A stretch of 64,000 nucleotides of DNA, from NCBI RefSeq assembly GCF_046483325.1, contig NZ_JAWODL010000031.1, positions 495 through 64,494 on the forward strand, given 5' to 3'. Under the pieces are notes generated by a model. The model did no database searches, was not told where the DNA came from, and saw only the letters and a program-made list of their open reading frames with translations. The translations under genes were made by a program, and so were the position numbers. The DNA comes from Natronomonas sp. Lineage in GTDB: Archaea; Halobacteriota; Halobacteria; Halobacteriales; Haloarculaceae. This document shows, piece by piece, positions 1-64,000 of this stretch (positions are counted from its first letter, which is position 1; each line of letters starts with the position of its first letter).

Positions 1-1
1 A

Positions 2-268
2 GGCGAGGCGGTCTACGTCTACGTCATCCTCGAGGACGGCTACGAGGAGGGCGCGGAAATGGAGGCCGCAATCATCGAGGGCGTGGAGGACGCCATCGGC
101 CCGATCGCCCGGCCCGAGGAGGTCATATTCACCCCTGAGCTCCCGAAAACTCGGTCCGGGAAGATCATGCGGCGGCTGTTAGAGGACATCGCAAACGGCG
201 ACGAACTCGGTAACACGAGCACGCTTCGGAACCCCGAGATCGTCGAAGACATCGCGAAGAAACTATAA
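2..268 (+). CDS. acs: Acetyl-CoA synthetase, C-terminal part (runs in from window edge)
   Basis: ELPKTRSGKIMRRLL and TSTLRNP motifs; frame open back to base 2. Confidence 0.9.
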   Translation, partial: GEAVYVYVILEDGYEEGAEMEAAIIEGVEDAIGPIARPEEVIFTPELPKTRSGKIMRRLLEDIANGDELGNTSTLRNPEIVEDIAKKL

Positions 269-286
269 CGATAAATTAATATAATA

Positions 287-1726
287 ATGGTTAGTTCAGA
301 TAATAACATGACGGAGAATGACACACAATCGCGACGCGACGTGCTGAAGACCGCTGGCGCCGCCGGGGCGGCCGGTCTCGCCGGTCTCGCCGGTTGCTTG
401 GAAGGGGAAGGGAACGGTAACGGCAACGGTGGCAACGGCAACGGCAACGGTGGCAACGGCAACGGCAACGGCAACGGAAACGGGGGCGGCGATGACTATC
501 CGTCACTCGGCAACTACCCGATCGAGGGCGACACCGCCGTGCTCGGATTCAACGTCCCCCAGACCGGCCCATACCAGGAGGAGGGTGCCGACGAACTCCG
601 CGCGTACGAGCTCGCTGCGGACCACCTCAACAACGGCGGCGGCTGGGTCGACATGTGGGAAGACCTCTCCGGTGACGGCGTTAACGGCTACGAGATCGAC
701 TACGTGACCGGCGATACGGCGACCGATGCCGACACCGCCCGCGAGTCCGCCTCCCGGATGATCCAGCGGGACAACGTCATCATGTTCAGCGGCGGCTCCT
801 CGAGCGCAACCGCGGTCGCCCAACAGGGTCTCGGACAGCGCGAGCGGGTCATCTTTATGTGCTGTCTGACCCACTCGAACGACACCACTGGTCAGGACTG
901 TGTGCGATATGGTTTCCGGGAGATGTTCAACGCGTACATGACCGGCCAGGCGCTCGCCCCGATCGTCGTCGAGGAGTACGGCGATGGGCTGGAGTTCTAT
1001 CAGCTCTACGCCGACTACACCTGGGGCCAGACCCAAGAGGAGTCGATGCGGGAGTTCTTCGAGGCCGAGGGCTGGAGTGAAGTCGAGAGCGTCCCGACGC
1101 CGCTGGGGAGCGACGACTACTCGACGTTCCTCAGTGAGGCGGCTGACTCCGATGCGGAGGTACTCTTCTTGAACCACTACGGGCTGGACCTCGCGAACTC
1201 GCTCTCGCAGGCGGTCGACGCGGGGATCGACGATGAGATGGAGATTGTCGTCCCGTTGTACAACGAGCCAATGGCCGAGGCCGCCGGTGACGCGATCGAT
1301 GGCATCTACGGCAGCGCGGATTGGTCCTCACAGCTCGAAGACGAGTACACGAACGCGCTCGTCGAGGCGTTCGAGGACGAATACGATGAGACACCGAGTT
1401 ACGCGGCCCGGCTCGCGTACACGGCGACGATGTTGTATGCCGCCGCCGTCGAACGTGCCGGCACCTTCTACCCGCCCGAGGTCATCCGCGAACTCGAGGA
1501 TTACGAGTACGACAACGCCGGTCTCGGCGAGGAGATCATGCGCGAGTGCGATCACCAAGCGATGCGGGACATCCTCGTCGTCCAAGGGAACGACACCGCG
1601 ACGCAGGAGGAAACCGGCAACCTCTGGGAGGTCGTCGAGCAGTCGGCGTATCCCGATGACGTCGGGTACGAGTGTGACGAGGGGCCTGCTGCGGAGTGTG
1701 AGCTCCCCGAATACGGCGACGAGTAA
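287..1726 (+). CDS. Liv-type ABC substrate-binding lipoprotein (Tat signal)
   Basis: SRRDVLK twin-arginine, LAGC lipobox, GN linker, periplasmic-binding-protein-like body; heads an ABC operon; start may be 308 (MTEND). Confidence 0.9.
   Translation: MVSSDNNMTENDTQSRRDVLKTAGAAGAAGLAGLAGCLEGEGNGNGNGGNGNGNGGNGNGNGNGNGGGDDYPSLGNYPIEGDTAVLGFNVPQTGPYQEEGADELRAYELAADHLNNGGGWVDMWEDLSGDGVNGYEIDYVTGDTATDADTARESASRMIQRDNVIMFSGGSSSATAVAQQGLGQRERVIFMCCLTHSNDTTGQDCVRYGFREMFNAYMTGQALAPIVVEEYGDGLEFYQLYADYTWGQTQEESMREFFEAEGWSEVESVPTPLGSDDYSTFLSEAADSDAEVLFLNHYGLDLANSLSQAVDAGIDDEMEIVVPLYNEPMAEAAGDAIDGIYGSADWSSQLEDEYTNALVEAFEDEYDETPSYAARLAYTATMLYAAAVERAGTFYPPEVIRELEDYEYDNAGLGEEIMRECDHQAMRDILVVQGNDTATQEETGNLWEVVEQSAYPDDVGYECDEGPAAECELPEYGDE
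410..490 (+). repeat. (AACGGC)n-type tandem repeat encoding a Gly-Asn linker
   Basis: Visible ggcaacggt/ggcaacggc/aacggc iterations. Confidence 0.85.
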
Positions 1727-1809
1727 TCCACGCGCCGAACCGTCGATCGCCCTATCCTTATTTAATAAAGACACATGCACATCAACAATCACAACACGGA
1801 GGTAGTTCA

Positions 1810-2745
1810 GTGAGCGTTCTCGCATCGCTCGTTAGTTTCATCATCCAGACGTTCGCCGTTTCGTCGATCTATATATTGGTCGCGATCGGCCTCTCGATCA
1901 CGCTCGGGACGTTAAAGTTCGTGAACTTCGCCCACGCAGCACTGTATCTGGTGGGCGTCTATCTCGGTCTCCTCGTCGCACTGCAGGTCCGGTTTTCCGG
2001 CGATATCGCACGAAGTCTCGGCATCGAGAGTTTCGGGCTCGAATGGGGCTTTCTGGCCGCGCTCATCATCGTCCCGATCATCGCGTTCGGTATCGGGTTG
2101 CTTATGGAGCGATATCTGGCGCGGCCGTTCTACGATCGCCCCGACACCGACCAGATCTTGGTCACGTTCGGCGCGTTGTTGATCGTCCAGGAGTTGATCC
2201 GGGCGATCGTCGGTGGCCGATCGATCAACTTCTCGCGTCCGGAGTGGGCGGCCGGCGCAATAAGTCTCGGGCCGCTCGGTTCCGTGGCACGCTGGCGACT
2301 CTCCATTATCGCAATCACGGCGGTCCTGGTCTTGGCGGTGTACCTGTATATCGAGTACACTGACGTCGGACTCGCCGTCCGGGCCGGTACGGAAGACACT
2401 GAAATGCTAAACCTGCTTGGCGTCCGGGCGACTCGCCCGTTTTTGGTCATTTTCGGGATCGGTTCCGGACTGGCCGGTGCTGCGGGCGTCGTTGGTGGAC
2501 CGGTCTTCAGCGTCGTGCCGGAGATCGGCGTCGGTGTGCTCGTTCCCGCGTTCCTCGTCGTCGTCGTCGGTGGTGTCGGTAGTATCGTCGGGTCAGTGGT
2601 CGGTGGACTCCTGATCGGGGCCGTCGAGGTCGGCTTGCAGATGAACTTCCCGACGTGGTCGTCGGTCGGCATCTACGTTCTGGCAGCGATCGTGCTGCTC
2701 GTTCGGCCGGCCGGCCTCCTCGGCACAGTGGAGGTGGGAGAATGA
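1810..2745 (+). CDS. livH: Branched-chain amino acid-type ABC permease
   Basis: NFAHAALY motif, hydrophobic helices, GGVGSI.G C-terminal motif; GTG start. Confidence 0.88.
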   Translation: MSVLASLVSFIIQTFAVSSIYILVAIGLSITLGTLKFVNFAHAALYLVGVYLGLLVALQVRFSGDIARSLGIESFGLEWGFLAALIIVPIIAFGIGLLMERYLARPFYDRPDTDQILVTFGALLIVQELIRAIVGGRSINFSRPEWAAGAISLGPLGSVARWRLSIIAITAVLVLAVYLYIEYTDVGLAVRAGTEDTEMLNLLGVRATRPFLVIFGIGSGLAGAAGVVGGPVFSVVPEIGVGVLVPAFLVVVVGGVGSIVGSVVGGLLIGAVEVGLQMNFPTWSSVGIYVLAAIVLLVRPAGLLGTVEVGE

Positions 2746-3827
2746 GTGAAGAAACCAAGTCAGTCGGCGCGACCGAAACCGCCGATTCGGAGGACTTCTT
2801 CGATCGGTGGGACCGCTTCCGGGAGCGGGAGTCGTTCTCGATCCTCGGTGCGATCGCGTTCGTGATAGTCTTCCCGATGATCTTCACGAATCTGCCGGCC
2901 TACAGCGGTTACATGTCCCTCGTCGAGTTGATCTACATCTGGGCGATCTTCGCGATCGGGTTCGACCTCCTCTTGGGATACACCGGATTGCTGTCGTTCG
3001 GGCACGCGGCGTTCTGGGGAGCCAGCGCGTACGCCGCTGGGATCTTCAGCGCCAACTTCTACGGCGAGCCGCTTCTCATGGTGCTCGTCGCTACGGTCGT
3101 CGCGGTCCTCCTCGCGCTCATCCTCGGGTTCCTCTCGTTGCGCCGCGGCGGAATATACTTCGCTATCCTCACGCTGGCGTTCGGACAGATGTTCTACTAT
3201 CTCGCTCTCGGCCCGTTGGAACCGCTCACTCGCGGTGAAGACGGCTTTACCGGCGTCAGCGTCGAACCGCTGCTCGGAGCGTTGGAGCTCGGTCGAGGAT
3301 TCGCCGGCGTGCTTGGCACTCTGCTCCACGACATCGGCTACGTGTTCTACGCCGGGTTCTTCATCTTGGCAATCGTGGTTGCTGTCCGGATCGTCCGGTC
3401 GCCCTACGGGGCTATTTTCGAAGCCATCCACCAAAACGAACAACGCGTCAATTTCCTCGGACTCAACGTCTGGCGGTACAAACTCGCCGCGTTCACTATC
3501 TCGGGTGCCTTCGCCGGCGTCGCGGGCGGACTCCACACCGTCCACGCGACGTACGTCGCGGTCGACTCGCTGTACTGGATCACGAGCGGTGACATCGTGA
3601 TCATGACCGTCCTCGGCGGCGTCGGGTCGATCTTCGGACCGGTTACGGGCGTGATTGCGTTCCTGTACGTCGAGAACATCGTCTCCGGCGAGATCGCCTT
3701 CTGGCTGCTCGTCCTCGGTGTGTTGTTCGTGACCGTCGTCTGGCTGTTCCCCGCCGGAATCTGGGGAATCGTCACCGACGTTCGGTCGGCCGTTCGAAAC
3801 GTGTTCGATTCGGAGAGTGATTCTTGA
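2742..3827 (+). CDS. livM: Branched-chain amino acid-type ABC permease
   Basis: GYTGLLSFGHAAFWG and YFAILTLAF motifs; ATG overlaps the livH stop (ATGA). Confidence 0.88.
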   Translation: MSEETKSVGATETADSEDFFDRWDRFRERESFSILGAIAFVIVFPMIFTNLPAYSGYMSLVELIYIWAIFAIGFDLLLGYTGLLSFGHAAFWGASAYAAGIFSANFYGEPLLMVLVATVVAVLLALILGFLSLRRGGIYFAILTLAFGQMFYYLALGPLEPLTRGEDGFTGVSVEPLLGALELGRGFAGVLGTLLHDIGYVFYAGFFILAIVVAVRIVRSPYGAIFEAIHQNEQRVNFLGLNVWRYKLAAFTISGAFAGVAGGLHTVHATYVAVDSLYWITSGDIVIMTVLGGVGSIFGPVTGVIAFLYVENIVSGEIAFWLLVLGVLFVTVVWLFPAGIWGIVTDVRSAVRNVFDSESDS

Positions 3828-4582
3828 TGCTGTTAGAAACGAAAGATCTCACGAAAAAGTTCGGTGAACTCACTGCGGTCGACGAAGTAGATCTTCAGAT
3901 CGAGGAGGGCGAGTCGCTGAGCATTATCGGCCCCAACGGGGCCGGCAAGTCGACTACGGTGAATCTGATCACGGGTCTGTTGAATCCGTCGGAAGGGAAA
4001 GTGCTCTTCCGCGGCAACGACATCACCGGCAAGGAGCCCCACAGCATCGTCCAACTGGGACTGAGCAAATCCTTCCAGACGGCCTCGATCTTCCCGGAAC
4101 TGACCGTTCAGCGCAATGCGACCGTCGCGGCACTCGGCGCAGAACACGGGTCGTTCAGCCTGAACTTCCTCCGACGACTCGTCGATTACGACGACGTCAC
4201 GGAGCGGGCCGAGGAGACGCTTCGGGACATGGGGCTGTACGAACAGCGCGGCATTCCAGCCGAATCGCTCCCCTACGGTGACAAGCGACGGCTCGAAATG
4301 GCCCTGGCGCTGGCGAGCGATCCCGACCTGCTCTTTCTCGACGAGCCGACGGCCGGGATGTCACCTGACGAGACCGACGACACCGTCGACCTCATAGAGC
4401 GGATCAAGGAAGAACGTGGCGTCACCATCGTCCTCATCGAACACGACATGGAGATAATCTTCCGCGTCTCCGACCGTATTGCGGTCCTCAACCGCGGCGC
4501 GAAGATCGCCGACGGGACGCCCGACGAGATTCGGAACGATCCGGAGGTCCAGGATGCGTACCTGGGAGGGGTCGAGCTATGA
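3827..4582 (+). CDS. livG: ABC ATP-binding protein
   Basis: GPNGAGKST Walker A, LPYGDKRRLE signature, LFLDEPTAG. Confidence 0.92.
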   Translation: MLLETKDLTKKFGELTAVDEVDLQIEEGESLSIIGPNGAGKSTTVNLITGLLNPSEGKVLFRGNDITGKEPHSIVQLGLSKSFQTASIFPELTVQRNATVAALGAEHGSFSLNFLRRLVDYDDVTERAEETLRDMGLYEQRGIPAESLPYGDKRRLEMALALASDPDLLFLDEPTAGMSPDETDDTVDLIERIKEERGVTIVLIEHDMEIIFRVSDRIAVLNRGAKIADGTPDEIRNDPEVQDAYLGGVEL

Positions 4583-5322
4583 GCCTCCTCGAACTCGACG
4601 GCGTGAGCTCCTACTACGGGGAGAGTCACATCCTTCGGGACGTGACGATGACCGTCGAGGAGGGGCAGATCATCGCCTTACTCGGCCGCAACGGGGCCGG
4701 TAAGACGACAACGCTCAGGAGCATCACCGGTGCTCGTCCGCCGAACGTTCGAAGCGGATCGATCCGCTTCGACGGCACGGATATCACCGGTAAACGGCCG
4801 GAGGACATCTCCGCGCTGGGTCTCTCGTTGGTCCCGGAGGAGCGTCGGATGTTCTCGAACCTCACGGTCAGCGAGAACCTCCACGTTCCGGATATCTCCC
4901 GCAACCTGCTGAATCGGATCGGTCGTCCCGCGGAGACCGGGAAAACCGGAATCACTGACGAGGAGGTCTACGAGCAGTTCCCCCGTCTCGACGAGCGACG
5001 CAACCAGAAGGCTGGGACGCTCTCCGGCGGCGAACAGCAGATGCTCGCCATCGCCCGGACGCTCAAACAGGACACGGAACTGCTCATGCTGGACGAACCG
5101 TCGGAGGGACTAGCCCCGCAGATCGTCCAGGATGTGCTCAACATCATCCAGCGGATCGCCGATCAGGGGAAGACTATTCTGTTGGTCGAGCAAAACGCCG
5201 TCGCAGCGATGAAACTGGCCGACTACTGCTACGTTCTCGATCAGGGTGCCATCGTCTTCGAAGGACCGTCCGAGGAGCTTCAAGCGAACGAGGAAGTCAG
5301 ACAGGAGTACCTCGGCGTATGA
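4579..5322 (+). CDS. livF: ABC ATP-binding protein
   Basis: GRNGAGKTT, LSGGEQQML, LMLDEPSEG, LLVEQN. Confidence 0.92.
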   Translation: MSLLELDGVSSYYGESHILRDVTMTVEEGQIIALLGRNGAGKTTTLRSITGARPPNVRSGSIRFDGTDITGKRPEDISALGLSLVPEERRMFSNLTVSENLHVPDISRNLLNRIGRPAETGKTGITDEEVYEQFPRLDERRNQKAGTLSGGEQQMLAIARTLKQDTELLMLDEPSEGLAPQIVQDVLNIIQRIADQGKTILLVEQNAVAAMKLADYCYVLDQGAIVFEGPSEELQANEEVRQEYLGV

Positions 5323-6020
5323 ACGGCGAAGCCGACGCCGTGTCCGGACAGAACTCCCCCGAAGAACGGCTCGAGATCCTCGAAGACGAGGGTGTCGTCA
5401 CGATCGACGATGAGGACGTGGTCACGCTCACGATGGAGTTCGAATCCACCCGCGGGATCTACCACGATTCGTACGCCGACGTCGAGGAGGCCGAATACCA
5501 CAAAGCGGTTTCGGACGTCTTCGGAATCGATCCCGGGGACGCGGGTGAGCGACTCGACGACCTCGGGGTCACGCGCGAGCAGTTCATCGCGTTGCTCGCG
5601 TTGAACTCCCACGTCGACGGCGAGTATCCACTCATCGAGCGCGCTCACATGGCGATGATGATCACCGGTCTAGCGCCGCCATCCCCCGTCCCCGGGTCGG
5701 TTGCCGAACTCGACGACGACTCCTACGGGACGTTCCTCGACGAACACGACCGGGTCGCGGTCACGGTCTGGAAGCGCTTCTGTGCTCCTTGTCGGAAGAT
5801 GAAAGAGGAACTCGACGGGACCCTTGCGGCGTTCCCGGACGACGTCGCCGTCGCGGGCGTGGACGGTGAGTCGACGCCGGGTTTCTGTCGGACGTTCGGC
5901 GTCGAGGCAGCGCCCTCGGTGTTGCTCTTCGAGGACGGCGAACTGGTCGAAACGCTTCGTGGGTACCAGCGCCCCGAAACGATCGAATCGGTCTGCGCGG
6001 AAGTCTACGACGACCGATAG
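5319..6020 (+). CDS. Thioredoxin-domain protein with N-terminal acidic domain
   Basis: WKRFCAPC CxxC motif and AAPSVLLFEDGE cis-Pro region; overlaps the livF stop. Confidence 0.75.
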   Translation: MNGEADAVSGQNSPEERLEILEDEGVVTIDDEDVVTLTMEFESTRGIYHDSYADVEEAEYHKAVSDVFGIDPGDAGERLDDLGVTREQFIALLALNSHVDGEYPLIERAHMAMMITGLAPPSPVPGSVAELDDDSYGTFLDEHDRVAVTVWKRFCAPCRKMKEELDGTLAAFPDDVAVAGVDGESTPGFCRTFGVEAAPSVLLFEDGELVETLRGYQRPETIESVCAEVYDDR

Positions 6021-6040
6021 CGCGTCGTTCTTTTGCCTGT

Positions 6041-6850
6041 TCAGGCGTTGGGCCACTCGTCGGCGTCGAGCGGATCGCCGTTCAAGAACGCCTCGATACC
6101 GACGCTCGCGTCGGCCGTCGTGCAAAGCGCCGCGAACTGCTCGTTCGAGTGCTCGAGCGCGTCCGTGTACCCCAGTCCTTCCATCTCGTAGTACGCCTTC
6201 TTGCCGCGGCGTATCGCGGTCGGGCTCTTCGACGCGATCGTTTCGGCGTACTCCATGGCCGCCTCGACGTGGCCGTCGGCCGACGCAACGCGGTTTATCA
6301 GTCCCCACTCGTGGGCCGTTTCCGCGTCGATCAACTCACCGGTCAAGAGTAGCTCCAGACACCGTTTCCGCACCACGGCGTCCATGAGCGGCACCGCAGG
6401 GCCCATACAGAAGAGGCCGACCTTCGGTGCGGTCGCGCCGAACATAGTCCCATCCGCGGCGACGGCGAGGTCGCAGGCCGCGACGAGCCCCAACCCGTTC
6501 GCGGCGGCGTGCCCGTGTGCGGCGGCGATCACCGGCGTGCCCATCTCGGTGATGGTCACGAACGGTTCCTCCATGCCGGCGACCCACTCCTCGTACGCCG
6601 TCTCGTCGTCGAACTGTGCGTGTTCGGTGAGATCGATGCCGGCGGAGAACGCGCTTCCCGCACCGTCGACGACGATCGCTCGGATCTCGGCGTCCGCTTC
6701 GAGACGGTGGAGCGCCGAATCGAGTTCGGCGGCGAGCCCCGTACTGAACGTGTTCATCGCTTCGGGGCGATCGAGCGTGATCCGTCCGACGTATCCATCG
6801 GTGTCGGTGACAACGGCGTTCTCGTCGTCTCGACTGTCACTATCTGCCAT
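6041..6850 (-). CDS. Enoyl-CoA hydratase/isomerase family protein
   Basis: RITLDRPEAMN, FSAGIDL, P(V)IAAAHG, ELLLTGELIDAE. Confidence 0.88.
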   Translation of the reverse strand: MADSDSRDDENAVVTDTDGYVGRITLDRPEAMNTFSTGLAAELDSALHRLEADAEIRAIVVDGAGSAFSAGIDLTEHAQFDDETAYEEWVAGMEEPFVTITEMGTPVIAAAHGHAAANGLGLVAACDLAVAADGTMFGATAPKVGLFCMGPAVPLMDAVVRKRCLELLLTGELIDAETAHEWGLINRVASADGHVEAAMEYAETIASKSPTAIRRGKKAYYEMEGLGYTDALEHSNEQFAALCTTADASVGIEAFLNGDPLDADEWPNA

Positions 6851-6989
6851 GAAAGAGGACACGGGAGGTTCGCACAAAAAGATTCGCTGTGGCGGTCCCA
6901 TCCGTCGTTCCAAGTGTCGTAGTCGGTGTATTAGCTGACATTAATGGTGAATGTTCAAGTACCATCGCCGTGCATATCTCACGTGTATT

Positions 6990-8585
6990 ATGAAGCGTGA
7001 AATGCTCACGACCGATTTCCTCGATCGGGCGGTCGATCTCTACGACGACGTGACCGGGATCATCGCTCACGACGGCACAGAATACACCTACGCCGAGGTC
7101 AACGCCCGCGTCAACCGACTGGCGAACGTCCTCTCTGAACGGGGGATCGACCAGGGCGACAAGGTCGCGCTCCTCGCGCCGAACACGCACTACTTCATCG
7201 AGACCCTCTACGCGACGAACAAACTCGGCGCGGTGTTCGTGCCGATGAACTACCGGCTCACGCCCGGCGAGTTGGAATACATCCTCAACGACTGCGACGC
7301 CGATCTGGTGATCTCGGACTACGACTACGCCGGGAACATCGAGCCGATCCGGGATTCGGTCCCTGCCGAGCATTTTGTCGGCTACGAAACCGACAAGATC
7401 GACGGCGAGTGGGACGATTACGAGGACCTGCTGGCCGATTCGTCGCCCGACGAACCGGATCGACCCGATATCTCCGAGGACGACGACGGCAGCATCAACT
7501 ACACGTCGGGGACCACGGGCGACCCGAAGGGTGTCGTCCGAACCCACCGGACGGAACACTGGCACGCGCTGGTACTCAACCAGCACATGGAGATCCGCGA
7601 CGACGACAACTACCTCTGGACGCTGCCGATGTTCCACTGCAACGGCTGGGGACACACGTATGCGATCACCGGTACCGGCGGCACGCACGTCTGTCAGCGG
7701 ACCTTTGACGCCCAGGACACCTTCGAGCGCGTCCGCGAGTACGACGTCAGCTTCATGTGCGGTGCGCCGACGGTGCTCAACAACCTCATCCAGTACTACG
7801 AGAACAACGACGTGGTGACGACGGGAGACCGCGACGTGCGCATCGCGACCGCCGGGAGCGCCCCGGCGACCGCGACGATCGAGGCGATCGAGGACGAGTT
7901 CGGCTGGCGTATCATCCACATCTACGGCCTCACGGAGACCGCCCCGATTATCACGACCAGCAACTCCCCGCGCAGGCTGGCCGAACGCGGTCGAAATCTC
8001 AAGGTCAATCAGGGAAGCGAAGCCCTCTGTACGGACGTTCGCGTCGTCGACGAGGACGGCAACGACGTCCCCGCCGACGGCATGACGATCGGCGAAATCG
8101 TCGTGCGAGGCAACCAGGTGATGGACCGATACCTCAACAAGCCCGAGATCACCCACGAGGCGTTCAACGAACGTATCGAGGGGTACTTCCACACCGGCGA
8201 TCTCGCGACCATCGACGAGGACGGAATGGTCTCGATCCAGGATCGAAAGAAGGATATCATCATCTCCGGCGGTGAGAACATCTCCTCGATCGAGGTCGAG
8301 GACGCCCTCTACGACCACCCCGGCATCCTGAAGGCCGCGGTCATCCCGGTCCCGAGCGAAAAGTGGGGCGAGACGCCGAAGGCGCTCGTCGTCGAACAAC
8401 CCGACGCCGACCTCACCGAGGAGGAGGTCATCTCGTTCGTCAAGGACAACCTGGCGAGCTACAAGGCCCCGACGAGCGTCGAGTTCGTCGAGGACTTCCC
8501 GGAGACGGCGACCGGGAAGGTACAAAAGTACGAGATCCGCTCGGAGTACTGGGACAGCGAAGAGCGGATGGTCGGCCAGGAGTAA
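6990..8585 (+). CDS. Long-chain fatty-acid--CoA ligase (AMP-binding)
   Basis: YTSGTTGDPKG, YGLTET, FHTGDL, DRKKDIIISGGENI, TATGKVQK. Confidence 0.92.
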   Translation: MKREMLTTDFLDRAVDLYDDVTGIIAHDGTEYTYAEVNARVNRLANVLSERGIDQGDKVALLAPNTHYFIETLYATNKLGAVFVPMNYRLTPGELEYILNDCDADLVISDYDYAGNIEPIRDSVPAEHFVGYETDKIDGEWDDYEDLLADSSPDEPDRPDISEDDDGSINYTSGTTGDPKGVVRTHRTEHWHALVLNQHMEIRDDDNYLWTLPMFHCNGWGHTYAITGTGGTHVCQRTFDAQDTFERVREYDVSFMCGAPTVLNNLIQYYENNDVVTTGDRDVRIATAGSAPATATIEAIEDEFGWRIIHIYGLTETAPIITTSNSPRRLAERGRNLKVNQGSEALCTDVRVVDEDGNDVPADGMTIGEIVVRGNQVMDRYLNKPEITHEAFNERIEGYFHTGDLATIDEDGMVSIQDRKKDIIISGGENISSIEVEDALYDHPGILKAAVIPVPSEKWGETPKALVVEQPDADLTEEEVISFVKDNLASYKAPTSVEFVEDFPETATGKVQKYEIRSEYWDSEERMVGQE

Positions 8586-8601
8586 TCGCGTCGCGTCCGA
8601 G

Positions 8602-9267
8602 TCAGTACTCGGTACCCTTCCTGGCGCGTTGTCCGGCGTCGATCGGATGCTTTTCTTTGCGAACGTTCGTGACGAGATCTGCGTGCTCGATGAGGTATTC
8701 CGGTCTCCTATGGCTTCCCGAGAGGACGAGTTCGAGGCCGTCCGGTTTCGTCTCGACCAACTCGACAACCGTCGCCGGATCGACGAGCTCCCTGTCGGCC
8801 GCGTAGAGTATCTCGTCGAGTACGAGCATGTGGACGCCGGCCTCGGGATCGCCGTCGAGATCGAACGGCGTCGAGAGATCCGCGTCAGCCGCGGCCTCAA
8901 CGAGTTCGCGGGCTCGCTCGAAGCCCGCTTCGGCTTGGCTCTCGTGATCGCGTTCCTCGCTGCCGTCGTTCATCGCGTGCCAGCCGTAGTGGCCGCGGTT
9001 CTCGTATGTGAGGCCGGGCATCGCGGCGATGGCGTTGTACTCGCCGCGGACGTCCTCGACGCTGTCCGCGCCGCCTTTCATGAACTGGAGGACGTGGACG
9101 CGATAGCCGTGACCCGCCGCCCGAAACGCCATCCCGAGCGTCGCCGTCGTCTTGCCCTTTCCGTCGCCCCACCACACCTGCGTGAGGCCGAACTCCTCGG
9201 GGGCCGCCGGTCCGATCGTACGCGCCTCGGGTTTTCGTCCCCGTCCCGGCGTGTTTCGCTGGGTCAT
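8602..9267 (-). CDS. cobA: Cob(I)yrinic acid a,c-diamide adenosyltransferase
   Basis: GDGKGKTTATLG P-loop, QFMKG, LDEI, LVLSG, KHPIDAG motifs. Confidence 0.88.
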   Translation of the reverse strand: MTQRNTPGRGRKPEARTIGPAAPEEFGLTQVWWGDGKGKTTATLGMAFRAAGHGYRVHVLQFMKGGADSVEDVRGEYNAIAAMPGLTYENRGHYGWHAMNDGSEERDHESQAEAGFERARELVEAAADADLSTPFDLDGDPEAGVHMLVLDEILYAADRELVDPATVVELVETKPDGLELVLSGSHRRPEYLIEHADLVTNVRKEKHPIDAGQRARKGTEY

Positions 9268-9369
9268 ACCCACCCTTCGTCGTGGTCGAACATCATACCC
9301 ACGGACTCTTCGAGAAGGCGTATCACTCGATCTCCGTGAACATCGACGGTCCGCCCGACGAGTGTCCGA

Positions 9370-9795
9370 CTACTCGGCGAGCGTCGCGCCGAAGTCGTCG
9401 ATCGGGACGACCGAGTAGTCGACCGAGAGGATGTCGCTCGTCGCCCGGATCTTTCCCACGAACGTCGAAATATCTTCAAGGGTTCCCTCGAGGATAAAAA
9501 GCTCCATGCAGTAATGGTCCCCGACGTGGTTGTGGACGTTCGAGACGACCAGCCTCTCGTGGTCGTGACGGATGTGCATCATTCGCTCTTCGGCGCTCGA
9601 CGTCTCGTGGTCGAAGACGACGGTGACGACGCTCATCAGGTCGCGTCCCTCGAGTTTCTTGTCCTCGAACTCGCCGAGCAGGTTTCTGGACGCTTCCCGG
9701 ACGACCTCGCTGCGACCCGTGTAGCCATGCTCTTCGGCGAATTCGTCGAGTCGCTCCAACAGTGAGTCTGGCATCGAAACGCTAACCACGGTCAT
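9370..9795 (-). CDS. nikR: NikR-family ribbon-helix-helix regulator
   Basis: VVSVSMP beta strand, [16 protein letters not shown]....C metal ligands. Confidence 0.85.
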
Positions 9796-9876
9796 GTATT
9801 AACTCAACACATCATTTATATTAAGGATTACGTGTACGTGGCTGCCGCTTCGGCTAACGCTGTGAACACGTCGCGA

Positions 9877-10200
9877 TTACTCGATCCGGCCGAACCGGTA
9901 CGTGACGATCTCGCTCGTTTCGTCCCACTCGAAATCGCCCGGATGAACGCGCTCCATACGCGCCTTGTACGCCTCCAGAGAGGGTGATCCCTCCCGCCGT
10001 GCGTCCTCGTCGGTCAGTTCACCGAGCGTTTGCACGTCGACGGCGGTCACCTCGAACTCGGTGCCGTTCAGATCGAACGTATCGCCCACCTCGGCGTAAC
10101 GGTTCGCCGCCCCGCGGCTCAGTTGTGTCACGTCACCGTCCAACACGGCGCTTTTCACTCGGTCGTTCGGAAGTAGCGCGTCCGCATCTATTTCGACCAT
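9877..10200 (-). CDS. ASCH domain protein
   Basis: GDVTQLSRG, LGELTDEDARREG motif typical of ASCH/PUA-like fold. Confidence 0.75.
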   Translation of the reverse strand: MVEIDADALLPNDRVKSAVLDGDVTQLSRGAANRYAEVGDTFDLNGTEFEVTAVDVQTLGELTDEDARREGSPSLEAYKARMERVHPGDFEWDETSEIVTYRFGRIE

Positions 10201-10252
10201 AGTGGCGGTTGGTGCGCGAGATGCTTAACGACCGGTGACTGTCGGGTCTCTA

Positions 10253-10942
10253 TCACGATCGTTGACTCCGTGAAGCGACCACGTCGAGGCCCGGGCTGTA
10301 GTAGTACACCGGCTCCGCATCCGGTCGACCGAAGCCGTTCGCCGAAAGGAGCGTGTCCGTCTCGATCTCGGCGGTCGCCGGATAAAGCGTCCACGGCTCG
10401 TGCTCGACGTCAGTGTACCGTATCGTCCCGTCTTGGGCCTCGGTGTAGAACCGATAGCGCTCGACGAGGAACTCACCGAACGGGTCGTCGGGTGCCGAGA
10501 ACGGTTCGTCGGTCGGCCAGTAGATTCCCTCGTATTGCGCCGGCCGGGCTCCCGGATGTCTGCGACGGCTCGTGAATCGTACGCGCCCGTCCGTCCACTC
10601 CAATGCGATTCGCGCGTAGTAGTATGGGAGGTGATGAAACAGACGGGCACCGAGAACGCTCGCGAGACCCTGCGCGTCGAGGCTGAAGAAGTAGACGCTC
10701 CGAACGCCGTCGTGAGTGACGTACGTCCTGACGTTGAGTTCGGGCAGTCGAACTCCGAGCGCTTCGGGAACGCCTGCGGGCCGGACGGCGACGTTCGTGA
10801 ACGGCACGACCGAGAGCCACGCCGAACCGTCGTACACGTCCGAAGTGAGCCCGGCGGGGAGGTGGGCGTCCGCTATCGCGGGATCGATCGGCCAGTTCTC
10901 GAACAGGAGGTGTCGCCACCCCATCGCTAGGGGGAAAACCAT
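10253..10942 (-). CDS. YqjF/DUF2071 family protein
   Basis: WRHLLFENW, ELNVRTYV, GVYFFSLDA-like, FLVERY, VEHEPW. Confidence 0.8.
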   Translation of the reverse strand: MVFPLAMGWRHLLFENWPIDPAIADAHLPAGLTSDVYDGSAWLSVVPFTNVAVRPAGVPEALGVRLPELNVRTYVTHDGVRSVYFFSLDAQGLASVLGARLFHHLPYYYARIALEWTDGRVRFTSRRRHPGARPAQYEGIYWPTDEPFSAPDDPFGEFLVERYRFYTEAQDGTIRYTDVEHEPWTLYPATAEIETDTLLSANGFGRPDAEPVYYYSPGLDVVASRSQRS

Positions 10943-11007
10943 GCGCTCACTTCGCCGTCCGCGAGCAAATCCCTTTTGTCCGCCGTCGTCCGAGAACGCA
11001 GTCGCGA

Positions 11008-11367
11008 TCAGTTGAGCAGGCCGCCGATCGCGCCGCCGATCGCGCTGTCGATCGCGAGCAAGAGAGCGATCACCGCCCCGACGGCGAAGACGCTGAATCC
11101 GCCAAGGAAGCCGAATGGACCGCTGATCGCGACGCCGGTGATGGTGACGACGATCGCGAGGAGGACGGCGACGACCAGTCCGCCCAGTGCGCCGGCGAGT
11201 AGCCCGTGCCATGCGCCGCTTCCGACTCCGCCGTCCGCGAGGTACCCGGCGACGAATCCGCCGATGAGGCCCGCACCGGCGTGGCCGATGACCGGGATCG
11301 CGAAGGCGAAGACGCTCACGACGACCCCGACCAGAAATCCGACCGACACCGCTTTCCAATCAGTCAT
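11008..11367 (-). CDS. Small membrane protein (DUF5518-like)
   Basis: WKAVSVG start, Gly-rich helices, GAWHGLLAG. Confidence 0.65.
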   Translation of the reverse strand: MTDWKAVSVGFLVGVVVSVFAFAIPVIGHAGAGLIGGFVAGYLADGGVGSGAWHGLLAGALGGLVVAVLLAIVVTITGVAISGPFGFLGGFSVFAVGAVIALLLAIDSAIGGAIGGLLN

Positions 11368-11432
11368 ATCCGCCGTAGGCTGAGCGGACGGATATGTTTG
11401 CCGGCCTCTTCGCTCGATGGGGCCGTTTTCGA

Positions 11433-12083
11433 TCACTCGATGAGCATCTCGTCGCGGGCGGCGAGCCGAGAGCGGGGGAAGGCGTACCGGGGTCGATCCT
11501 CGATGTCGGCGTCGGGATCACCGCTGAACGGGTAGACTACCTCGACGACCGGAGCGTCCGCCGGATAGCCGTCGTTCTTCGGGTACTCCGCGACGGTACA
11601 GTCGGCGGCCTCGACGTAGCGTTCGGCGGCCGTCTCGTCGGTCATCCGGTAGACGACGACGGTGTCGCCGGTTTCGCGATCCGTGGCGATATCGCTGCGT
11701 CCGAGTCGGCAGTCGTCGCAGACGGGTATCGCCGTCGATTCGGGAACGAACGACGGGCGGCGACAGACCGCACAGTCGGCGAGGCGTCGCCCCGGTGGTG
11801 GGACCCGTCGCTCCGTGACTTCGATCGCGACGCGCCGGAGGTGTTTACAGCGTTCACCGCGGATCTCGTGGTCCGGACAGCTACATTCGCTCGCCGACAG
11901 GTCGACGACGTACGTCGCTCCGGAGGCGCTGTCGACGGCGTATCGCCCGCGACCGAGCGGTCGAACGGCCATCGGTTCGGTCCAGGCTCTGGCAGCCCGA
12001 GCGTCGAGCCGCTCCGTATCGGGCGATAGCGGCCGGCGAGCCGGCGAGTCCGATGACGCGGGTGTGTATGCTGGATGCGTCAT
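11433..12083 (-). CDS. SWIM zinc-finger protein
   Basis: ECSCPD...CKH SWIM motif plus CxxC...CxxC. Confidence 0.8.
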   Translation of the reverse strand: MTHPAYTPASSDSPARRPLSPDTERLDARAARAWTEPMAVRPLGRGRYAVDSASGATYVVDLSASECSCPDHEIRGERCKHLRRVAIEVTERRVPPPGRRLADCAVCRRPSFVPESTAIPVCDDCRLGRSDIATDRETGDTVVVYRMTDETAAERYVEAADCTVAEYPKNDGYPADAPVVEVVYPFSGDPDADIEDRPRYAFPRSRLAARDEMLIE

Positions 12084-12199
12084 TGTATATAAATACACGT
12101 GCTCGACGGTATTGAGCCGTTCGGCGAACCGTATCCGCACGAAGGCGGCGCCTTCGGCCGAACATAAACCGTTATCTAATAGACACGCTATGACGTGTC

Positions 12200-12472
12200 A
12201 TGGATACGTTGCCGTCCATTCAGGACGGTCTTACCCCGCTCGTGACGTACGCGATCGAGGACGACGAGACTGTCGTCGAGGCCATCGTCCGGGCATTCGG
12301 TGCCGCCGGCGTGGATACGTACGACCGCGACGAGCCGTTGTACGATTGGGTCCCGATCGACTGTCTCGAACGGTTCGATTGGGACTCGGGACGACCGCTC
12401 CGCGTTTCGACGATCATCTGGGACCATCCGACGATCATCACCGACGAGAGCGTCGAAGTCTACGACGATTGA
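12200..12472 (+). CDS. HalOD1 output-domain protein
   Basis: [21 protein letters not shown] pattern, beta-rich C-terminus. Confidence 0.7.
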
Positions 12473-13959
12473 GTCCCGGGATCTTCGCTCTCGGGCCCGA
12501 GCGACAGCACGTCGACGCCGTCGGGGAGCCGCCGGAGCGCCGAGTCCGGCCAATCCCACTGAGCCACGCTGAACTCGGTGTCGGGGTTTGCTTCCACCAA
12601 CGTGACAACGCCGTCGGCGGCCGCCTCGTACCCGGCTCGATCGAGCCGCTCGGGCCGTTCGACCGTTAGCGGATAGCTATCGGAGAGGGCGGGTGGAACG
12701 GGGCCGAACGGCGGGTTGAGCCGCCACGTCTCGTCGAAGCGGCCGTTGTCGTCACCCGCCGAGAGCAACACCCGATCGCACTCGACCGAGAGCCGCGAGA
12801 GGCGGTCGTGATGCCTGTGGACTTCCGGTCGGCGTGCCGAGTCGGCGGAGAGGTAAAAAAACGATCCCTTCGAGACGGGATCGGCCCGTTCGAGCGCGGC
12901 CGAATCGTCGAGCAGCGCCCGGTAGCCGTCGACCATCGCCGGGTGATTCCGCGCGCGTCGTTCGAGCAACTCGAAGAGGTTCCCCTCGCGGATGGCCTGT
13001 TTCACCGTCCGAAGCTCCCTGTAGCTGACGTGGAGGTTGTGTCGGGCCAACAGCTCTTCGCGCCGATCCGCCGGCAGCGATCGGAGCGATTCGGGCGTGT
13101 GCTCAGCACACACGTGACACGAGCAGGGGAAGTAGTCGAGATCGTCGAGGTGGTCGGTGCCGGCGACGGTGAGATAGCGGCCGTCGCGAGCGTAGAGCGC
13201 GTAGGCGGCCGAGTCGAACAGGTCGCAGCCGGCGGCGACCGCGAGCGCGAACATCATCGGGTGGCCGGCTCCGAAGAGGTGGACCGGTGCGTCCGCTCCG
13301 AGCCCGCGCTTTGCGGCCCGGACGACGTCGACCATCTCGGCGTAGCGGTAGCCGTTCATCAGCGGGACGACGGCTCCGACCGGGAACACGTCGAGGTTTG
13401 TCCCGTACGCGTGTGCCGCGGCCGATTCACGGAGGTCGGGATACGTCGAGCCCTGAATCGGTGCATTGACCAGCATCTCGCCGACGTCGACCGATCGGGC
13501 GGCGTCGAGCCTCGATTTCGTCGTCTCCAGTTCCGATTCGGCTCGTTCGCGCGACACGCCCGGCGGGGTCGGGATGTCGATCGGCGTGCCAACGTGCGAG
13601 CCGATATCGCGTTGGAACTCGAGTATCTCGGCGTTCGTCACGGATATCTCGCCGTACTCGGAGAGCTGAAACGAGCCCGAATCGGTCATGATCGCCCCGG
13701 AGAAATCGTACAATTCGGCGAGTCCGTCCTCGAGCGCCCGCTCCCGGAACTCATCGCTCTTGTACAGGATGTACCCGTTCGTGATGAGGATCTCCGCGTC
13801 GAACTCCGATTCGAGGGTCGCGGGCTCTACGGTTCGGAGATGCGGATTGATGACCGGCAACAGCGCCGGCGTTTCGACGGTCACGCCAGCACGGGGGACG
13901 GTCAACTCGCCGATCCTCCCGGCGCCGTCGGCGTCCCGAAGCTCGAAGATCTCACGCAT
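12460..13959 (-). CDS. tgtA: 7-cyano-7-deazaguanine tRNA-ribosyltransferase (archaeosine TGT)
   Basis: [37 protein letters not shown]-x-C-x2-C...H zinc site. Confidence 0.93.
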
Positions 13960-14455
13960 TGGCGGGTCGACGGTGTCGGGAGGGATAAGCCGATTGAAAC
14001 CCGGTTGTCGCGGATCGTCCCTTCATTTCGGGTCGCAGCCAAAATACGCTCGGGGGTCTTTGTGTCGCTCCTCGAGCCTGCACCGGTAACGATCGACACG
14101 AAGCGGCTCCTCGATCGCCTGGCGTCCGATCGCGGCGCGGACTTCGAGTTCGGTTCCGACCCCACGAAGGGCGATCTCAGCGAAGCGGTCCGAGCGTTCG
14201 AAGCCGATTGACTCTACGGGCATCGGATCGCAAGACAGCGTCTCGGTCCGTACTTCGTCGCGAACGACCGGTACGGCAAGCGCGAACTTGATCTCATCGA
14301 GGAGGTCGTCCACGAGGAGTACGCTGACCTCGACACGTGCGTTCGAACCCGACGCTTCGAGTGCAGTCGGCTTCGGGGCGGCTGTAGGGGATCCCGATGG
14401 GGCGTTCTCGATCCGGATGCCAAACGCATAAGACGACCGATCGCCACCCTCCTGT

Positions 14456-14734
14456 ATGGAATGGCGACTCTTCGCGAACCTCGCAGAGGCCGCCGGCACC
14501 AAGCGCGCCGAGGTCGACGCGGCGGCCGGTGACACGCTCGGCGACGCCTTCGAACAACTCCTCGGTGGTCATCCCGACCTCGAACCCATCGTCGTCGACG
14601 CCGACGGCGACCTCCGAGAGCACATCCGCCTGTTGCACAACGGCGACGATCCGTTTACCGGCGGCGAGGGGTTCGACACCGTCCTCGAGACCGACGACCA
14701 ACTCGCGCTGTTCCCGCCCGTCAGCGGCGGGTGA
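14456..14734 (+). CDS. samp1: Ubiquitin-like small archaeal modifier protein, SAMP1/MoaD type
   Basis: MEWRLFA start and ALFPPVSGG di-glycine C-terminus. Confidence 0.88.
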   Translation: MEWRLFANLAEAAGTKRAEVDAAAGDTLGDAFEQLLGGHPDLEPIVVDADGDLREHIRLLHNGDDPFTGGEGFDTVLETDDQLALFPPVSGG

Positions 14735-14800
14735 AGATAACTCAAGGGATCGTTTGACGTTTCGGAAGCGATTCACCATCCGAGCATCTGCGTACCGATC

Positions 14801-15925
14801 ATGCCCTCCAATAGACGGACGTTGCTTCGACGTACCGCGGCCGGCCTCATCGCCGCGTTCGCTGGCTGTCTCGGCCGAAACGGACCGGACGACGGCGGGA
14901 ACGGCGACGATCCGGACGACGGCGTCGACGCGTCGGAGACGATCCCGTTCGTCACGCACACCACCTCTCCGTGGTGGCACGGCGAGGACGACATCGGTCG
15001 GGTTATCCTCGTCGACGACAGCGAGCGTCAACGAGCCGTCCTCGGCCGATACGACCTTTCCGAGTCGCGACGGGAGGATCTCCGGGCGTTCCTCTCGGGG
15101 ATCGACTACGAAACCGAACGCCTCCTGTCGGTCGAGTCGGTGGGACCGAACGCCTGCCACGATGAACTCGAGATCGATTCGGTTCGCGTCGGGAACGACG
15201 ACCTCCTCGCGGACGCGGTCGTCGTCGATTCGAGCGACGGCTCGACCGGCTGTGCCGAGGTGATCACGTTCCCATCGTCGCTCGCCAGAGTCGCTTTCGA
15301 TAGCGCACCGCCCGACGAGGCGACCGTCGAGTTGACCGACGGCTGGGGTGAAACGGCGACCGTACGGGCCACCAGCGACGACCCGATCGGCCCCGATCTC
15401 GACTCGCTCGACGGTGTCGTTCGGCCGGACGGTGACCCGGAGCCGATCGCCGCCTTAGAGTGTGACGAGGAGGGGGTCGAGCGACACTATTCGGGGTTCG
15501 ACAGCGACGACCTCGCGTGGGGAACCGTCGAACGCGACGACGACCCGATCCTCGCGCTGCGGATCGATCACCCCGACTACGAGTACGGCGACGAGGCTCG
15601 CGTTCGACTGACGAACGTCGCCGACCGACCGATCGAAACCGGCAACGACGCGAAATACAACCTGCAGGCGTACACCGAAGCCGGCTGGCAGGACGTGAGA
15701 GTCAGCGACGAGAATCGTCCGTTCGCCTACACCGACGAGGCGATCGGTCACGCTCCTGGTGACGGCTTCGAGTGGTCGTTCGGGCTGACCGAAGACGGTA
15801 TCGAAGCGACGTCGACGCACGACCACGCACGGGTCTGTCCGGATCTCCAGTCGGGTCGGTATCGCTTCGTCTTTTGGGGTGTGATCGGCGGATCGGCGGC
15901 CGTCGGCTTCGACCTTCGGCGGTGA
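14801..15925 (+). CDS. Tat-exported lipoprotein of unknown function
   Basis: NRRTLLRR twin-arginine, FAGC lipobox, acidic composition. Confidence 0.75.
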   Translation: MPSNRRTLLRRTAAGLIAAFAGCLGRNGPDDGGNGDDPDDGVDASETIPFVTHTTSPWWHGEDDIGRVILVDDSERQRAVLGRYDLSESRREDLRAFLSGIDYETERLLSVESVGPNACHDELEIDSVRVGNDDLLADAVVVDSSDGSTGCAEVITFPSSLARVAFDSAPPDEATVELTDGWGETATVRATSDDPIGPDLDSLDGVVRPDGDPEPIAALECDEEGVERHYSGFDSDDLAWGTVERDDDPILALRIDHPDYEYGDEARVRLTNVADRPIETGNDAKYNLQAYTEAGWQDVRVSDENRPFAYTDEAIGHAPGDGFEWSFGLTEDGIEATSTHDHARVCPDLQSGRYRFVFWGVIGGSAAVGFDLRR

Positions 15926-15956
15926 ACGGTTCGATTCGACGACCGCCGGCGTCGGA

Positions 15957-16265
15957 TCACTCGATGTCAGCGTCGATGCCGACCGTTCCGGCTGTCGATC
16001 CGGGGAGGGTTCGCTCTTCGATCGTCACGGTGACCTCGTCCCCGCCGGTGATTCGGACGTCGTACCCGGCGTAGACGAACTCCGTCGTGATCGCCGGGGA
16101 TTTCGTTCGTCCCCGAGCGAACAGTTTATCGAGCGCGTCGGGATCGACGTAGTAGTACAGCGGTGGGAGGACCGTCGTATCGACGTGTGCCGCGTCCGCC
16201 ACGGCTTCGATCAGGGTTTCGCTGACGGTGGTCTCGCCGTCCACGTTCATATCGGGAACCATGAG
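15957..16265 (-). CDS. HalOD1 output-domain protein
   Basis: VSETLIEAVA, LPPLYYYVDPDALDKLF, EFVYAGYDVRI. Confidence 0.8.
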   Translation of the reverse strand, partial: LMVPDMNVDGETTVSETLIEAVADAAHVDTTVLPPLYYYVDPDALDKLFARGRTKSPAITTEFVYAGYDVRITGGDEVTVTIEERTLPGSTAGTVGIDADIE

Positions 16266-16661
16266 TGTCACCGTTTCGAATACGTACTCTGTAGGTAAAA
16301 CGATTTAGCTCGAAGATGCTGTACTATCTCGCTCATATCCGCGTTCGATGTGTGTTTTCAAGCGTACGTTCCGCAATTGCTACATTTTCATACCGCGTCG
16401 GAGAACATCGGGATTAACTATCTCTGCGGTCGGCAAAAGCCCGGTCGCAGAGGCGCACCCGTAGGCGTGCGTTCGAACGGCGGGACGTTGAAGCTGAATG
16501 GCGAGTATCCGTCTGGCCTTCTATCGGGTTAGAACGGGAGTTCACGCTGAATGCTACACTCTTCAGAGCGTGGCAGCTTGCTCTCGAATGGCACGCCGCG
16601 ATCGCCGGACTCGTCCGGTTTCGACCGTGCGGGGAAAAAACGCGTCTATCGGACCGCCCGC

Positions 16662-18602
16662 TTAGTCGTCTGCGGGGGCTGCCGAATCGCCGGCGGAGAC
16701 GCCGGTTCCCGGTCCGACGTCGATGTCGAGCTCGTCGAGTTTCTCGTCGGTAACGACGCCGTCGACCCAGCCGCGGACGTCGTAGTACTCGGCTTTCATC
16801 TCGTCGAGTTCGACGAGGCTGCCGTCGACGCCGCCCTGTCCGGGCACCGCGCCCTCGGCACCCTCGACGAACCGCGCGGGAAGATCGTCGTCCGCCCCGT
16901 CGAAGCCGTTGAGGTTGTTGTAGTAGCGCTCGAGGGCGTAGATACGCTCACCGGTGGTCATCAGTTCGTCCTCGGTCACGTCCCGGCCGGTCATGCCGTT
17001 GTACTGAAGGACGTACTCCTCGATGCCTTCCGCGAAGGCGTTGAATTTACAGATATCGAAGCTGTCGGAGATCGAGTGCAGATCCTGGAACAGCGCGGTG
17101 AGCTCACCCTTGCCCTCCCATTCGACGGGGTCGACCTTCTCGGGGATGCCCAAGATCTCCGCCGATGGCGTGTAGCCGCGCAGGTGGCACGCGCCACGGT
17201 TCGAGGTCGCGAAGGCGATACCCATGCCCTTCATACAGCGGGGGTCGTAGGCGGCGATCGTCTGGCCCTTCACCGCGAGGGAGTTGTCGTGGGCGTCCAT
17301 GCGCTCTGCGACGCGGCGTGGCCCCTCGGCGAGGAGGTCGGCGAGGTCGCCGTCGCGGTTCGCGACCTTCGTGAGCATCTCGATCATCTCTTCGGAGTCG
17401 CCCCAGTCGATCCCCTCGCCGAGGTCGTCGAGTTTGCCCTCCTCGGTCATCTCCATGGCCATCGCGAGCATGTTGCCCGCCTCGATGGTGTCCATGCCGT
17501 GGTCGTTACAGCGTTGGAGCATGAGCGCGATTTCGTCGCGGTCGGTGTGCCCGGCGTTCGGCCCGAGCGCCCACGCCGATTCGTACTCGTAGGACTCCGT
17601 GCGAACGTTCATCTCCTCGCCTTTGTGCATCACGTCGACTTCGACTTCCTTCTTGCAGGCGACGGGACAGGAGTGACAGGTCGGTTCGTCGACGAGGATG
17701 TTCTCGCGGACGTTCTCCCCGGAGACCTTCTCGGCGTCGAAGCTCTCGTCACTGTAGCCGCCATCGCGGGCGTCGCCGGTCGAGGTGAACTTGCCGTTTT
17801 TCGTCGGGAGCCCGGACATCTCCTCTGTGGCGTTCATGAGGACGTTCGTGCCGTACAGCGAGAGGCCGCCCTCGTTGGGCGCGGTCACGTCGGACTCCTG
17901 AATGAGCTGCATGGCCTGTTTGTGACCTTTTTTGAACGTCTCTGGATCCGCGGGTTTCGGCATCTTCGTCCTGGATTTGACGACGACGGCTTTGAGATTC
18001 TTCGAGCCCATGACGCAGCCGGTGCCGCCGCGACCCGAGGCGCGGTCGTCCTCGTTCATGATGCAGGCGTATCGAACGCCGTTTTCGCCGGCCTCACCGA
18101 TGCCCATCACGGAGAGGTTCTTGCCGTAGGCGCCGTCGACTTCGGCTTCGAGCGTATCGCGCGTCTCGTGGAAGCCCATCCCCCACAGGTGGGAGGCGTC
18201 GCGCAACTCGACTTCGCCGTCCTCGACGACGGCGTAGACGGGGTCGTCCGCTTTTCCCTCGAACAGGAGGCCGTCGAAGCCGGCCCACTTGAGTCGGGCG
18301 CCGGACCAGCCGCCGTGGTGGGAGTCGGTGACGGTGCCGGTCAGCGGTGACTTGGTACAGACGGCGATCCGGCCGCTCATCGTCACTTGTGACCCCGTCA
18401 GTGGGCCGTTCATGAACGCGAGGAGGTTCTCGGGTTCGAGCGGATCGACGTCGGGGCCCTGGTCGAAAACGTATTTGACGCCGAGACCGCGCGCGCCGAT
18501 ATACTTCTCCGCGTCTTCTTGATCGATGCTCTCGTAGTCGACGCTCGCCTCGGAGAGGTCGACGCGAGCGACGTGGTCGTGGAATCCGCCTAAATCGGTC
18601 AT
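16662..18602 (-). CDS. aor: Aldehyde:ferredoxin oxidoreductase (W/Mo-pterin)
   Basis: KSPLTG, SGRGGTGCVMGSKNLKA, CHSCPVAC, EYES, GMDTIEAG, RGACHL. Confidence 0.92.
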   Translation of the reverse strand: MTDLGGFHDHVARVDLSEASVDYESIDQEDAEKYIGARGLGVKYVFDQGPDVDPLEPENLLAFMNGPLTGSQVTMSGRIAVCTKSPLTGTVTDSHHGGWSGARLKWAGFDGLLFEGKADDPVYAVVEDGEVELRDASHLWGMGFHETRDTLEAEVDGAYGKNLSVMGIGEAGENGVRYACIMNEDDRASGRGGTGCVMGSKNLKAVVVKSRTKMPKPADPETFKKGHKQAMQLIQESDVTAPNEGGLSLYGTNVLMNATEEMSGLPTKNGKFTSTGDARDGGYSDESFDAEKVSGENVRENILVDEPTCHSCPVACKKEVEVDVMHKGEEMNVRTESYEYESAWALGPNAGHTDRDEIALMLQRCNDHGMDTIEAGNMLAMAMEMTEEGKLDDLGEGIDWGDSEEMIEMLTKVANRDGDLADLLAEGPRRVAERMDAHDNSLAVKGQTIAAYDPRCMKGMGIAFATSNRGACHLRGYTPSAEILGIPEKVDPVEWEGKGELTALFQDLHSISDSFDICKFNAFAEGIEEYVLQYNGMTGRDVTEDELMTTGERIYALERYYNNLNGFDGADDDLPARFVEGAEGAVPGQGGVDGSLVELDEMKAEYYDVRGWVDGVVTDEKLDELDIDVGPGTGVSAGDSAAPADD

Positions 18603-18767
18603 GATAGTGTTCAACACTAGCTAGTAGTGCGCTACTGTGGTAATAGTTGCTACCTCCACGTAACCGGAATAGATTACTCGCCGGTTCGAGCAGATCGAGC
18701 GTAGCCGCGTTCGCCTGTCCGATTGCGGAATCGTCGTCTTGAAACGCTCGCGTGCGTAGTGGTGGGC

Positions 18768-19178
18768 GTGACACACATTTCGCCGCTCCCGCGGTCGCTC
18801 CGATACGTCGGTGCGATCGGCTGTGCGATCGTGATTCTCTATGGGTCGGTCATTGACCCCGGCGACGGAGTCCCGCGGACGCTCTTCGGGATCGGCTTCA
18901 CCGTCTACCTGCACTTCATCGCCTACGCCGGCTTCACGGGTGCTCTCTGCTACGCCGTGCTCTCGACTGATCGTCGAACGCTTCTCGTCGCCGCGACGGT
19001 TGCGGCGCTGTACGGTATCGCGGTCGAACTCGTTCAAGCGACGATCCCCTATCGGACGATGTCCGCGCTGGATATACTGATAAACGCGGCCGGAGCGACG
19101 GCGGGCGCGGCGTGGTGGTGGCTCGTCGCGCCGTGGTTCGGTGCCGACGGGGGCGACCAACAGACCGCCGAGGCGTAG
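18768..19178 (+). CDS. VanZ-like membrane protein (start uncertain, 18723-18768)
   Basis: HFIAYAG, ELVQATIPYR, DILINAAG. Confidence 0.75.
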   Translation: MTHISPLPRSLRYVGAIGCAIVILYGSVIDPGDGVPRTLFGIGFTVYLHFIAYAGFTGALCYAVLSTDRRTLLVAATVAALYGIAVELVQATIPYRTMSALDILINAAGATAGAAWWWLVAPWFGADGGDQQTAEA

Positions 19179-19229
19179 TCCGACGGGGCTTTCGACACGG
19201 ATTTACGGCCCGCCCGGTTAGTTCGGCCA

Positions 19230-20306
19230 ATGAGTCAGCCGACGCCGGAGGTTTACGAGACGGGGCGGGGGATGGACGCCCACAACGAGGTGATGCGCGA
19301 GATCAGGGCGCGAAACGACCAGAGTTACGATCCAACGGAGCCGACCCGAGTGTGGCTCGACGAGGACAACACCCCCGACGGGGTACGAAACTCCCTCACG
19401 ATCATCCTCAACACCGGCGGCTGTCGGTGGGCCCGCGCGGGCGGCTGTACGATGTGCGGCTACGTCGCCGAATCGGTCGATGGGGGGAGCGTCGGTCACG
19501 GGAACTTGATGCGACAGATCGAGTACTGTCTCGACCACGAGGCGGACAACGACGACGAGGCCGCGGAACTCATCAAGATTTACACGTCCGGGTCGTTCCT
19601 CGACGAGCGGGAGGTCCCCGCCGAGACGCGCGATGCGATCGCCGAAACCTTCGCCGACCGCGAGCGGCTGGTCCTCGAATCGCTCCCCGATTTCGTCGAT
19701 CGCGAGAAACTCGCGGATTTCACCGATCAGGGCCTCGAAATCGACGTCGCGATCGGGCTCGAAACCGCGACCGACCGCGTCCGCCACGACAGCGTCAACA
19801 AGTACTTCGATTTCGCTGACTTCGAGGGGGCCTGTGCGGAGGCGCGAGCAGCCGGTGCGGGCGTGAAAGCGTATCTACTCATGAAACCGCCGTTTCTCGC
19901 CGAACCCGACGCCGCTGCGGACATGACGCGATCGATCCGCCGGTGTGCCGCCGTCGACGGCTGCCACACGGTCTCGATGAACCCCTGCAACGTCCAGCGG
20001 TACACGATGGTCGAGGAGCTGTATCACGACGGCGGCTATCGCCCGCCGTGGCTGTGGTCGGTCGCCGACATACTCGCGTCGACCGCCGACGAGGACGCGC
20101 TCGTCGTCTCCGACCCCGTCGGCCACGGCTCCGATCGCGGCCCGCACAACTGCGGGGAGTGCGACGATCTCGTCCAGCGGGCTATCAAGGACTTCAACCT
20201 CCGACAGGATCCATCGGTGTTCGAGGAGGTCTTCTGTGACTGTGAGGCGACGTGGCAATACGTGATGGGCGAGGAGACTGCGTACAACCAGCCGTTGGTA
20301 CGGTAA
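19230..20306 (+). CDS. raSEA: Archaeosine biosynthesis radical SAM protein RaSEA
   Basis: LNTGGCRWARAGGCTMCGY Cx7Cx2C, IYTSGSFLD, GLET, KAYLLMKP, YRPPWLWS. Confidence 0.88.
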   Translation: MSQPTPEVYETGRGMDAHNEVMREIRARNDQSYDPTEPTRVWLDEDNTPDGVRNSLTIILNTGGCRWARAGGCTMCGYVAESVDGGSVGHGNLMRQIEYCLDHEADNDDEAAELIKIYTSGSFLDEREVPAETRDAIAETFADRERLVLESLPDFVDREKLADFTDQGLEIDVAIGLETATDRVRHDSVNKYFDFADFEGACAEARAAGAGVKAYLLMKPPFLAEPDAAADMTRSIRRCAAVDGCHTVSMNPCNVQRYTMVEELYHDGGYRPPWLWSVADILASTADEDALVVSDPVGHGSDRGPHNCGECDDLVQRAIKDFNLRQDPSVFEEVFCDCEATWQYVMGEETAYNQPLVR

Positions 20307-20452
20307 CCTCCGCTTTCGAATGCGTTCGCTCCGATGGCTGGCGGCGAAAAGACAACCGTTATCCCGATAAATGAACATTCATTCACCATGAGCCCTCCCA
20401 ACGTCGCGACCCCCGATTCGGCGGATTCCGTGAGCGAGCGTGAGCCGACCGA

Positions 20453-21925
20453 ATGAGCCGGACGCCGACACACGATCGAGCCGTCAACGTCACCGACGGC
20501 GATCTGATCAAGCCGCTGATCGTTCTGTCGGTTCCGATCATTCTCACGAACGTGTTGCAGGTCGGCTACAACCTCGCCGATACGTTCTGGGTCGGCCGAC
20601 TCGGCCAGCCCGCGGTCGCGGCGCTGTCGTACTCGTGGGCGATCGTCTTTTTGATCATCAGCCTCTCGCTCGGCTTTTCGGTGGCCGGGACGGTGTTGGT
20701 CGCCCAGTACAAAGGGGCGGGCACCATCGATCGCGTGAGCCGGGTCGCCGGACAGACGATCACCGTCATCGTGGGCGTCTCGGCGGTGTTCTCGGTCGTG
20801 GGCTTCGCGCTCGCACCGACCCTGCTGGAGTTGGTCGGTGCGGTCCCCGGCTCCGCCGAGCACCGACTCGCCGTCGAGTACACCCGGACGATGTTCGTCG
20901 GCATCCCGTTTATCTTCGGCTTCTTCGTGTTCCAGTCGCTGTTGCAGGGATGGGGTGACACCCGAACGCCACTGTATCTCATGACGTTCGGCGTCGCGTT
21001 GAACGTCTTCATCGACCCGTTCTTTATTCTCGGCTTTCAGGACAACGCTCTGTTCGCGTGGATCGGCCTCGAGGGGCTGGAGGCGACGCTCTACGAGGCG
21101 ACCGGGTTCGCCGGGTTCGGCGTCCAGGGTGCGGCGCTCGCGACGATAACCGCGCGTGGTATCGGTGCGGCGATCGGCTTTTGGCTGCTCTTTTCGGGCT
21201 CCGTCGGCATCGAACTCTCCCTGTCGGATCTCCGCCCGGAGGCGGAGACGATCCGCAATCTCGTCCGCATCGGCGCGCCAGCCAGCGTCGAGGTCAGCAC
21301 GAGCGCTTTGAGCGTGACGGTGCTGACCGCGCTCGTCGCCATCGCCGGCTCGGACGCCGTCGCAGCCTACGGGATCGGCTCGCGGGTTACCTCGATGGTC
21401 GTGTTGCCGGCGCTCGGGCTCGCTCGCGGGGTCGAGACCGTCGTCGGGCAGAACCTCGGTGCCGAACAGGCCGACCGCGCCAAACGTGGCGTCGCCGCCG
21501 CCGTGGTGATGATCACGGGGAGTCTGCTCCTGTTCAGCCTCGCGATCTACACCCTTGCGGACCCGATTATCGGAATCTTCATCCAGGGACCGGGCGCGGC
21601 GACCGTCACTCGGATCGGCGGGGAGTATCTCCGCATCGTCGGCACGACGTACGTCTTTTTGGGCGTATTCTACGTCGTTCAGGGCGGGTTTCGCGGGAGC
21701 GGGAGCACCCGACTCGCGATGATCTTCGCGTTCTTCGGGTTCATCGTTTTCCGGGCCGCGTTTGCGTACCTGCTCGCGGTCCCCGGGGGCTTCGGCGCGA
21801 CCGGAATCTGGTACGGCGAGGCGATCGCGAACGTCTCGATGATGCTACTGGCCGGTGGCTACTTCCTCCGAGGAACGTGGGCGAATCGCGTGATCGACGA
21901 CCCCGAATCGGGAACGCCGGCGTGA
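20453..21925 (+). CDS. MATE family efflux transporter
   Basis: YNLADTFWVG, GDTRTPL, two-repeat 12-TM layout. Confidence 0.9.
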   Translation: MSRTPTHDRAVNVTDGDLIKPLIVLSVPIILTNVLQVGYNLADTFWVGRLGQPAVAALSYSWAIVFLIISLSLGFSVAGTVLVAQYKGAGTIDRVSRVAGQTITVIVGVSAVFSVVGFALAPTLLELVGAVPGSAEHRLAVEYTRTMFVGIPFIFGFFVFQSLLQGWGDTRTPLYLMTFGVALNVFIDPFFILGFQDNALFAWIGLEGLEATLYEATGFAGFGVQGAALATITARGIGAAIGFWLLFSGSVGIELSLSDLRPEAETIRNLVRIGAPASVEVSTSALSVTVLTALVAIAGSDAVAAYGIGSRVTSMVVLPALGLARGVETVVGQNLGAEQADRAKRGVAAAVVMITGSLLLFSLAIYTLADPIIGIFIQGPGAATVTRIGGEYLRIVGTTYVFLGVFYVVQGGFRGSGSTRLAMIFAFFGFIVFRAAFAYLLAVPGGFGATGIWYGEAIANVSMMLLAGGYFLRGTWANRVIDDPESGTPA

Positions 21926-21934
21926 CCGGATCGG

Positions 21935-22609
21935 CTACTCGAACGCCTTCAGAATTCCCTGGCCGCCTGTCGGGGCGATATCCGGGAGCGTGGCGCGTTC
22001 CGGGTGCGGCATCAAGACGGCGACGGTGTCGCTCGCGCCCGTGATCCCCGCGATGTTGTGCTTCGATCCGTTCGGGTTGGCCTCGTCGGTGACCCCGCCG
22101 TCGGCGTCGCAGTACCGAAAGAGGACGCGGTCGTCGTCCTCGAGTGCGGCCAGTCGATCGTCCTCTATCTCGAAACGCCCCTCACCGTGGGCGATCGGCA
22201 CTTCGATCACCTCACCCGCTTCGTAGGCGTCGGTCCAGGGCGTGTCCGCGTTTTCCACCCGCAAGTGGACCGGTTCACACTGGAATCTGGCGCTCCGGTT
22301 CGTGGTGAACGCGCCGGGAGTGAGGCCGCTCTCGGAGCCGATCTGTGCGCCGTTACAGACGCCGAGCACGGGAGTCCCCGCGTCGGCGGCCGCCCTGACT
22401 TCGTCGATGATCGGCGTTCGGGCGGCCATCGCGCCGGCCCGGAGGTAATCGCCGTAGGAGAATCCGCCGGGAATGACGATGCCGGAGGGGTCGTCCGAGA
22501 GACCGTCTGCGTGCCAGACGATCTCGGCGTCGATCCCGAGGTACTCGAGCGCGCGCAGGGCGTCGCGGTCGCAGTTCGAGCCGCCGAAGCGGATAACGGC
22601 GACGGTCAC
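21935..22609 (-). CDS. purQ: Phosphoribosylformylglycinamidine synthase glutaminase subunit
   Basis: GGFSYGDYLRAG, LGVCNGAQ, PIAHGEG, NPNGS, MPHPER. Confidence 0.95.
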   Translation of the reverse strand: MTVAVIRFGGSNCDRDALRALEYLGIDAEIVWHADGLSDDPSGIVIPGGFSYGDYLRAGAMAARTPIIDEVRAAADAGTPVLGVCNGAQIGSESGLTPGAFTTNRSARFQCEPVHLRVENADTPWTDAYEAGEVIEVPIAHGEGRFEIEDDRLAALEDDDRVLFRYCDADGGVTDEANPNGSKHNIAGITGASDTVAVLMPHPERATLPDIAPTGGQGILKAFE

Positions 22610-22665
22610 AGTGAGCCTCCCGTGGGCGAATCGAGCGTTCTGATCGTGGTGAGCGAAACGGTCAT

Positions 22666-22917
22666 CTACGCCTCGGCGATCTCGACTTCGTAGTCGTGGA
22701 TGGTCGGATTCGCCAACAGCCGCTCTGCCATCTCGGTGGCTCGCGATTCAGCGGCGGCGAGATCGTCGGCATCCAGGTCTACCTCGAATCGGTCTGCCGA
22801 TCGGAGATCTTCGAGTTCGAACCCGAGCCGTTCGAGCGCCTGCTTCGTGGTTTCGGCTTCGGGATCGAGGACACCCCGTTTCAGCCGAACGATCACGGTC
22901 GCGGTGTAGGCGGTCAT
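22666..22917 (-). CDS. purS: Phosphoribosylformylglycinamidine synthase PurS subunit
   Basis: LKRGVLDPEA, LLANPTIHDY. Confidence 0.93.
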   Translation of the reverse strand: MTAYTATVIVRLKRGVLDPEAETTKQALERLGFELEDLRSADRFEVDLDADDLAAAESRATEMAERLLANPTIHDYEVEIAEA

Positions 22918-23035
22918 ACGTGAGAAAGCGCGTTCGTGCGTCAAAACGGTTGTGGGTTCGTTTTGTTATACACGAATATGTGTATGCTCTCCCTCCCGGC
23001 ACTCGATCACCGTCCGTGACCCGATGCACGCGCTC

Positions 23036-24883
23036 TCAGCCCATCCCGGCCCCCGCGAAGACCAGATAGCAGATCACGACGAGCGCCGACGAGTGCAACA
23101 GCGCCTCATAGCGCCCTCGGGAGGCGACGCCGGCGAACCAGCCACACGCGAGCATCGTCGCCTGCGTGACGAGATAGGATCGCCAGCTATCGCGTTCGAC
23201 GTCGACCGCGACGCTTTGGGGAGCAGTCGCCAGATGTGCCATTCCGTCGAGGACGTACGCGTTCACGGCGACGACGAGGCCGATGATCACTATCGCCAGC
23301 GTCCATCCGATGACGACGTAGACCAACATCGCCGATCGAAGTTTCTTTCGCCGATGGTACAGCGAGCCAACCTCGACCTGCAGCGCCTCGAACGTGGTCT
23401 CGACGTCGCTGCCGACCTCTAACGCACCGGTGAGCAGCCCGACGGTCTGCGCTGCCAGCGGCGTTCCGATACGTTCGGCGAACCGATCGAGCGCCTCCCG
23501 CTGGGTGGCCGTCCCGTCGGTCCCGGTCGTCAGTCCGAGTCGGAAGGCGAGATCCTCGACGTCGCCGTGCAGCGGGCCGAAGCTCTCCTCACCGGCGACC
23601 GCCTCGACCGCGGCGGCGAACGGTTTCCCGAGCCCCACGTGTCCGGCGACGACGTACACGAAATCGCGCAGCGACCGATCCATCGCGTCGTCGAACTGCT
23701 CGCGTTTTACCGCGACAGCACCGACCGGAAACCCGTATGCGGCGTAGCTCAACAGGACGACGTTTGCGGCCGGCGCGTCGAGCAGCCACAGGAGCCACGC
23801 CACAACCACGGCGGGGAACGCGAACGCGAACGCTGCGCTCGCCGGATTCGTCGTTGTCGTCCGTATCGTGTCGACGCCCGCCGGTCGCTCGTAGCTCCGG
23901 CCGTGCGTCGACGGCCGCAGTTCCGAGACGAGGAGTGCGGCACACAGGCCGACCCCGATGATGAACGTCACGCTCCCGTAGACCAGCACCGATCGGAGCG
24001 TCGGTTCACCCGCGATCCCGAGATCGACCGTCGACGACAGCCCCGGAGTGAGCACGCCAAGCACTGTCACGGCCACGACGATCAGCGCGGGCAAGACGAG
24101 CAACACGACGAACAGCTCGGCGAGCAACTCGAGGTAGTCGCCGGACCGCTGGCGAGCCCGCGAGCGTCGGTGCGACAACAGCTGTGACTTCATCCGGAGA
24201 TACTCCTCGAGCGAGTCCGATCCCTGGCTGGCGTGCTTGCGGAACTGTAACAGGAACGGCGATAGGAGCTCTCTCGACGGCGTATCTTTGGCGACACGTC
24301 GGAGACCGGTATCGAGGCTCCCCGTCAGCACAGCCGTTTCGAGCACCCGTTCGAGCGCAACTCCAGTCTCGCCGTACGCGTCCCGCGACGCGACACTCCG
24401 GAGCATCTCCCGTCGACTGTCGCTCCCGTCGGCGAGCGTCCGCAGGTAGCGAACCGCCCCCGTGACGGTGCGTTCGATGCTCGCCCGCCGGGCGTTCGAC
24501 CGCCACCGGAGGTACGTACCTCCCGCCGTGATCGTGAGGCGCTTTGCGAGCGCTCCGCAGCCGGCGGCGACGGTGCTCACGACGTATCCCGGCGAGAGAG
24601 CCAGAACGGGACTATCTCCCGGAAGAACGCCCACGACGTTGACGAGTGCCGGACCGGCCGAAGCGTGCCCGACCACGAGCACCACCCCACCGACACACGC
24701 GCCGATGACCCACGAGAGGGCGTAGAGCCGCGCGAGATACAGTTCGAACGTGATCGGGAGGTTAGTTCCCCGGTATCGCTCCCGATCGATGCCGTGACGT
24801 GCGCGATCCGCGTGTCGCGAAAACAGCGCGTACACCCGCCGATCGATCCGCGCCGTCACCGAGTCGGTCCGGCGGTTACTCAT
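23036..24883 (-). CDS. Type II secretion/type IV pilus membrane platform protein (PilC/TadC/FlaJ-like, two T2SSF repeats)
   Basis: Two repeats of cytoplasmic domain plus TM bundle; directly downstream of the ATPase. Confidence 0.78.
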   Translation of the reverse strand: MSNRRTDSVTARIDRRVYALFSRHADRARHGIDRERYRGTNLPITFELYLARLYALSWVIGACVGGVVLVVGHASAGPALVNVVGVLPGDSPVLALSPGYVVSTVAAGCGALAKRLTITAGGTYLRWRSNARRASIERTVTGAVRYLRTLADGSDSRREMLRSVASRDAYGETGVALERVLETAVLTGSLDTGLRRVAKDTPSRELLSPFLLQFRKHASQGSDSLEEYLRMKSQLLSHRRSRARQRSGDYLELLAELFVVLLVLPALIVVAVTVLGVLTPGLSSTVDLGIAGEPTLRSVLVYGSVTFIIGVGLCAALLVSELRPSTHGRSYERPAGVDTIRTTTTNPASAAFAFAFPAVVVAWLLWLLDAPAANVVLLSYAAYGFPVGAVAVKREQFDDAMDRSLRDFVYVVAGHVGLGKPFAAAVEAVAGEESFGPLHGDVEDLAFRLGLTTGTDGTATQREALDRFAERIGTPLAAQTVGLLTGALEVGSDVETTFEALQVEVGSLYHRRKKLRSAMLVYVVIGWTLAIVIIGLVVAVNAYVLDGMAHLATAPQSVAVDVERDSWRSYLVTQATMLACGWFAGVASRGRYEALLHSSALVVICYLVFAGAGMG

Positions 24884-27047
24884 CGTCGTCTCTTTGTCGA
24901 TGGATCCGCTCTACGGTCGCCGCCTCGTTCGTCCGAAGATCGTTCAAGAACCCAAAGAACGCGTCGTGATCGGAGATCCCCTCGCGAACCAGGTACTCAA
25001 CGTACCCGTGCTTTCGGTGAAACTCCGCTTCGACGTCCGATACGACGCGGTTCGTTCGCGTCGCGAGCCGATCGAGTGTCCGCAACTCCCGCGTGCTCGT
25101 CGGATCGCCGAGTTTCGGATGTCGGTAGGCGAACGTCCACCCGTCCTCTGCGGTTCGATGTGCGACCCGGTTGTAGTGGATCGCACCTCCCGGCGCGGCT
25201 ACCGTCTCGGTCGGGCAGACTAACTGCTCGGCTTCGTCCTCGGAGAGCACTTCGACCGCCGTCTCGACGTAGCGGTCACCATCCACGTGCGTGGGAACCA
25301 CGATGAGGTCGATCTTCGACAGCAGGTGGGTCGGGAGTCCCTTTTCGACGAGTCGATTGAGAAACGCGTCGACGTTCTCGGCCCGCGTGGTCCCCAACAT
25401 ACCGCGTCCGGTCCGCAGCACCGACCCGAAGGCGTCGAAGGATGCCGAGGCATCGATTTCGGCGATGACGTCGATATCCGGATTCAGATCACCCGTCTCG
25501 GTCAGTAGATCAGATACCGAGACCCCCTTGAACTCGTCTCGGTGTTCGCGGCTCACGAGCGACACGCCGGTCTCGTGCGGGACGTGCACGTCTTTCGCCC
25601 CGCTATCGATACTTATCGGCCGGGCATCGTAATCGACGAACGGCAGGTGTGCGTTGAGTAGCGTGGTCTTTCCGACGCCCGTCGGCCCGGAAAAAAGCAC
25701 GACACCGGCGTGTTTGTACAGCATCCAAAGGAGCGTAACGAGCGCAGTCGAGATCGAACCGGAGTCGATCAGATCGACCGGAGTAAGCGCCTCCGGGGCC
25801 TGTTTTCTGATGGAGACGTGCGGCCCCCCCTCCGATACCGCCGGGAGCGCGACGGCACATCGAATCGGCTGGTCGAGCCCGTCGGGTTCGATCGTGATCT
25901 TCGCGGTCGGTCGGTTCGCCGAGAGTTCCACGCCGTCGTCCGCGGCTAATTGGGTGACCACGTTGACGAACGCGGTTTCGGACTCGAAGGCCAGGTTGGT
26001 CGGCTCGCGCCCGCTTCCGCGGGGAACGACTTTGATGCGCTCCCCGACGCGGTTCGCCTCGATGTCTTCCAAGTTCGGATCCCGGATCGGGATCGTGAGC
26101 TGTCCGTAGCCGATCAGATCCCGCAGAACGTAATAGACGAGGTCGTCGATTCGATCGTCCGAAAACCGTCGATCGACCGATGAGACGGCGAGATCGTACG
26201 CGGCGAGCGTTGCGTTCGCCCCGTGTCGGAGCGTCCGAATCCACGTGTCGGTGTTCGTCGCCCCCAGCCGTCTCGACACGAGCTGTCGACTCCGCTCCCG
26301 GACGGCCCCTAGGCGGTCCTCGAACGCCGCCTCGTCACCGATTCCGTCGACGCCACCGTCCCAAATCTGGGCTTTACATTCGGCGATGAGTTCGTCGTCG
26401 CCGGGGAGCCGATCTGGCTCGAGCACCGCGTATTTCCGCTCGAAGGGGTCGCCGCCGAGGACCCGTTCGCGGTATCGCACGACCGGGAGTTCGTAGCCGG
26501 CGAACTCGACGGTGTAGCGCTCGATCCGCTCGGCGGTGAAACGTTCGGCGAACGTCGCGTCCTCGATGCCCGTTTTGGCGGGAGCGTAATCGGTGAGGTG
26601 AACCGCCAGTTCGTCCGCGGTATCGTCACTGACTTCCACCTTCGTGTCGAGTGCGTGCGGCGTCAGCGTTCCCAGACATCGCAACTCGGCGAGCGCGTGG
26701 TATTCGAGGCGCCGACGCCCAGCAGGTCGACACGACGTGATGCGATCGATGATTCGCTCGTACCGCTCGTCGAAGCCGGCTTCGAACCGCTCTGCGGTCC
26801 CCTGTCGGGTTCGCGGTCGACGCAACTTCGCGTCGGCGAAGTGCTCCGAAACGGCTCGCAGATCCGCTGCGTCCGAGGCCGAAAGCGACGGCTCGCGAAC
26901 GTCGTAGGAAAACCCGCTCCCGTCCGCTTCGACCGTCGCGACGACGCCCGGAACGATCTCGTACTGGTCGTGCACGTCGGGAGCGTACCACGCCCCGTGG
27001 TCGTCCGGCGGTACCGGATTGGGTACTATCGGTATATCAACGTCCAT
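24876..27047 (-). CDS. Type II/IV secretion-system ATPase (PilB/FlaI/TadA-like), with motif substitutions
   Basis: EDIEAN, GGPHVSIRK, GPTGVGKTT Walker A. Confidence 0.82.
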   Translation of the reverse strand: MDVDIPIVPNPVPPDDHGAWYAPDVHDQYEIVPGVVATVEADGSGFSYDVREPSLSASDAADLRAVSEHFADAKLRRPRTRQGTAERFEAGFDERYERIIDRITSCRPAGRRRLEYHALAELRCLGTLTPHALDTKVEVSDDTADELAVHLTDYAPAKTGIEDATFAERFTAERIERYTVEFAGYELPVVRYRERVLGGDPFERKYAVLEPDRLPGDDELIAECKAQIWDGGVDGIGDEAAFEDRLGAVRERSRQLVSRRLGATNTDTWIRTLRHGANATLAAYDLAVSSVDRRFSDDRIDDLVYYVLRDLIGYGQLTIPIRDPNLEDIEANRVGERIKVVPRGSGREPTNLAFESETAFVNVVTQLAADDGVELSANRPTAKITIEPDGLDQPIRCAVALPAVSEGGPHVSIRKQAPEALTPVDLIDSGSISTALVTLLWMLYKHAGVVLFSGPTGVGKTTLLNAHLPFVDYDARPISIDSGAKDVHVPHETGVSLVSREHRDEFKGVSVSDLLTETGDLNPDIDVIAEIDASASFDAFGSVLRTGRGMLGTTRAENVDAFLNRLVEKGLPTHLLSKIDLIVVPTHVDGDRYVETAVEVLSEDEAEQLVCPTETVAAPGGAIHYNRVAHRTAEDGWTFAYRHPKLGDPTSTRELRTLDRLATRTNRVVSDVEAEFHRKHGYVEYLVREGISDHDAFFGFLNDLRTNEAATVERIHRQRDDDE

Positions 27048-27188
27048 CCGTTCCGTTCTGTCCGCCGGGGTTAGTTAAAGGCTCGTGGCGTAACGCGAAC
27101 GAACACGCGGTCGGATTGTGTGTCAGGCCGTGCCGTTCACGATCCGCGCTCCCCACGCCTTTTTGCGTTCCGCCCCCGGATGACCAGT

Positions 27189-27518
27189 ATGGCAGACGAT
27201 TCTGAGAAGGCGTTCGACGACGAGCGACAGAACGCACGGGAACTACTGGACGACGAGTCGATCACCGCGTTTTATCTGGGTGTCATTCGCGACGGCGAGA
27301 CCGCCGATACGACGTTCGCCCAGACCGCCGATGATCCCGAACAGGAGGGGCTACAGGCGTTGTCGTTGCTCGCGACGCACGTTCGGATCGTCTCGAACGA
27401 AGCCGGTGTCGATCCGGCGACGGTCGCCGGGGACGCGGCCACGCTCGCCGGCCGGATGGAGGAACTCTCGCCGGAGGGGTTGGCAGATGTCGAGGACGAC
27501 AGGCATGCAGACTTATAA
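27189..27518 (+). CDS. Small acidic hypothetical protein
   Basis: Acidic haloarchaeal composition, clean ATG-TAA frame. Confidence 0.65.
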   Translation: MADDSEKAFDDERQNARELLDDESITAFYLGVIRDGETADTTFAQTADDPEQEGLQALSLLATHVRIVSNEAGVDPATVAGDAATLAGRMEELSPEGLADVEDDRHADL

Positions 27519-27602
27519 GTAATCCTGTTATTAATATTTATATGTGATTTCGGCACTGTTCGCATATATGATGAATTAATATCATTAGAAGTGGGTTCCA
27601 CT

Positions 27603-27894
27603 GGTACCGCCCAGTTTAGGACCTTGTCGGCTGGCGTTCGTCCGTCGAGCGATTGATACGGTCTGCAGTGATTGCAGGAATGCGCAAGCTGTTCAATAGA
27701 TCCGCGTGTGCTTGACCACTCATCCACGGATTACGGAAGCAATCAACTCCTATGTTGCGTGTGGAACCACTCTTCGACCAGTTCGGCCCGATTACGTCGG
27801 GCCGATCGTCCCATCCTAATCGATTGAACGATGTCTGATAGTCGGAGCCACCAACGAACTGCTCGCTTCTCAGTTGGATTAACTAAACAGTGCC
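27603..27894 (-). mobile_element. Internally deleted IS6-family element (MITE-like) with 8-bp target-site duplication
   Basis: Ends GGCACTGTTTAG (27894 inward) and GGTACCGCCCAGTTTAG (27603); GTTCCACT at 27595-27602 and 27895-27902; relic peptide CNHCRPYQSLDGRTPADKV matches the IS6 transposase C-terminus. Confidence 0.8.
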
Positions 27895-28200
27895 GTTCCA
27901 CTACGTACGAACCGCCTGATCACTCCGAAATGAACCGATGGTCTCCGATCTGTTTGCTTTACCCGCTATCGCTCACGTCTGAAGTGTCCTGTACGTGTTC
28001 GGTTAGTTTCTCGTTCTTCCCCCCGGGATGTAGGTAGTGTACTGACCTCATCCGATAAATATAATAAAATTGTTACTTATAAGTTAATATACTTTCACTT
28101 ATATTTATTTACTCGTACCAAAATATATACTAAAGATTTCGGGGAGGGAACTCTCCGGCGTAATTGTTTTATGTATCGATAGCGCTTGTCTCGAAAACGC

Positions 28201-29007
28201 ATGAAACGCTTAGCTGGAAAGACCGCCGTAGTCACCGGGTCGAGCACGGGACTCGGACAGGGGATCGCGGAGCGATTCGCCGAAGAGGGAGCGAACGTCG
28301 TCACGAACGCACGGTCTACGGAACGGGCAGCGGCCACTGCGGAGGCGATCCGTGACTCCGGTGGTGAGTCGATCGGCGTGGGTGCGGATGTAACCCGAAA
28401 AGCGGACGTGATCGAACTCATCGAGACGGCCGTCGAGACGTACGGTTCGATCGACATAATGGTAAACAACGCCGGCACCACGGTCGAAAAGCCGCTCATC
28501 GAGCAGACACCAGCGGAGTGGCGCTCCGTCATCGAGACGAATCTCACGGGGACGTTTTTCGGCTGTCAGGTCGCTGGCGAACACATGCTCGACACCGACG
28601 ACGACTGCCAGATAATCAATATGAGCAGCATCTACGGTAGCGGTGGCGTGCAAGGCCGTGCACCGTACAACGCGTCGAAAGCCGGTATCGAGAACCTCAC
28701 TCGAAACGTCGCCGTCGAACTCGCCGATGGCAGCGTGCAGGTGAACGCGCTCGCCCCCGGCTACATCAGAACAAGATTGGCGGAAGCGCCGTGGGGGGAA
28801 TCGATCGAGGACCACCCTGAGTGGCCCTACTACGAGTACGCGGACGAACACATCGAAAACAGGACCCCACTCGGTAGGTTCGGCACGCACGAGGCGGTCA
28901 ACAACTGTGCGGCCTTTCTGGCCGCGGGTGAGCACTACATGACTGGCGAAGTTTTAACGCTCGACGGTGGCTGGATCGCGTTCGGCTGGGGGAGCAAGAG
29001 CCGGTAG
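28201..29007 (+). CDS. SDR-family oxidoreductase (FabG-like)
   Basis: TGSSTGLG, NNAG, SS, YNASK, NALAPG. Confidence 0.9.
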   Translation: MKRLAGKTAVVTGSSTGLGQGIAERFAEEGANVVTNARSTERAAATAEAIRDSGGESIGVGADVTRKADVIELIETAVETYGSIDIMVNNAGTTVEKPLIEQTPAEWRSVIETNLTGTFFGCQVAGEHMLDTDDDCQIINMSSIYGSGGVQGRAPYNASKAGIENLTRNVAVELADGSVQVNALAPGYIRTRLAEAPWGESIEDHPEWPYYEYADEHIENRTPLGRFGTHEAVNNCAAFLAAGEHYMTGEVLTLDGGWIAFGWGSKSR

Positions 29008-29017
29008 GGGTCCGCGA

Positions 29018-29857
29018 TCAGGAGCGATCGATCGAACCGAACCGACCGTCGATGTCGACGTCGAACCAGTACACCGTATCGTCACCCCACGCGGTCTGCT
29101 CGTCGATTTCGAACTGTTCTTCGAGTGCGTCGACGTCGGTCGCCTCGACGAGAAACGCACACGGTAACAGCGCGTCGTGGCGGTCGATCCGCTCTGCCAG
29201 CCACGAATCATCTTCGAGCGGTTCGGCGATCGTCGCGGCCGTCCCCCCGATCGAGGCGACCCGCGCACCGAACGCCTCCTCGCGTCGGATCTCGGCTTCG
29301 GCTCCGTCGTAGAACTCCTCGAACGCTTCGACCGTCTCGTCGAACCGATCGGTCCCGATCACCACGTCGGTCAACCCCATGATCCCCGTCGTCTTCGGAT
29401 CCGTGGTGATATCGACCCGCCACTCAAGCGGGGTGTGATCCATCTCCAACATCGGGAGCGGCGTTCCCTGTGGTCGCCCGCCGACGATCGTCAGCTCCCA
29501 CTCGACGCTCTTCCCGTCGGGCCGGTCCCTGGAAAACTTCGTCGGTCCCTCGATATCTATCCCCTCCGCGGCGAGTTCTTCGCTGCGCGCGGCGATGTCG
29601 TCGACGGTGATCGACCACGCGGTCGCGCCCGCGTCGGAATCGATCTGCTCGTTCCACCACGGGGCGGTTCCGTTCGGATCGTTCTTGGAGATGAGTTCGA
29701 TGTACGATCGATTACCGAATCCGATGAGATGCATGTGGGTGATGCCGTTCGAGTGCGTGCCGCCGTAGGCGGTCTCGAACCCGGCGGCTTCGAACGATTC
29801 TTGCAGCACGTCCAGATCCCGTCCAGCGAAAACGACATGATCGATGGGTCTTTTCAT
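29018..29857 (-). CDS. VOC/glyoxalase-like domain protein
   Basis: IDHVV, GGTHSNGITH, SYIELI, GRSVEW-like turn. Confidence 0.78.
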   Translation of the reverse strand: MKRPIDHVVFAGRDLDVLQESFEAAGFETAYGGTHSNGITHMHLIGFGNRSYIELISKNDPNGTAPWWNEQIDSDAGATAWSITVDDIAARSEELAAEGIDIEGPTKFSRDRPDGKSVEWELTIVGGRPQGTPLPMLEMDHTPLEWRVDITTDPKTTGIMGLTDVVIGTDRFDETVEAFEEFYDGAEAEIRREEAFGARVASIGGTAATIAEPLEDDSWLAERIDRHDALLPCAFLVEATDVDALEEQFEIDEQTAWGDDTVYWFDVDIDGRFGSIDRS

Positions 29858-29974
29858 GTGGCTACCTGTCGTTTGGCGGGTTCTGGCAAAAACGTATCCC
29901 CCATCGAGCGTCGCGGTCTCGCTCACGCCACCCGTCGGAACGCCTATTTATGTGTGCGGTGCACATCCAACGTA

Positions 29975-31612
29975 ATGACAGGTGAGAGTCCAGCCACGGG
30001 AAGCGATTACATTCTGGAGGCTCTCGAAGCTGAAGGAACGTCGACCCTCTTTGGCCTCATCGGAGAGGGGAACGCCCACCTTCTCGATCGGGTCAACGAC
30101 CACGATATCGAGTTCGCCTACGCGCGCCACGAACAGGTCGCCGTCACGATGGCTGACGCGTACGCCCGGACGACCGGCTCGGTCGGTGTCTGTACGCTGA
30201 CCCACGGACCAGGTGTCACGAACGGTGCGACCGGGATCGCAGCCGCGGACCGCGACAACGTTCCGCTCATGATCATCGTCGGAGACACCGGGATAGAGGG
30301 CCGGGAGACGTCACTCCAGTATCTCGACCACCAATCTTTTACCCGTCCGATATCAGTTTACCAGACGCGGATCGAGTCGATCGAAACTGCACCCGAGACG
30401 ATCAGACGCGCGTTCGGAAAGGCACGAACACAACACGGTCCCGCGATCGTGGAAATCCCTTCGGACGTCCAGACGGCCGACGCCCCCGAGGCGACCTACC
30501 GTCCCAAACCGGTCCTGTCACAGCGAACCTCGCCGGACCCGTCCGTTGTGGTCGAGGCCGTCGAACTACTCGACAATGCCGAATCGCCAGTCATTTTGGC
30601 CGGTGGCGGCGCGATGGCGTCCCAGGCGGCCGACGCGCTCTCCTCGCTTGCCGAACGGCTCGGTGCCCCGATCGCGGTTACGTACTTCGGGAAGGGTCTC
30701 TTCGATGCGGATGCACCGCTGTATTCGGGGATCGCGGGGACGTTCATGTCGCCCGCGAATGACGAACTGCTTTGGGACGCCGACGTCGTCGTCACCGCCG
30801 GGGCACAGCTGTCCGGCAAGGTGACCCGATACGGTGATCTGTACGCCGACGCCGACGTGATCCAGATAGACATCGATCCCGACGCGATCGCACGCTATCG
30901 GTCCCCGTCGGTGTCACTTCTGGGCGACGCGGCCGCCACTGTCGACGCGTTGACCGAGCGGATCGCCCCGGTCCCCGACCGGACCGAACGGGTAAAAGGG
31001 ATCGTCGAACGGGCCGAGAACGGCTTCGAATTCGAACCCTCGTCGCCCGACGGTGTGCTCGACCCCCGTGAGGCGACCCGTGAGGTCGCCGCCCGCATCC
31101 CCGACGATTCGATCGTCACGATCGACTCCGGTAACAACACCGGCTTCCCGGCAGTGTTTCACCCGATGGGCGCCGACGGACGGATGCTGGTAAACGGGAA
31201 CTTTGGAACGATGGGCTACGCGCTCCCGGCTGCTTTGGGTGCACAGGTCGCCGCCCCGGACCGAACCGTCGTCTGTTATGCGGGTGACGGGTCATTATTA
31301 CAGGTCGTCCAGGACATCGAAACCGCCTCACGTCTCGGACTTCCGATCATCGTGATCGTCCTGAACGACGAAAGCTACGGGATCATTCGACATCGCCAGC
31401 AGCTTGAGTACGGCCGTCAGACAGCTGCCGACTACGAAAGCCCGGATTTTGCAACTGTCGCGCGCGGACTTGGCGCTCGTGCCGAGACCGTCCGCTCGCT
31501 CGACGGATTTGATGCGATCGACGGACACCTCCGGTCTGCGTCATCGAAGCCACTGGTACTCGACGTTCGAACCGATCCCGACGTTTCCCGCCCCGGATTC
31601 CCGCCGTACTGA
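29975..31612 (+). CDS. ThDP-dependent enzyme (acetolactate synthase-like superfamily)
   Basis: ARHEQ, THGPG.TN, GTMGYALPAALG, GDGS...LND ThDP motif. Confidence 0.88.
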   Translation: MTGESPATGSDYILEALEAEGTSTLFGLIGEGNAHLLDRVNDHDIEFAYARHEQVAVTMADAYARTTGSVGVCTLTHGPGVTNGATGIAAADRDNVPLMIIVGDTGIEGRETSLQYLDHQSFTRPISVYQTRIESIETAPETIRRAFGKARTQHGPAIVEIPSDVQTADAPEATYRPKPVLSQRTSPDPSVVVEAVELLDNAESPVILAGGGAMASQAADALSSLAERLGAPIAVTYFGKGLFDADAPLYSGIAGTFMSPANDELLWDADVVVTAGAQLSGKVTRYGDLYADADVIQIDIDPDAIARYRSPSVSLLGDAAATVDALTERIAPVPDRTERVKGIVERAENGFEFEPSSPDGVLDPREATREVAARIPDDSIVTIDSGNNTGFPAVFHPMGADGRMLVNGNFGTMGYALPAALGAQVAAPDRTVVCYAGDGSLLQVVQDIETASRLGLPIIVIVLNDESYGIIRHRQQLEYGRQTAADYESPDFATVARGLGARAETVRSLDGFDAIDGHLRSASSKPLVLDVRTDPDVSRPGFPPY

Positions 31613-31741
31613 CGGGGCACACCCAGCGACGTGGACACTCGCGACGACGATGGAAGTCTGATTCTTCGCTGTGAAACCTCTGTGGCCCTCTTAGGTGGTA
31701 TCCGAACGTATATGTCGGTTCGGAACTCCTTTCGATTGACT

Positions 31742-32617
31742 ATGGATATACTGCTCACCGGTGCCAACGGCACCGTCGGCGAGGCGATCCTCTCGGGGAT
31801 CGGTGACCGACCGGAGTTCACGTTCGCCCGTCTCGACGTCGAAGACCACCCGGAGCGCGAGACCGTCGTCGCGGACATCACCGACTACGACGACATCCGA
31901 CCGCATTTCGAAGACAAAGACGCGGTGATCCACCTCGCGGCGCTGGTCGATCTCAGCGCGTCGTGGGACGAGATTCTCCGGGCGAACGTAATCGGCACGT
32001 ACAACGTCCTCGAAGCGGCCGCAGACGCCGGAGTCGAACGGTTCGTCTTCGCGTCGTCGATCCACACGGTCGGGATGTACGAACTCGACTTTGCCCCCGA
32101 GATCTACGACCCCGCTTACGATCTCGAGATCGACCACGAAACGCCCGTCCGACCCGATTCGTTCTACGGACTGTCGAAGGTGTTCGGCGAGGCGCTCGGT
32201 CGCCTCTACGTCGAAAGCCACGAGAGCCCACTGGGATCGGTCCACCCGGCGTTCGGGACGAACACGCGCGAGTATCCCAACCGGTTTTACTCGCTTCGGA
32301 TCAAAAGCGTCCGCGACGCCGAACACGATCATCCGTACGGCCTCGCCGAGGAGGGCGTCGAGGAGGGGCTGTGGGAACGGGACAGCAAGGATTACGAGTA
32401 CATGGCCGATCGACTGAAGGCAACGTGGCTCTCCCACCGCGATCTCAACCAGTTGATCGAGGCGTGTCTCACCGACGAAACCGTCGAATTCGACGTTTTC
32501 TGGGGCGTCAGCGGTAACGACGCCCGGTGGGTCGACCTCGATCACAACCGCGACATTCTCGATTACGAGCCACAGGACAACGGTGCGACGTGGACCGGGC
32601 CACCGTCGGACGAGTAA
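31742..32617 (+). CDS. NAD-dependent epimerase/dehydratase (extended SDR)
   Basis: LLTGANGTVG, IHLAA, ASS, YGLSK. Confidence 0.85.
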   Translation: MDILLTGANGTVGEAILSGIGDRPEFTFARLDVEDHPERETVVADITDYDDIRPHFEDKDAVIHLAALVDLSASWDEILRANVIGTYNVLEAAADAGVERFVFASSIHTVGMYELDFAPEIYDPAYDLEIDHETPVRPDSFYGLSKVFGEALGRLYVESHESPLGSVHPAFGTNTREYPNRFYSLRIKSVRDAEHDHPYGLAEEGVEEGLWERDSKDYEYMADRLKATWLSHRDLNQLIEACLTDETVEFDVFWGVSGNDARWVDLDHNRDILDYEPQDNGATWTGPPSDE

Positions 32618-32726
32618 CCGTCCGTGAGGAGTGATCGGTCTAAGCGGTATCGGTAGTGAACGGCCGTCTTACGGTGGTATTCCGGCCGCCCTGTGCATTT
32701 ATCAGCTGGGATGTTGATCATACGGT

Positions 32727-34478
32727 ATGGTCGACACCGGTGAGCTCGAGATCTTTAGACACTCGTTGAAAAGCATCGTGGAGGAAATGGGTGTAACGTT
32801 ACAGCGGACCGCGTACTCGACGAACATCAAGATACGGCGCGATCATACGTGCGCGCTGTTCGATGCGGACCTCCGCCATATCGCCCAACACGATATCGCC
32901 CCTCAACACATCGGTTCGCTCGTTTCTGTCGTCCCGAAGAACGTCCCCGACTGGGAGGACAATCTCGACCCGGGCGACGGAATCCTGATCAACGATCCTG
33001 ACAAGGGGGCCGTCCACCTACCCGATGTGATGCTCATCTCGCCGCTGTTTTATCACGACGAGATCGTTGGATACGCTGCGAACTCCGCCCACCACGTCGA
33101 TATCGGCGGTGGGACCCCCGGTGGAATCCCGAACGACAGCACCGAACTGTACGCCGAGGGGCTCATCATTCCGGGCGTGCGTGCGGTCCGTGACTGGGAG
33201 TACGACGACGACGTGCTCTCCCTCGTGCTTCGGAACGTCCGGAGTCCCCAGATGCGTCGGGGTGACTACCAGGCACAACTTGGTGCCAACCGAATCGGCG
33301 AGGAGCGATTCGGCGATCTGTACGACTCCTATGGACACGCGGGGGTCAAAACGTATCTCGACGAACTCCTTGAGTACACGGAGCGGCGGGTTCGGGCGGC
33401 GATATCGGACCTTCCTGACGGCCACTACGCCGCAGAAGATCACATGGACGGCGACGGGATCGTCGACGAGCCCGTCCGGTTACGACTCGCGCTCACCGTC
33501 GACGGCGACGAGATGACGATCGACTTCACGGGAACGGCGCCCGAGAACGTCGGCCCGCTGAACTGCACTCCTGCGATGGCGTTCGCCGGGACGATGTCTG
33601 TCATCATGGCGTTCATCGGCACAGATCTCCCGAAAAACGACGGCTTCTACCGCCCCTTCGAGATAATCACGCCGGAGGGGACGATGGTGAACCCGGGGGA
33701 GAACGCACCCGTCGCCGGCGGCTGGGAGATCCCGATGCGCGCGGGCGACCTGGTGACGAAGGCGCTCGCGGATGCCGTCCCCGAACGAACTATCGGCGCG
33801 ACGAAGGGGATGGTGTGTAACGTCGCATACGGCGGGACCGATCCGCGTGACGACGGTGAGTACGTCTACTACGAGACGGTCGCCGGCGGGTACGGCGGGC
33901 GGGCGACGAAGGACGGAATGGACGGCGTCCAGACGCACTTTCAAAACACCGCTAACAGCCCGATCGAAGAGCTGGAATCGGAAATTCCACTCTACGTCCG
34001 TCGCTACGAGTTGATCGCTGATTCGGAGGGTGCCGGCCGACAGCGCGGTGGTCTCGGTATCCGGCGAGACCTCGAATTCTACGACCACAGCGCTTCGTTT
34101 TCGCTTCTGACGGATCGAACACGATCGAGACCGTGGGGCGTGTTCGGCGGACGGAGCGCACAGCCTTCGAAATTCGTTCGAAACCCCGATACGGGCGAGG
34201 AGACAGAACTCGGCTCGAAGTCGACGACGAAACTCGACCCTGGCGACGTGGTGAGCATTCGAACTCCGGGTGGGGGCGGCTACGGCGATCCGATAGAACG
34301 CGACCCCGATGCGGTCCTCGACGACGTTCTCGACGGCAAAGTATCGACCGAGCGGGCAAAGCAAGCGTACTCGGTCATCCTCTCCGATGACGGTGAAACG
34401 GTCGACTGCGACGCCACGAACGCCCACCGCGAGGAGATTCGTTCGGAGGCCGCAGCCGACGGCGAGGTGTCACGATGA
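32727..34478 (+). CDS. hyuB: Hydantoinase B/oxoprolinase family subunit
   Basis: TAYSTNIK, HHVDIGG, YETVAGGYG, TPGGGGYGDP. Confidence 0.9.
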   Translation: MVDTGELEIFRHSLKSIVEEMGVTLQRTAYSTNIKIRRDHTCALFDADLRHIAQHDIAPQHIGSLVSVVPKNVPDWEDNLDPGDGILINDPDKGAVHLPDVMLISPLFYHDEIVGYAANSAHHVDIGGGTPGGIPNDSTELYAEGLIIPGVRAVRDWEYDDDVLSLVLRNVRSPQMRRGDYQAQLGANRIGEERFGDLYDSYGHAGVKTYLDELLEYTERRVRAAISDLPDGHYAAEDHMDGDGIVDEPVRLRLALTVDGDEMTIDFTGTAPENVGPLNCTPAMAFAGTMSVIMAFIGTDLPKNDGFYRPFEIITPEGTMVNPGENAPVAGGWEIPMRAGDLVTKALADAVPERTIGATKGMVCNVAYGGTDPRDDGEYVYYETVAGGYGGRATKDGMDGVQTHFQNTANSPIEELESEIPLYVRRYELIADSEGAGRQRGGLGIRRDLEFYDHSASFSLLTDRTRSRPWGVFGGRSAQPSKFVRNPDTGEETELGSKSTTKLDPGDVVSIRTPGGGGYGDPIERDPDAVLDDVLDGKVSTERAKQAYSVILSDDGETVDCDATNAHREEIRSEAAADGEVSR

Positions 34479-36499
34479 CCGCCCGAATCGGTGTCGATAC
34501 GGGCGGGACGTTCACCGACGTGGTGCTGTACGACACCGATTCCGAGGACGTTCACGTGACGAAGACCCCCTCGACGCCACCGAATTTCGACGAAGGGGTG
34601 TTGCGGGGGATCGACAAAATCCTCGCACAGACTGGGACGGAGCCGGAAGCGGTGTCATTTTTGAGCCACGGTACGACCGTCGGCACGAACGCGGTGTTGG
34701 AAGGCGAGATGCCGACGCTCGGGTTGATAACAAACGAGGGGCTGCGGGACGTCCTCGAGATCGGCGATCAGACTCGCCCGGAGATGTACGATCTGCAGGC
34801 GGAGAAACCGCCGGTGTTGATCCCACGGCGGCGGCGCCGAGAGGTTCTTGGTCGTCTCGACGCGACCGGTTCCGTCGTCGACCCGCTCGACGAAGCGCAG
34901 GTTCGCGAGGTCGTCACGTCGTTGGCCGACGGGGACGTCGACTCTATCGTCGTCTCGATGCTCTTTTCGCACCTCAACGATACCCACGAGCGACGAATCG
35001 GCGAGATCATCGAGGAGACGACGTCCGTCCCGTACACGCTTTCCTCGGCGGTGTATCCCGAACGCCGCGAGTACGATCGGACCGTGACGACGGTCCTCAA
35101 CGAGGCCGTCAAAATCACGATTCAGGACTACTTTGCCCGTCTCGACGACGGCATCGCCGCACGGAACCTCGAGGTCCCGCTCAACATCATGCACTCCGGC
35201 GGCGGTATCTTCGGGACTCAACAGGCGATCGACTTCGCGATTCGGACGGTACTTTCGGGTCCCGCCGCTGGCGCCGTCGCGACCCGCGACGTGTGTCGGA
35301 CCGAATCGCTTGACAACGTCATCGGACTCGATATGGGTGGGACGAGCACCGACGTCAGTATCGTCGCCGACGGGGACATCATCCGCTCGACAGACGGAGA
35401 AATCAATGACCTCCCGATAAACACCCCGATGATCGATATTCACACCGTCGGTGCCGGTGGCGGAAGCATCGTCTGGATCGACGAGGGGGGTGGCCTCCGG
35501 GTCGGTCCGCAGAGTTCGGGCGCCGATCCGGGGCCGATTTGCTACGACCGCGGCGGCACCGATCCGACCGTCACCGACGCGAACCTCGTTTTGGGGCGGA
35601 TCGATCCGGACGCATTCCTCGATGGGGACATGTCGACGGCCGCCGACCGAGCACGCGAGCGCTTCGGACGCGTGATCGCCGATCCGCTGGACGAATCGAT
35701 CGAGGATGCCGCGCTGAGCGTTCTCAAAGTGGCGAACGCGAAGATGAGTCGGCAGATCCGGAAGGTCACCGTTGAACGGGGTCGGGACCCAGCGGAGTTT
35801 TCGCTGGTCGCCTTCGGCGGGGCCGGGCCGCTGCAGGCGGCCGCAGTCGGTCGGCAGATGGATATGGAATCGGTCGTGCTCCCGCAGAGTCCCGGCGTGT
35901 TCTCCGCCAGGGGACTCTTGCTCGCCGACGTCCGACTGGACGAATCCCAGGCGTATCGCGGCGAGTCGATCGATGTGGAACGTATTCGGTCTCAGTTCGA
36001 TGCGATGGAGACGACGCTTCGCAGTCGGTTCGACGCGCAGGACGTCGCTCCTGACGAGATCGAGATCAGCTACGCCATAGACGCCCGATACGCCGGCCAA
36101 TCGTACGAACAGACCATCCCGTTCGCCGGTGAGTCGGTCACTGATACCACCGTCTCGACGACCGTCGCCCGATTCCACGACCGTCACGAGCAGCTGTACG
36201 GCTACGCAATGCGCAACGAACCGATCGAAGTCGTCACGCTTCGCGAGACCGGAACAGCCGAAACGCCAACTCTCGCCGCGTCATCCGGCAGATCCGCTGT
36301 CGCCGCACACGACGAGCGAAACGTGTACTTCGATGACAGGGGATTCCGATCGACGCCGATCTACGGCCGATCCGTCCTCGAGGGCGGACAACGACTCAAA
36401 GGTCCAGCCCTCCTCGAGGAACCCGGTTGTACGTCGCTGCTCCCGCCGGGAACGACCGCCGAAATCTCCGCAGACAGAAACGTGATCATCGACCTCTGA
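34475..36499 (+). CDS. hyuA: Hydantoinase A/oxoprolinase family subunit
   Basis: DTGGTFTD, HGTTVGTNA, SGPAAG, DMGGTSTD, GAGGGSI, FGGAGPL. Confidence 0.92.
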   Translation: MTARIGVDTGGTFTDVVLYDTDSEDVHVTKTPSTPPNFDEGVLRGIDKILAQTGTEPEAVSFLSHGTTVGTNAVLEGEMPTLGLITNEGLRDVLEIGDQTRPEMYDLQAEKPPVLIPRRRRREVLGRLDATGSVVDPLDEAQVREVVTSLADGDVDSIVVSMLFSHLNDTHERRIGEIIEETTSVPYTLSSAVYPERREYDRTVTTVLNEAVKITIQDYFARLDDGIAARNLEVPLNIMHSGGGIFGTQQAIDFAIRTVLSGPAAGAVATRDVCRTESLDNVIGLDMGGTSTDVSIVADGDIIRSTDGEINDLPINTPMIDIHTVGAGGGSIVWIDEGGGLRVGPQSSGADPGPICYDRGGTDPTVTDANLVLGRIDPDAFLDGDMSTAADRARERFGRVIADPLDESIEDAALSVLKVANAKMSRQIRKVTVERGRDPAEFSLVAFGGAGPLQAAAVGRQMDMESVVLPQSPGVFSARGLLLADVRLDESQAYRGESIDVERIRSQFDAMETTLRSRFDAQDVAPDEIEISYAIDARYAGQSYEQTIPFAGESVTDTTVSTTVARFHDRHEQLYGYAMRNEPIEVVTLRETGTAETPTLAASSGRSAVAAHDERNVYFDDRGFRSTPIYGRSVLEGGQRLKGPALLEEPGCTSLLPPGTTAEISADRNVIIDL

Positions 36500-36566
36500 C
36501 CGATCCGCCGCGCTCTCCACGTCGGTGGTACCGTACCGTTAAGACGGCGTGGGCGGGAGTCTGTGT

Positions 36567-38204
36567 ATGATCGTCGGTCGAGCCGTAACTGAACGGATGA
36601 TCGAACGCGGAATCGACACCGTCTTCGGAATCCCGGGAAAGCAGTCGCTACCACTGAACGAAGCCATTGAGCACCGCGATGGAATCGATTTCATCGTCGC
36701 CCGCCACGAGACCGCGGTCACCCACCAGGCATGGGGGTACGCCGAAACCAGCGGTCGGATGGCCGCGACGGTCGTCATCCCGGGTCCGGGTGATATGAAC
36801 GCGATGAACGGTTTGAAGAACGCGCTCAACGACTGTACGCCGATGTTACACGTCGCTATCGAAACTGATCCGAGGCTTCGGGGTGGTGATGCGATCCACG
36901 AGACGCCGCCGGATACGTACGATCCAATCCTCAAGGAGAACCTCATTGTGACGAATCCCAACAGCGTTGCTGCGACCGTCGACCGGGCCATCAGTATCGC
37001 TCGCTCCTCGCCCCGAGGTCCCGTCCGAGTCGGCATCCCAAAACCCCACCTCGCGATGGACGTGACACAGGTGGATATCGACGAAGACGACGACGAGGGC
37101 GTCCACCATCCTCCCGAGGAGCCGCTTGCGGCGGCCGTCGACTTACTCGCAGCAGCTGACGATCCCATACTCATCGCCGGTGGTGGCGTTCGTGCCTCAA
37201 ACGCAGCGTCGTCACTTAGGAAGGTCGCCGAACGGCTCCGTTCGCCCGTCGTGACTACGTACAAAGGAAAAGGCGTCTTTCCGGAAGACCACGAGCTGAG
37301 CGCGGGCGTGTTGAGCGCCAGTGCGTCCCCGGAACTTCTCTCGCTCATGCGAACGGCCGACGTCGGCCTCGTGGTGGGGTCGGATCTCGACGCCGTCGCG
37401 ACCCGCGGTTTCACCGTCGAGCTACCGACACAACTTGTGCATGTGGCGCTCGATATCGACGACATCGGAACAGGGTACGACCTCACGATAGGTATCGTGG
37501 CCGACGCGAGCGCGACGCTCGATATGCTAGATACCCGACTCACTGCAGCTGGCGTCTCGAACGCCGGCGACGACCGTGCCTCGAACGTTCGGCGAGCCAT
37601 CAGTCGGCGGATCGAGCCGTTACTCGACGACATGCCACCGATCACGTCGGTTCGCGCGCTCCAGACGGTTCGCGAGGCACTCCCACGGGAGGCGATCGTC
37701 GCCGTCGACGCGGGCGGCTTCCGCGTGTGGGGACTCAACGTTTTCGACGCCTACGGGCCGCGTCGGTACGTCAACCCGGGGTCGTGGGCGACGATGGGTA
37801 CGGGCCTCCCGTCGGCGATCGGCGCGCAGTTCGCGAACCCGGAGATGCCGGTCGTCGCGGTGACCGGCGACGGCGGCCTCATGATGTGTATACACGAGCT
37901 ACATACGCTCGCCGCCGAGGGGATTCCCGTCACTGTCGTCGTGTTGAACAACAACGATTATGCGATCATCAGCGAGGAGGCCGGACGACGTTACGAACTC
38001 GACCCCGACGAGTACGGGTGGTCGAACGCCCCGCTCGATTTCATTTCGATCGCCGAAGGTATGGGCGTTTCCAGTACCCGTGTCCGAACTCCGGGGGAGC
38101 TCTCGGATGCGATCGCCGACGGTCTCTCGTCGACGTCCCCATTTCTCGTTGAGGTGCCGGTCGACCCGACCGAGCCGCAGGCCAGCGAGTTCATGAACGA
38201 GTAG
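36567..38204 (+). CDS. ThDP-dependent enzyme (second, distinct member)
   Basis: FGIPG, ARHE, GPG, ATMGTGLP, GDGG...NNNDY. Confidence 0.88.
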   Translation: MIVGRAVTERMIERGIDTVFGIPGKQSLPLNEAIEHRDGIDFIVARHETAVTHQAWGYAETSGRMAATVVIPGPGDMNAMNGLKNALNDCTPMLHVAIETDPRLRGGDAIHETPPDTYDPILKENLIVTNPNSVAATVDRAISIARSSPRGPVRVGIPKPHLAMDVTQVDIDEDDDEGVHHPPEEPLAAAVDLLAAADDPILIAGGGVRASNAASSLRKVAERLRSPVVTTYKGKGVFPEDHELSAGVLSASASPELLSLMRTADVGLVVGSDLDAVATRGFTVELPTQLVHVALDIDDIGTGYDLTIGIVADASATLDMLDTRLTAAGVSNAGDDRASNVRRAISRRIEPLLDDMPPITSVRALQTVREALPREAIVAVDAGGFRVWGLNVFDAYGPRRYVNPGSWATMGTGLPSAIGAQFANPEMPVVAVTGDGGLMMCIHELHTLAAEGIPVTVVVLNNNDYAIISEEAGRRYELDPDEYGWSNAPLDFISIAEGMGVSSTRVRTPGELSDAIADGLSSTSPFLVEVPVDPTEPQASEFMNE

Positions 38205-38231
38205 GGCCGGGTTAGCCGTGGGGCGGCGCGT

Positions 38232-38639
38232 TTATGGGTCCGGTCGGTCGATCGTCTGTGCGACGACGTGGTCTGGTTCGATGGTCAGATTTCTTCGATC
38301 GGCGTTCCGATCGTTCGGATACGGACAGCCCCAGTATCGCTCGGACAACCGGTCGATGAATTCGAGCGCGTCCTCGGTCGTATGATCGATCACCGTTCCC
38401 TGGATGATAAGGAACCGATACGGGTCCTCCGAATCGGTCACTGAGACCGACACGTTCGGATCGCCGTCGACGTTCTTCATCTTCCTTGCGTTCGCCTTGC
38501 CGCCGACGTAGAGGTACTCGCCGTCGTAGTCGACCCAAACGGGCGCTTGGTGTGGTCGGCCGTCCGGGAGTATCGTTCCGATGTGTGCGACGTGTGTGCC
38601 CGTCAACAGGTCGGCGTAGTCGTTGGGTATCGACTGCAT
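38232..38639 (-). CDS. PPOX-class (F420/FMN-binding split barrel) oxidoreductase
   Basis: DGRPHQAPVW, KMKNVDGDPNVSVSV. Confidence 0.8.
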   Translation of the reverse strand: MQSIPNDYADLLTGTHVAHIGTILPDGRPHQAPVWVDYDGEYLYVGGKANARKMKNVDGDPNVSVSVTDSEDPYRFLIIQGTVIDHTTEDALEFIDRLSERYWGCPYPNDRNADRRNLTIEPDHVVAQTIDRPDP

Positions 38640-38656
38640 TTGGCTTTCGTATACGG

Positions 38657-39358
38657 CTATCCGCCCAGGTATAGCTTGTTTACTTCTGGATTCTCGAGCA
38701 GTTCGTCGGCGCTGTCCTCGTATCTAACCTGTCCTTGGGCTAACACAAGCCCCCGATCTGAGATGCCCAATCCTGCTCGAGCGTTTTGTTCGACCATCAA
38801 AACCGACGTTCCCAGATCATTGATTTCCTTTATATCTTCGAACACTTCCTCGATGAGCGAAGGGGCCAATCCAGCGCTCGGTTCGTCGATCAACAGTACG
38901 TCCGGATCGATCATCAACGCGCGCGAGAACGCCAACAGTTGGCGCTGGCCGCCCGAGAGCGTGTTCGCCTTCTCGGATCGCTTCTCTTCGAGGATCGGGA
39001 ACCGATTAAACAGTTCGCCGATCATTTCCTCGGTTTTATCGACGGTCACCCCGCCGATCTCGAGGTTCTCCTCGATCGTCAACGTGCCGAACACGTTGTC
39101 GGTCTGGGGAACGTAGCTGACGCCTTTCCGAACGATGTCCTCGGGGAGCAGTCCGGATATCTCAGTTCCGCGAAGCGTGATTCGCCCGTTCCATGGCTGG
39201 ACAAGGCCGAATATGGTTTTTATCGCCGTGCTCTTTCCGGCGCCGTTGGGACCGATAATGCACACGATCTCCTCCTCCTCGAGATGCATCGAGACGTCGT
39301 TGAGGATCTGTAAGTCCCCGTATCCGCTGTCGACGTTCTCGACGTCGAGTACGCTCAT
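38657..39358 (-). CDS. livF: ABC ATP-binding protein
   Basis: GPNGAGKST, LSGGQRQ, IDEPSAG, MVEQN. Confidence 0.9.
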   Translation of the reverse strand: MSVLDVENVDSGYGDLQILNDVSMHLEEEEIVCIIGPNGAGKSTAIKTIFGLVQPWNGRITLRGTEISGLLPEDIVRKGVSYVPQTDNVFGTLTIEENLEIGGVTVDKTEEMIGELFNRFPILEEKRSEKANTLSGGQRQLLAFSRALMIDPDVLLIDEPSAGLAPSLIEEVFEDIKEINDLGTSVLMVEQNARAGLGISDRGLVLAQGQVRYEDSADELLENPEVNKLYLGG

Positions 39359-40167
39359 CAGGCACCACCCAGGTACGCTTCGATGACGCGTTCGTCCGAT
39401 TGCACGGTTCGTGGATTGCCCTCGAGCAACACACGACCGCGGTTGAGAACGATCACATCCTCGGCCAGTTCCATGAGAAAGTCGATGTCGTGTTCGATAA
39501 TAAAGAATGTGTACCCCTGTTCCTCGTTGAGTTCGCGAATGAACGATGCGATCTCGTTTACTAGAACCGGGTTGATTCCCGCCACCGGCTCGTCGAGCAG
39601 TAGTACGTCGGGTTCGGCCATCAGTGCGCGTGCGAGCGCCAACAGTTTCATTTGTCCGCCCGACAGGCTCGTCGTCGGTTCGTTCGCGAGATGGTCGATC
39701 TCAAAGAAATCCAACAGTTCGCTCGCCCGGTGGAGGTTCTCGCGTTCCTGTTCCGTGACGTCAGATCCGGAGAGGAACAACTGTGGGATCGATTCGCCGA
39801 GTTGCGATTGAGCTCCGGTGAGCATGGCCTCTCGGACGGTCATGCTCTCGAGCCGCCGAGGCGTCTGAAACGTCCTGAGTAGTCCTTCCTGTACGATCTG
39901 GTTCGGTTGTCGTCCGGTCACCTCGGTTCCGTTCACCACGACGCTTCCGGCATCCGGTTCGTAAAAGCCGGAGATGAGGTTGAAAAGCGTCGATTTACCG
40001 GCTCCGTTCGGACCGATAATACCAGTTATCGTTCCGGATTCGACGTCCAGCGAGACGTCATCGGCGGCGACCAGTCCACCGAAGCTCTTTTTAATATTTC
40101 GCACCTCCAAGACGGCGTTTTCCTTGTTCAGGTGGGCACCGTCGTACGTGAGGTCGTACGAACTCAT
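39358..40167 (-). CDS. livG: ABC ATP-binding protein
   Basis: GPNGAGKST, LSGGQMK, LDEPVAG, IEHD. Confidence 0.9.
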   Translation of the reverse strand: MSSYDLTYDGAHLNKENAVLEVRNIKKSFGGLVAADDVSLDVESGTITGIIGPNGAGKSTLFNLISGFYEPDAGSVVVNGTEVTGRQPNQIVQEGLLRTFQTPRRLESMTVREAMLTGAQSQLGESIPQLFLSGSDVTEQERENLHRASELLDFFEIDHLANEPTTSLSGGQMKLLALARALMAEPDVLLLDEPVAGINPVLVNEIASFIRELNEEQGYTFFIIEHDIDFLMELAEDVIVLNRGRVLLEGNPRTVQSDERVIEAYLGGA

Positions 40168-41204
40168 TTTCCGTCCTCCGTTGAGGTCATGCTCTTTGGC
40201 CAGATCAGTTCGTCTCGCGGCGGGTAGATCCCCTCTGGCTTGAATCGCATTATCAGGATGATCAGGAGTCCGATAGTCAACACACGGACCGGTCCGGTGG
40301 ATATCGCCGCCAACGCCCCGATACTCGTGACAAACCGAGTACCTTCGAGCACCGCGACGAGGACGATTCCACCGACGACCGCGCCGCGATTACTTCCGCT
40401 TCCGCCGAGGATCACTGCCACCCAGATGTAGAACGTCTGAAGCGGTTGGAGATCCGTTGGATCGACGTAGTTGATGAAGTGGGCGTAGTAGACGCCCGCG
40501 ATCGTCATTATTACACAGCCGATGACGAACGCCTGCATCTTGAAACTAAAGCTGTCCTTGCCGAGCGACTCGGCCAGCTCCTCGTCGGCTTTTATCGTTC
40601 GCATGACGCGTCCCCATGGGGACCGATGAATCCGGCGCAACAGCAGGTACACCACGACGGACAGTATCGTGATGATCATCAGGTTCGTCGCCGTCGTGGT
40701 GAGAAATAGTTCTTCGAGTATCCGCGGGATACCTGCTAACCCGGCCATTCCTGCGGTGAAGTCGCTCTCGTTCGCCATGATCAGCCGGAATATCTCCGAG
40801 AAGCCGAGCGTCGCGATGGCGAGGTAATCGGCTCGGAGTCGAATCGCCGGAAGCCCGACGATGATCGCGGCGACGACGCTGAGAACGATCGCGACGACGA
40901 GTGCAACGAGTGGATGCCAATCCAGCCCAAGCGGGGATGTTCGCGCGGTCGAGAGCGCGGTGACGTACATACCAAGGCCCCAAAACGCGACGACTGCGAA
41001 GTTAATTATCCCCCCGTACCCCCATTGGACGTTCAAGCCGAGTGCGAGCATTACGTACATGCCAGAGAGCGCGAGCAGGTACAACAGGTACGAAAAACTC
41101 AGCGCACCGACTGCCACCGCGATCACCGTGAGCGCGGTGAGCGCGAGCAACACTAACGAGGTGGTGCCTATGGACGTCTCGGTTCTCGGCAGGGTAACGT
41201 TCAT
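40164..41204 (-). CDS. livM: ABC permease
   Basis: GYGGIINFA, DYLAIATLGFSE, GGSGSNRG. Confidence 0.88.
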   Translation of the reverse strand: MNVTLPRTETSIGTTSLVLLALTALTVIAVAVGALSFSYLLYLLALSGMYVMLALGLNVQWGYGGIINFAVVAFWGLGMYVTALSTARTSPLGLDWHPLVALVVAIVLSVVAAIIVGLPAIRLRADYLAIATLGFSEIFRLIMANESDFTAGMAGLAGIPRILEELFLTTTATNLMIITILSVVVYLLLRRIHRSPWGRVMRTIKADEELAESLGKDSFSFKMQAFVIGCVIMTIAGVYYAHFINYVDPTDLQPLQTFYIWVAVILGGSGSNRGAVVGGIVLVAVLEGTRFVTSIGALAAISTGPVRVLTIGLLIILIMRFKPEGIYPPRDELIWPKSMTSTEDGK

Positions 41205-42109
41205 GTCGCCGCCCTCCCGAGTATTCCGCTCGGTCTGACCAGAAGGATGAGTATCATGATGACGAATGCGACCGCGGCGCCGTATTCGGAGTCGAGTCCG
41301 GGCAGCAGCGTTGTCATCTCGTGTGCGAGCCCGATCGCGAACCCGCCGAGCATGGCGCCGTAGATGCTACCGATCCCGCCGAGAATCACGGCGGCGAATA
41401 CGAGAAGCAGGATGTCGAACCCCATGAGCGGCCGAACGAGTGTGAACAGGCCGAGGAAGATACCGCCGAGGGCGGCGAGCCCGCCGCCTCCGACCCACAT
41501 GGTCAACACGGTTTCCCGCGGTCGAATGCCGCTTATTCTAGCGAGGTCGCGATTATCGGCGGCCGCACGCATTTTCTTCCCGAGCATCGAGTACTGCAGC
41601 ACGAAGTGCAGCAGTAGAACAACGATCGCGGTGGTCAACACGATAACGAGCATCCGGTTCGTGATCGCCAGACCGGTCGCCTCCCGAATCGGACCGATCG
41701 GTCCGCTTCTCGGGAACGAGTAGGTGTTCGCGTCCGCCCCGAATCCGATCCACACGAGTGACCGATACACGAGCGCGACGCCGAAGCTCGTAATCAGCAG
41801 CGCTATCGGTCCGCTGTCGAGCGGTTTGAAGATGAGGTAATGTGTCCCGACGGCGACGACGATGCCGACCACGACGCCGACCGCGATCGTCGCGAGCAGG
41901 ATGAGTGAAAATACGCTCTCCGGTTCGAATCCCAGTCGAACGAGCCCCAGGTTCGCCATCAGTCCGCCGTACGCGCCCAGGACCATCAGATCTCCGTGAG
42001 CAAAGTTCGGGAAATCGCCGATGCTGTACACGAGCGACAGTCCCACGCCGCCGAGAACGATGATGCTCCCGTATACTATTCCGTCTATTGCTAGTTGTAG
42101 CGCTGACAT
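41201..42109 (-). CDS. livH: ABC permease
   Basis: NFAHGD, MRAAADNRDLA.ISGI, GGIGSIYG. Confidence 0.88.
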   Translation of the reverse strand: MSALQLAIDGIVYGSIIVLGGVGLSLVYSIGDFPNFAHGDLMVLGAYGGLMANLGLVRLGFEPESVFSLILLATIAVGVVVGIVVAVGTHYLIFKPLDSGPIALLITSFGVALVYRSLVWIGFGADANTYSFPRSGPIGPIREATGLAITNRMLVIVLTTAIVVLLLHFVLQYSMLGKKMRAAADNRDLARISGIRPRETVLTMWVGGGGLAALGGIFLGLFTLVRPLMGFDILLLVFAAVILGGIGSIYGAMLGGFAIGLAHEMTTLLPGLDSEYGAAVAFVIMILILLVRPSGILGRAAT

Positions 42110-42174
42110 CGTCTAATAGTGATGGTATACTCGTAAGGGTACCATTATAGATCTTCCGCTGGGGTTATTTTTTC

Positions 42175-42288
42175 TGCGATCTGGACCACGTCGGTTCCCT
42201 AGATGATGCTCCCGTCGATCGCGATCCGGACACCGCTGCTGACCGAAATAAACAGCATCGGGACGGCTTCCTGGTCTGTCAGTCACTG
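42175..42288 (-). pseudogene. Diverged fragment of the binding-protein gene (copy of ~44838-44951)
   Basis: First 26 nt identical (tgcgatctggaccacgtcggttccct), then scattered mismatches; contains an in-frame stop. Confidence 0.85.
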
Positions 42289-43467
42289 TCACCAGTTGAT
42301 CGCTAGTTTCGGTTCGATCCCGTTGTCCTCGGCGACTGTCTGGTATCCCTGGATTATTTCCTCCGTGGTGTCCAACGCCTCATCCGGCCTGAACGATTTT
42401 ATATCGACTCCCAGAATCTCGTCCATTGCATCGCGAGCGGTTTCGGTAAACAAGATTGCCCCGTCGTTTTCGATCCGCTCGATGCCGTCGTACCTGTTCG
42501 CCTCTTGGCTCAGCCGCTCCGCCTCGTTAAGCGATATGTCGTCCGGGAGTACGACCTCCGCGCCATCCCGATCCAGCCGCACCGGGTAACCGCCCTCCAT
42601 CCCATTGGGTCCTGGAGCGTGGATCACCAAGCCAGAGTCGCACAACACGGACTTGACGATCCTTGCTGAGAGCGTTCCGGTGAGGACGCTGATTTCCCGA
42701 GCCGACGGTTCGGTCGGGAACGGGAGTCTGCGGGATTCGAACTCGGCGTCGATGTCGATCTCGTCTGATACGTCCCGTCCGTCAACGAGGACTTTAGCGT
42801 AGAAGGGTCTGTCCTCGGTGCTGCGATAAAATAAGATCGGGTGGATGACCGAGTGGGCAGCAACCACGTACGCCGATACCTCTGTCATCGGTACATCATA
42901 CATATCGCTCGCGACACGTTTTATCGGTGGAACGAGGTGGCCGACGTTCCCCGTACCTACGAGGGGCTGGTAACCGGCCCCCGCCAGCGCTGGATTCACC
43001 ACATCCGGCATCGAGGCGTTTATGACGTGAGGGTCGGTCCTATCGGCCCGCTCTATCCCGCGCATCACATTGTAGACAAGTGGGATCTGTCCGGGAACGA
43101 TAGGGGCGTATCCCGGCCCCGTCGCGGTGAACCCGATGAGTCTGTCACGCTGTTCTTCGGGCAGTTCCTCGAAAGGAGCGTACCGGAGCAGCGTCGCCGC
43201 CGTAAAAACGATATCCGGCTCAACGGACTCGATCAGCTCGACGATGTCATCCACATCCAATAGATCGAGGGGTTCGAAACGTATCTTCGGGTTTTTGCCG
43301 AGATGGAGTGACCGGTATCTAGCCGTGTTCGACCTTGTCTGCCCGAGTTCGGCCATAACATCCGCGGCGATGATCTCGTCGATCGCGGGATCACCACAGA
43401 GGATCTGGATCGTTTCGTAGCCCACGCCGCCCAGGCCGGCGATGAGTACTGTTCTATCTCGCACCAT
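42289..43467 (-). CDS. Uncharacterised NAD(P)-binding protein, probable LDH/MDH-like fold
   Basis: IAGLGGVG Rossmann motif, INASMPD, AAH, HAPGPNG.EGGYPV C-terminal pattern. Confidence 0.65.
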   Translation of the reverse strand: MVRDRTVLIAGLGGVGYETIQILCGDPAIDEIIAADVMAELGQTRSNTARYRSLHLGKNPKIRFEPLDLLDVDDIVELIESVEPDIVFTAATLLRYAPFEELPEEQRDRLIGFTATGPGYAPIVPGQIPLVYNVMRGIERADRTDPHVINASMPDVVNPALAGAGYQPLVGTGNVGHLVPPIKRVASDMYDVPMTEVSAYVVAAHSVIHPILFYRSTEDRPFYAKVLVDGRDVSDEIDIDAEFESRRLPFPTEPSAREISVLTGTLSARIVKSVLCDSGLVIHAPGPNGMEGGYPVRLDRDGAEVVLPDDISLNEAERLSQEANRYDGIERIENDGAILFTETARDAMDEILGVDIKSFRPDEALDTTEEIIQGYQTVAEDNGIEPKLAINW

Positions 43468-43599
43468 ACGCGAAACAACCAACATCCTTATTTAATGTTT
43501 TCGGAATTTCTAGGAGCATGCCCCGCCGTTCACAGGGCTCTATTGAACCCACTGATGGCGTAGGGACTGGTCGTCTGAACGGGGGATGTGAAAGGAGTC

Positions 43600-43694
43600 A
43601 ATGGTTCGGGGGCTTCGACATCGTTCCCCTGAAAGGGGCGTAGAACGTGTCAGTACGGCGTTTCAGTTCTTGAAGCCAGCGTTCGGGGTTCTCA
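43600..43694 (-). mobile_element. Short IS6-like transposase C-terminal relic
   Basis: Minus-strand peptide PERWLQELKRRTDTFYAPF resembles the ERxxxExKRRxxxF motif; no ends found. Confidence 0.45.
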
Positions 43695-43991
43695 CGCTAC
43701 GGCGACGGGTGATCTGTGTACGGGTAAACCTGGTGACGACCGTGTCCTAGCTCGCCTGTCTGTACGATCGGCGGTTCGCGGCGACACACTCGGGGATTCC
43801 TGGACAAAATCGTCGATTTATCAGGGTGTTTCTCGACGGCGCGACCGACGCGTGCAATAGACGGCGCACTTCTCGATTCGGGGAGGTTCATGTCGATCAA
43901 TTCCAAAAGGAGCCAAAGCGTCCAAACTTCCCGCTACGTTAACACTGCCTGGGTGATATCGGATAACGATTTACTGTATATGGAGGCGATA

Positions 43992-45326
43992 TTAAATATC
44001 GTCTCCCGAAATCGTCTCCTCTGCGATCTGATACTCGTGGTCCTCTACGGAGTACACTTCGTACACGCCGACCGGATCGCCGTTCTCGTCGAGCTGTCCC
44101 GGGCCGCCCGTGCCGATGAAGTCAACGTCGTCCGAGCTGCCATCTTGGAGGATCTCCTTTGCCGCTTCGAACGTACTAATCTGTTCTCCCGGCGGTCTCG
44201 TGACCTCGCGGATGTGTTCGGCAATGCCCGGCCCCGTGAACTCGTCGGCGGCCTCGATCGCCATCGCCACCCAGTGCACCGCGTCGTACACGTACGCCGA
44301 GTAGACGGTCGGCGATTCGCCGTACTCGTCTTCGAAGCGGGCTTCGAACTCGTCGTACACGTCGGAATCCGAGGGCGGCCCCTCACGAACGCCCTTGAGG
44401 TTCTCTTGGCTTCCCGGCTCCGTGTTCTCGAGAATCGTGTCGGCGATGACGCTCTCTGCACCGTAGTAGTCGACCTCCTCGTGGTACCCCTGATCGTAGG
44501 CGTTGTTGAACATGACCGTCGCCTCGTCGGCGTACGTCACGAACACCCACGCAGTCGCATCCGTCGCTGCCATGTCCGAAAGATCCGGCGCGTAGCTCGC
44601 CTCACCTGGGTCGTGTGAGCCGTTGTACGCGACCGTTCCATCGTACTCATTCTCGAAGATATCCTGGATCCCGTTGCCGAGTGCCTCGCCGTAATCGTTG
44701 TTGATCCACGTGATCGCGATGGTATCGTGACCGTCGTTGGAGATCATGTCCGCCATGACGACACTCTTTCCGGCACCGCTCGGGACTGGCCGGAGCAAGT
44801 CGGGGTAATCGGACACGGTCGCCCCCGAACTCGACTGTGCGATCTGGACCACGTCGGTTCCCTGGATGACGCTCTCGTGGATCGCGATCGAGACACCACT
44901 GCTGACGGCGCCGAACAGCATCGGAACGCCTTCTTGATTTATGAGCCGCTGTGCGGCGTTGACCCCGGCTTCGTTCGAACTCTCGCTGTCTTCGATGATG
45001 ACGTCCAACTCCAGGTTGTCCGGCCCGATACCGATCGCATTGATGTCCTCGAGCGCGAGTTCGAGCCCACGAAGGTTGTACTGTCCGTATGGTGCGAGCG
45101 TCCCGGTTTCCGGCGTGATCATGCCGATCGTGTAGGCGTCGAGATCACTGCCGCCGCCGTTTCCGCCATCGCCGTTCCCGTTCCCGTCGCCGTTGCCACC
45201 GCCGTTTCCGCCACCGTTGCCGCCGTTGCCATTACCGTTACCCCCCTCGATGCAACCCGCCAGAGAGCCGATAACGGAGACGCCAGTTCCAGCCAGTACT
45301 GCTCTACGTGATATGTTACTATCCAT
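43992..45326 (-). CDS. Liv-type ABC substrate-binding lipoprotein (Tat signal)
   Basis: ISRRAVL, LAGC lipobox, GN linker, GAVSSGV, AYVYDA; true start is well inside the listed ORF. Confidence 0.9.
   Translation of the reverse strand: MDSNISRRAVLAGTGVSVIGSLAGCIEGGNGNGNGGNGGGNGGGNGDGNGNGDGGNGGGSDLDAYTIGMITPETGTLAPYGQYNLRGLELALEDINAIGIGPDNLELDVIIEDSESSNEAGVNAAQRLINQEGVPMLFGAVSSGVSIAIHESVIQGTDVVQIAQSSSGATVSDYPDLLRPVPSGAGKSVVMADMISNDGHDTIAITWINNDYGEALGNGIQDIFENEYDGTVAYNGSHDPGEASYAPDLSDMAATDATAWVFVTYADEATVMFNNAYDQGYHEEVDYYGAESVIADTILENTEPGSQENLKGVREGPPSDSDVYDEFEARFEDEYGESPTVYSAYVYDAVHWVAMAIEAADEFTGPGIAEHIREVTRPPGEQISTFEAAKEILQDGSSDDVDFIGTGGPGQLDENGDPVGVYEVYSVEDHEYQIAEETISGDDI
45150..45245 (-). repeat. 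Gly-Asn(-Asp) linker tandem repeat
   Basis: GNGNGNGGNGGGNGGGNGDGNGNGDGGNGGG after the lipobox. Confidence 0.8.
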
Positions 45327-45553
45327 CGCTGTTACCGCATGGTGGATGAGAGCACATATACATTCCGGTCTATTGTAACATCTACCACACCACGTCGAAT
45401 ACTCGAATAATCGTCGGCATAAAGGGTTTTTCTCGACGGGTTGTCCGCCGAACGTATCACTGATAGCCGCTTTCGACAATCCGTCTTCCCGGGTCTTCGA
45501 TACCTCCCGTCGCTCGGTTGCGGATGCTCCTAATTTACCGTGTGGATCGCTCG

Positions 45554-46231
45554 TCAGCGGGCGCGTTCGGCAGCCTCCCCGATCGCTTCCGATAGCGTCG
45601 GGTGGATGTGAACAGTCGCGTACACGTCCTCGAGCGTCGCTCCCATTTCGACCGCCAACCCGACCTCTGTTATCAACTCCGACGCCTCCCGGCCAACGAT
45701 CTGCCCGCCCAGGATCACCCTCGCTCGACCGTCCGCGACGATCCGAACGAACCCAGTGTCGGCGGCGGCGGTCAGGGCTCGTTCGTTCGATCAAAAGGGA
45801 ACTTGTCCGACTATCGGCTCGACCCCAGCTTCGCGTGCTTCGGCTTCCGTCCGCCCGACTGTCGCGATTTCAGGGTCGGGAAAGACCGCGGCGGGAATCG
45901 CGTACCGATCGAGCGCCGCCGCTTCTCCCGCGACCCCCTCAGCGGCGACGATACCTTCGATGCTCGCGACGTGCGCCAACATCGGTTCGCCGGTCACGCC
46001 GCCCGCAGCGAAGATGTGTTTCTGACTAGTTCGGGCGCGGTCATTCGTGGGGATGAACCCCCATTCGTCGGCCTCGATCTCTGCGTTTTCGATCGAGAGT
46101 GTATCGAAACCCGGCTCTCGACCGAGGGCGACTAACACTCGGTCGGCGGCGTAGGTCGAGCGATCGCCGGACTCCGTCTCGGTAATTAACATCCCGTCGT
46201 CACTTCCATACTCGAACTCCTTGCTCGTCAT
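45554..46231 (-). pseudogene. lpdA: Dihydrolipoamide dehydrogenase remnant (5' half deleted, frameshift near 45791)
   Basis: VLVALGR, IFAAGGV.GEPMLAHVA, GF.RIVAD, HIHPTLSEA in two frames; no FAD-binding N-terminus or redox CxxxxC. Confidence 0.85.
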
Positions 46232-46237
46232 GTGGCC

Positions 46238-47251
46238 TTAGAACTCGAGTGTCTCTCGGATCCCGTGCTCGATTCGGGCCGCACTCGGCAGATAGTAGTC
46301 CTCGAGCGCGTACAGCGGGAACGGTGTGTCGTATCCGGTGACGCGCCCGATTGGCGCTTCCTGGTAGAGCATGGCTTCGCGCTGAATCGTGGACGTCAGT
46401 TCGGCCGCCATCCCCGCAGTTTCGGGTGCCTCGTGGACGACGACGCCGCGCCCAGTTCGCTTGAACGCCTCGACGATCGTCTCTTCGTCGAGGGGATAAA
46501 TGGACCGCACGTCGACGACGTGACAGTCGATGCCGTCTTTAGCGAGCTTCTCCACGGCTTCCATCGTCGGTCGAGTCATCGCCCCCCAGGTAAACACGGC
46601 GACGTCCGTCCCCTCGCGAAGCACCTTCGCTTCGCCGATCGGGATCGTGTATCGCTCATCCGGCACCTCGTGTTTGAACGAGCGGTAGATGAGCTTCGGC
46701 TCGAGAAACATCACCGGATCCGGGTCCTCGATCGCGCTGGCGAGGAGTCCCTTCGCGTCGTACGGCGTCGACGGCACGACCACCTTGAGCCCCGGCTGGT
46801 GTGCAAAGAACGCCTCCGTCGATTCGGAGTGGTGTTCGGGCGCGCGGATACCACCGCCGTACGGGACTCGAACCGTCAGCGGGCAGGTAAAGCGTCCCCG
46901 AGACCGCGTTCGAAACCGCGCCGCGTGGTTTACCAACTGGTCGAACGCGGGATAGACGAACCCCATAAACTGGAGCTCAGGTACGGGGCGGAGCCCCCGG
47001 ACCGCCATCCCGATCGACGTGCCGATGATGGCCGACTCCGCAAGCGGTGTGTCCATGACCCGATCCGGACCGAACTCGTCCAACAACCCCTCTGTTGCCC
47101 GGAACACACCGTCGTTGTCACCGACGTCTTCGCCGAGGACGACGACCCGCTCGTCGCGTTTCATCTCCGTGTCCAGTCCCTCCCGAACCGCCTGTACCAG
47201 CGTCAACGTCTGCGTTTCGACGGCCGCCGGATCTTGATTCGTTGCTCCCAT
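46238..47251 (-). CDS. pdhB: 2-oxoacid dehydrogenase E1 beta subunit
   Basis: GEDVG..DGVFRATEGL, DTPLAE, EHHSES, VHEAP, RVTGYDTP. Confidence 0.92.
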   Translation of the reverse strand: MGATNQDPAAVETQTLTLVQAVREGLDTEMKRDERVVVLGEDVGDNDGVFRATEGLLDEFGPDRVMDTPLAESAIIGTSIGMAVRGLRPVPELQFMGFVYPAFDQLVNHAARFRTRSRGRFTCPLTVRVPYGGGIRAPEHHSESTEAFFAHQPGLKVVVPSTPYDAKGLLASAIEDPDPVMFLEPKLIYRSFKHEVPDERYTIPIGEAKVLREGTDVAVFTWGAMTRPTMEAVEKLAKDGIDCHVVDVRSIYPLDEETIVEAFKRTGRGVVVHEAPETAGMAAELTSTIQREAMLYQEAPIGRVTGYDTPFPLYALEDYYLPSAARIEHGIRETLEF

Positions 47252-47254
47252 TGG

Positions 47255-48361
47255 TCAATCCCGTAGGAACGCCTCGTCACCGTAGCGTTCGTGCAGTTTA
47301 CGGAACTCGTCGCGCTGTGCTTGGATTCGGTCCGGAAGCTCCTCGAAGACGTACTCGAAGATGTCGTCGGGGTCCGGTTCGTTCGCTTCGGCGATCTCAA
47401 CCGCCGCTTCGATCTCCTCGGTGTTCGCCTCGTCGATCGCGCCGATCTGCTCGTCGCTCAGAATCCCTCGATCCCGCAGGAACGTCTCCAAGCGCAAGAT
47501 CGGATCGCGCTTCCGCCACGGCTCCGTCTCGGCCTCTTCGCGGTAGTTGGACGGATCGTCGCTCGTGTTGTGCGCCCCCGAGCGATACAACAGCGCCTCG
47601 ACGAGTGTCGGACGGAGCTGGTCAGGGCCGGGGGTGCGCGCCTTCCCGAGCGCCCGTTTGGTCACCTCGTAGACGGCGAGTGGGTCCATCCCGTCGACTC
47701 GGACCCCCTCGAAACCGTATCCCGCCGCACGCGACGCGAGAGTCGACGCTGCTGTCTGCTTTTCGATCGGCGTGGAGATCGCCCACTGGTTGTTCAGACA
47801 AAAGAACACGTTCGGCGTATCGAACACGCCCGCGAAGTTGAGCCCCTCGTGAAAGTCACCTTCGCTCGTCGCGCCGTCGCCGAAATAACAGATGACGGCG
47901 CTGTCGTCGTTATCATCGAGTTTCGACACCATTCCCGCGCCGGTGGCGTGTGGGATCTGATCGCCGATCGTGATGCAGATCGGGAACACGTTTGTACCCT
48001 CCGGGACGACGCTTCCCTCCTCGTAGCCCATGTAGTATTGCAAGATGTGTTCGAGTCCGAGTCCGTGGGTGATCGTCGCGCCGTGATCTCGGTAGTACGG
48101 GACGATCCAATCGTCGTCATCTAAGGCGAAAGCGCTTCCAACGAGCGCTCCCTCGTGGGCCTGCATCGTCGAGTACGTCCCCATACGACCCTGGCGTTGG
48201 AGGCTCACGGCTCGCTCGTCGAACTGTCGACAGAGCCGCATCTGGCTGTACATGTCGACGAATACGTCGTCTTCGAGATCCGGCGGCGATTCGCCTTCCA
48301 GGACTCTTCCCTCGGTGTCAAGTATCTGTTCGTCCGCTCTGAAATCTGGTTCGATACTCAT
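47255..48361 (-). CDS. pdhA: 2-oxoacid dehydrogenase E1 alpha subunit
   Basis: QRQGRMG, GDGATSEGDF..NN, GAHNTSDDP. Confidence 0.92.
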   Translation of the reverse strand: MSIEPDFRADEQILDTEGRVLEGESPPDLEDDVFVDMYSQMRLCRQFDERAVSLQRQGRMGTYSTMQAHEGALVGSAFALDDDDWIVPYYRDHGATITHGLGLEHILQYYMGYEEGSVVPEGTNVFPICITIGDQIPHATGAGMVSKLDDNDDSAVICYFGDGATSEGDFHEGLNFAGVFDTPNVFFCLNNQWAISTPIEKQTAASTLASRAAGYGFEGVRVDGMDPLAVYEVTKRALGKARTPGPDQLRPTLVEALLYRSGAHNTSDDPSNYREEAETEPWRKRDPILRLETFLRDRGILSDEQIGAIDEANTEEIEAAVEIAEANEPDPDDIFEYVFEELPDRIQAQRDEFRKLHERYGDEAFLRD

Positions 48362-48461
48362 GTGTTATGTTTCTGTAGTCTCCCGCCTAGCTCGCGGCCG
48401 CTCCGTCGGCATCCACAGTGTCGACGCCCGGCGGAGTGTCGACCTCGATCTTCGCCATCCG

Positions 48462-49556
48462 TCACCACTGTGGCTTCCGCGTCGTGTGCACCTTTTCGCG
48501 CATCGCCCTCATCGCCTCAATCCGCTGGCTGGCGATCCCGTTGGCGATCGCGTAGGTCGGCTCGTCCGTCTCCGCCGCTCGCTGTCCGATCGTCATCATC
48601 CGGTCGTAGATGCCGTCGATCATCGCGCGGGCTCTGTGATGTTTGTAGCCGCCCCTGCGGAGGAGATCCGTGTCGTCGATCGTCCGGCCAGAGTTGGCGA
48701 GGTAGTCGGGTGCGTACAGGATGTCCTCCTCGTGGAGCATCGTTCCGTGGCGCTCCTCGTCGTCGAGTTGATTGTTCGCCGCTCCGCAGACGATGTCGCA
48801 CTGTAGCCGCGGGATCGTCTCGTCGTTCAACACGAACCCGAGCGCCGAGGGCGCGAACACGTCGCAGTCGACGTCAAAGACGTCGTCGGGGTCGACCGAG
48901 CCGACGCCATACTCGCTTTCGAGGTAATCGACTTGCGCCTCATTGATGTCTGAGACCGTCACCTGCGCCCCTCTCTCGTGGAGGTACTGAACGATGCTCG
49001 TCCCCATCTCGCCGACGCCCTGCACGACGATGTGCAGATCGGAGAGCTCCCGATCGTCGTACGTGAGGTCACAACAGGCTTCCATCGCCTTGATCACGCC
49101 GAGTCCGCCGCCGTGATATCCATCGGGGTGATCGAACTGCTCGGGTAGTCCGATGATGTAGTCGGTCTCGTCGCCGATCCAGCGCATCGCTTCCTCGTTC
49201 GTCCCGACATCCGCTCCCGTGACGAACCGACCGCCGAAACTGTCGACCATGCGCCCGTACGCGCGATATAGCTCCTCGCTGCGCTGGTCGGGATCGTCGA
49301 CCCAGATCACGGCCTTCCCGCCGCCCATGTTGATCCCGGAGATCGCGTATTTGTAGGTCATCGCACGCGAGAGCCGAAGCGCGTCGACGATGGCTTCCTC
49401 TTCGGATTCGAAGGCATATCGTCGGGTTCCGCCCGCGGCCGGACCGAGCGTCGTGTCGTGAATCGCGATGAATCCGCGAAGCCCGACTTCGTCGTCCCGG
49501 AACGCCTTGAATTCGTTGTGGCCATGCTCGGCTAGTAACGCTTGCAGATTTACCAT
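48462..49556 (-). CDS. Leu/Phe/Val dehydrogenase
   Basis: IAIHDTTLGPA.GG, MTYK, GGGKAVI, GADVG, QGVGEMG, GAANNQL, PDYLANSG. Confidence 0.9.
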   Translation of the reverse strand: MVNLQALLAEHGHNEFKAFRDDEVGLRGFIAIHDTTLGPAAGGTRRYAFESEEEAIVDALRLSRAMTYKYAISGINMGGGKAVIWVDDPDQRSEELYRAYGRMVDSFGGRFVTGADVGTNEEAMRWIGDETDYIIGLPEQFDHPDGYHGGGLGVIKAMEACCDLTYDDRELSDLHIVVQGVGEMGTSIVQYLHERGAQVTVSDINEAQVDYLESEYGVGSVDPDDVFDVDCDVFAPSALGFVLNDETIPRLQCDIVCGAANNQLDDEERHGTMLHEEDILYAPDYLANSGRTIDDTDLLRRGGYKHHRARAMIDGIYDRMMTIGQRAAETDEPTYAIANGIASQRIEAMRAMREKVHTTRKPQW

Positions 49557-49734
49557 GTCGTCGATTACCATACAGACCAGGTGTTGTTATGTGTTTTGGA
49601 ACGTGTCCCCTGGCGCTTCACCTTTCGACTCGTCGCCACTCCCCGAAGCACGGTCGCGGCGATACACTGTGTCCGTCGAACTCGAACTCCACTCGCCGAT
49701 ACTATTTTGTACGTGGAAGCGGCAGATCCGTCGT

Positions 49735-50043
49735 ATGTCAAACGAAGCGTTCGACGATGTTACGGTAACGAAACGGGCCAACGTGTACTACGACGGCGGT
49801 GTCACCAGCCGAACGCTCGTCGACGACGGCGCTCGCCGGACGCTCGGAATCATGCACCCCGGTGACTACGAGTTCGAAACCGATTGCGAGGAACATCTTG
49901 ATCTGTACGCGGGGCGACTCGAGGTCACGATCGACGGTGAAACCACCACCTACGAAGCCGGTGACAGCTTCATCGTCCCAGCGAACACGACATTCGACGT
50001 TTCGGTTTCCGATCTCGTCGATTACTGCTGTACGTACGAGTAG
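49735..50043 (+). CDS. ppnP: Pyrimidine/purine nucleoside phosphorylase-like cupin (DUF1255/PpnP)
   Basis: FDDVTV.K.ANVYYDG, TLGIMHPGDYEFET, F.VPAN..F, YCC.Y pattern. Confidence 0.78.
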   Translation: MSNEAFDDVTVTKRANVYYDGGVTSRTLVDDGARRTLGIMHPGDYEFETDCEEHLDLYAGRLEVTIDGETTTYEAGDSFIVPANTTFDVSVSDLVDYCCTYE

Positions 50044-50055
50044 CCACCTCGCAGA

Positions 50056-50874
50056 TTAGCGACCCTTGCTCCCCCAGCCGAAGGCCAGCCAGCCGCCGTC
50101 GGCATTGAGAATCTCGCCGGTCGTGTAGTGGTTCCCCTCGGCGAGAAACAACGCGACGTTCTGCATCTCGTCGAGCGTTCCGAATCGATCCAGGGGGACG
50201 CGGTGTTCGATGTGCGTATCGTCGTAGCCGTAGTACGGCCAGTTGTCCTCGTCGAGCATTTCGTCGTCGCCGCTTTCGCGCGTCTGCTCGTCCAGTTGGG
50301 TTTTGATAAACCCGGGTGCGAGTGCGTTGACCTGGATGTCGTGTTCAGCGAGTTCGACCGCGAGGTTCCGGGTGAGGTTGTTGACACCGCCCTTCGAGGC
50401 GTTATAGGGGGCTCGGCCCTGGATCCCGATCTTTCCAAATATACTGGAGATGTTGATGATCTGACCACCCGTTCCCTGGTCGATCATCCGTGTTCCGGCC
50501 GCTTGAGCGCCGTAAAATACGCCTGAGAGGTTGGTGTTAATGACGCTTTGCCAGTCCTCCGGATCCATCTCCATCGCGGGTTCGATCACGGAGATCCCTG
50601 CATTGTTGACCATGATGTCTATCGAACCGTACTCTTCGATCGCCGATTCGGCGAGTGCGTGGGCATCGTCGGGATTCGAGATGTCAGCCTCGACGGCGGT
50701 CGCGGTTCCACCGTTGGCGGTTATTTCATCGGCGGTTTCTTGTGCGCGTTCGAGCGCACGCGAGTTCGTGATGACGTTCGCACCCTCCTCGGCGAACTTG
50801 GTTGCGATCGCTGCGCCGATACCGCTACTTGAGCCGGTTACAACCGCTGTTTCGTCGGCTAATCTTTCGGACAT
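50056..50874 (-). CDS. SDR-family oxidoreductase (paralog of 28201-29007)
   Basis: TGSSSGIG, NNAG, YNASK, NALAPG. Confidence 0.9.
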   Translation of the reverse strand: MSERLADETAVVTGSSSGIGAAIATKFAEEGANVITNSRALERAQETADEITANGGTATAVEADISNPDDAHALAESAIEEYGSIDIMVNNAGISVIEPAMEMDPEDWQSVINTNLSGVFYGAQAAGTRMIDQGTGGQIINISSIFGKIGIQGRAPYNASKGGVNNLTRNLAVELAEHDIQVNALAPGFIKTQLDEQTRESGDDEMLDEDNWPYYGYDDTHIEHRVPLDRFGTLDEMQNVALFLAEGNHYTTGEILNADGGWLAFGWGSKGR

Positions 50875-50992
50875 ACACGCTGATCATCTGAGGGATAGAT
50901 TAAATCAGTTTTGCCAACCATCACTCATTTCGACTCGCCTCATCGGTAAGGTGTTCGGTCTCGCTGTATCGCTGATCGATCAGCAGTAATTG

Positions 50993-51005
50993 CACCATAT
51001 GGGAT
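50993..51005. promoter_or_regulatory. CACCATATGGGAT motif upstream of the iclR TATA-like TTTATG
   Basis: Identical 13-mer recurs at 51853-51865; palindromic core CCATATGG. Confidence 0.4.
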
Positions 51006-51038
51006 AGACATTTATGATGCTACATCAATTGGGTCGGT

Positions 51039-51797
51039 ATGGCAAACCAAACCCGGATCAAGTCCGCCGAAACCACGCTACGAATCATCGAAACGATCAA
51101 AACGCTAGACGGGGCGGGTGTTGCCGATATCGCTGCCGAACTCGGTCGCCCCACAAGTACGATTCACAACTACCTCCAGACGCTTGAAGCGAACGAATAT
51201 CTGATCAAGGATGACAAAACGTATCGAGTGAGTCTCCGCTTTTTAGGGCTCGGAAAGCACATCGAAGATCGCCTCCAGATCCGCAAAATCGCCATGCCGG
51301 AGATCGACGAACTCGCCGATCGAACCGGTGAACTCGCGGGCTTGCTTGTCGAAGAGCACAACAAAGGCGTGTACGTGTATCTCCACAGCGGAGACAAAGC
51401 AGTGTATTTGGATGCACGGCCCGGAAAGCGGACGTACCTTCATCAGACCGGACTCGGCAAGGCGATCCTCTCGGAACTCAGTGAAGCGGAGGTCGATACG
51501 ATAATCGACGAACACGGCCTCCCGAGAGCGACTCCTAACACGATCACTGACCGAGACCGGTTGATGACGGAACTCGCCGAAACCCGTGAGCGTGGGTATG
51601 CCATCGACCGTGGTGAGCGGGTCTCAGGTGTTAGGTGCATCGCCGTTCCGATCAATCCATCAGGTGAGAAGCCAGTCGGTGCGATCAGCGTCTCCGGTCC
51701 GAAAAGCCGCGTGAAAGGCGACTTTTTCGAACAGCAGTTGCCTGAACTGGTCACAGAAGCCGCTAACGTCATCGAGATAAACTACCGCTTCGCTTGA
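51039..51797 (+). CDS. IclR-family transcriptional regulator
   Basis: N-terminal HTH (GVADIAAEL..STIHNYL), TGLGKAIL, RERGYAID.GE..GV.CIAVP. Confidence 0.92.
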   Translation: MANQTRIKSAETTLRIIETIKTLDGAGVADIAAELGRPTSTIHNYLQTLEANEYLIKDDKTYRVSLRFLGLGKHIEDRLQIRKIAMPEIDELADRTGELAGLLVEEHNKGVYVYLHSGDKAVYLDARPGKRTYLHQTGLGKAILSELSEAEVDTIIDEHGLPRATPNTITDRDRLMTELAETRERGYAIDRGERVSGVRCIAVPINPSGEKPVGAISVSGPKSRVKGDFFEQQLPELVTEAANVIEINYRFA

Positions 51798-52508
51798 GGA
51801 GTGCTCCGTCGATACCCGTCATTTGATACCGCGCCACCACTGTCGAGTTCTCCACCATATGGGATCCGTGACTTTTAAGAACCGATCCGCCTGATATAAT
51901 AGAAAATTTGCACTATCTGGGACAACAACGCACTATCTCGTATACACATGTGATGGACGTTAGAGTTCGGTTCTCATCTTGAGCGATGACGCGGCTTCCA
52001 GCGTATCTCAAACAGCATTATGCCTGTTAGTGAGACATCTATCGTATTAGCCAGGATGTGGTGGAAAATACTTCTAATTTATTATTTTTACAGCTTATTA
52101 TTGTACATACTGCCATACTAAATGTTATTTAGACACAGTTATTTGTACAAAACATGATATCATCAGTATTTTACTCAATTCAAAAAATCAACGGTGATGC
52201 CAGTATTAACATACAACAATACGAAAGCAATAACTTACAGATAGTTGTCTATTTTTCTATTATATAACTTATATTGTATTTTTAGAAGATACTTTATTTG
52301 GGCCCGAACCGTATTACAACCAGTTATATAAATTATGGATGGCTTTTCCACGAATTCAACATATATATTTTTCTTTTTATATTATACTTTAACGTCACAT
52401 ATCTCATATATATAATTGTTCTCCCCCGGTAATAGACACTATTAGATCGTATGTTATCCAACGGATAACTATCGGAGTTATACTTGTCGTTCACTAACAC
52501 ACGACCGC

Positions 52509-53813
52509 ATGTCTCAACAAGTACAGAAAGAACTCGATGTCGACAGGTACACGCTCGGACTCGTCGGTCCCGATCAGGAGTGGGCGGGCACGGTAGCCGA
52601 TGGCGGGACGGTTCGAACGCACACGCCGCCGGCGTGTTGGGGGCCGATGATTACGCCGGAGTTCCGCGGCGGTCACGAGGTGACGCGTCCAATCAGAGTC
52701 GAGAACGCCGAACCGGGGGACGCGCTGGTCGTCCGAATCAAGAACGTCGAGGTGACGAGCGTCGCCACCAGCACGGGCAGCATGCGCGAGCGCGAAGGCG
52801 CGTTCGGCGACGACCCCTTCGTCGATCACGTCTGCCCGGAGTGTGGCACCGAGTGGCCGAAAAGCGTCGTCGAGGGGACCGGCGAGGAGTCGATTCGGTG
52901 TGCGGAGTGCGGCGCGAACGCGTCGTCGTTCGGCTTCGAGTTCGGCTACACCGTCGCCTTCGACGACGACCGATCCGTCGGAGTCACCGTCGGTCCGGAG
53001 GGGGCGTCCGATCTCGCAGAACGCGCCGACGACGCGATGGCCCTCCCCGAACACTCCCGCCAACATCCGATCCTCCTGTACAAGCCCGACGAGATTCCCG
53101 GGACGCTCGGTCGCCTCAGGCCGTTCATCGGCAATATCGGGACGACGCCGACGAGGGAGTTTCCCGACTCGCACAACGCCGGCGACTTCGGGCAGTTCCT
53201 GATCGGAGCCGATCACGACTGGGGACTGCCGGATGAGGCGGCACTCGAAGCCCGCACCGACGGGCACATGGACTCCAACGACGTTCGGGCCGGCGCGACG
53301 CTGATCTGTCCGGTCGAGATCGACGGTGCGGGGCTGTACGTCGGCGACCTCCACGCGAATCAGGGCGACGGCGAACTCTCCTTACACACGACCGACGTGA
53401 GCGGTCGGACGGAACTGGAGGTCGAGGTCGTCAAAGACGTCGGGCTCGACGGCCCACTGTTGCTGCCAAACGAGAGCGACCTCCCGCACATCGCGAAACC
53501 GTACACGGACGCCGAGCGCGAGGCCGGCGAAGCGCTCGCCGCCGAGTACGCCCTCGACGACCCCGGCGACGCCGCGCCGATCCAGTTCGTCGGCTCCGGC
53601 GCGACGATCAACGACGCGACGCAGAACGCCTTCGATCGCGCGTCGGCGCTGTTCGGGATGACCGAGGGCGAGGTCCGCGCCCGGTGTACGTTCACCGGCG
53701 GCGTCGAGGTCGCCCGGCTTCCGGGCGTCGTTCAGTTGTCAATGCTCGCGCCGATGGAACTGCTCGAGGGGTGCGGGCTCGACGGTGTCGTCCGTGAGCA
53801 GTACGGCCTGTAA
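52509..53813 (+). CDS. Acetamidase/formamidase family protein
   Basis: GGHEVT.PI.VE.AEPGD, GHMD...G, GDLHA.QGDGE; CxxC...CxxC insert. Confidence 0.85.
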   Translation: MSQQVQKELDVDRYTLGLVGPDQEWAGTVADGGTVRTHTPPACWGPMITPEFRGGHEVTRPIRVENAEPGDALVVRIKNVEVTSVATSTGSMREREGAFGDDPFVDHVCPECGTEWPKSVVEGTGEESIRCAECGANASSFGFEFGYTVAFDDDRSVGVTVGPEGASDLAERADDAMALPEHSRQHPILLYKPDEIPGTLGRLRPFIGNIGTTPTREFPDSHNAGDFGQFLIGADHDWGLPDEAALEARTDGHMDSNDVRAGATLICPVEIDGAGLYVGDLHANQGDGELSLHTTDVSGRTELEVEVVKDVGLDGPLLLPNESDLPHIAKPYTDAEREAGEALAAEYALDDPGDAAPIQFVGSGATINDATQNAFDRASALFGMTEGEVRARCTFTGGVEVARLPGVVQLSMLAPMELLEGCGLDGVVREQYGL

Positions 53814-53831
53814 GATCCGATCTCTGCGCCC

Positions 53832-54116
53832 TCACCGCTCGCCGCCCTGCATCGCGGGGAACAGCTGGATCCGGACGTCCGGCGGGTAGTCATCGTCGAG
53901 GCCAGCCCGCTCGCCGTCGACGAGGATCCGAACGCTGCTTCGTATCGACCTGGTCTCATCGAGCACGTCTCGCCGAGCCCGCGGATACGTGTCGAGAAAG
54001 CGTTCGAGCGCTTCGCCGACGGTTTCGACGCCCCCAGCGCCCGATTCCACCGGATCCAACTCGACGGTCTTCTCACCTGTCGCCGATCGAAGCTAGCCGT
54101 AGACGGTAATCTGCAT
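53832..54116 (-). pseudogene. MoaD/ThiS ubiquitin-like gene interrupted by TAG at codon 8; GG followed by ER
   Basis: MQITVYG*LRSATGEKTV...LFPAMQGGER in a single frame. Confidence 0.75.
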
Positions 54117-54165
54117 GCCCGTCGATACGCCGCCGATGCCCAAGAAACGGACGGGTGCGACGTCC

Positions 54166-55128
54166 TCACTCGGTGCTTTCGCTCGAGACCGCCTCGCCGA
54201 GGCCGTCGACGGGGCGATCCGCGAGCATCTCGTCGACCGACGCCGGCAGTCCGAACTGGTAGCCGCTCGCGTCGGCGTCGTCACGCAGCTCCGTCCGACC
54301 GTGGTAGACCGAGACCGCCTTATCGAGGTGGAGTCTGACGGCCTCCAACAGCGTCTCGGCCTCCAGCGGTTGGCCGCGTCGCTCCAGTTCCTCGACGGAG
54401 GCGCCCGGCGGCGCGTTGAACGCGCGCTGGGCGATGACCGGTCCCTGATCGAGGTCCGTCGTCACGTAGTGGGCCGTGACACCCGCGATGCGGACACCCT
54501 CCTCTCTGGCCTGTCGGTACGGTTCCGCGCCGGGGAACGAGGGCAGAAGGGAGGGATGAATGTTGATGATCCGGTCCTCGTACCGGAAGACGACGTTCGG
54601 GCTGAGGATGCGCATGTAGCGCGCCAACACGATGAGGTCCGTGTCGTACTCGTCGAGGAGTTCGAGGAGTCGCTCCTCGTCCGGACTACCCTTCTCGTCG
54701 CCAACGTCGTGAAAGTCGACGCCGTAGTGGTCGGCCAGCGGTTCGAGGTCGTCGTGGTTGCCGATGATGACGCTGATGTCGGCCCCCAGTTTCCCGTCCG
54801 CCCACGCCTCGAAGAGCGCCTCGAGGCAGTGTGACTCCTTGGTGACGAGCACGGCGATAGTCTGGGTTTCGCGGTCGGCCGGGAACCGGACTTGGATGTC
54901 GACGCCCAACTCGTCGGCGAGATCCGAGAGCGCCTCGCGGAGTTCGTCTTGGGTGCAACTCATCTCGGCGGTGTCGACAGTCATCGTCATCCGGAATACC
55001 CGGTCGCGAACCGCCTGATCGAGGTCCTCGATGTTGATGTCGCGCTCGAAGAGCAGCGTCGTGACGCGGGCGATGAGTCCGGTCGAGTCCTCGCCGACGA
55101 CCGTGATCTCGGTGTACTCTCGGCTCAT
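54166..55128 (-). CDS. purU: Formyltetrahydrofolate deformylase
   Basis: N-terminal ACT domain, VTKESHCL, LARYMRIL, INIHPSLLP, GVTAHYV...DQGPVI. Confidence 0.92.
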   Translation of the reverse strand: MSREYTEITVVGEDSTGLIARVTTLLFERDINIEDLDQAVRDRVFRMTMTVDTAEMSCTQDELREALSDLADELGVDIQVRFPADRETQTIAVLVTKESHCLEALFEAWADGKLGADISVIIGNHDDLEPLADHYGVDFHDVGDEKGSPDEERLLELLDEYDTDLIVLARYMRILSPNVVFRYEDRIINIHPSLLPSFPGAEPYRQAREEGVRIAGVTAHYVTTDLDQGPVIAQRAFNAPPGASVEELERRGQPLEAETLLEAVRLHLDKAVSVYHGRTELRDDADASGYQFGLPASVDEMLADRPVDGLGEAVSSESTE

Positions 55129-55263
55129 CGCCGCCACCTCCGGGGCGTTTCGACGGGGTGAGTCATACTACCGATTGGGGGGCGGGGTTTCAAAAGGGCG
55201 ACGTTCCACGTCGGCGCGGACACGTTCAGGACAGCGGTTGCGTCGTCGGTTCGATTGAGGCTT

Positions 55264-55620
<357 letters not shown>

Positions 55621-55643
55621 TTAAATACTTGCCCGAACGAATC

Positions 55644-56200
55644 GGTGGTGTTCAGAGACGCTGATTCCACGCGAACGTGAACGATCGGCGCCGCTCGTCG
55701 GCATTTTCTGCTTCGACGTTGACAAACTCGTTTGAGAAACAGAAAAATATAATTTCCCCGTCATAAAATGTATATCCGGGACTTTCCGGTCCCCACGTCG
55801 TTCGCATCTGAAATCGAGGCCGTGTCGAGCACAAGCAGCTTGGAGCATCGGTGCCCCACCAACGAGGACCGCGGCGTCATCGACATCGCGTTTCTCGCGT
55901 AGCTCGGAGAAGAGCGCGTGAGCAAAACGGTCGCTCTTACCCGCTCGACTTTGCGTGGAGCAAGTCGTTTGATTCAGGATCAACAGCAGCGCACTGCCAG
56001 CACTGCTCGTCGTTACGTTTGATCACGGTCCCGTCGGCCGCGACGTGATCCACGTCTCGTCCACCCTTGGGCTGTAGGTCGACCTCGTGAACCGAAGCGT
56101 GGGCAGTGAATCGCTCGCTCCAAACCATATCTCTCAGGGATAGAGACTATATTCGAAAGTGATATCCAAGCGAAGTGTTCCCGTTCGTGGCGTGGTTCGA
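55644..56200 (-). mobile_element. IS6-family transposase pseudogene with one terminal inverted repeat
   Basis: Frameshifted DLQP.GGR.VDHVAADGTVI, AAVDPESN.LLH, FSELREK.DVDDA, FTFAWNQ; end GGTGGTGTTCAG at 55644. Confidence 0.82.
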
Positions 56201-56284
56201 CGACCATCCGGCCGTGGGACGCGGTAATCACCCCCCGTGAGAATCGCCCACCAAATTGGTATCGACGCAGCGCGACTCTCGGCT

Positions 56285-56989
56285 ATGTCACGACAGAGCG
56301 GCCGAACGATACTCGGCGTGATCGCACTCGTGATCCTCGCGTTCGTCATCGCCGTCGCCGCCGGTATCGTCTTTCTCGTCCCGATGTTCGTGTTGGGATA
56401 CGATATCGACTCGACGCCGGTACTCGTGGGCTCGACGGCGGCCGGACAACTCGGCTTCTTCGCCGTCGCGTACGGATACGCTCGGTACCGGGACGTGACG
56501 GTGTCGATCGAGATACCATCGAGACGCGACCTTGGCTACGTCGGTGTGGGGACGATCGTCGCGCTGTTCGTCGCGATCGGACTCTCGTACGTCCTGTCGG
56601 TGTTGGACCTCGTTCCCGGGTCGGTCATCGAGGACGTCGGCGTTCGGGATCCGACGTTCTTTCTCGCACTCGCCGTCCTTTCGGTGATACTGGTCGCTCC
56701 GGTCGAGGAATTTCTCTTTCGCGGCGTCATTCAGGGACGACTGCGCGGCCAGTTCGGCCCGCTTTCGGCGATCGTCGGATCGAGCCTCCTGTTCGGCGCG
56801 ATGCACCTGAGCAACTACACCGGTTCGATCCTCCCGATCGTTTCGGGTGCGCTGTTGATCTCCGCCGTCGGTGTGGTCTTCGGCACTCTCTACGAGCGGA
56901 CGGGTAACCTCGCGGTACCCACCCTCGTTCACGCGATATACAACGTCATCCTGCTGACGATCAGCTATCTGGCGCTCGTATACGGGTGA
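56285..56989 (+). CDS. CPBP family intramembrane glutamic endopeptidase (CAAX/Abi)
   Basis: EEFLFRG, FGAMH, HAIYN. Confidence 0.9.
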   Translation: MSRQSGRTILGVIALVILAFVIAVAAGIVFLVPMFVLGYDIDSTPVLVGSTAAGQLGFFAVAYGYARYRDVTVSIEIPSRRDLGYVGVGTIVALFVAIGLSYVLSVLDLVPGSVIEDVGVRDPTFFLALAVLSVILVAPVEEFLFRGVIQGRLRGQFGPLSAIVGSSLLFGAMHLSNYTGSILPIVSGALLISAVGVVFGTLYERTGNLAVPTLVHAIYNVILLTISYLALVYG

Positions 56990-57003
56990 TCTCGTCGAAA
57001 GAC

Positions 57004-57822
57004 CTACAGTCCCGAGACGAACTCGCGGAGCTCGCGATTGAACCGTTCCGGGCGTTCCCAGAAGGGCGAGTGGCCCGTTTCTGGGTAAACGGAGGTCGTC
57101 GCGTCGTCGATCAGTTCCGCGTGTTCGCGCCCGGCATCGGGGAGGACGATCGTGTCCTCCTCACCGTGGGTGATGAGCACCGGTACATCGATCGCCCGCA
57201 GATCGTCGTCGTGAGTGACCGTCCGCCTGTGGAGCCCTGTACGGACGTATGGCGGGACGATCACGTTGAATCCGAGCATGAAGTACAGGTCCCGCGGCGA
57301 CGGATCGCCGTACACACACCGTCCGACGAACGTTTCGAGTGTCTCGGCGCTCGTGATCGCGTCCTCGGATTCGAAGCCCGGAACGCACTCGATGAAGTCC
57401 TCGCCGATGACGGCCGTCGCGTCCTCGGTGCCGATCTTCGAAATCGCGCCGACGTAGTTGATGCCGGCGATGTGCTCGTCGCCGTAGGATTCGAGGTAAT
57501 CGGAGATGATCAATCCGCCATAGGACCAGCCGACCAACACCGGCTCGTCGAGATCGAGCGTCTCGATGACGCCCTGCACGTCGTCGGCCCACAGCGCCGA
57601 GTCGTCGTAGGCGTCCTCGGGTTTTTCCGAGTCGCCGTGGCCCCGATCGTCCATCGCGACGAGTCGAAAGTCGTCGGTGAGATCCGACTCCAGCTGTTTG
57701 AGCCACGACAGCCGCGATTGGGTGTAGCCATGAATGAAGAGGATCGGTCTGCCGTCCCGATTTCCCGTCTCCACGACGTTGAGTTCGATTCCGCCCCCGC
57801 CGATGACCGTACGCTGATCCAT
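57004..57822 (-). CDS. Alpha/beta hydrolase (non-heme haloperoxidase/esterase-like)
   Basis: HGY, DDRGHGDS, GWSYGG nucleophile, HGEED, GHSPF. Confidence 0.88.
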   Translation of the reverse strand: MDQRTVIGGGGIELNVVETGNRDGRPILFIHGYTQSRLSWLKQLESDLTDDFRLVAMDDRGHGDSEKPEDAYDDSALWADDVQGVIETLDLDEPVLVGWSYGGLIISDYLESYGDEHIAGINYVGAISKIGTEDATAVIGEDFIECVPGFESEDAITSAETLETFVGRCVYGDPSPRDLYFMLGFNVIVPPYVRTGLHRRTVTHDDDLRAIDVPVLITHGEEDTIVLPDAGREHAELIDDATTSVYPETGHSPFWERPERFNRELREFVSGL

Positions 57823-57924
57823 GGCATGAATCGTACGCGGAGTCTCGAAATAAGTGCTGCCCTCCCGACGGGGTGGATCGCCGAGACCCCTGTGACTCAT
57901 ACCCACAGCGTCCGTATCGGTACC

Positions 57925-59832
57925 ATGAGCGGATCGGAGTCGAGCGAAACGCCCCCGCCGTCGGGAAACGTCGTCAGACGCCTTTACACAGTCTACGCCG
58001 CCGGGAACCGTCGGTACGCAGTGCTCGGGATGATCGCTACGCTCGTCGGGCGTGCGCTCGGTCTCGTCCCCGCGTTCGTCATCGGACTGGCGGTGGATGC
58101 CATCTTTTTCGCCGAGCGGCCGTACGAACTGCCGTTGGTCCCCGCCGAATGGATCCCGTCGACGTCGATCGAGCAGCTCTATTTTTCGATCGCGATCCTC
58201 CTCGTCGCGACCGCCGGCGGCGCGATCGCCTCCTGGTTCGAAGATTGGGGGTGGAGCGTCTTCGCACAGCGCGTCCAGCGCTCGCTCCGCGTGGACGCCT
58301 ACGAGCGCCTGCAGGCACAGGAGCTCGCGTACTTTACCCGTCGACGGACGGGCGATCTGATGAGCGTCCTGAACAACGACATCACCGCCATGGAGACGTT
58401 TCTCGAAGACGGGCTCAGCGCTTCCGTCTGGATCTTCGCGACGGTCGTCGGTATCGGGGCGATATTGGTCAGCCTCGATCCGACGCTGACTGCGATCACG
58501 CTGTTGCCGATCCCCGTCCTGGCCGCGTTCACGCTGCTTTTCACGCGCATCATCGAACCCCGCTATCTGAGCGTCCGCGAGGAGGTCGGTGACCTCAACG
58601 CGCGGCTGGAAAACAGCGTCAGCGGCATCGAGGTGATCAAGACACAGGGCGCGGAGTCCTTCGAGACCGACCGCGTTCGCGAGGCCTCTGAGAACTACTT
58701 GCGGGCCACGCTCGCGGCGATCAGAGTTCGGATCACCTACTTCCCGGGGCTCAACGTCATCTCCGGGGCCGGCTTCGCGCTCACCTTCTTCGTCGGCGGA
58801 ATGTGGGTTCTCGGGGCCTCGCCGTTCGGTCTCTCGGGCACCCTCACGCCCGGTGCGTTCGTGACGTTCGTGATCTACGCCCAGCAGTTCGTCTGGCCGA
58901 TCATCCGGCTTGGGGACGTCGTCGACGACTACGAGCGCGCGAAGGCGGCCGGGAGACGCATCGACGACGTGATGACCCGAACACCGGCGGTCCGTGATCG
59001 CCCCGACGCCGACCCACTCCTCGTCACCGACGGGGCCGTCTCCCTCGAGCGCGTCACGTTCGCGTACGGCGAGGTTGCGGTGCTTCGGGACATCGACGTT
59101 GCGATCGACGGCGGGACCACCGTCGGGGTCGTCGGTCCGACCGGGGCTGGGAAGTCAACGCTGTTGAAACTGCTCCCGCGGCTGTACGACGCCGAAGACG
59201 GTGTCGTCCGTATCGATGGTCAGGACGTCCGGGACGTGACGCTACCGAGTCTGCGGCGCTCGATCGGCTACGTCAGCCAAGAGCCGTTTCTCTTTTTCGG
59301 CTCGGTTCGCGAGAACATCCGCTATGGAACCTTCGACGCGACTGATGACGATATCGAACGCGCCGCACGGCGGGCGCAGGCCCACGAGTTCATCGAGAAC
59401 CTGCCGGAGGGCTACGACACCGTCGTCGGCGAACGCGGCGTGAAGCTCTCGGGCGGGCAACGGCAGCGGATCGTCGTCGCGCGAACGATGCTGAAAGATC
59501 CCGACATCTTGATCCTCGACGAGGCCACGAGCGCGGTCGACACCGAGACCGAGGCGCTGATTCAGGCGAGTCTCGGGACGTTCACCCGCGATCGGACGAC
59601 GTTCGTCATCGCCCACCGACTGTCGACGGTCAGAAACGCCGACAGAATCCTCGTTCTCGACGAGGGAACGATCGTCGAGGACGGGACCCACCAGGAACTG
59701 CTGGCTGGGGACGGGTTGTACGCGAATCTCTGGCGGGTGCAAGTCGGCGACATCGGTTCGCTGCCGCGGGAGTTCCTCGAGCGGGCCCTACGTCGGCAGG
59801 CGCGCATCGACAGCGGGGACGACGATCGCTGA
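57925..59832 (+). CDS. ABC exporter, fused permease/ATPase (MsbA-like)
   Basis: TM domain, GPTGAGKST, LSGGQRQRI, ILDEATS, IAHRLST. Confidence 0.92.
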   Translation: MSGSESSETPPPSGNVVRRLYTVYAAGNRRYAVLGMIATLVGRALGLVPAFVIGLAVDAIFFAERPYELPLVPAEWIPSTSIEQLYFSIAILLVATAGGAIASWFEDWGWSVFAQRVQRSLRVDAYERLQAQELAYFTRRRTGDLMSVLNNDITAMETFLEDGLSASVWIFATVVGIGAILVSLDPTLTAITLLPIPVLAAFTLLFTRIIEPRYLSVREEVGDLNARLENSVSGIEVIKTQGAESFETDRVREASENYLRATLAAIRVRITYFPGLNVISGAGFALTFFVGGMWVLGASPFGLSGTLTPGAFVTFVIYAQQFVWPIIRLGDVVDDYERAKAAGRRIDDVMTRTPAVRDRPDADPLLVTDGAVSLERVTFAYGEVAVLRDIDVAIDGGTTVGVVGPTGAGKSTLLKLLPRLYDAEDGVVRIDGQDVRDVTLPSLRRSIGYVSQEPFLFFGSVRENIRYGTFDATDDDIERAARRAQAHEFIENLPEGYDTVVGERGVKLSGGQRQRIVVARTMLKDPDILILDEATSAVDTETEALIQASLGTFTRDRTTFVIAHRLSTVRNADRILVLDEGTIVEDGTHQELLAGDGLYANLWRVQVGDIGSLPREFLERALRRQARIDSGDDDR

Positions 59833-59845
59833 ACGCCGGTTTCGA

Positions 59846-60745
59846 TCAGCTTTCGCCGGGCGGCGAGAGCGTTCGACCGAACTCGTCGAACTCCTCGAAC
59901 GATTCGGGGAACTCCTTCGGCAGGCGCCGGCTTTCGCGGTTGTCGACGAGCGGTCCGAGATCGTCGGCGACGGGCTCCCACCCGGGCTTGATCTTGACGC
60001 TCTTTGCGGGTGAGCCGGCCGCGATGTGGTGGGCCGGCACGTCACCGAGGGTCGTGGCGCCCGAGCCGACCATGGCGTTCTTTCCGATCCGACAACCCGC
60101 GCTGATCATCGCACCGTACCCGAGTCGGACGTCGTCTTCGAGGATCGTCTCGTAGTTCGTCACGTCGGTCTGGTCGACGGTGTCGTGTGCGTGCGTGTGG
60201 ACGTGAGCCCGGTCGGCGATCGAGACGCGGTCACCGATCGATAGCGTTCCGCGATCGTCGAGTAGCACGTCGTTGTGAACGACGACGCCGTCGCCCATCT
60301 CGATATTGTTCCCGCACTGGATCTTGATGCCGCCGAACAGCCTGAGGTCGTCGCCCGCCTCCGCGAACAGGTGGTTCGCGAGAACCTGCCGAAACGGGAG
60401 CGCGAACGCGAGGTCGTTCGAAAGCGGCGACTGATCGAACCCGTTCCAAAGATAGCGGATACACTTGGCCTCACGCAGCGCCGATAGCTCCTGTTCGGCC
60501 CAGTGTTCGGTCTCGATGAGCGCGTTTCGCGGATCGTAGCTCCGGACTCGCATACGGGTCATCGGTGATAGCGATTCGCCGTTTCTGTATCGGTCGAACG
60601 CGTCCGCGTCGCCGAACAGATCGGCGAGGATCTCTCCCACCGCGTCGGCCGTGTCGTCCCCCGAAAGCCGGTCGTCCACGTATTCGATGGTTTCGTCGAT
60701 CGACGCCCGTACGGCCGGCGGGACATCGACGTGGCGTTTCGTCAT
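59846..60745 (-). CDS. Hexapeptide-repeat (LbH) acyltransferase
   Basis: GNNIEMGDGVVVH, LSIGDRVSIA, IGKNAMVGSGA, AAGSPAK. Confidence 0.85.
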   Translation of the reverse strand: MTKRHVDVPPAVRASIDETIEYVDDRLSGDDTADAVGEILADLFGDADAFDRYRNGESLSPMTRMRVRSYDPRNALIETEHWAEQELSALREAKCIRYLWNGFDQSPLSNDLAFALPFRQVLANHLFAEAGDDLRLFGGIKIQCGNNIEMGDGVVVHNDVLLDDRGTLSIGDRVSIADRAHVHTHAHDTVDQTDVTNYETILEDDVRLGYGAMISAGCRIGKNAMVGSGATTLGDVPAHHIAAGSPAKSVKIKPGWEPVADDLGPLVDNRESRRLPKEFPESFEEFDEFGRTLSPPGES

Positions 60746-60924
60746 GGTGCTATCACATCCACTGCGATTGTCACGTTTGGCGTCTGTATCCAAACGTTTG
60801 TACAACATATTTCGACCAATATTTTCATATCCATAAATTTGGTCGACATATAATAACTTTTTGGGATCAAACATACACGATAGATGGTTCTACTCGCCGT
60901 TTCGTGTTCGAATACCACTCTACG

Positions 60925-62163
60925 TCAATAGTCCCCGTTCATCGCCTGGAGCAGTCGTTCATCGAAGGTCTCGAAGTCGGGTTCGCTCGACTCGCCGGTT
61001 TCCATCTGACTGACCGGGATCTGGCCGCCCGCCATTCGGGCGTGCCCGCCGGCGCTCGCCGTCTCGATGTGGCTCACGGTCCGTTGGAGCGCCTCGCCCA
61101 TGTGGACCCGATCGTCTTTCGAGCGCGCGGAGACGTGGACCGTCCCGTTGTTGACGCCATAGATGACGACTGCGGTCGTCCCTTCGAGTCGCATGAGTTC
61201 TTCGACCGCTTGCGAGAGCGCATCGACCGTTCCGACCTCGCCGACGTTACAGATCCCGAACGATCCCTCGACGCGCACGTTATTGATCGCGGTCGCTTTC
61301 ACCCGCAACACGTCGTGAGAGATCTCGGGCGTGGCGATCCGGTGGAGCAGGTCCTCGTCGATGGCCGGAAACAGCGTCGCACAGATCGCGAAATCGTGTT
61401 TGGTACAGCCCCGAGTCAGGTTCTTCGTGTCGGATTGGATCCCGTACGTGAGTCCGGTGGCGAGTTGGCAGTCGACGACGAACGTCTCCTCGTCGCCTCC
61501 CTTGGACGGTTCGAAGACGGCGTCGAGGTCGCTGAGGTACTCGGTAAGTATCGACGCGGCCGCACCGTACTCCTCACGGACGTCGGTGAACTCGTCGCCC
61601 GTCCCGTTCCCAGGGTGGTGATCGATGACGGCGATCGGTTCGATCCGCTCGGAATCGACGAACCCGCGTGCCGTGTTGTGGTCGACGAGGACGATCCCCT
61701 CCGGATGTGCGATGTCCGAGGCCGCTTCGATCCGATCACACTCGAAGCCGAGCACCGTCCGAAACGCCCGGTTCTCCGGCCGACGGATCTGTCCCGAGTA
61801 CTGGATCTTCGCGTCGGTCCCGGTCCGCTCGGCGATCGTCTTCACGGCCATCGCAGAGGCCATCGCGTCCGGGTCTGGGTTCGGGTGCAGCAAAATCGTG
61901 ATCGCGTCGTATTCCTCCAGGAGGTGTCGAAACACCACGCCCGCCGGCCGTCGAAGCCGTCGGACCAACCGATACAGGCCGTACAACGCGATGAACCCGA
62001 TGGCGGCGACCAGGGGGTACAAAAGCGGCTCCCCGACGAGCCCGTCGATCCCCGGTCGGGTCGGACCGAACTGCGACACAGCGCCGGCGCCGTATCGACT
62101 CACAGCCGAGAGGGCCGACGCCCACTCGGCCCCGAACGCCGTGGTTGCGTGGTCCGTTCGCAT
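60925..62163 (-). CDS. DHH-family phosphoesterase with N-terminal membrane anchor
   Basis: HPNPDPDA, LVDH, IDHH, GIQSDT, GGHARMAGG. Confidence 0.88.
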   Translation of the reverse strand: MRTDHATTAFGAEWASALSAVSRYGAGAVSQFGPTRPGIDGLVGEPLLYPLVAAIGFIALYGLYRLVRRLRRPAGVVFRHLLEEYDAITILLHPNPDPDAMASAMAVKTIAERTGTDAKIQYSGQIRRPENRAFRTVLGFECDRIEAASDIAHPEGIVLVDHNTARGFVDSERIEPIAVIDHHPGNGTGDEFTDVREEYGAAASILTEYLSDLDAVFEPSKGGDEETFVVDCQLATGLTYGIQSDTKNLTRGCTKHDFAICATLFPAIDEDLLHRIATPEISHDVLRVKATAINNVRVEGSFGICNVGEVGTVDALSQAVEELMRLEGTTAVVIYGVNNGTVHVSARSKDDRVHMGEALQRTVSHIETASAGGHARMAGGQIPVSQMETGESSEPDFETFDERLLQAMNGDY

Positions 62164-62311
62164 TGGTGCTATGCTATTCACAAGTTCCGATAAAAACCTT
62201 CGTGACCGTTCGCGCGCCGCCGGGGCCGAACGGCTGATTTCCCGGTTCCCCCTCTAATCGGTCCCCTCCGGACACGATATATGTACACGCTAACGGATAG
62301 ACTGGGCCACG

Positions 62312-63006
62312 ATGGCACACCTCCCGACGATCGGGGACACGCTGGGAGCAAACCGTTGCCCGACACCCCGAAAACGACGCGAGCGCCCATCGTCGAACGG
62401 GGTAACGGTGGACCTACCTGGAGTTCGGCGATCGGGTCAATCGGCCGGCGACCCCGTCGCTCGAGTTGGATGTCGAGAAGGGTGATCGTGTCGCGACCGT
62501 ACTGCAAAACGGTGCGGAGATGGCCGTCCCGGTGTGCGCCCGTGCGGAGGTCGATGCCGCGTTCACGCCGCTGAACTTCCGGCTGCCTGCCGACGGGATC
62601 GAGTGGTACTACACGGGCGATTTGGGGTACATCGACGAGGACGGCTACCTCTTTGTGATCGATCGGAAGGACGACATGAGACTCCCGGGCGGCGAGAGCG
62701 TCTACTCGCCGGAGGTCGAGAACGCGCCGTACTCACACGAATCGGTCGAGGAGGTCGCAGTCGTCGGCGAACCCGACGCGACGAGACGTGGGGCGAACTG
62801 ATAGTCGCCCACGTCGTCGGTGACGAGGACCTTTCGGCCGACGAGTTGGAGGCGTACTCGCTCGAAGCGACGCCGTCGCCGAGTTCAGGCGACCGCGAAA
62901 GAACTACTTCGTCGACGATCTACCGAAGCCGCCGAGCGGCACGGTCCAGACGTATAACCTGCGGGATAGCGAGGCTGATCTCGACCCAGACGTCGAGGAC
63001 GTGTAG
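62312..63006 (+). pseudogene. Acyl-CoA synthetase pseudogene with frameshifts and a large internal deletion
   Basis: GDRVATVLQN, PLNFRL joined directly to WYYTGDLG.IDEDGY; DRKDD..PGGESVY..EVE; relic RPR..FVDDLPK.PSG. Confidence 0.82.
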
Positions 63007-63018
63007 GCGACGCCGGCT

Positions 63019-63702
63019 TCAGCTCCCGGTCCCCTCTTGTCCGTTGTTGTCGCTTTGGCTGTCACTGCCGCTCTGGGCGCTGTTAGCGTCTCCGCCGTTA
63101 TCGCCGCCCGTTTGGTCACCCTCCGTGGGGCTCGCTTCTTCTCCGCCCGTATTCGTTGTCTCACTTTCATCCGGGGATTCCTGTTCATTCCCATCGGGTG
63201 AGGGTATATCCACCGGAAACGGACACTCGCCGTTGCTGATGTCGGAGACCGTTATCCGAGTGCTAACGCCGTTCGCCGAAACGGTCGCCGTGACTTCGCT
63301 CGGGGCTGATCTGACGGGGACGGTGATTCGCTCGTGTCCTCTGGGTTCGATCGTCGCGGGGTACGGTCGATCGTGTACGACCGTTCCATCGACGGTGAGT
63401 TCCCGAACGGTGAGCTCCGCTCCGAGACGGTTCGTGATCTCGATGCCGACCGGTGTGACGCGATTCTCTGGCCCGTCTTCGCTTTCCGGACCGTTCCCGT
63501 CTTCTCCACCGTTTGCTCGTTCTTGCTGTGGTGGCGTGTTCGGAATATAACACGCCTGGAGGCCGACCGCCGCCCGGTCGTCGTCGACGATCTGAATCGA
63601 GGTGTTCCGATCGAGTTCCGACGCGCTAAACCCGCCGGTTGCGACGAGCGCGAACGCCAGTGCGAGCACGAACACTCCCGTAGTGATCTGTTTGTACGTC
63701 AT
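63019..63702 (-). CDS. Secreted protein with signal peptide and acidic Gly/Ser/Gln tail (DUF1102-like N-terminus)
   Basis: Hydrophobic N-terminus then TGGFS..E.DR...I.IV.DD.A.VGL. Confidence 0.65.
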   Translation of the reverse strand: MTYKQITTGVFVLALAFALVATGGFSASELDRNTSIQIVDDDRAAVGLQACYIPNTPPQQERANGGEDGNGPESEDGPENRVTPVGIEITNRLGAELTVRELTVDGTVVHDRPYPATIEPRGHERITVPVRSAPSEVTATVSANGVSTRITVSDISNGECPFPVDIPSPDGNEQESPDESETTNTGGEEASPTEGDQTGGDNGGDANSAQSGSDSQSDNNGQEGTGS

Positions 63703-63998
63703 CTTTTCGAGGGCTCACATCGTCCGTCGAGTCGGATGCTGTTCGTCAGCGTGTCGACCGCATGGATGATGGCGACGACCACGAACGCCGCGAGGACGAC
63801 ACCGGCGATGGTTCCACCGGAGCCGCCGCCGAGCGGCGAGATCTCGAACCAGTGGGCACCGATCACGACGGCCGCGGCGACCGAGACCCCGAGATAGCAG
63901 GTGTGCCACGGGATCGCGGATCCAGGGGTGTATTGGAGGTAGCGCTGCGCGTCGCGCGCCGCTGTTTCGAGCCCGATCCGGTTCGTTTCGGGATCGTA
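63699..63998 (-). CDS. C-terminal part of a membrane protein (DUF7344/HTH-TM-like), runs off the window edge
   Basis: YDPETNRI...YL....IPW..CYLG then two TM helices; stop overlaps the next ATG. Confidence 0.55.
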   Translation of the reverse strand, partial: YDPETNRIGLETAARDAQRYLQYTPGSAIPWHTCYLGVSVAAAVVIGAHWFEISPLGGGSGGTIAGVVLAAFVVVAIIHAVDTLTNSIRLDGRCEPSKR

Positions 63999-64000
63999 CG

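Follow-up and report, generated by a model that had tools for sequence, protein, structure and literature searches.

About 24.9 kb of the DNA analysed here (a 64,000-nucleotide stretch, the window) is occupied by genes for an ABC importer of the HAAT family, a two-subunit HyuA/HyuB hydrolase, ThDP enzymes, an amino-acid dehydrogenase, the E1 subunits of a 2-oxo-acid dehydrogenase, and several oxidoreductases and accessory proteins (Table 1). Pfam and NCBIfam searches found all gene families named in a sequence-only reading of this DNA at the places given there, but the VOC gene, implied to be on the plus strand, is on the minus strand. The fusion pseudogene and the transposase remnant were absent from that reading's list.

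Table 1. Features of the island (window positions; aa, amino acids)
Feature	Position	Strand	Evidence
Inserted island, ~24.9 kb	27519..52433	.	bounded by GTAAT at 27519-27523 and 52429-52433
Transposase C-terminal remnant, presumably IS6-type	27600..27727 (approx.)	-	peptide ...NHCRPYQSLDGRTPADKV compared with contig C53 fragment
SDR1, classical short-chain dehydrogenase	28186..29007	+	adh_short E 4e-53
VOC/Glyoxalase_3 protein, 279 aa	29018..29857	-	PF13468 E 2e-28
ThDP1, acetolactate synthase-like ThDP enzyme	29975..31612	+	three TPP domains
Uronate dehydrogenase/Azf-like NAD-dependent dehydrogenase	31742..32617	+	Azf model, PDB matches
HyuB, beta subunit of ATP-dependent hydantoinase/oxoprolinase/caprolactamase-type hydrolase	32727..34478	+	Hydantoinase_B E 2e-181
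HyuA, alpha subunit	34475..36499	+	Hydant_A_N, Hydantoinase_A, Hydant_A_C domains
ThDP2, second acetolactate synthase-like ThDP enzyme	36567..38204	+	TPP domains
Small PPOX-class (Rv1155-like) flavin/F420-binding protein	38232..38639	-	TIGR03618 89 bits, cut-off 79
LivF, LivG, LivM, LivH, HAAT-family ABC importer ATPases and permeases	38657..42109	-	NCBIfam Liv/Urt models
Relic of second, diverged binding-protein gene, 115 nt	42175..42289	-	81% identical to 44838-44952 of intact gene
Orphan LDH/MDH-fold protein, 378-398 aa	42289..43485	-	AlphaFold model and Foldseek
Substrate-binding lipoprotein, HAAT transporter	43992..45326	-	Peripla_BP_6 E 4e-36
E2'-E3 fusion pseudogene	45554..46231	-	in-frame stop at 45791-45793
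E1 beta	46238-47251	-	E1_dh, Transket_pyr, Transketolase_C domains (E1 alpha and beta)
E1 alpha	47255-48361	-	see E1 beta
Leu/Phe/Val/Trp dehydrogenase-family amino-acid dehydrogenase (aaDH)	48462..49571	-	ELFV domains; 303 bits to LeuDH 6ACF
PpnP-family (DUF1255) cupin, 102 aa	49735..50043	+	Pfam Ppnp 97 bits
SDR2	50056..50874	-	adh_short E 3e-60; orthologues 83-85% identical
IclR-family regulator	51039..51797	+	HTH_IclR and IclR_C domains; 74% identical in Natronorubrum

The block is a true insertion relative to the nearest relative. In G008, the closest genome of the same genus, an ATPase gene, orf132, fmdA and purU are contiguous and only 70 nt separate the orf132 stop from the fmdA start, whereas the same gap in the window is 24.9 kb. 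Homology with G008 ends at 27518 and restarts near 52430-52470. Composition is also atypical: GC content is 59.5% against a genomic 62.9%, which places the island among the lowest 2.5% of genome windows of its size. The empty site and this composition bear out the discrete island proposed from sequence alone, whose limits (27520-52500) nearly match those of the insertion. The GC values given there for the flanking AT-rich spacers (0.20, 0.25, 0.283) were exact. In this haloarchaeon the spacers represent island ends and promoter regions, and of the 47 low-GC windows (60 nt, GC ≤ 30%) across the 64 kb, 39 fall at one or other end of the island block. The transposase remnant, at the left end, shares 47% identity (E 8e-7) with a transposase-like fragment on contig C53 ending ...YYNHQRPHQSLENQPPAE; at this length it is too short to have given a Pfam hit. 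Searches of the window for tRNAs and Rfam families found none, nor was an integrase seen, in agreement with the earlier statement that no integrase or tRNA junction is visible.

Eighteen island genes recur together in G007, another species of the same genus, and in two Natronorubrum genomes. G007 has the same gene order at a different genomic site, with 70-89% amino-acid identity. The Natronorubrum carriers are N. texcoconense and N. sp. FCH18a, the latter on a 631-kb megaplasmid (plasmid unnamed1), and their order is uronate dehydrogenase-like gene-HyuB-HyuA / IclR / SDR2 / PpnP / aaDH-E1a-E1b-E2-binding protein-LivHMGF-PPOX-SDR1 / VOC. ThDP1 precedes the first of these blocks in N. texcoconense; in the unnamed1 copy it was not found at full length. 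In comparisons with G007 and Natronorubrum, dN/dS was 0.07-0.25 for every shared gene. The gene set is thus co-conserved, a point on which the sequence-only reading had made its proposal depend, and it is under purifying selection. Because it is an insertion and its gene set is conserved elsewhere, the block is far beyond chance.

E1 alpha and E1 beta belong to the PDH/BCKDH type (TIGR03181, 423 bits; cut-off 411), and their dN/dS was 0.07-0.11. The best solved structures for E1 alpha are the PDH E1a of G. stearothermophilus and then BCKDH. The pseudogene next to E1 beta consists of the first six codons of E2 (MTSKEF; the intact Natronorubrum E2 starts MTSKEFTLPDVGEG...) and the C-terminal half of E3 (dihydrolipoyl dehydrogenase), matching positions 241-376 of the lipoamide dehydrogenase model. 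E2 and half of E3 are thus deleted in this genome, and E2/E3 were also lost in G007 (both genomes of the genus), while the Natronorubrum dehydrogenase operon is complete up to E2. The E1 genes that had been proposed to consume 2-oxo acids are present, but with these deletions the 2-oxo-acid dehydrogenase is incomplete here. Together with the binding-protein relic, the transposase stub and an orphan promoter, this deletion might indicate a decaying remnant that is non-functional in this genome. However, all 18 shared genes are intact and within the dN/dS range above, E1a and E1b among them despite the missing E2 in both genomes of the genus, and alternative E2 and E3 genes are found on contigs C37, C53 and C32 of this genome. 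Decay is thus very unlikely.

The amino-acid dehydrogenase is closest to solved leucine dehydrogenases and retains the catalytic K68, K80, D115 and N262. Its pocket carries the changes L40A, A113G, E114A/G, G290R, V291T, N293D and V294D, which are invariant in seven orthologues, whereas in ordinary haloarchaeal LeuDH paralogues the pocket positions are still L, S, L and V. Judging from these residues, the island enzyme is evidently not a leucine dehydrogenase, and its side-chain pocket is remodelled and non-hydrophobic. LivFGMH scored below all Liv/Urt equivalog cut-offs (orthologues 75-87% identical in G007 and Natronorubrum), and the PPOX gene lies downstream of LivF in both (orthologues 63-69% identical). 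The G007 and Natronorubrum orthologues of the binding protein are 80% and 67% identical to it.

A leucine dehydrogenase followed by BCKDH E1ab-E2-E3 is known from the bkd operon of Bacillus subtilis, and the island likewise has a LeuDH-family dehydrogenase and then E1a-E1b-E2(-E3) in one operon. The island could therefore serve utilisation of Leu/Ile/Val, the other genes being unrelated, as the Liv-type best matches of the transporter and the PDH/BCKDH-like E1a would also suggest. We consider this very unlikely, since the four hydrophobic pocket positions of LeuDH are now A, G, T and D with an Arg at 290, the binding protein is remote from solved Leu/Ile/Val binders (E 1e-15; PRK15404, 51 bits, cut-off 477), and E2 is deleted here. 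Haloferax volcanii has 2-oxo-acid dehydrogenase operons, including E1-only operons, according to references 116-120 as listed in PMC8305020. Compared with these and with bkd, the island has a polar or charged dehydrogenase pocket, has lost E2 and E3, and adds an ABC importer and a PPOX protein to the operon.

The gene upstream of HyuB had been called an epimerase. This was rejected, as the Azf model and the PDB matches identify a dehydrogenase of the uronate dehydrogenase/Azf type, with uronate dehydrogenases 3RFT and 3AY3 as best solved structures. It is in the same extended-SDR group as Udh and the haloarchaeal glucose-6-phosphate dehydrogenase Azf, enzymes that oxidise cyclic hemiacetals to lactones, but it scored below the Azf cut-off (188 bits compared with 400) and adjoins HyuB in 9 of the 14 loci of the HyuB group. 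Since it is tightly coupled to HyuBA and not to sugar-acid genes, its substrate might be a cyclic hemiaminal or a hydroxylated ring. HyuB, whose gene overlaps HyuA by 4 nt, matched N-methylhydantoinase (329 bits) and caprolactamase (262 bits) in the PDB. Sister HyuBA loci (HyuB 60-81% identity) are beside a class I/II aminotransferase, DAO oxidases, M20, creatininase, a PALP (PLP) enzyme, HpcH aldolase, aldehyde dehydrogenase and HAAT transporters; the M20 gene encodes an amidohydrolase, and these haloarchaeal loci also carry an Amdase/racemase-family gene. Different deaminating or 2-oxo-acid-cleaving enzymes thus fill the place held here by aaDH and E1/ThDP. The nitrogen-removing neighbours give indirect support to the proposed flow from HyuBA to deamination, and the substrate of HyuBA may be a nitrogen compound eventually converted to an amino acid.

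ThDP1 is below all equivalog cut-offs (best NCBIfam score 337 bits, cut-off 538); its counterparts in G007, N. texcoconense and G158 are 79%, 74% and 62% identical, the last of them adjoining HyuBA. ThDP2 (71% identical in G007) is restricted to the island as found in this genus; the Natronorubrum loci have no orthologue. The best solved-structure matches of both are BbmA and acetolactate synthases, and the amino-acid dehydrogenase scored 313 bits against the ScyB model. The island might thus be biosynthetic, as in scytonemin formation: the 2-oxo acid made by a ScyB-like dehydrogenase would feed a ThDP carboligase resembling ScyA/BbmA, and the SDRs could reduce the acyloin product. This is most improbable, because the ScyB score is far under the cut-off of 600, ScyC-like and tailoring genes are absent from the island, and ThDP1 and the dehydrogenase are non-adjacent in every arrangement. 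Moreover, an ABC importer with its binding protein, IclR, E1ab-E2 and HyuBA are a catabolic signature.

Among the accessory genes, SDR1 and SDR2 are paralogues (~58% identical); SDR1 orthologues are 79% identical in G007 and 73% in Natronorubrum. The VOC protein is 77% identical to its orthologue in G007, a comparison that sets M24 as its start, and 67-69% identical to those in Natronorubrum. The PpnP-like cupin adjoins the dehydrogenase in 7 of 7 orthologous loci. A nucleoside substrate had been considered on account of this cupin, which scored 46 bits against the PpnP equivalog (cut-off 143), and such a substrate is not supported. IclR is the only regulator gene in the island. A candidate IclR operator, CACCATATGGGAT, is at 50993-51005 beside a TATA-like box, and the Natronorubrum IclR promoter has the palindrome ATCCCACATCGTGGGAT at the equivalent place, so that an operator-like palindrome is conserved at the gene's own promoter. 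No operator motif common to the other island promoters was found.

Across 400 Halobacteriales genomes the island is modular. The core of uronate dehydrogenase/Azf-like dehydrogenase, HyuB and HyuA (core A) is in ~5% of Halobacteriales, and that of the two SDRs, the PpnP-like cupin, the amino-acid dehydrogenase and E1ab-E2 (core B) in ~2.5%. Of the 400 genomes, 10 have the amino-acid dehydrogenase group, 22 the HyuB group and one (N. texcoconense) both, with ~0.55 expected if independent. The two cores are thus distributed independently and are together only in this island lineage. Core B is without HyuBA in G216, G336 and G177, where the neighbours are CoA-transferase, acyl-CoA synthetase and enoyl-CoA hydratase-like genes, and the dehydrogenase-HyuBA core is alone in G395, G210, G213, G158 and G401.

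The single pathway proposed from sequence has support in the co-conservation of the gene set, but the two main modules, unassociated outside the island lineage, speak against it. The lack of carbamoylase, racemase and aminotransferase genes in the island, the loss of E2/E3 in the genus and the absence of a common operator motif also count against it. The island could instead be a co-transferred mosaic of two or three independent catabolic units: bkd-like amino-acid uptake, deamination and oxidative decarboxylation; lactam or hydantoin opening by ThDP1, the dehydrogenase and HyuBA; and accessory genes. The modules stand alone in most genomes and co-occur no better than by chance, and ThDP2 and the LDH-fold gene were each added in particular lineages. 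Still, the 18-gene set outlived at least two rearrangements and a transfer between two families with each gene under purifying selection, and the island has a single regulator gene. The Natronorubrum transporter genes run in the same direction as aaDH-E1-E2, and HyuBA loci elsewhere come with transporters of this type, which links the modules. A mosaic is a real possibility, though a doubtful one. Since the gene set is kept in distant relatives, it probably encodes one pathway for a nitrogen-containing ring compound or an unusual amino acid. We give about an even chance to the reading in which this horizontally acquired catabolic island of a haloarchaeal chromosome, assembled from modules that circulate among Halobacteriales, is maintained as one functional unit.

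In the favoured single pathway, a HAAT-type importer would take up a nitrogen-containing substrate. NAD-dependent oxidation and the ATP-dependent opening of a ring resembling a lactam or hydantoin would either form or use up an unusual alpha-amino acid whose side chain is long and polar or charged. Its alpha-amino group might then be released as ammonia by the remodelled dehydrogenase, and E1ab and/or ThDP1/2 might decarboxylate the 2-oxo acid, with the SDRs, VOC protein and cupin acting on hydroxy or oxo intermediates. As the cognate E2/E3 are deleted, acyl transfer would use E2/E3 encoded elsewhere, or E1 would work alone. We infer both the order of these steps and the substrate.

The hyu cluster of Pseudomonas sp. 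NS671 reportedly encodes HyuA/HyuB, the carbamoylase HyuC and the racemase HyuE. The island shares the two-subunit ATP-dependent hydrolase, whose product becomes an L-amino acid in NS671, but it has no carbamoylase, racemase or aminotransferase; instead it has the uronate dehydrogenase-like dehydrogenase, ThDP enzymes, amino-acid dehydrogenase and E1ab. CapAB caprolactamase of Pseudomonas jessenii, 5-oxoprolinases and valerolactam hydrolases use ATP to open stable lactam rings of 5 to 7 members, giving amino acids (PMC8453981, PMC6061476, PMC11033972). HyuBA is in the same enzyme family with the same subunit sizes, but HyuA and HyuB scored only 512 and 320 bits against the caprolactamase alpha and beta models (equivalog cut-offs 1000), and the host is archaeal. 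The caprolactam pathway continues by an omega-aminotransferase, whereas the island continues by an alpha-amino-acid dehydrogenase and E1/ThDP. No characterised pathway matching the island was found in the family libraries or literature searched, in line with the sequence-only reading, which knew of no described pathway with this gene set. This is an uncharacterised mobile catabolic island of ~20 genes, whose component enzyme families are ordinary.

The orphan protein in the transporter operon has no Pfam, NCBIfam or PDB sequence match. Its AlphaFold model (pLDDT 93) agrees with MDH/LDH structures (Foldseek probability 1.0, TM 0.5-0.68), so the LDH fold assigned to it from sequence holds. The gene is missing in G007 and Natronorubrum, whose livH and binding-protein genes are immediate neighbours, and it is a strain-specific insertion within the operon.

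The island was absent from the closest genome of the same genus (G008), where the gap between orf132 and fmdA is 70 nt, compared with 24.9 kb in the window. Likewise, the distance from the pilus-type ATPase gene (80% identical) to purU (95%) is 2.2 kb in G008 and 27 kb in the window. In the alignment to G008, homology spans a small acidic ORF, breaks exactly at 27518 and restarts just ahead of fmdA. The fmdA gene was considered as a missing amidase of the island and rejected, since it is a native gene that is present at the empty site and is not conserved with the island. A 5-bp sequence is present at both island joints, which hints weakly at a target duplication. No terminal repeats other than this one were found at the island ends, and the end sequences had no further copies in the window's genome or in related loci. 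The absence of a visible integrase or tRNA junction, reported from the sequence alone, held up: no integrase was seen in the island, and tRNA and Rfam scans of the 64-kb window gave no matches. The left edge carries a transposase stub, which from its ending (...RP(H/Y)QSL(D/E)...) we take to be of the IS6 type; a related fragment lies on another contig of the genome (C53, 29507-29854).

The genome of the window (2.9 Mb, 56 contigs) has a GC content of 62.9%, and the proteins of the window are strongly acidic. A whole-genome search placed this genome among the Halobacteriales. The island has 59.5% GC, a value within the bottom 2.5% of genome windows of its size, and ranks in the top 9% for tetranucleotide distance; both effects are modest. 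The GC figures of the sequence-only reading were exact. Very AT-rich 60-mers of the window are concentrated at both ends of the block.

Features of the island and its borders (window positions)
Feature	Position	Strand	Remark
Island flanks			MatE, purU, DHH-family (RecJ-like) protein, pilus ATPase, membrane genes; ordinary chromosomal
Small acidic ORF	27120-27518		within homology to G008
GTAAT	27519 and 52429		island joints
Transposase C-terminal stub	27600-27727	-	last ~40 codons; left island edge
VOC/Glyoxalase_3 gene	29018-29857	-	
Binding-protein-like segment	42175-42289		115 nt, 81% identical to 44838-44952 inside the binding-protein gene; between livH and the LDH-fold gene
LDH-fold gene	42289-43485	-	378-398 aa, no Pfam match
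Binding-protein start	45149-45250	-	twin-arginine-like signal and lipobox (…RRAVLAG…SLAGC)
E2'-E3 fusion pseudogene	45554-46231	-	between E1b and the binding-protein gene
In-frame stop of pseudogene	45791-45793		
Operator-like 13-mer, first copy	50993-51005		iclR promoter
Operator-like 13-mer, second copy	51853-51865		gene-free AT-rich DNA downstream of iclR
fmdA	52509		

The gene set recurs at other sites. In another species of the genus (G007), the island has the same gene order with 70-89% amino-acid identity; its contig has a different left flank, and the ATPase and purU genes of G007 are on other contigs. In Natronorubrum texcoconense the genes are 63-90% identical to those of the window and are arranged as ThDP1-uronate-DH-like-HyuB-HyuA; IclR; SDR2; cupin; aaDH-E1a-E1b-E2-binding protein-LivHMGF-PPOX-SDR1; VOC. 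The same gene set was found on the 631-kb plasmid unnamed1 of Natronorubrum sp. FCH18a. Thus, the island site differs, being elsewhere in G007 and plasmid-borne in FCH18a. Relative to the Natronorubrum arrangement, one block is inverted and one moved in the window. Two genes are additions there, namely ThDP2, a ThDP enzyme specific to the genus, and the LDH-fold gene, which is specific to the strain and absent from the G007 island. The divergence of the island from the same-genus copy is similar to that from the Natronorubrum copies, and therefore lateral spread fits. All shared island genes have dN/dS of 0.07-0.25 in both comparisons, and the co-conservation expected from the sequence alone was borne out. 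The island is horizontally acquired, appears to be mobile and is functionally maintained. ThDP1 may have been lost or disrupted in the FCH18a plasmid copy, because tblastn found no full-length ThDP1 there; N. texcoconense has one. Upstream of the uronate-DH-like gene, the plasmid locus (6900-7400) contains an (AT)n run and is AT-rich. In the N. texcoconense locus, ThDP1 has a divergent upstream neighbour (5826-6945), a split ThDP enzyme of 177 and 194 aa that resembles the sulfopyruvate/phosphonopyruvate-decarboxylase type and could correspond to ThDP2.

Pfam and NCBIfam searches recovered all gene families that had been named for the island, with corrections to the list. The VOC gene, which the list implied to be on the plus strand, lies on the minus strand, and the 'epimerase' that adjoins HyuB is a uronate-dehydrogenase/Azf-type dehydrogenase. 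Two items had been omitted, namely the E2/E3 pseudogene and the transposase remnant. The enzyme families are ordinary; their combination is undescribed, and no pathway with this gene set turned up in the literature searched.

Among solved structures, the amino-acid dehydrogenase (aaDH) is closest to leucine dehydrogenases (LeuDH, 303 bits), and its catalytic residues K68, K80, D115, and N262 are conserved. Six changes (L40A, A113G, V291T, V294D, G290R, and N293D in LeuDH numbering) are invariant in 7/7 orthologues. L40, A113, V291, and V294 form the hydrophobic side-chain pocket of LeuDH, as in the B. sphaericus structure. The hydrophobic pocket of LeuDH (EC 1.4.1.9) is not retained in the aaDH; ordinary haloarchaeal LeuDH paralogues (43-46% identity) keep L/S/L/V at the pocket positions. 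These changes suggest a substrate with a longer, polar or charged side chain, which makes a simple branched-chain amino acid unlikely. A scytonemin-like reading was rejected, since the aaDH scored 313 bits against the tryptophan dehydrogenase ScyB (NF035922), whose cut-off is 600. Neither ThDP enzyme reached any of the acetolactate-synthase, Xsc, AruI and related cut-offs. The cupin reached the broader Pfam Ppnp family (97 bits) and stayed far below the PpnP cut-off (NF007875; 46 bits, cut-off 143). With no other nucleoside gene present, a nucleoside substrate, one of those first proposed, was dropped as the main function.

HyuB and HyuA are encoded side by side with a 4-nt overlap. HyuA is full-length (Hydantoinase_A with N and C domains, E 2e-94), and HyuB matches Hydantoinase_B (E 2e-181), both with full profile coverage. 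Their closest solved structures by sequence are N-methylhydantoinase and caprolactamase, and they scored 512 and 320 bits against the caprolactamase CapAB equivalogs (NF050156/NF050157), below the cut-off of 1000. Unlike classical hyu clusters, in which a carbamoylase (N-carbamoyl-amino-acid amidohydrolase) and a hydantoin racemase stand beside hyuAB, the island has neither; M20 and Amdase-family genes occur in sister loci only (L018 and L019). In the literature searched, we found no characterized haloarchaeal HyuAB, and nothing relevant on haloarchaeal HyuAB/oxoprolinase work or BbmA.

The 2-oxo-acid dehydrogenase is incomplete. Both E1 subunits, E1a and E1b, are intact, with dN/dS of 0.07-0.11 indicating strong constraint, and the window lacks a complete E1a-E1b-E2-E3 operon. 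Between E1b and the binding-protein gene, six E2 codons (MTSKEF) are joined in frame to positions 241-461 of a dihydrolipoyl dehydrogenase (E3), and this pseudogene is broken by the stop with no frameshift. MTSKEF matches the start of the intact Natronorubrum E2 (MTSKEFTLPDVGEG...). In the Natronorubrum loci, E2 is intact and E3 is absent. E2 is absent in both genomes of the window's genus, with a cleaner deletion in G007 that left no trace of E2 or E3. Other E2 genes of the window's genome are on contigs C37 (49% identity) and C53, and an E3 gene is on C32 (57%). E1-only operons are on record for Haloferax, according to references in PMC8305020. The E1 of the island may act by itself or together with a foreign E2. 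The island illustrates how a catabolic island spreading between haloarchaeal families can be assembled from modules, rearranged and partly degraded (E2/E3 loss).

A HAAT (Liv/Urt-type) ABC importer is encoded by a pair of permease genes, a pair of ATPase genes and a gene for a Peripla_BP_6 binding protein, all scoring below the LivFGHMJ and Urt equivalog cut-offs. The binding protein has only remote solved homologues, and ligand inference from these gave no result. Its lipobox is followed by a Gly/Asn-rich linker encoded by an imperfect 12-18-nt repeat. The regulator has an N-terminal HTH_IclR domain (E 4e-10) and a C-terminal IclR effector domain (E 4e-40). The operator-like 13-mer CACCATATGGGAT occurs twice in the window, in both cases immediately ahead of a TATA-like box, and the Natronorubrum iclR promoter carries ATCCCACATCGTGGGAT. 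The second copy could be a promoter/operator left behind by a lost gene. We looked for the IclR-promoter motif ATCCCAYATNNTGG ahead of the remaining transcription units of the window and the Natronorubrum loci; it matched only the IclR promoter, this second copy and one non-conserved site on the FCH18a plasmid.

The Pfam-less protein had been read as LDH-fold, and modelling agreed. Its AlphaFold model (pLDDT 93) matched LDH/MDH over both domains (Foldseek probability 1.0, TM 0.5-0.68, ~15% identity), so that it is predicted to be an LDH/MDH-type protein by fold alone. Homologues with 51-74% identity in Halobacterium sp. DL1, H. yunchengense, and metagenomes are all annotated as hypothetical, and more distant ones bear the saccharopine-dehydrogenase NADP-binding domain PF03435. 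A saccharopine-dehydrogenase-like assignment, suggested by this domain and by weak profile hits, was rejected because the structure comparison favours the LDH/MDH fold. The segment between this gene and livH, judging by its identity to the binding-protein gene, is what is left of a second copy of that gene at its canonical place, and the LDH-fold gene and a ~500 nt spacer were therefore inserted there.

Among 400 sampled Halobacteriales genomes, the aaDH orthologue group (at least 53-86% identity) was found in 10 and the HyuB group (at least 60%) in 22, and both together only in N. texcoconense. The two groups thus mostly occur apart, and the island may be a co-transferred mosaic of independent units, which we regard as possible though somewhat improbable. 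The aaDH-only loci (G216, G336, G177) always have one or two SDRs and a small cupin adjoining and usually keep E1a-E1b-E2 too; their other neighbours are CoA-transferase, acyl-CoA synthetase, and enoyl-CoA-hydratase-like genes. In 9 of the 14 loci with HyuBA alone, the uronate-DH-like gene is directly upstream of HyuBA. Neighbours of these loci include a class I/II aminotransferase, DAO-family oxidases, M20 and creatininase amidohydrolases, a PLP enzyme, HpcH aldolase, aldehyde dehydrogenase, cupins, IclR genes, HAAT transporters and, once, ThDP1. Therefore, the HyuBA group is consistently in nitrogen-removing, 2-oxo-acid-cleaving contexts, in which the aaDH and E1/ThDP roles of the island are taken by different enzymes. 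These contexts lend indirect support to ring opening to an amino acid, followed by deamination and cleavage. We put at about even the chance that the island, conserved as a set in three other genomes, encodes a single pathway in which a substrate is imported, undergoes NAD-dependent oxidation and ATP-dependent ring opening, is oxidatively deaminated and is then decarboxylated in a ThDP-dependent reaction.

It seems rather unlikely, and is offered with reserve, that the uronate-DH/Azf-like enzyme, HyuB, and HyuA form an undescribed haloarchaeal 'cyclic imine/hemiaminal to lactam to amino acid' route. The remodelled aaDH and a ThDP decarboxylase would convert a basic or other polar amino acid to an amino-aldehyde, which would then cyclise; a DAO oxidase or aminotransferase would replace the aaDH elsewhere. 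The uronate-DH/Azf-like enzyme would oxidise the ring to a lactam, and HyuBA would open it at the cost of ATP. If so, the island would encode an entire mobile pathway acting on lactams, cyclised diamino acids or similar compounds, a substrate class without known archaeal catabolism, and the Leu/Phe/Val dehydrogenase family would have a new substrate specificity.

The island is promising for enzyme discovery rather than a system of a new kind. The leads are the widely conserved uronate-DH-like-HyuBA core, the LeuDH-family enzyme with a clearly changed pocket, and the dedicated binding protein and IclR sensor; ATP-dependent lactamases and non-canonical amino-acid dehydrogenases are of biocatalytic value. 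Its function can be tested in the cultured carrier N. texcoconense and in the natural with/without pair of the window's genome and G008. HyuAB paralogues are numerous in haloarchaea. The window's genome itself has 11 HyuB-like matches in 2.9 Mb (contigs C1, C15, C29, C31, C36, C37, C42, and C47), which by sequence appear to be a large expansion of ATP-dependent hydantoinase/oxoprolinase-type enzymes.

Follow-up and report, generated by a model that had tools for sequence, protein, structure and literature searches.

What does a dehydrogenase-like gene do in the middle of a transporter operon, and does it tell us what the transporter carries? This question is raised by a window of 64,000 nucleotides of Natronomonas sp. 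DNA, which contains a Liv-type ABC operon; there, the gene encoding a protein that we call P0001 separates the binding-protein gene from livH. The same island also carries an ELFV dehydrogenase and the alpha and beta subunits of a 2-oxoacid dehydrogenase E1. The answer that we propose, and to which we give slightly better than even chances, is that P0001 is a functional NAD(H)-dependent oxidoreductase with a rebuilt pocket, whose substrate would be a small compound containing nitrogen rather than a 2-oxo acid, and that its gene was inserted in the Liv operon.

Reading frame and start of the gene

The P0001 coding sequence, as given by the ORF list and its translation, occupies positions 42289..43467 of the minus strand and encodes 392 amino acids, followed by a stop codon at 42289-42291. 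The protein aligns over its full length with homologues of 392 aa, and comparison with the haloarchaeal homologues gives a dN/dS of 0.15-0.25; the gene is under purifying selection. All the motifs listed for it in the preliminary description were located by script, in an intact ORF. There is an alternative ATG upstream in the same frame, at 43485. However, the close homologues are all 392 aa long with an N-terminus of the form M-x-RDRTV, and a TATA-like TTAAATAA (43488..43495, minus strand, read from the sequence) precedes the ATG at 43467 by about 25 nt, so a start at 43485 is unlikely. The public gene call, for its part, starts the protein 14 residues too late and loses part of the cofactor loop. 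When its spacing to the ATG is weighed against what is generally known of haloarchaeal promoters, TTAAATAA is probably the gene's own promoter, which would produce a leaderless transcript.

An LDH/MDH fold in an uncharacterised family

The AlphaFold2 model of P0001 (pLDDT 96.8, pTM 0.94) was compared with known structures. The top Foldseek matches were all LDH/MDH enzymes (E 2e-13, target-normalised TM 0.65-0.72), and VIA-align superposed the model on the Haloarcula marismortui MDH 2j5k with a Z of 24.1 (rmsd 3.0 A, 278 aa) and on the L-2-hydroxyisocaproate dehydrogenase 1hyh with a Z of 21.7. At the sequence level, hhalign against the type of MDH found in the source genome gave a probability of 97.5% (E 7e-12, 273 columns), a match far beyond chance. 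The LDH/MDH fold assigned in the preliminary description is upheld; no other fold and no enzyme of known function came out of the structure search. Among PDB sequences, a family profile reached LDH/MDH, over both domains, with an E of about 3e-8; phmmer with the single P0001 sequence found no significant match in the same set. No solved structure closer to P0001 than LDH/MDH was found.

P0001 is nevertheless not an ordinary member of this group. It has in common with LDH/MDH (PF00056 + PF02866, e.g., 2j5k) the two-domain fold, the GxGxxG loop, an acidic residue after beta-2, the catalytic His, the P-D of SNPVD, and a GxG before helix alpha-1F. On the contrary, identity is limited to 17-20%, the region of the active-site loop differs and has gained length, the SNPVD counterpart is one residue shorter, and P0001 carries a signature not shared with LDH/MDH, HAPGPxGLPGGYPV, as well as some 50 additional residues at the C-terminus. 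P0001 is not matched by Ldh_1_N or Ldh_1_C of Pfam at E<=10, it obtains 16.9 bits with NCBIfam Malate_DH_Halo (cut-off 550), and none of the Pfam and NCBIfam models scores above its cut-off; the source genome encodes a separate canonical MDH, which does pass (593 bits).

The family to which P0001 belongs comprises 772 clusters at 50% identity (E<=1e-3), in bacteria and archaea. Its members are named solely 'hypothetical' or 'saccharopine dehydrogenase NADP-binding domain protein' in databases, the ESM Atlas holds for it unnamed or Sacchrp_dh_NADP-tagged clusters and no structure, and our literature search did not find a paper on it. The label 'uncharacterised' given previously therefore holds, as no model scores above its cut-off and the names are generic, and we regard the family as a distinct one within the LDH/MDH-like superfamily. 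We found no fused or longer forms, and Pfam detects no domain in the extra part of a 668-aa representative (P0163) or of the N-terminally extended members. In Halobacteria, the distribution is sporadic: the gene is present in 2 of the 401 genomes searched, and a metagenome scan for homologues produced one contig, identical to the genome G006.

The saccharopine dehydrogenase name comes from the N-terminal Rossmann pattern, which resembles that of PF03435 enzymes (4ina, 8deb, 1e5l), with beta-3 D-L-x-D ... P-D-V-V-x-x-A. Could P0001 then be saccharopine-dehydrogenase-like, an enzyme of the PF03435/PF16653 type that dehydrogenates amino acids, opines, or polyamines with NAD(P)? Sacchrp_dh_NADP does match weakly, both in P0001 (12.2 bits for a cut-off of 25.1, E 0.24) and at the N-terminus of 61 of 93 relatives (best E 8.5e-9); profile matches to saccharopine and carboxyspermidine dehydrogenases exist in the PDB, and the amino-acid and amine contexts described below would agree with such an activity. 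However, this likeness is confined to the Rossmann half, i.e., the first 90-100 residues or so (residues 4-106 in the PDB matches), and Sacchrp_dh_C of Pfam does not match P0001, whose C-terminal domain appears LDH-like and aligns with Ldh_1_C-type sequence. Saccharopine-type enzymes superpose mainly on the Rossmann half, with a Z of 12-14 over about 200 residues and an rmsd above 5 A, against a Z of 24 for MDH. We consider this assignment highly improbable.

Active-site residues and possible substrates

The motif equivalences with LDH/MDH proposed in the preliminary description were reproduced column by column in hhalign: D36 faces D34 of MDH, SMP-D faces SNPVD, AAH faces GEH, and GGYPVRL faces FGVPVKL. 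In the same alignment, GTGN faces GFGG. All the following coordinates are on the minus strand. The dinucleotide-binding loop GLGGVG (residues 11-16, 43420..43437) is nearly invariant, G11 being present in 92, G13 in 93, and G16 in 86 of the 93 family members. Asp36 (43360-43362), which belongs to AADV and closes strand beta-2, aligns with MDH D34 and suggests a preference for NAD. INASMPD (residues 149-155, 43003..43023), the hhalign counterpart of SNPVD, carries Met153 in place of Asn140 and retains Asp143 as Asp155; this Asp is found in 92/93 members, and position 153 is occupied by F, Y, L, or M. The counterpart of the catalytic His195 is His205 (42853..42855), in AAH, as indicated by hhalign and by a HMMER alignment to 9dq7. 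A His is present at this position in 81/93 members, and a haloarchaeal subclade of five close relatives has a Gln instead. Finally, conservation delineates in the C-terminal domain the family signature HAPGPxG(L/M)xGGYPV (residues 283-296, 42580..42621), of which P287, G289, G292, G293, and P295 are conserved at 90% or more; in this C-terminal half, HAPGPNGMEGGYPV is followed by the LP..IS..EA tail (residues 283-316).

In LDH/MDH, Arg171 binds the substrate carboxylate, Asp168 partners the catalytic His, and Asn140 and Thr246 stand in the substrate pocket. According to sequence alignment, and not to model coordinates, P0001 has at these positions Pro181 (Arg171), Leu178 (Asp168), Met153 (Asn140), and Ile259 (Thr246). 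In the family, the column of Arg171 is A/P/G and that of Asp168 is L/V/I, and none of the four residues has a conserved equivalent. By this alignment, the pocket has hydrophobic residues or Pro where LDH/MDH enzymes hold and polarise a 2-oxo acid. In the closest subclade only, a gapped, low-confidence stretch of the hhalign alignment (residues 90-125) places Arg95 and Arg107 loosely opposite Arg102 and Arg109 of MDH, for which they could in principle act as stand-ins; Arg107 is found in 21/93 members and Arg95 in fewer than 10/93.

Because Arg171, Asp168, Asn140, and Thr246 are replaced, a simple 2-oxo or 2-hydroxy acid is an improbable substrate. This goes against the 2-hydroxy/2-oxo acid dehydrogenase initially proposed, whose LDH-type substrate residues are replaced here and are not conserved in the family; the 'imino acid or amine' option, which had been put in brackets, fits the family contexts better. 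Applied to the island, the initial proposal would make P0001 an LDH/MDH/HicDH-type dehydrogenase of L-2-hydroxyacids/2-oxoacids, which would act on branched-chain 2-oxo acids coming from the neighboring Leu/Val-type dehydrogenase and would define the island. It would account for the true LDH/MDH fold, with 1hyh among the matches (Z 21.7), for the conserved catalytic His, for the loosely aligned arginines of the closest subclade, and for the location of the gene beside those of the ELFV dehydrogenase, E1 alpha/beta, and the Liv transporter. We nonetheless judge it unlikely: besides the loss of all four substrate residues, a genome of the same genus (G403) has the same island without the P0001 gene, homologues elsewhere are not tied to branched-chain genes, and the 2-oxoacid dehydrogenase set of the island is itself decayed, with E2 missing and Lpd reduced to a truncated pseudogene.

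The gene neighborhoods of the homologues, examined at 79 loci out of about 770 clusters, point in another direction. In a Haloarculaceae MAG, an M20 peptidase gene overlaps downstream and an amidohydrolase accompanies it. Acidobacteriota contexts include a class-III aminotransferase, SDRs, an M19 dipeptidase, and a beta-lactamase-family protein; that of Desulfobacterota, an ornithine cyclodeaminase and an ABC transporter; and that of Rhizobium, an alanine racemase, AAT, HAD, and EamA. Elsewhere we found OpuAC, TRAP, an MttB-type methyltransferase, DAO-GNAT, and ATP-grasp, as well as Dak1/Dak2, transaldolase, an aldehyde:ferredoxin oxidoreductase, and housekeeping genes. These contexts are unrelated, and they often comprise enzymes or transporters of amino acids, peptides, or amines; given this heterogeneity, more than one function may exist in the family. 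The haloarchaeal homologues in L001, L002, and G006 have no Liv, E1, or ELFV genes nearby, and homologues elsewhere showed no linkage to branched-chain genes. A set of ORFs picked around L002 had no Pfam match, probably because they were read on the wrong strand of GC-rich DNA.

By analogy with LDH/MDH, P0001 would transfer hydride to or from nicotinamide, coupled to proton transfer through His205, and the neighborhoods designate as candidate substrates an alcohol, amine, or imine of amino-acid, peptide-derived, or amine/betaine type. A different chemistry is conceivable, in which P0001 would function like family 4 glycoside hydrolases (GH4), keeping NAD+ tightly bound and regenerating it during a redox-assisted elimination, hydrolysis, or epimerisation instead of using it for net dehydrogenation. 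GH4 enzymes (5c3m, 1up7, 1obb) combine an LDH-like fold and NAD with a length close to 400 aa; they form the second structural tier (VIA-align Z 16-20) and, in this comparison of folds, cover more of the C-terminal extension, up to about residue 373-391. The lost LDH substrate residues leave space for such a chemistry, and Dak1/Dak2 and transaldolase bring some sugar or triose contexts. MDH scores clearly higher, however (Z 24), the profile searches contain no GH4 signal at the sequence level, and most contexts are non-carbohydrate and belong to nitrogen metabolism, which makes a GH4-like activity improbable.

If the reading as an NAD(H)-dependent enzyme with a rebuilt pocket were extended to the whole family of about 770 clusters, we would be dealing with an unrecognised LDH/MDH branch that kept the NAD site and the His and re-tooled its pocket for nitrogen-containing substrates. 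We propose this extension tentatively, as a possibility more doubtful than the reading of P0001 itself. If true, it would include, for example, LDH-fold dehydrogenases of amines, amino acids, N-acyl-amino acids, or betaine-derived alcohols; the fold would thereby gain an enzyme class, and amine biocatalysis perhaps a new scaffold. The LDH/MDH superfamily is a textbook example of the evolution of substrate specificity, and the P0001 family adds to it a large, widespread sister group in which the catalytic His and the site for the cofactor are kept and the carboxylate-binding arginine is lacking, and for which Pfam has no model. Once known, its substrate would provide a new activity for the fold and allow one to annotate several hundred 'hypothetical' or mis-named genes.

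History of the locus

Upstream of the P0001 gene lies an intact gene (43992..45326, minus strand) for a LivJ-type substrate-binding protein of 444 aa, which starts with MDSNISRR, has a Tat/lipobox-like N-terminus, and matches Peripla_BP_6 (3.5e-36). Downstream, on the same strand, come livH (41201-42109), livM (40164-41204), livG (39358-40167), and livF (38657-39358); over this block (38657..42109), Pfam finds BPD_transp_2 twice and ABC_tran twice. In G403, the block formed by LivFGMH, the binding protein, and E1 is present at about 80% identity, without the 1.85-kb segment 42160..44005, a lineage-specific indel which holds the P0001 gene. Both blastn breakpoints of this segment fall on a single G403 base, L093:4393, where the G403 contig is continuous and contains no N.

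The borders of the segment retain traces of a second binding-protein gene. A decayed internal fragment of such a gene (42175..42289, minus strand), recognized by blastn, alignment, and translation, is 81% identical to 44838-44952, contains in-frame stops, and abuts the P0001 stop codon. Next to it, at 42145..42162 (minus strand), comparison with G403 reveals a PAEDL* relic, i.e., the last five codons and the stop of the destroyed binding-protein gene; this relic precedes livH by 35 nt, exactly where the intact gene of G403 ends with SAEDL*. On the other side, the P0001 gene is separated from the binding-protein stop by a non-coding spacer (43468..43991) of 524 bp with a GC of 0.54, which, searched as a 538-bp piece, has no second copy in the genome, does not resemble the sequences that flank homologues, and is also absent from G403. 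The flanks of the P0001 gene and those of its haloarchaeal homologues have no DNA or translated similarity, and no mobile-element vehicle was identified. In our reading, the P0001 gene was not in the operon from early on and reached it through local rearrangement. As an alternative history, G403 may have lost the 42160..44005 segment.

Since it was brought in by local rearrangement, the P0001 gene says little on the cargo of the transporter, and should not be used to infer the substrate of the Liv transporter or of the neighboring decayed 2-oxoacid dehydrogenase genes. The idea that it would be pathway-defining is not supported: G403 has a syntenic operon without it, two of 401 Halobacteria possess it, the contexts of its homologues are unrelated, and it adjoins a decayed second binding-protein copy. 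Such surroundings, with this relic and the Lpd pseudogene, the sporadic distribution in Halobacteria, and the existence of a His-to-Gln subclade would also suit a passenger that has no role at present, or an LDH-fold protein devoid of catalysis, comparable to the LDH domain of UEVLD, stranded by the rearrangement. The ORF is, however, intact and full length with a dN/dS of 0.15-0.25, the cofactor-loop glycines and the signature residues are all present, and a putative promoter of its own is plausible; a passenger therefore seems to us an unlikely case, and we retain a functional oxidoreductase. As to the age of the event, the GC3 of the P0001 gene (0.70) fits that of its neighbors (0.68-0.81). 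On this basis, a recent transfer was rejected, and the rearrangement is not recent.

The fold and the active site of P0001

P0001, the 392-aa protein encoded at 42289-43467 on the minus strand, matches no Pfam model above cut-off (Epimerase, E 0.097, and Sacchrp_dh_NADP, E 0.24, come closest). Its sole echo in NCBIfam is the haloarchaeal malate dehydrogenase (16.9 bits, residues 183-326), and a phmmer search against PDB sequences was empty. An exhaustive HMMER search over 1.84 billion cluster representatives recovers 772 family clusters at E<=1e-3, of which 147 reach E<=1e-30. The sequence features given in the preliminary description were confirmed. It had proposed an orphan oxidoreductase of LDH/MDH fold, and this fold was borne out by three partly independent routes. 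First, the profile of a 93-sequence family alignment matches LDH/MDH chains along both halves of the protein (E 3e-8 to 1e-6). Second, an AlphaFold2 model built on this alignment is very confident (pLDDT 96.8, pTM 0.94), and the top Foldseek matches in the PDB are LDH/MDH only (E 2e-13, probability 1.00, target-normalised TM 0.65-0.72). An aligner independent of Foldseek gives Z 24.1 for the Haloarcula marismortui MDH (rmsd 3.0 A, 278 residues), GH4 glycosidases forming a second tier (Z 16-20) and saccharopine-type enzymes reaching at most Z 12-14, via their Rossmann half. Third, hhalign against an alignment of the source genome's own MDH type yields a probability of 97.5% (E 7e-12, 273 columns). 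The canonical MDH is separately encoded in the genome (593 bits for a cut-off of 550 bits). P0001 carries the family signature HAPGPxG(L/M)xGGYPV and about 50 additional C-terminal residues. Its family is a new variant inside the LDH/MDH-like superfamily, with neither a Pfam or NCBIfam model nor a structure; it is a reasonable candidate for enzyme discovery, though nothing categorically new.

Residue equivalences were taken from the hhalign columns, backed by a HMMER alignment to LDH 9dq7. Like LDH/MDH, P0001 has an NAD-site residue (D36, equivalent to MDH D34, which contacts the NAD ribose) and a catalytic histidine (H205, equivalent to the acid/base His195). G171-x-G173-N174 corresponds to the G-x-G-T/G preceding helix alpha-1F, and M153-P154-D155 to N140-P-(V)-D143 of the SNPVD motif. 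Across the 93 family members, the H205 position is His in 81, the D155 position Asp in 92 and the N174 position Asn in 84. Unlike LDH/MDH, P0001 has L178 in place of Asp168 (the partner of the catalytic His), P181 in place of Arg171 (which binds the substrate carboxylate), M153 in place of Asn140 and I259 in place of the pocket residue Thr246. Among these 93 members, no conserved basic residue occupies the Arg171 column and no conserved acid the Asp168 column, and position 153 is aromatic or hydrophobic. For MDH Arg102 and Arg109, the alignment offers Arg95 and Arg107 as loose counterparts, in the closest haloarchaeal subclade only and in a gapped loop where the alignment is uncertain. On these equivalences, P0001 retains the cofactor site and the acid/base residue and has lost the features that define a 2-oxo-acid enzyme; the 2-hydroxy/2-oxo acid dehydrogenase activity initially proposed is unlikely. 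We consider that P0001 is most likely an NAD-linked oxidoreductase working through His205, with a hydrophobic pocket re-tooled for a substrate that is not a 2-oxo acid. In five haloarchaeal relatives (P0014 and P0016-P0019), His205 is replaced by Gln and the loop reads LLPY instead of LLRY, which points tentatively to an altered or lost activity of this branch.

Start codon and putative promoter

The open frame spans 398 codons (42289-43485, minus strand). The correct start is the ATG at 43467, which gives the 392-aa product, because the close homologues are all 392 aa long and begin with M-x-RDRTV; this start is consistent with all homologues. The public gene call begins at residue 15 (378 aa) and omits 43426-43467. 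It is probably wrong, since the product would lack strand beta-1 and, from the GxGxxG cofactor loop, the first two glycines. A TATA-like element, TTAAATAA (43488-43495, minus strand), lies about 25 nt 5' of the ATG at 43467 and falls within the sequence leading up to the alternative ATG at 43485. Such an element about 25 nt before the ATG is the pattern of leaderless haloarchaeal transcripts, and the element and its spacing fit a transcript of this kind.

A rearranged Liv block

The genes between 50874 and 38657 all lie on the minus strand. They encode an SDR (50056-50874), a Glu/Leu/Phe/Val-type dehydrogenase (48462-49571), the 2-oxoacid dehydrogenase E1 alpha (47255-48361) and E1 beta (46238-47251) and, after a pseudogene, a LivJ-type binding protein (43992-45326); livH, livM, livG and livF (42109 down to 38657) follow the gene of P0001. 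Its placement within the ABC operon, between the binding-protein gene and livH, had therefore been correctly described. The pseudogene (45554-46231, minus strand) is a truncated dihydrolipoamide dehydrogenase reduced to about 226 C-terminal codons, which cover the end of Pyr_redox_2 and Pyr_redox_dim and are interrupted by an in-frame stop at about 45788-45790; no E2 gene lies between it and E1 beta in the window. Hence, the 2-oxoacid dehydrogenase operon is broken; decay affects the wider region. On another contig of the same genome, a second E1 alpha/beta locus (G000:C37:130370-132408) shares 69% DNA identity with window 46251-48284 and may be the functional copy.

In a congener (G403, contig C3), the Liv block is present at about 80% nucleotide identity, and only about 440 bp separate E1 beta from the binding-protein gene. 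Window 38007-42159 corresponds to L093:255-4393 of this genome and window 44006-45226 to L093:4393-5613. Because the two halves meet at a single base, in a stretch devoid of N, 42160-44005 is a lineage-specific indel; it holds the gene of P0001 and a unique spacer of 524 bp. In the congener, livH follows the end of the binding-protein gene (...SAEDL*) by about 45 nt. At the exact place of this end, the window keeps a relic of such a gene, its five terminal codons and the stop (PAEDL*, 42145-42162, minus strand). About 12 nt from it and directly after the stop codon of the P0001 gene lies a 115-bp internal relic (42175-42289, minus strand), 81% identical to 44838-44952 and interrupted by in-frame stops. 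These remnants indicate that a second LivJ-type binding-protein gene formerly occupied the canonical place before livH and has since been destroyed, so that the gene of P0001 now stands between an intact copy and the wreck of another. It is not a dead passenger, judging from its intact frame and a dN/dS of 0.15-0.25 against three haloarchaeal homologues. Its GC3 (0.70) is like that of its neighbours; therefore, the rearrangement is not recent. Most likely, the gene is driven by its own putative promoter, following a rearrangement that separated the binding-protein gene from livHMGF.

Distribution and genomic contexts of the family

Only two of the 401 Halobacteria genomes searched carry the gene, the source genome and G006 (71% identity), and no homologue was found in any other genome of the genus searched with the protein. 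In G006, the homologue stands alone between pantothenate-pathway genes and an aspartyl-tRNA synthetase gene. The homologue of a Haloarculaceae MAG (L001) has its stop overlapped by an M20 peptidase gene, which precedes an Amidohydro_3 fragment, and 4 kb downstream there is a gene of IS605 OrfB/TnpB type; the stretches concerned are L001:11176-13913 and L001:15115-16446. Near the homologues of L001, L002 (a further haloarchaeal locus) and G006, no Liv, E1 or ELFV genes were found, and their flanks bear no similarity to the flanks of the P0001 gene. The evidence thus argues against the gene being a constituent of the Liv operon. Given its rarity, these other contexts and its absence from the syntenic block of the congener, its presentation as a pathway-defining handle on the island's substrate is unsupported, and the window-specific claim is weakened. 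In a quick maximum-likelihood tree (SH-aLRT support only), the haloarchaeal sequences form one well-supported clade with a long stem, nested in a group that also contains sequences from Bathyarchaeota and Anaerolineales.

We surveyed 79 genomic loci of the family, clustering their ORFs and scanning representatives against Pfam, and no neighbour is conserved family-wide among them. Recurrent neighbours differ between lineages. In Acidobacteriota, the gene is directly followed by one for a class-III aminotransferase, accompanied by two SDRs, an M19 dipeptidase and a beta-lactamase-family protein. In Desulfobacterota, an ornithine cyclodeaminase/mu-crystallin gene immediately precedes it, behind those of an ABC transporter. 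Desulfovibrionaceae combine Dak1/Dak2 with a TRAP transporter, Dehalococcoidia have methyltransferases of the MttB superfamily and of URO-D type, and about 25 Rhizobiales loci carry an alanine racemase, AAT (Ntn-hydrolase type), a HAD hydrolase and an EamA exporter. Single loci show a DAO-GNAT fusion with a D-2-hydroxyacid dehydrogenase, an ATP-grasp or a Cys/Met PLP enzyme. The common thread suggested by these contexts is the uptake and conversion of small nitrogen-containing compounds; transaldolase, aldehyde:ferredoxin oxidoreductase and housekeeping genes are exceptions to it. The family probably covers more than one function, and the predicted substrate of P0001 is probably nitrogen-containing. 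In one proteobacterial MAG (L024), two divergent family copies (L024:384-1628, minus strand, and L024:2676-3830, plus strand) flank a binding-protein gene of OpuAC glycine-betaine type and ABC genes, which makes this locus a good place for substrate hunting.
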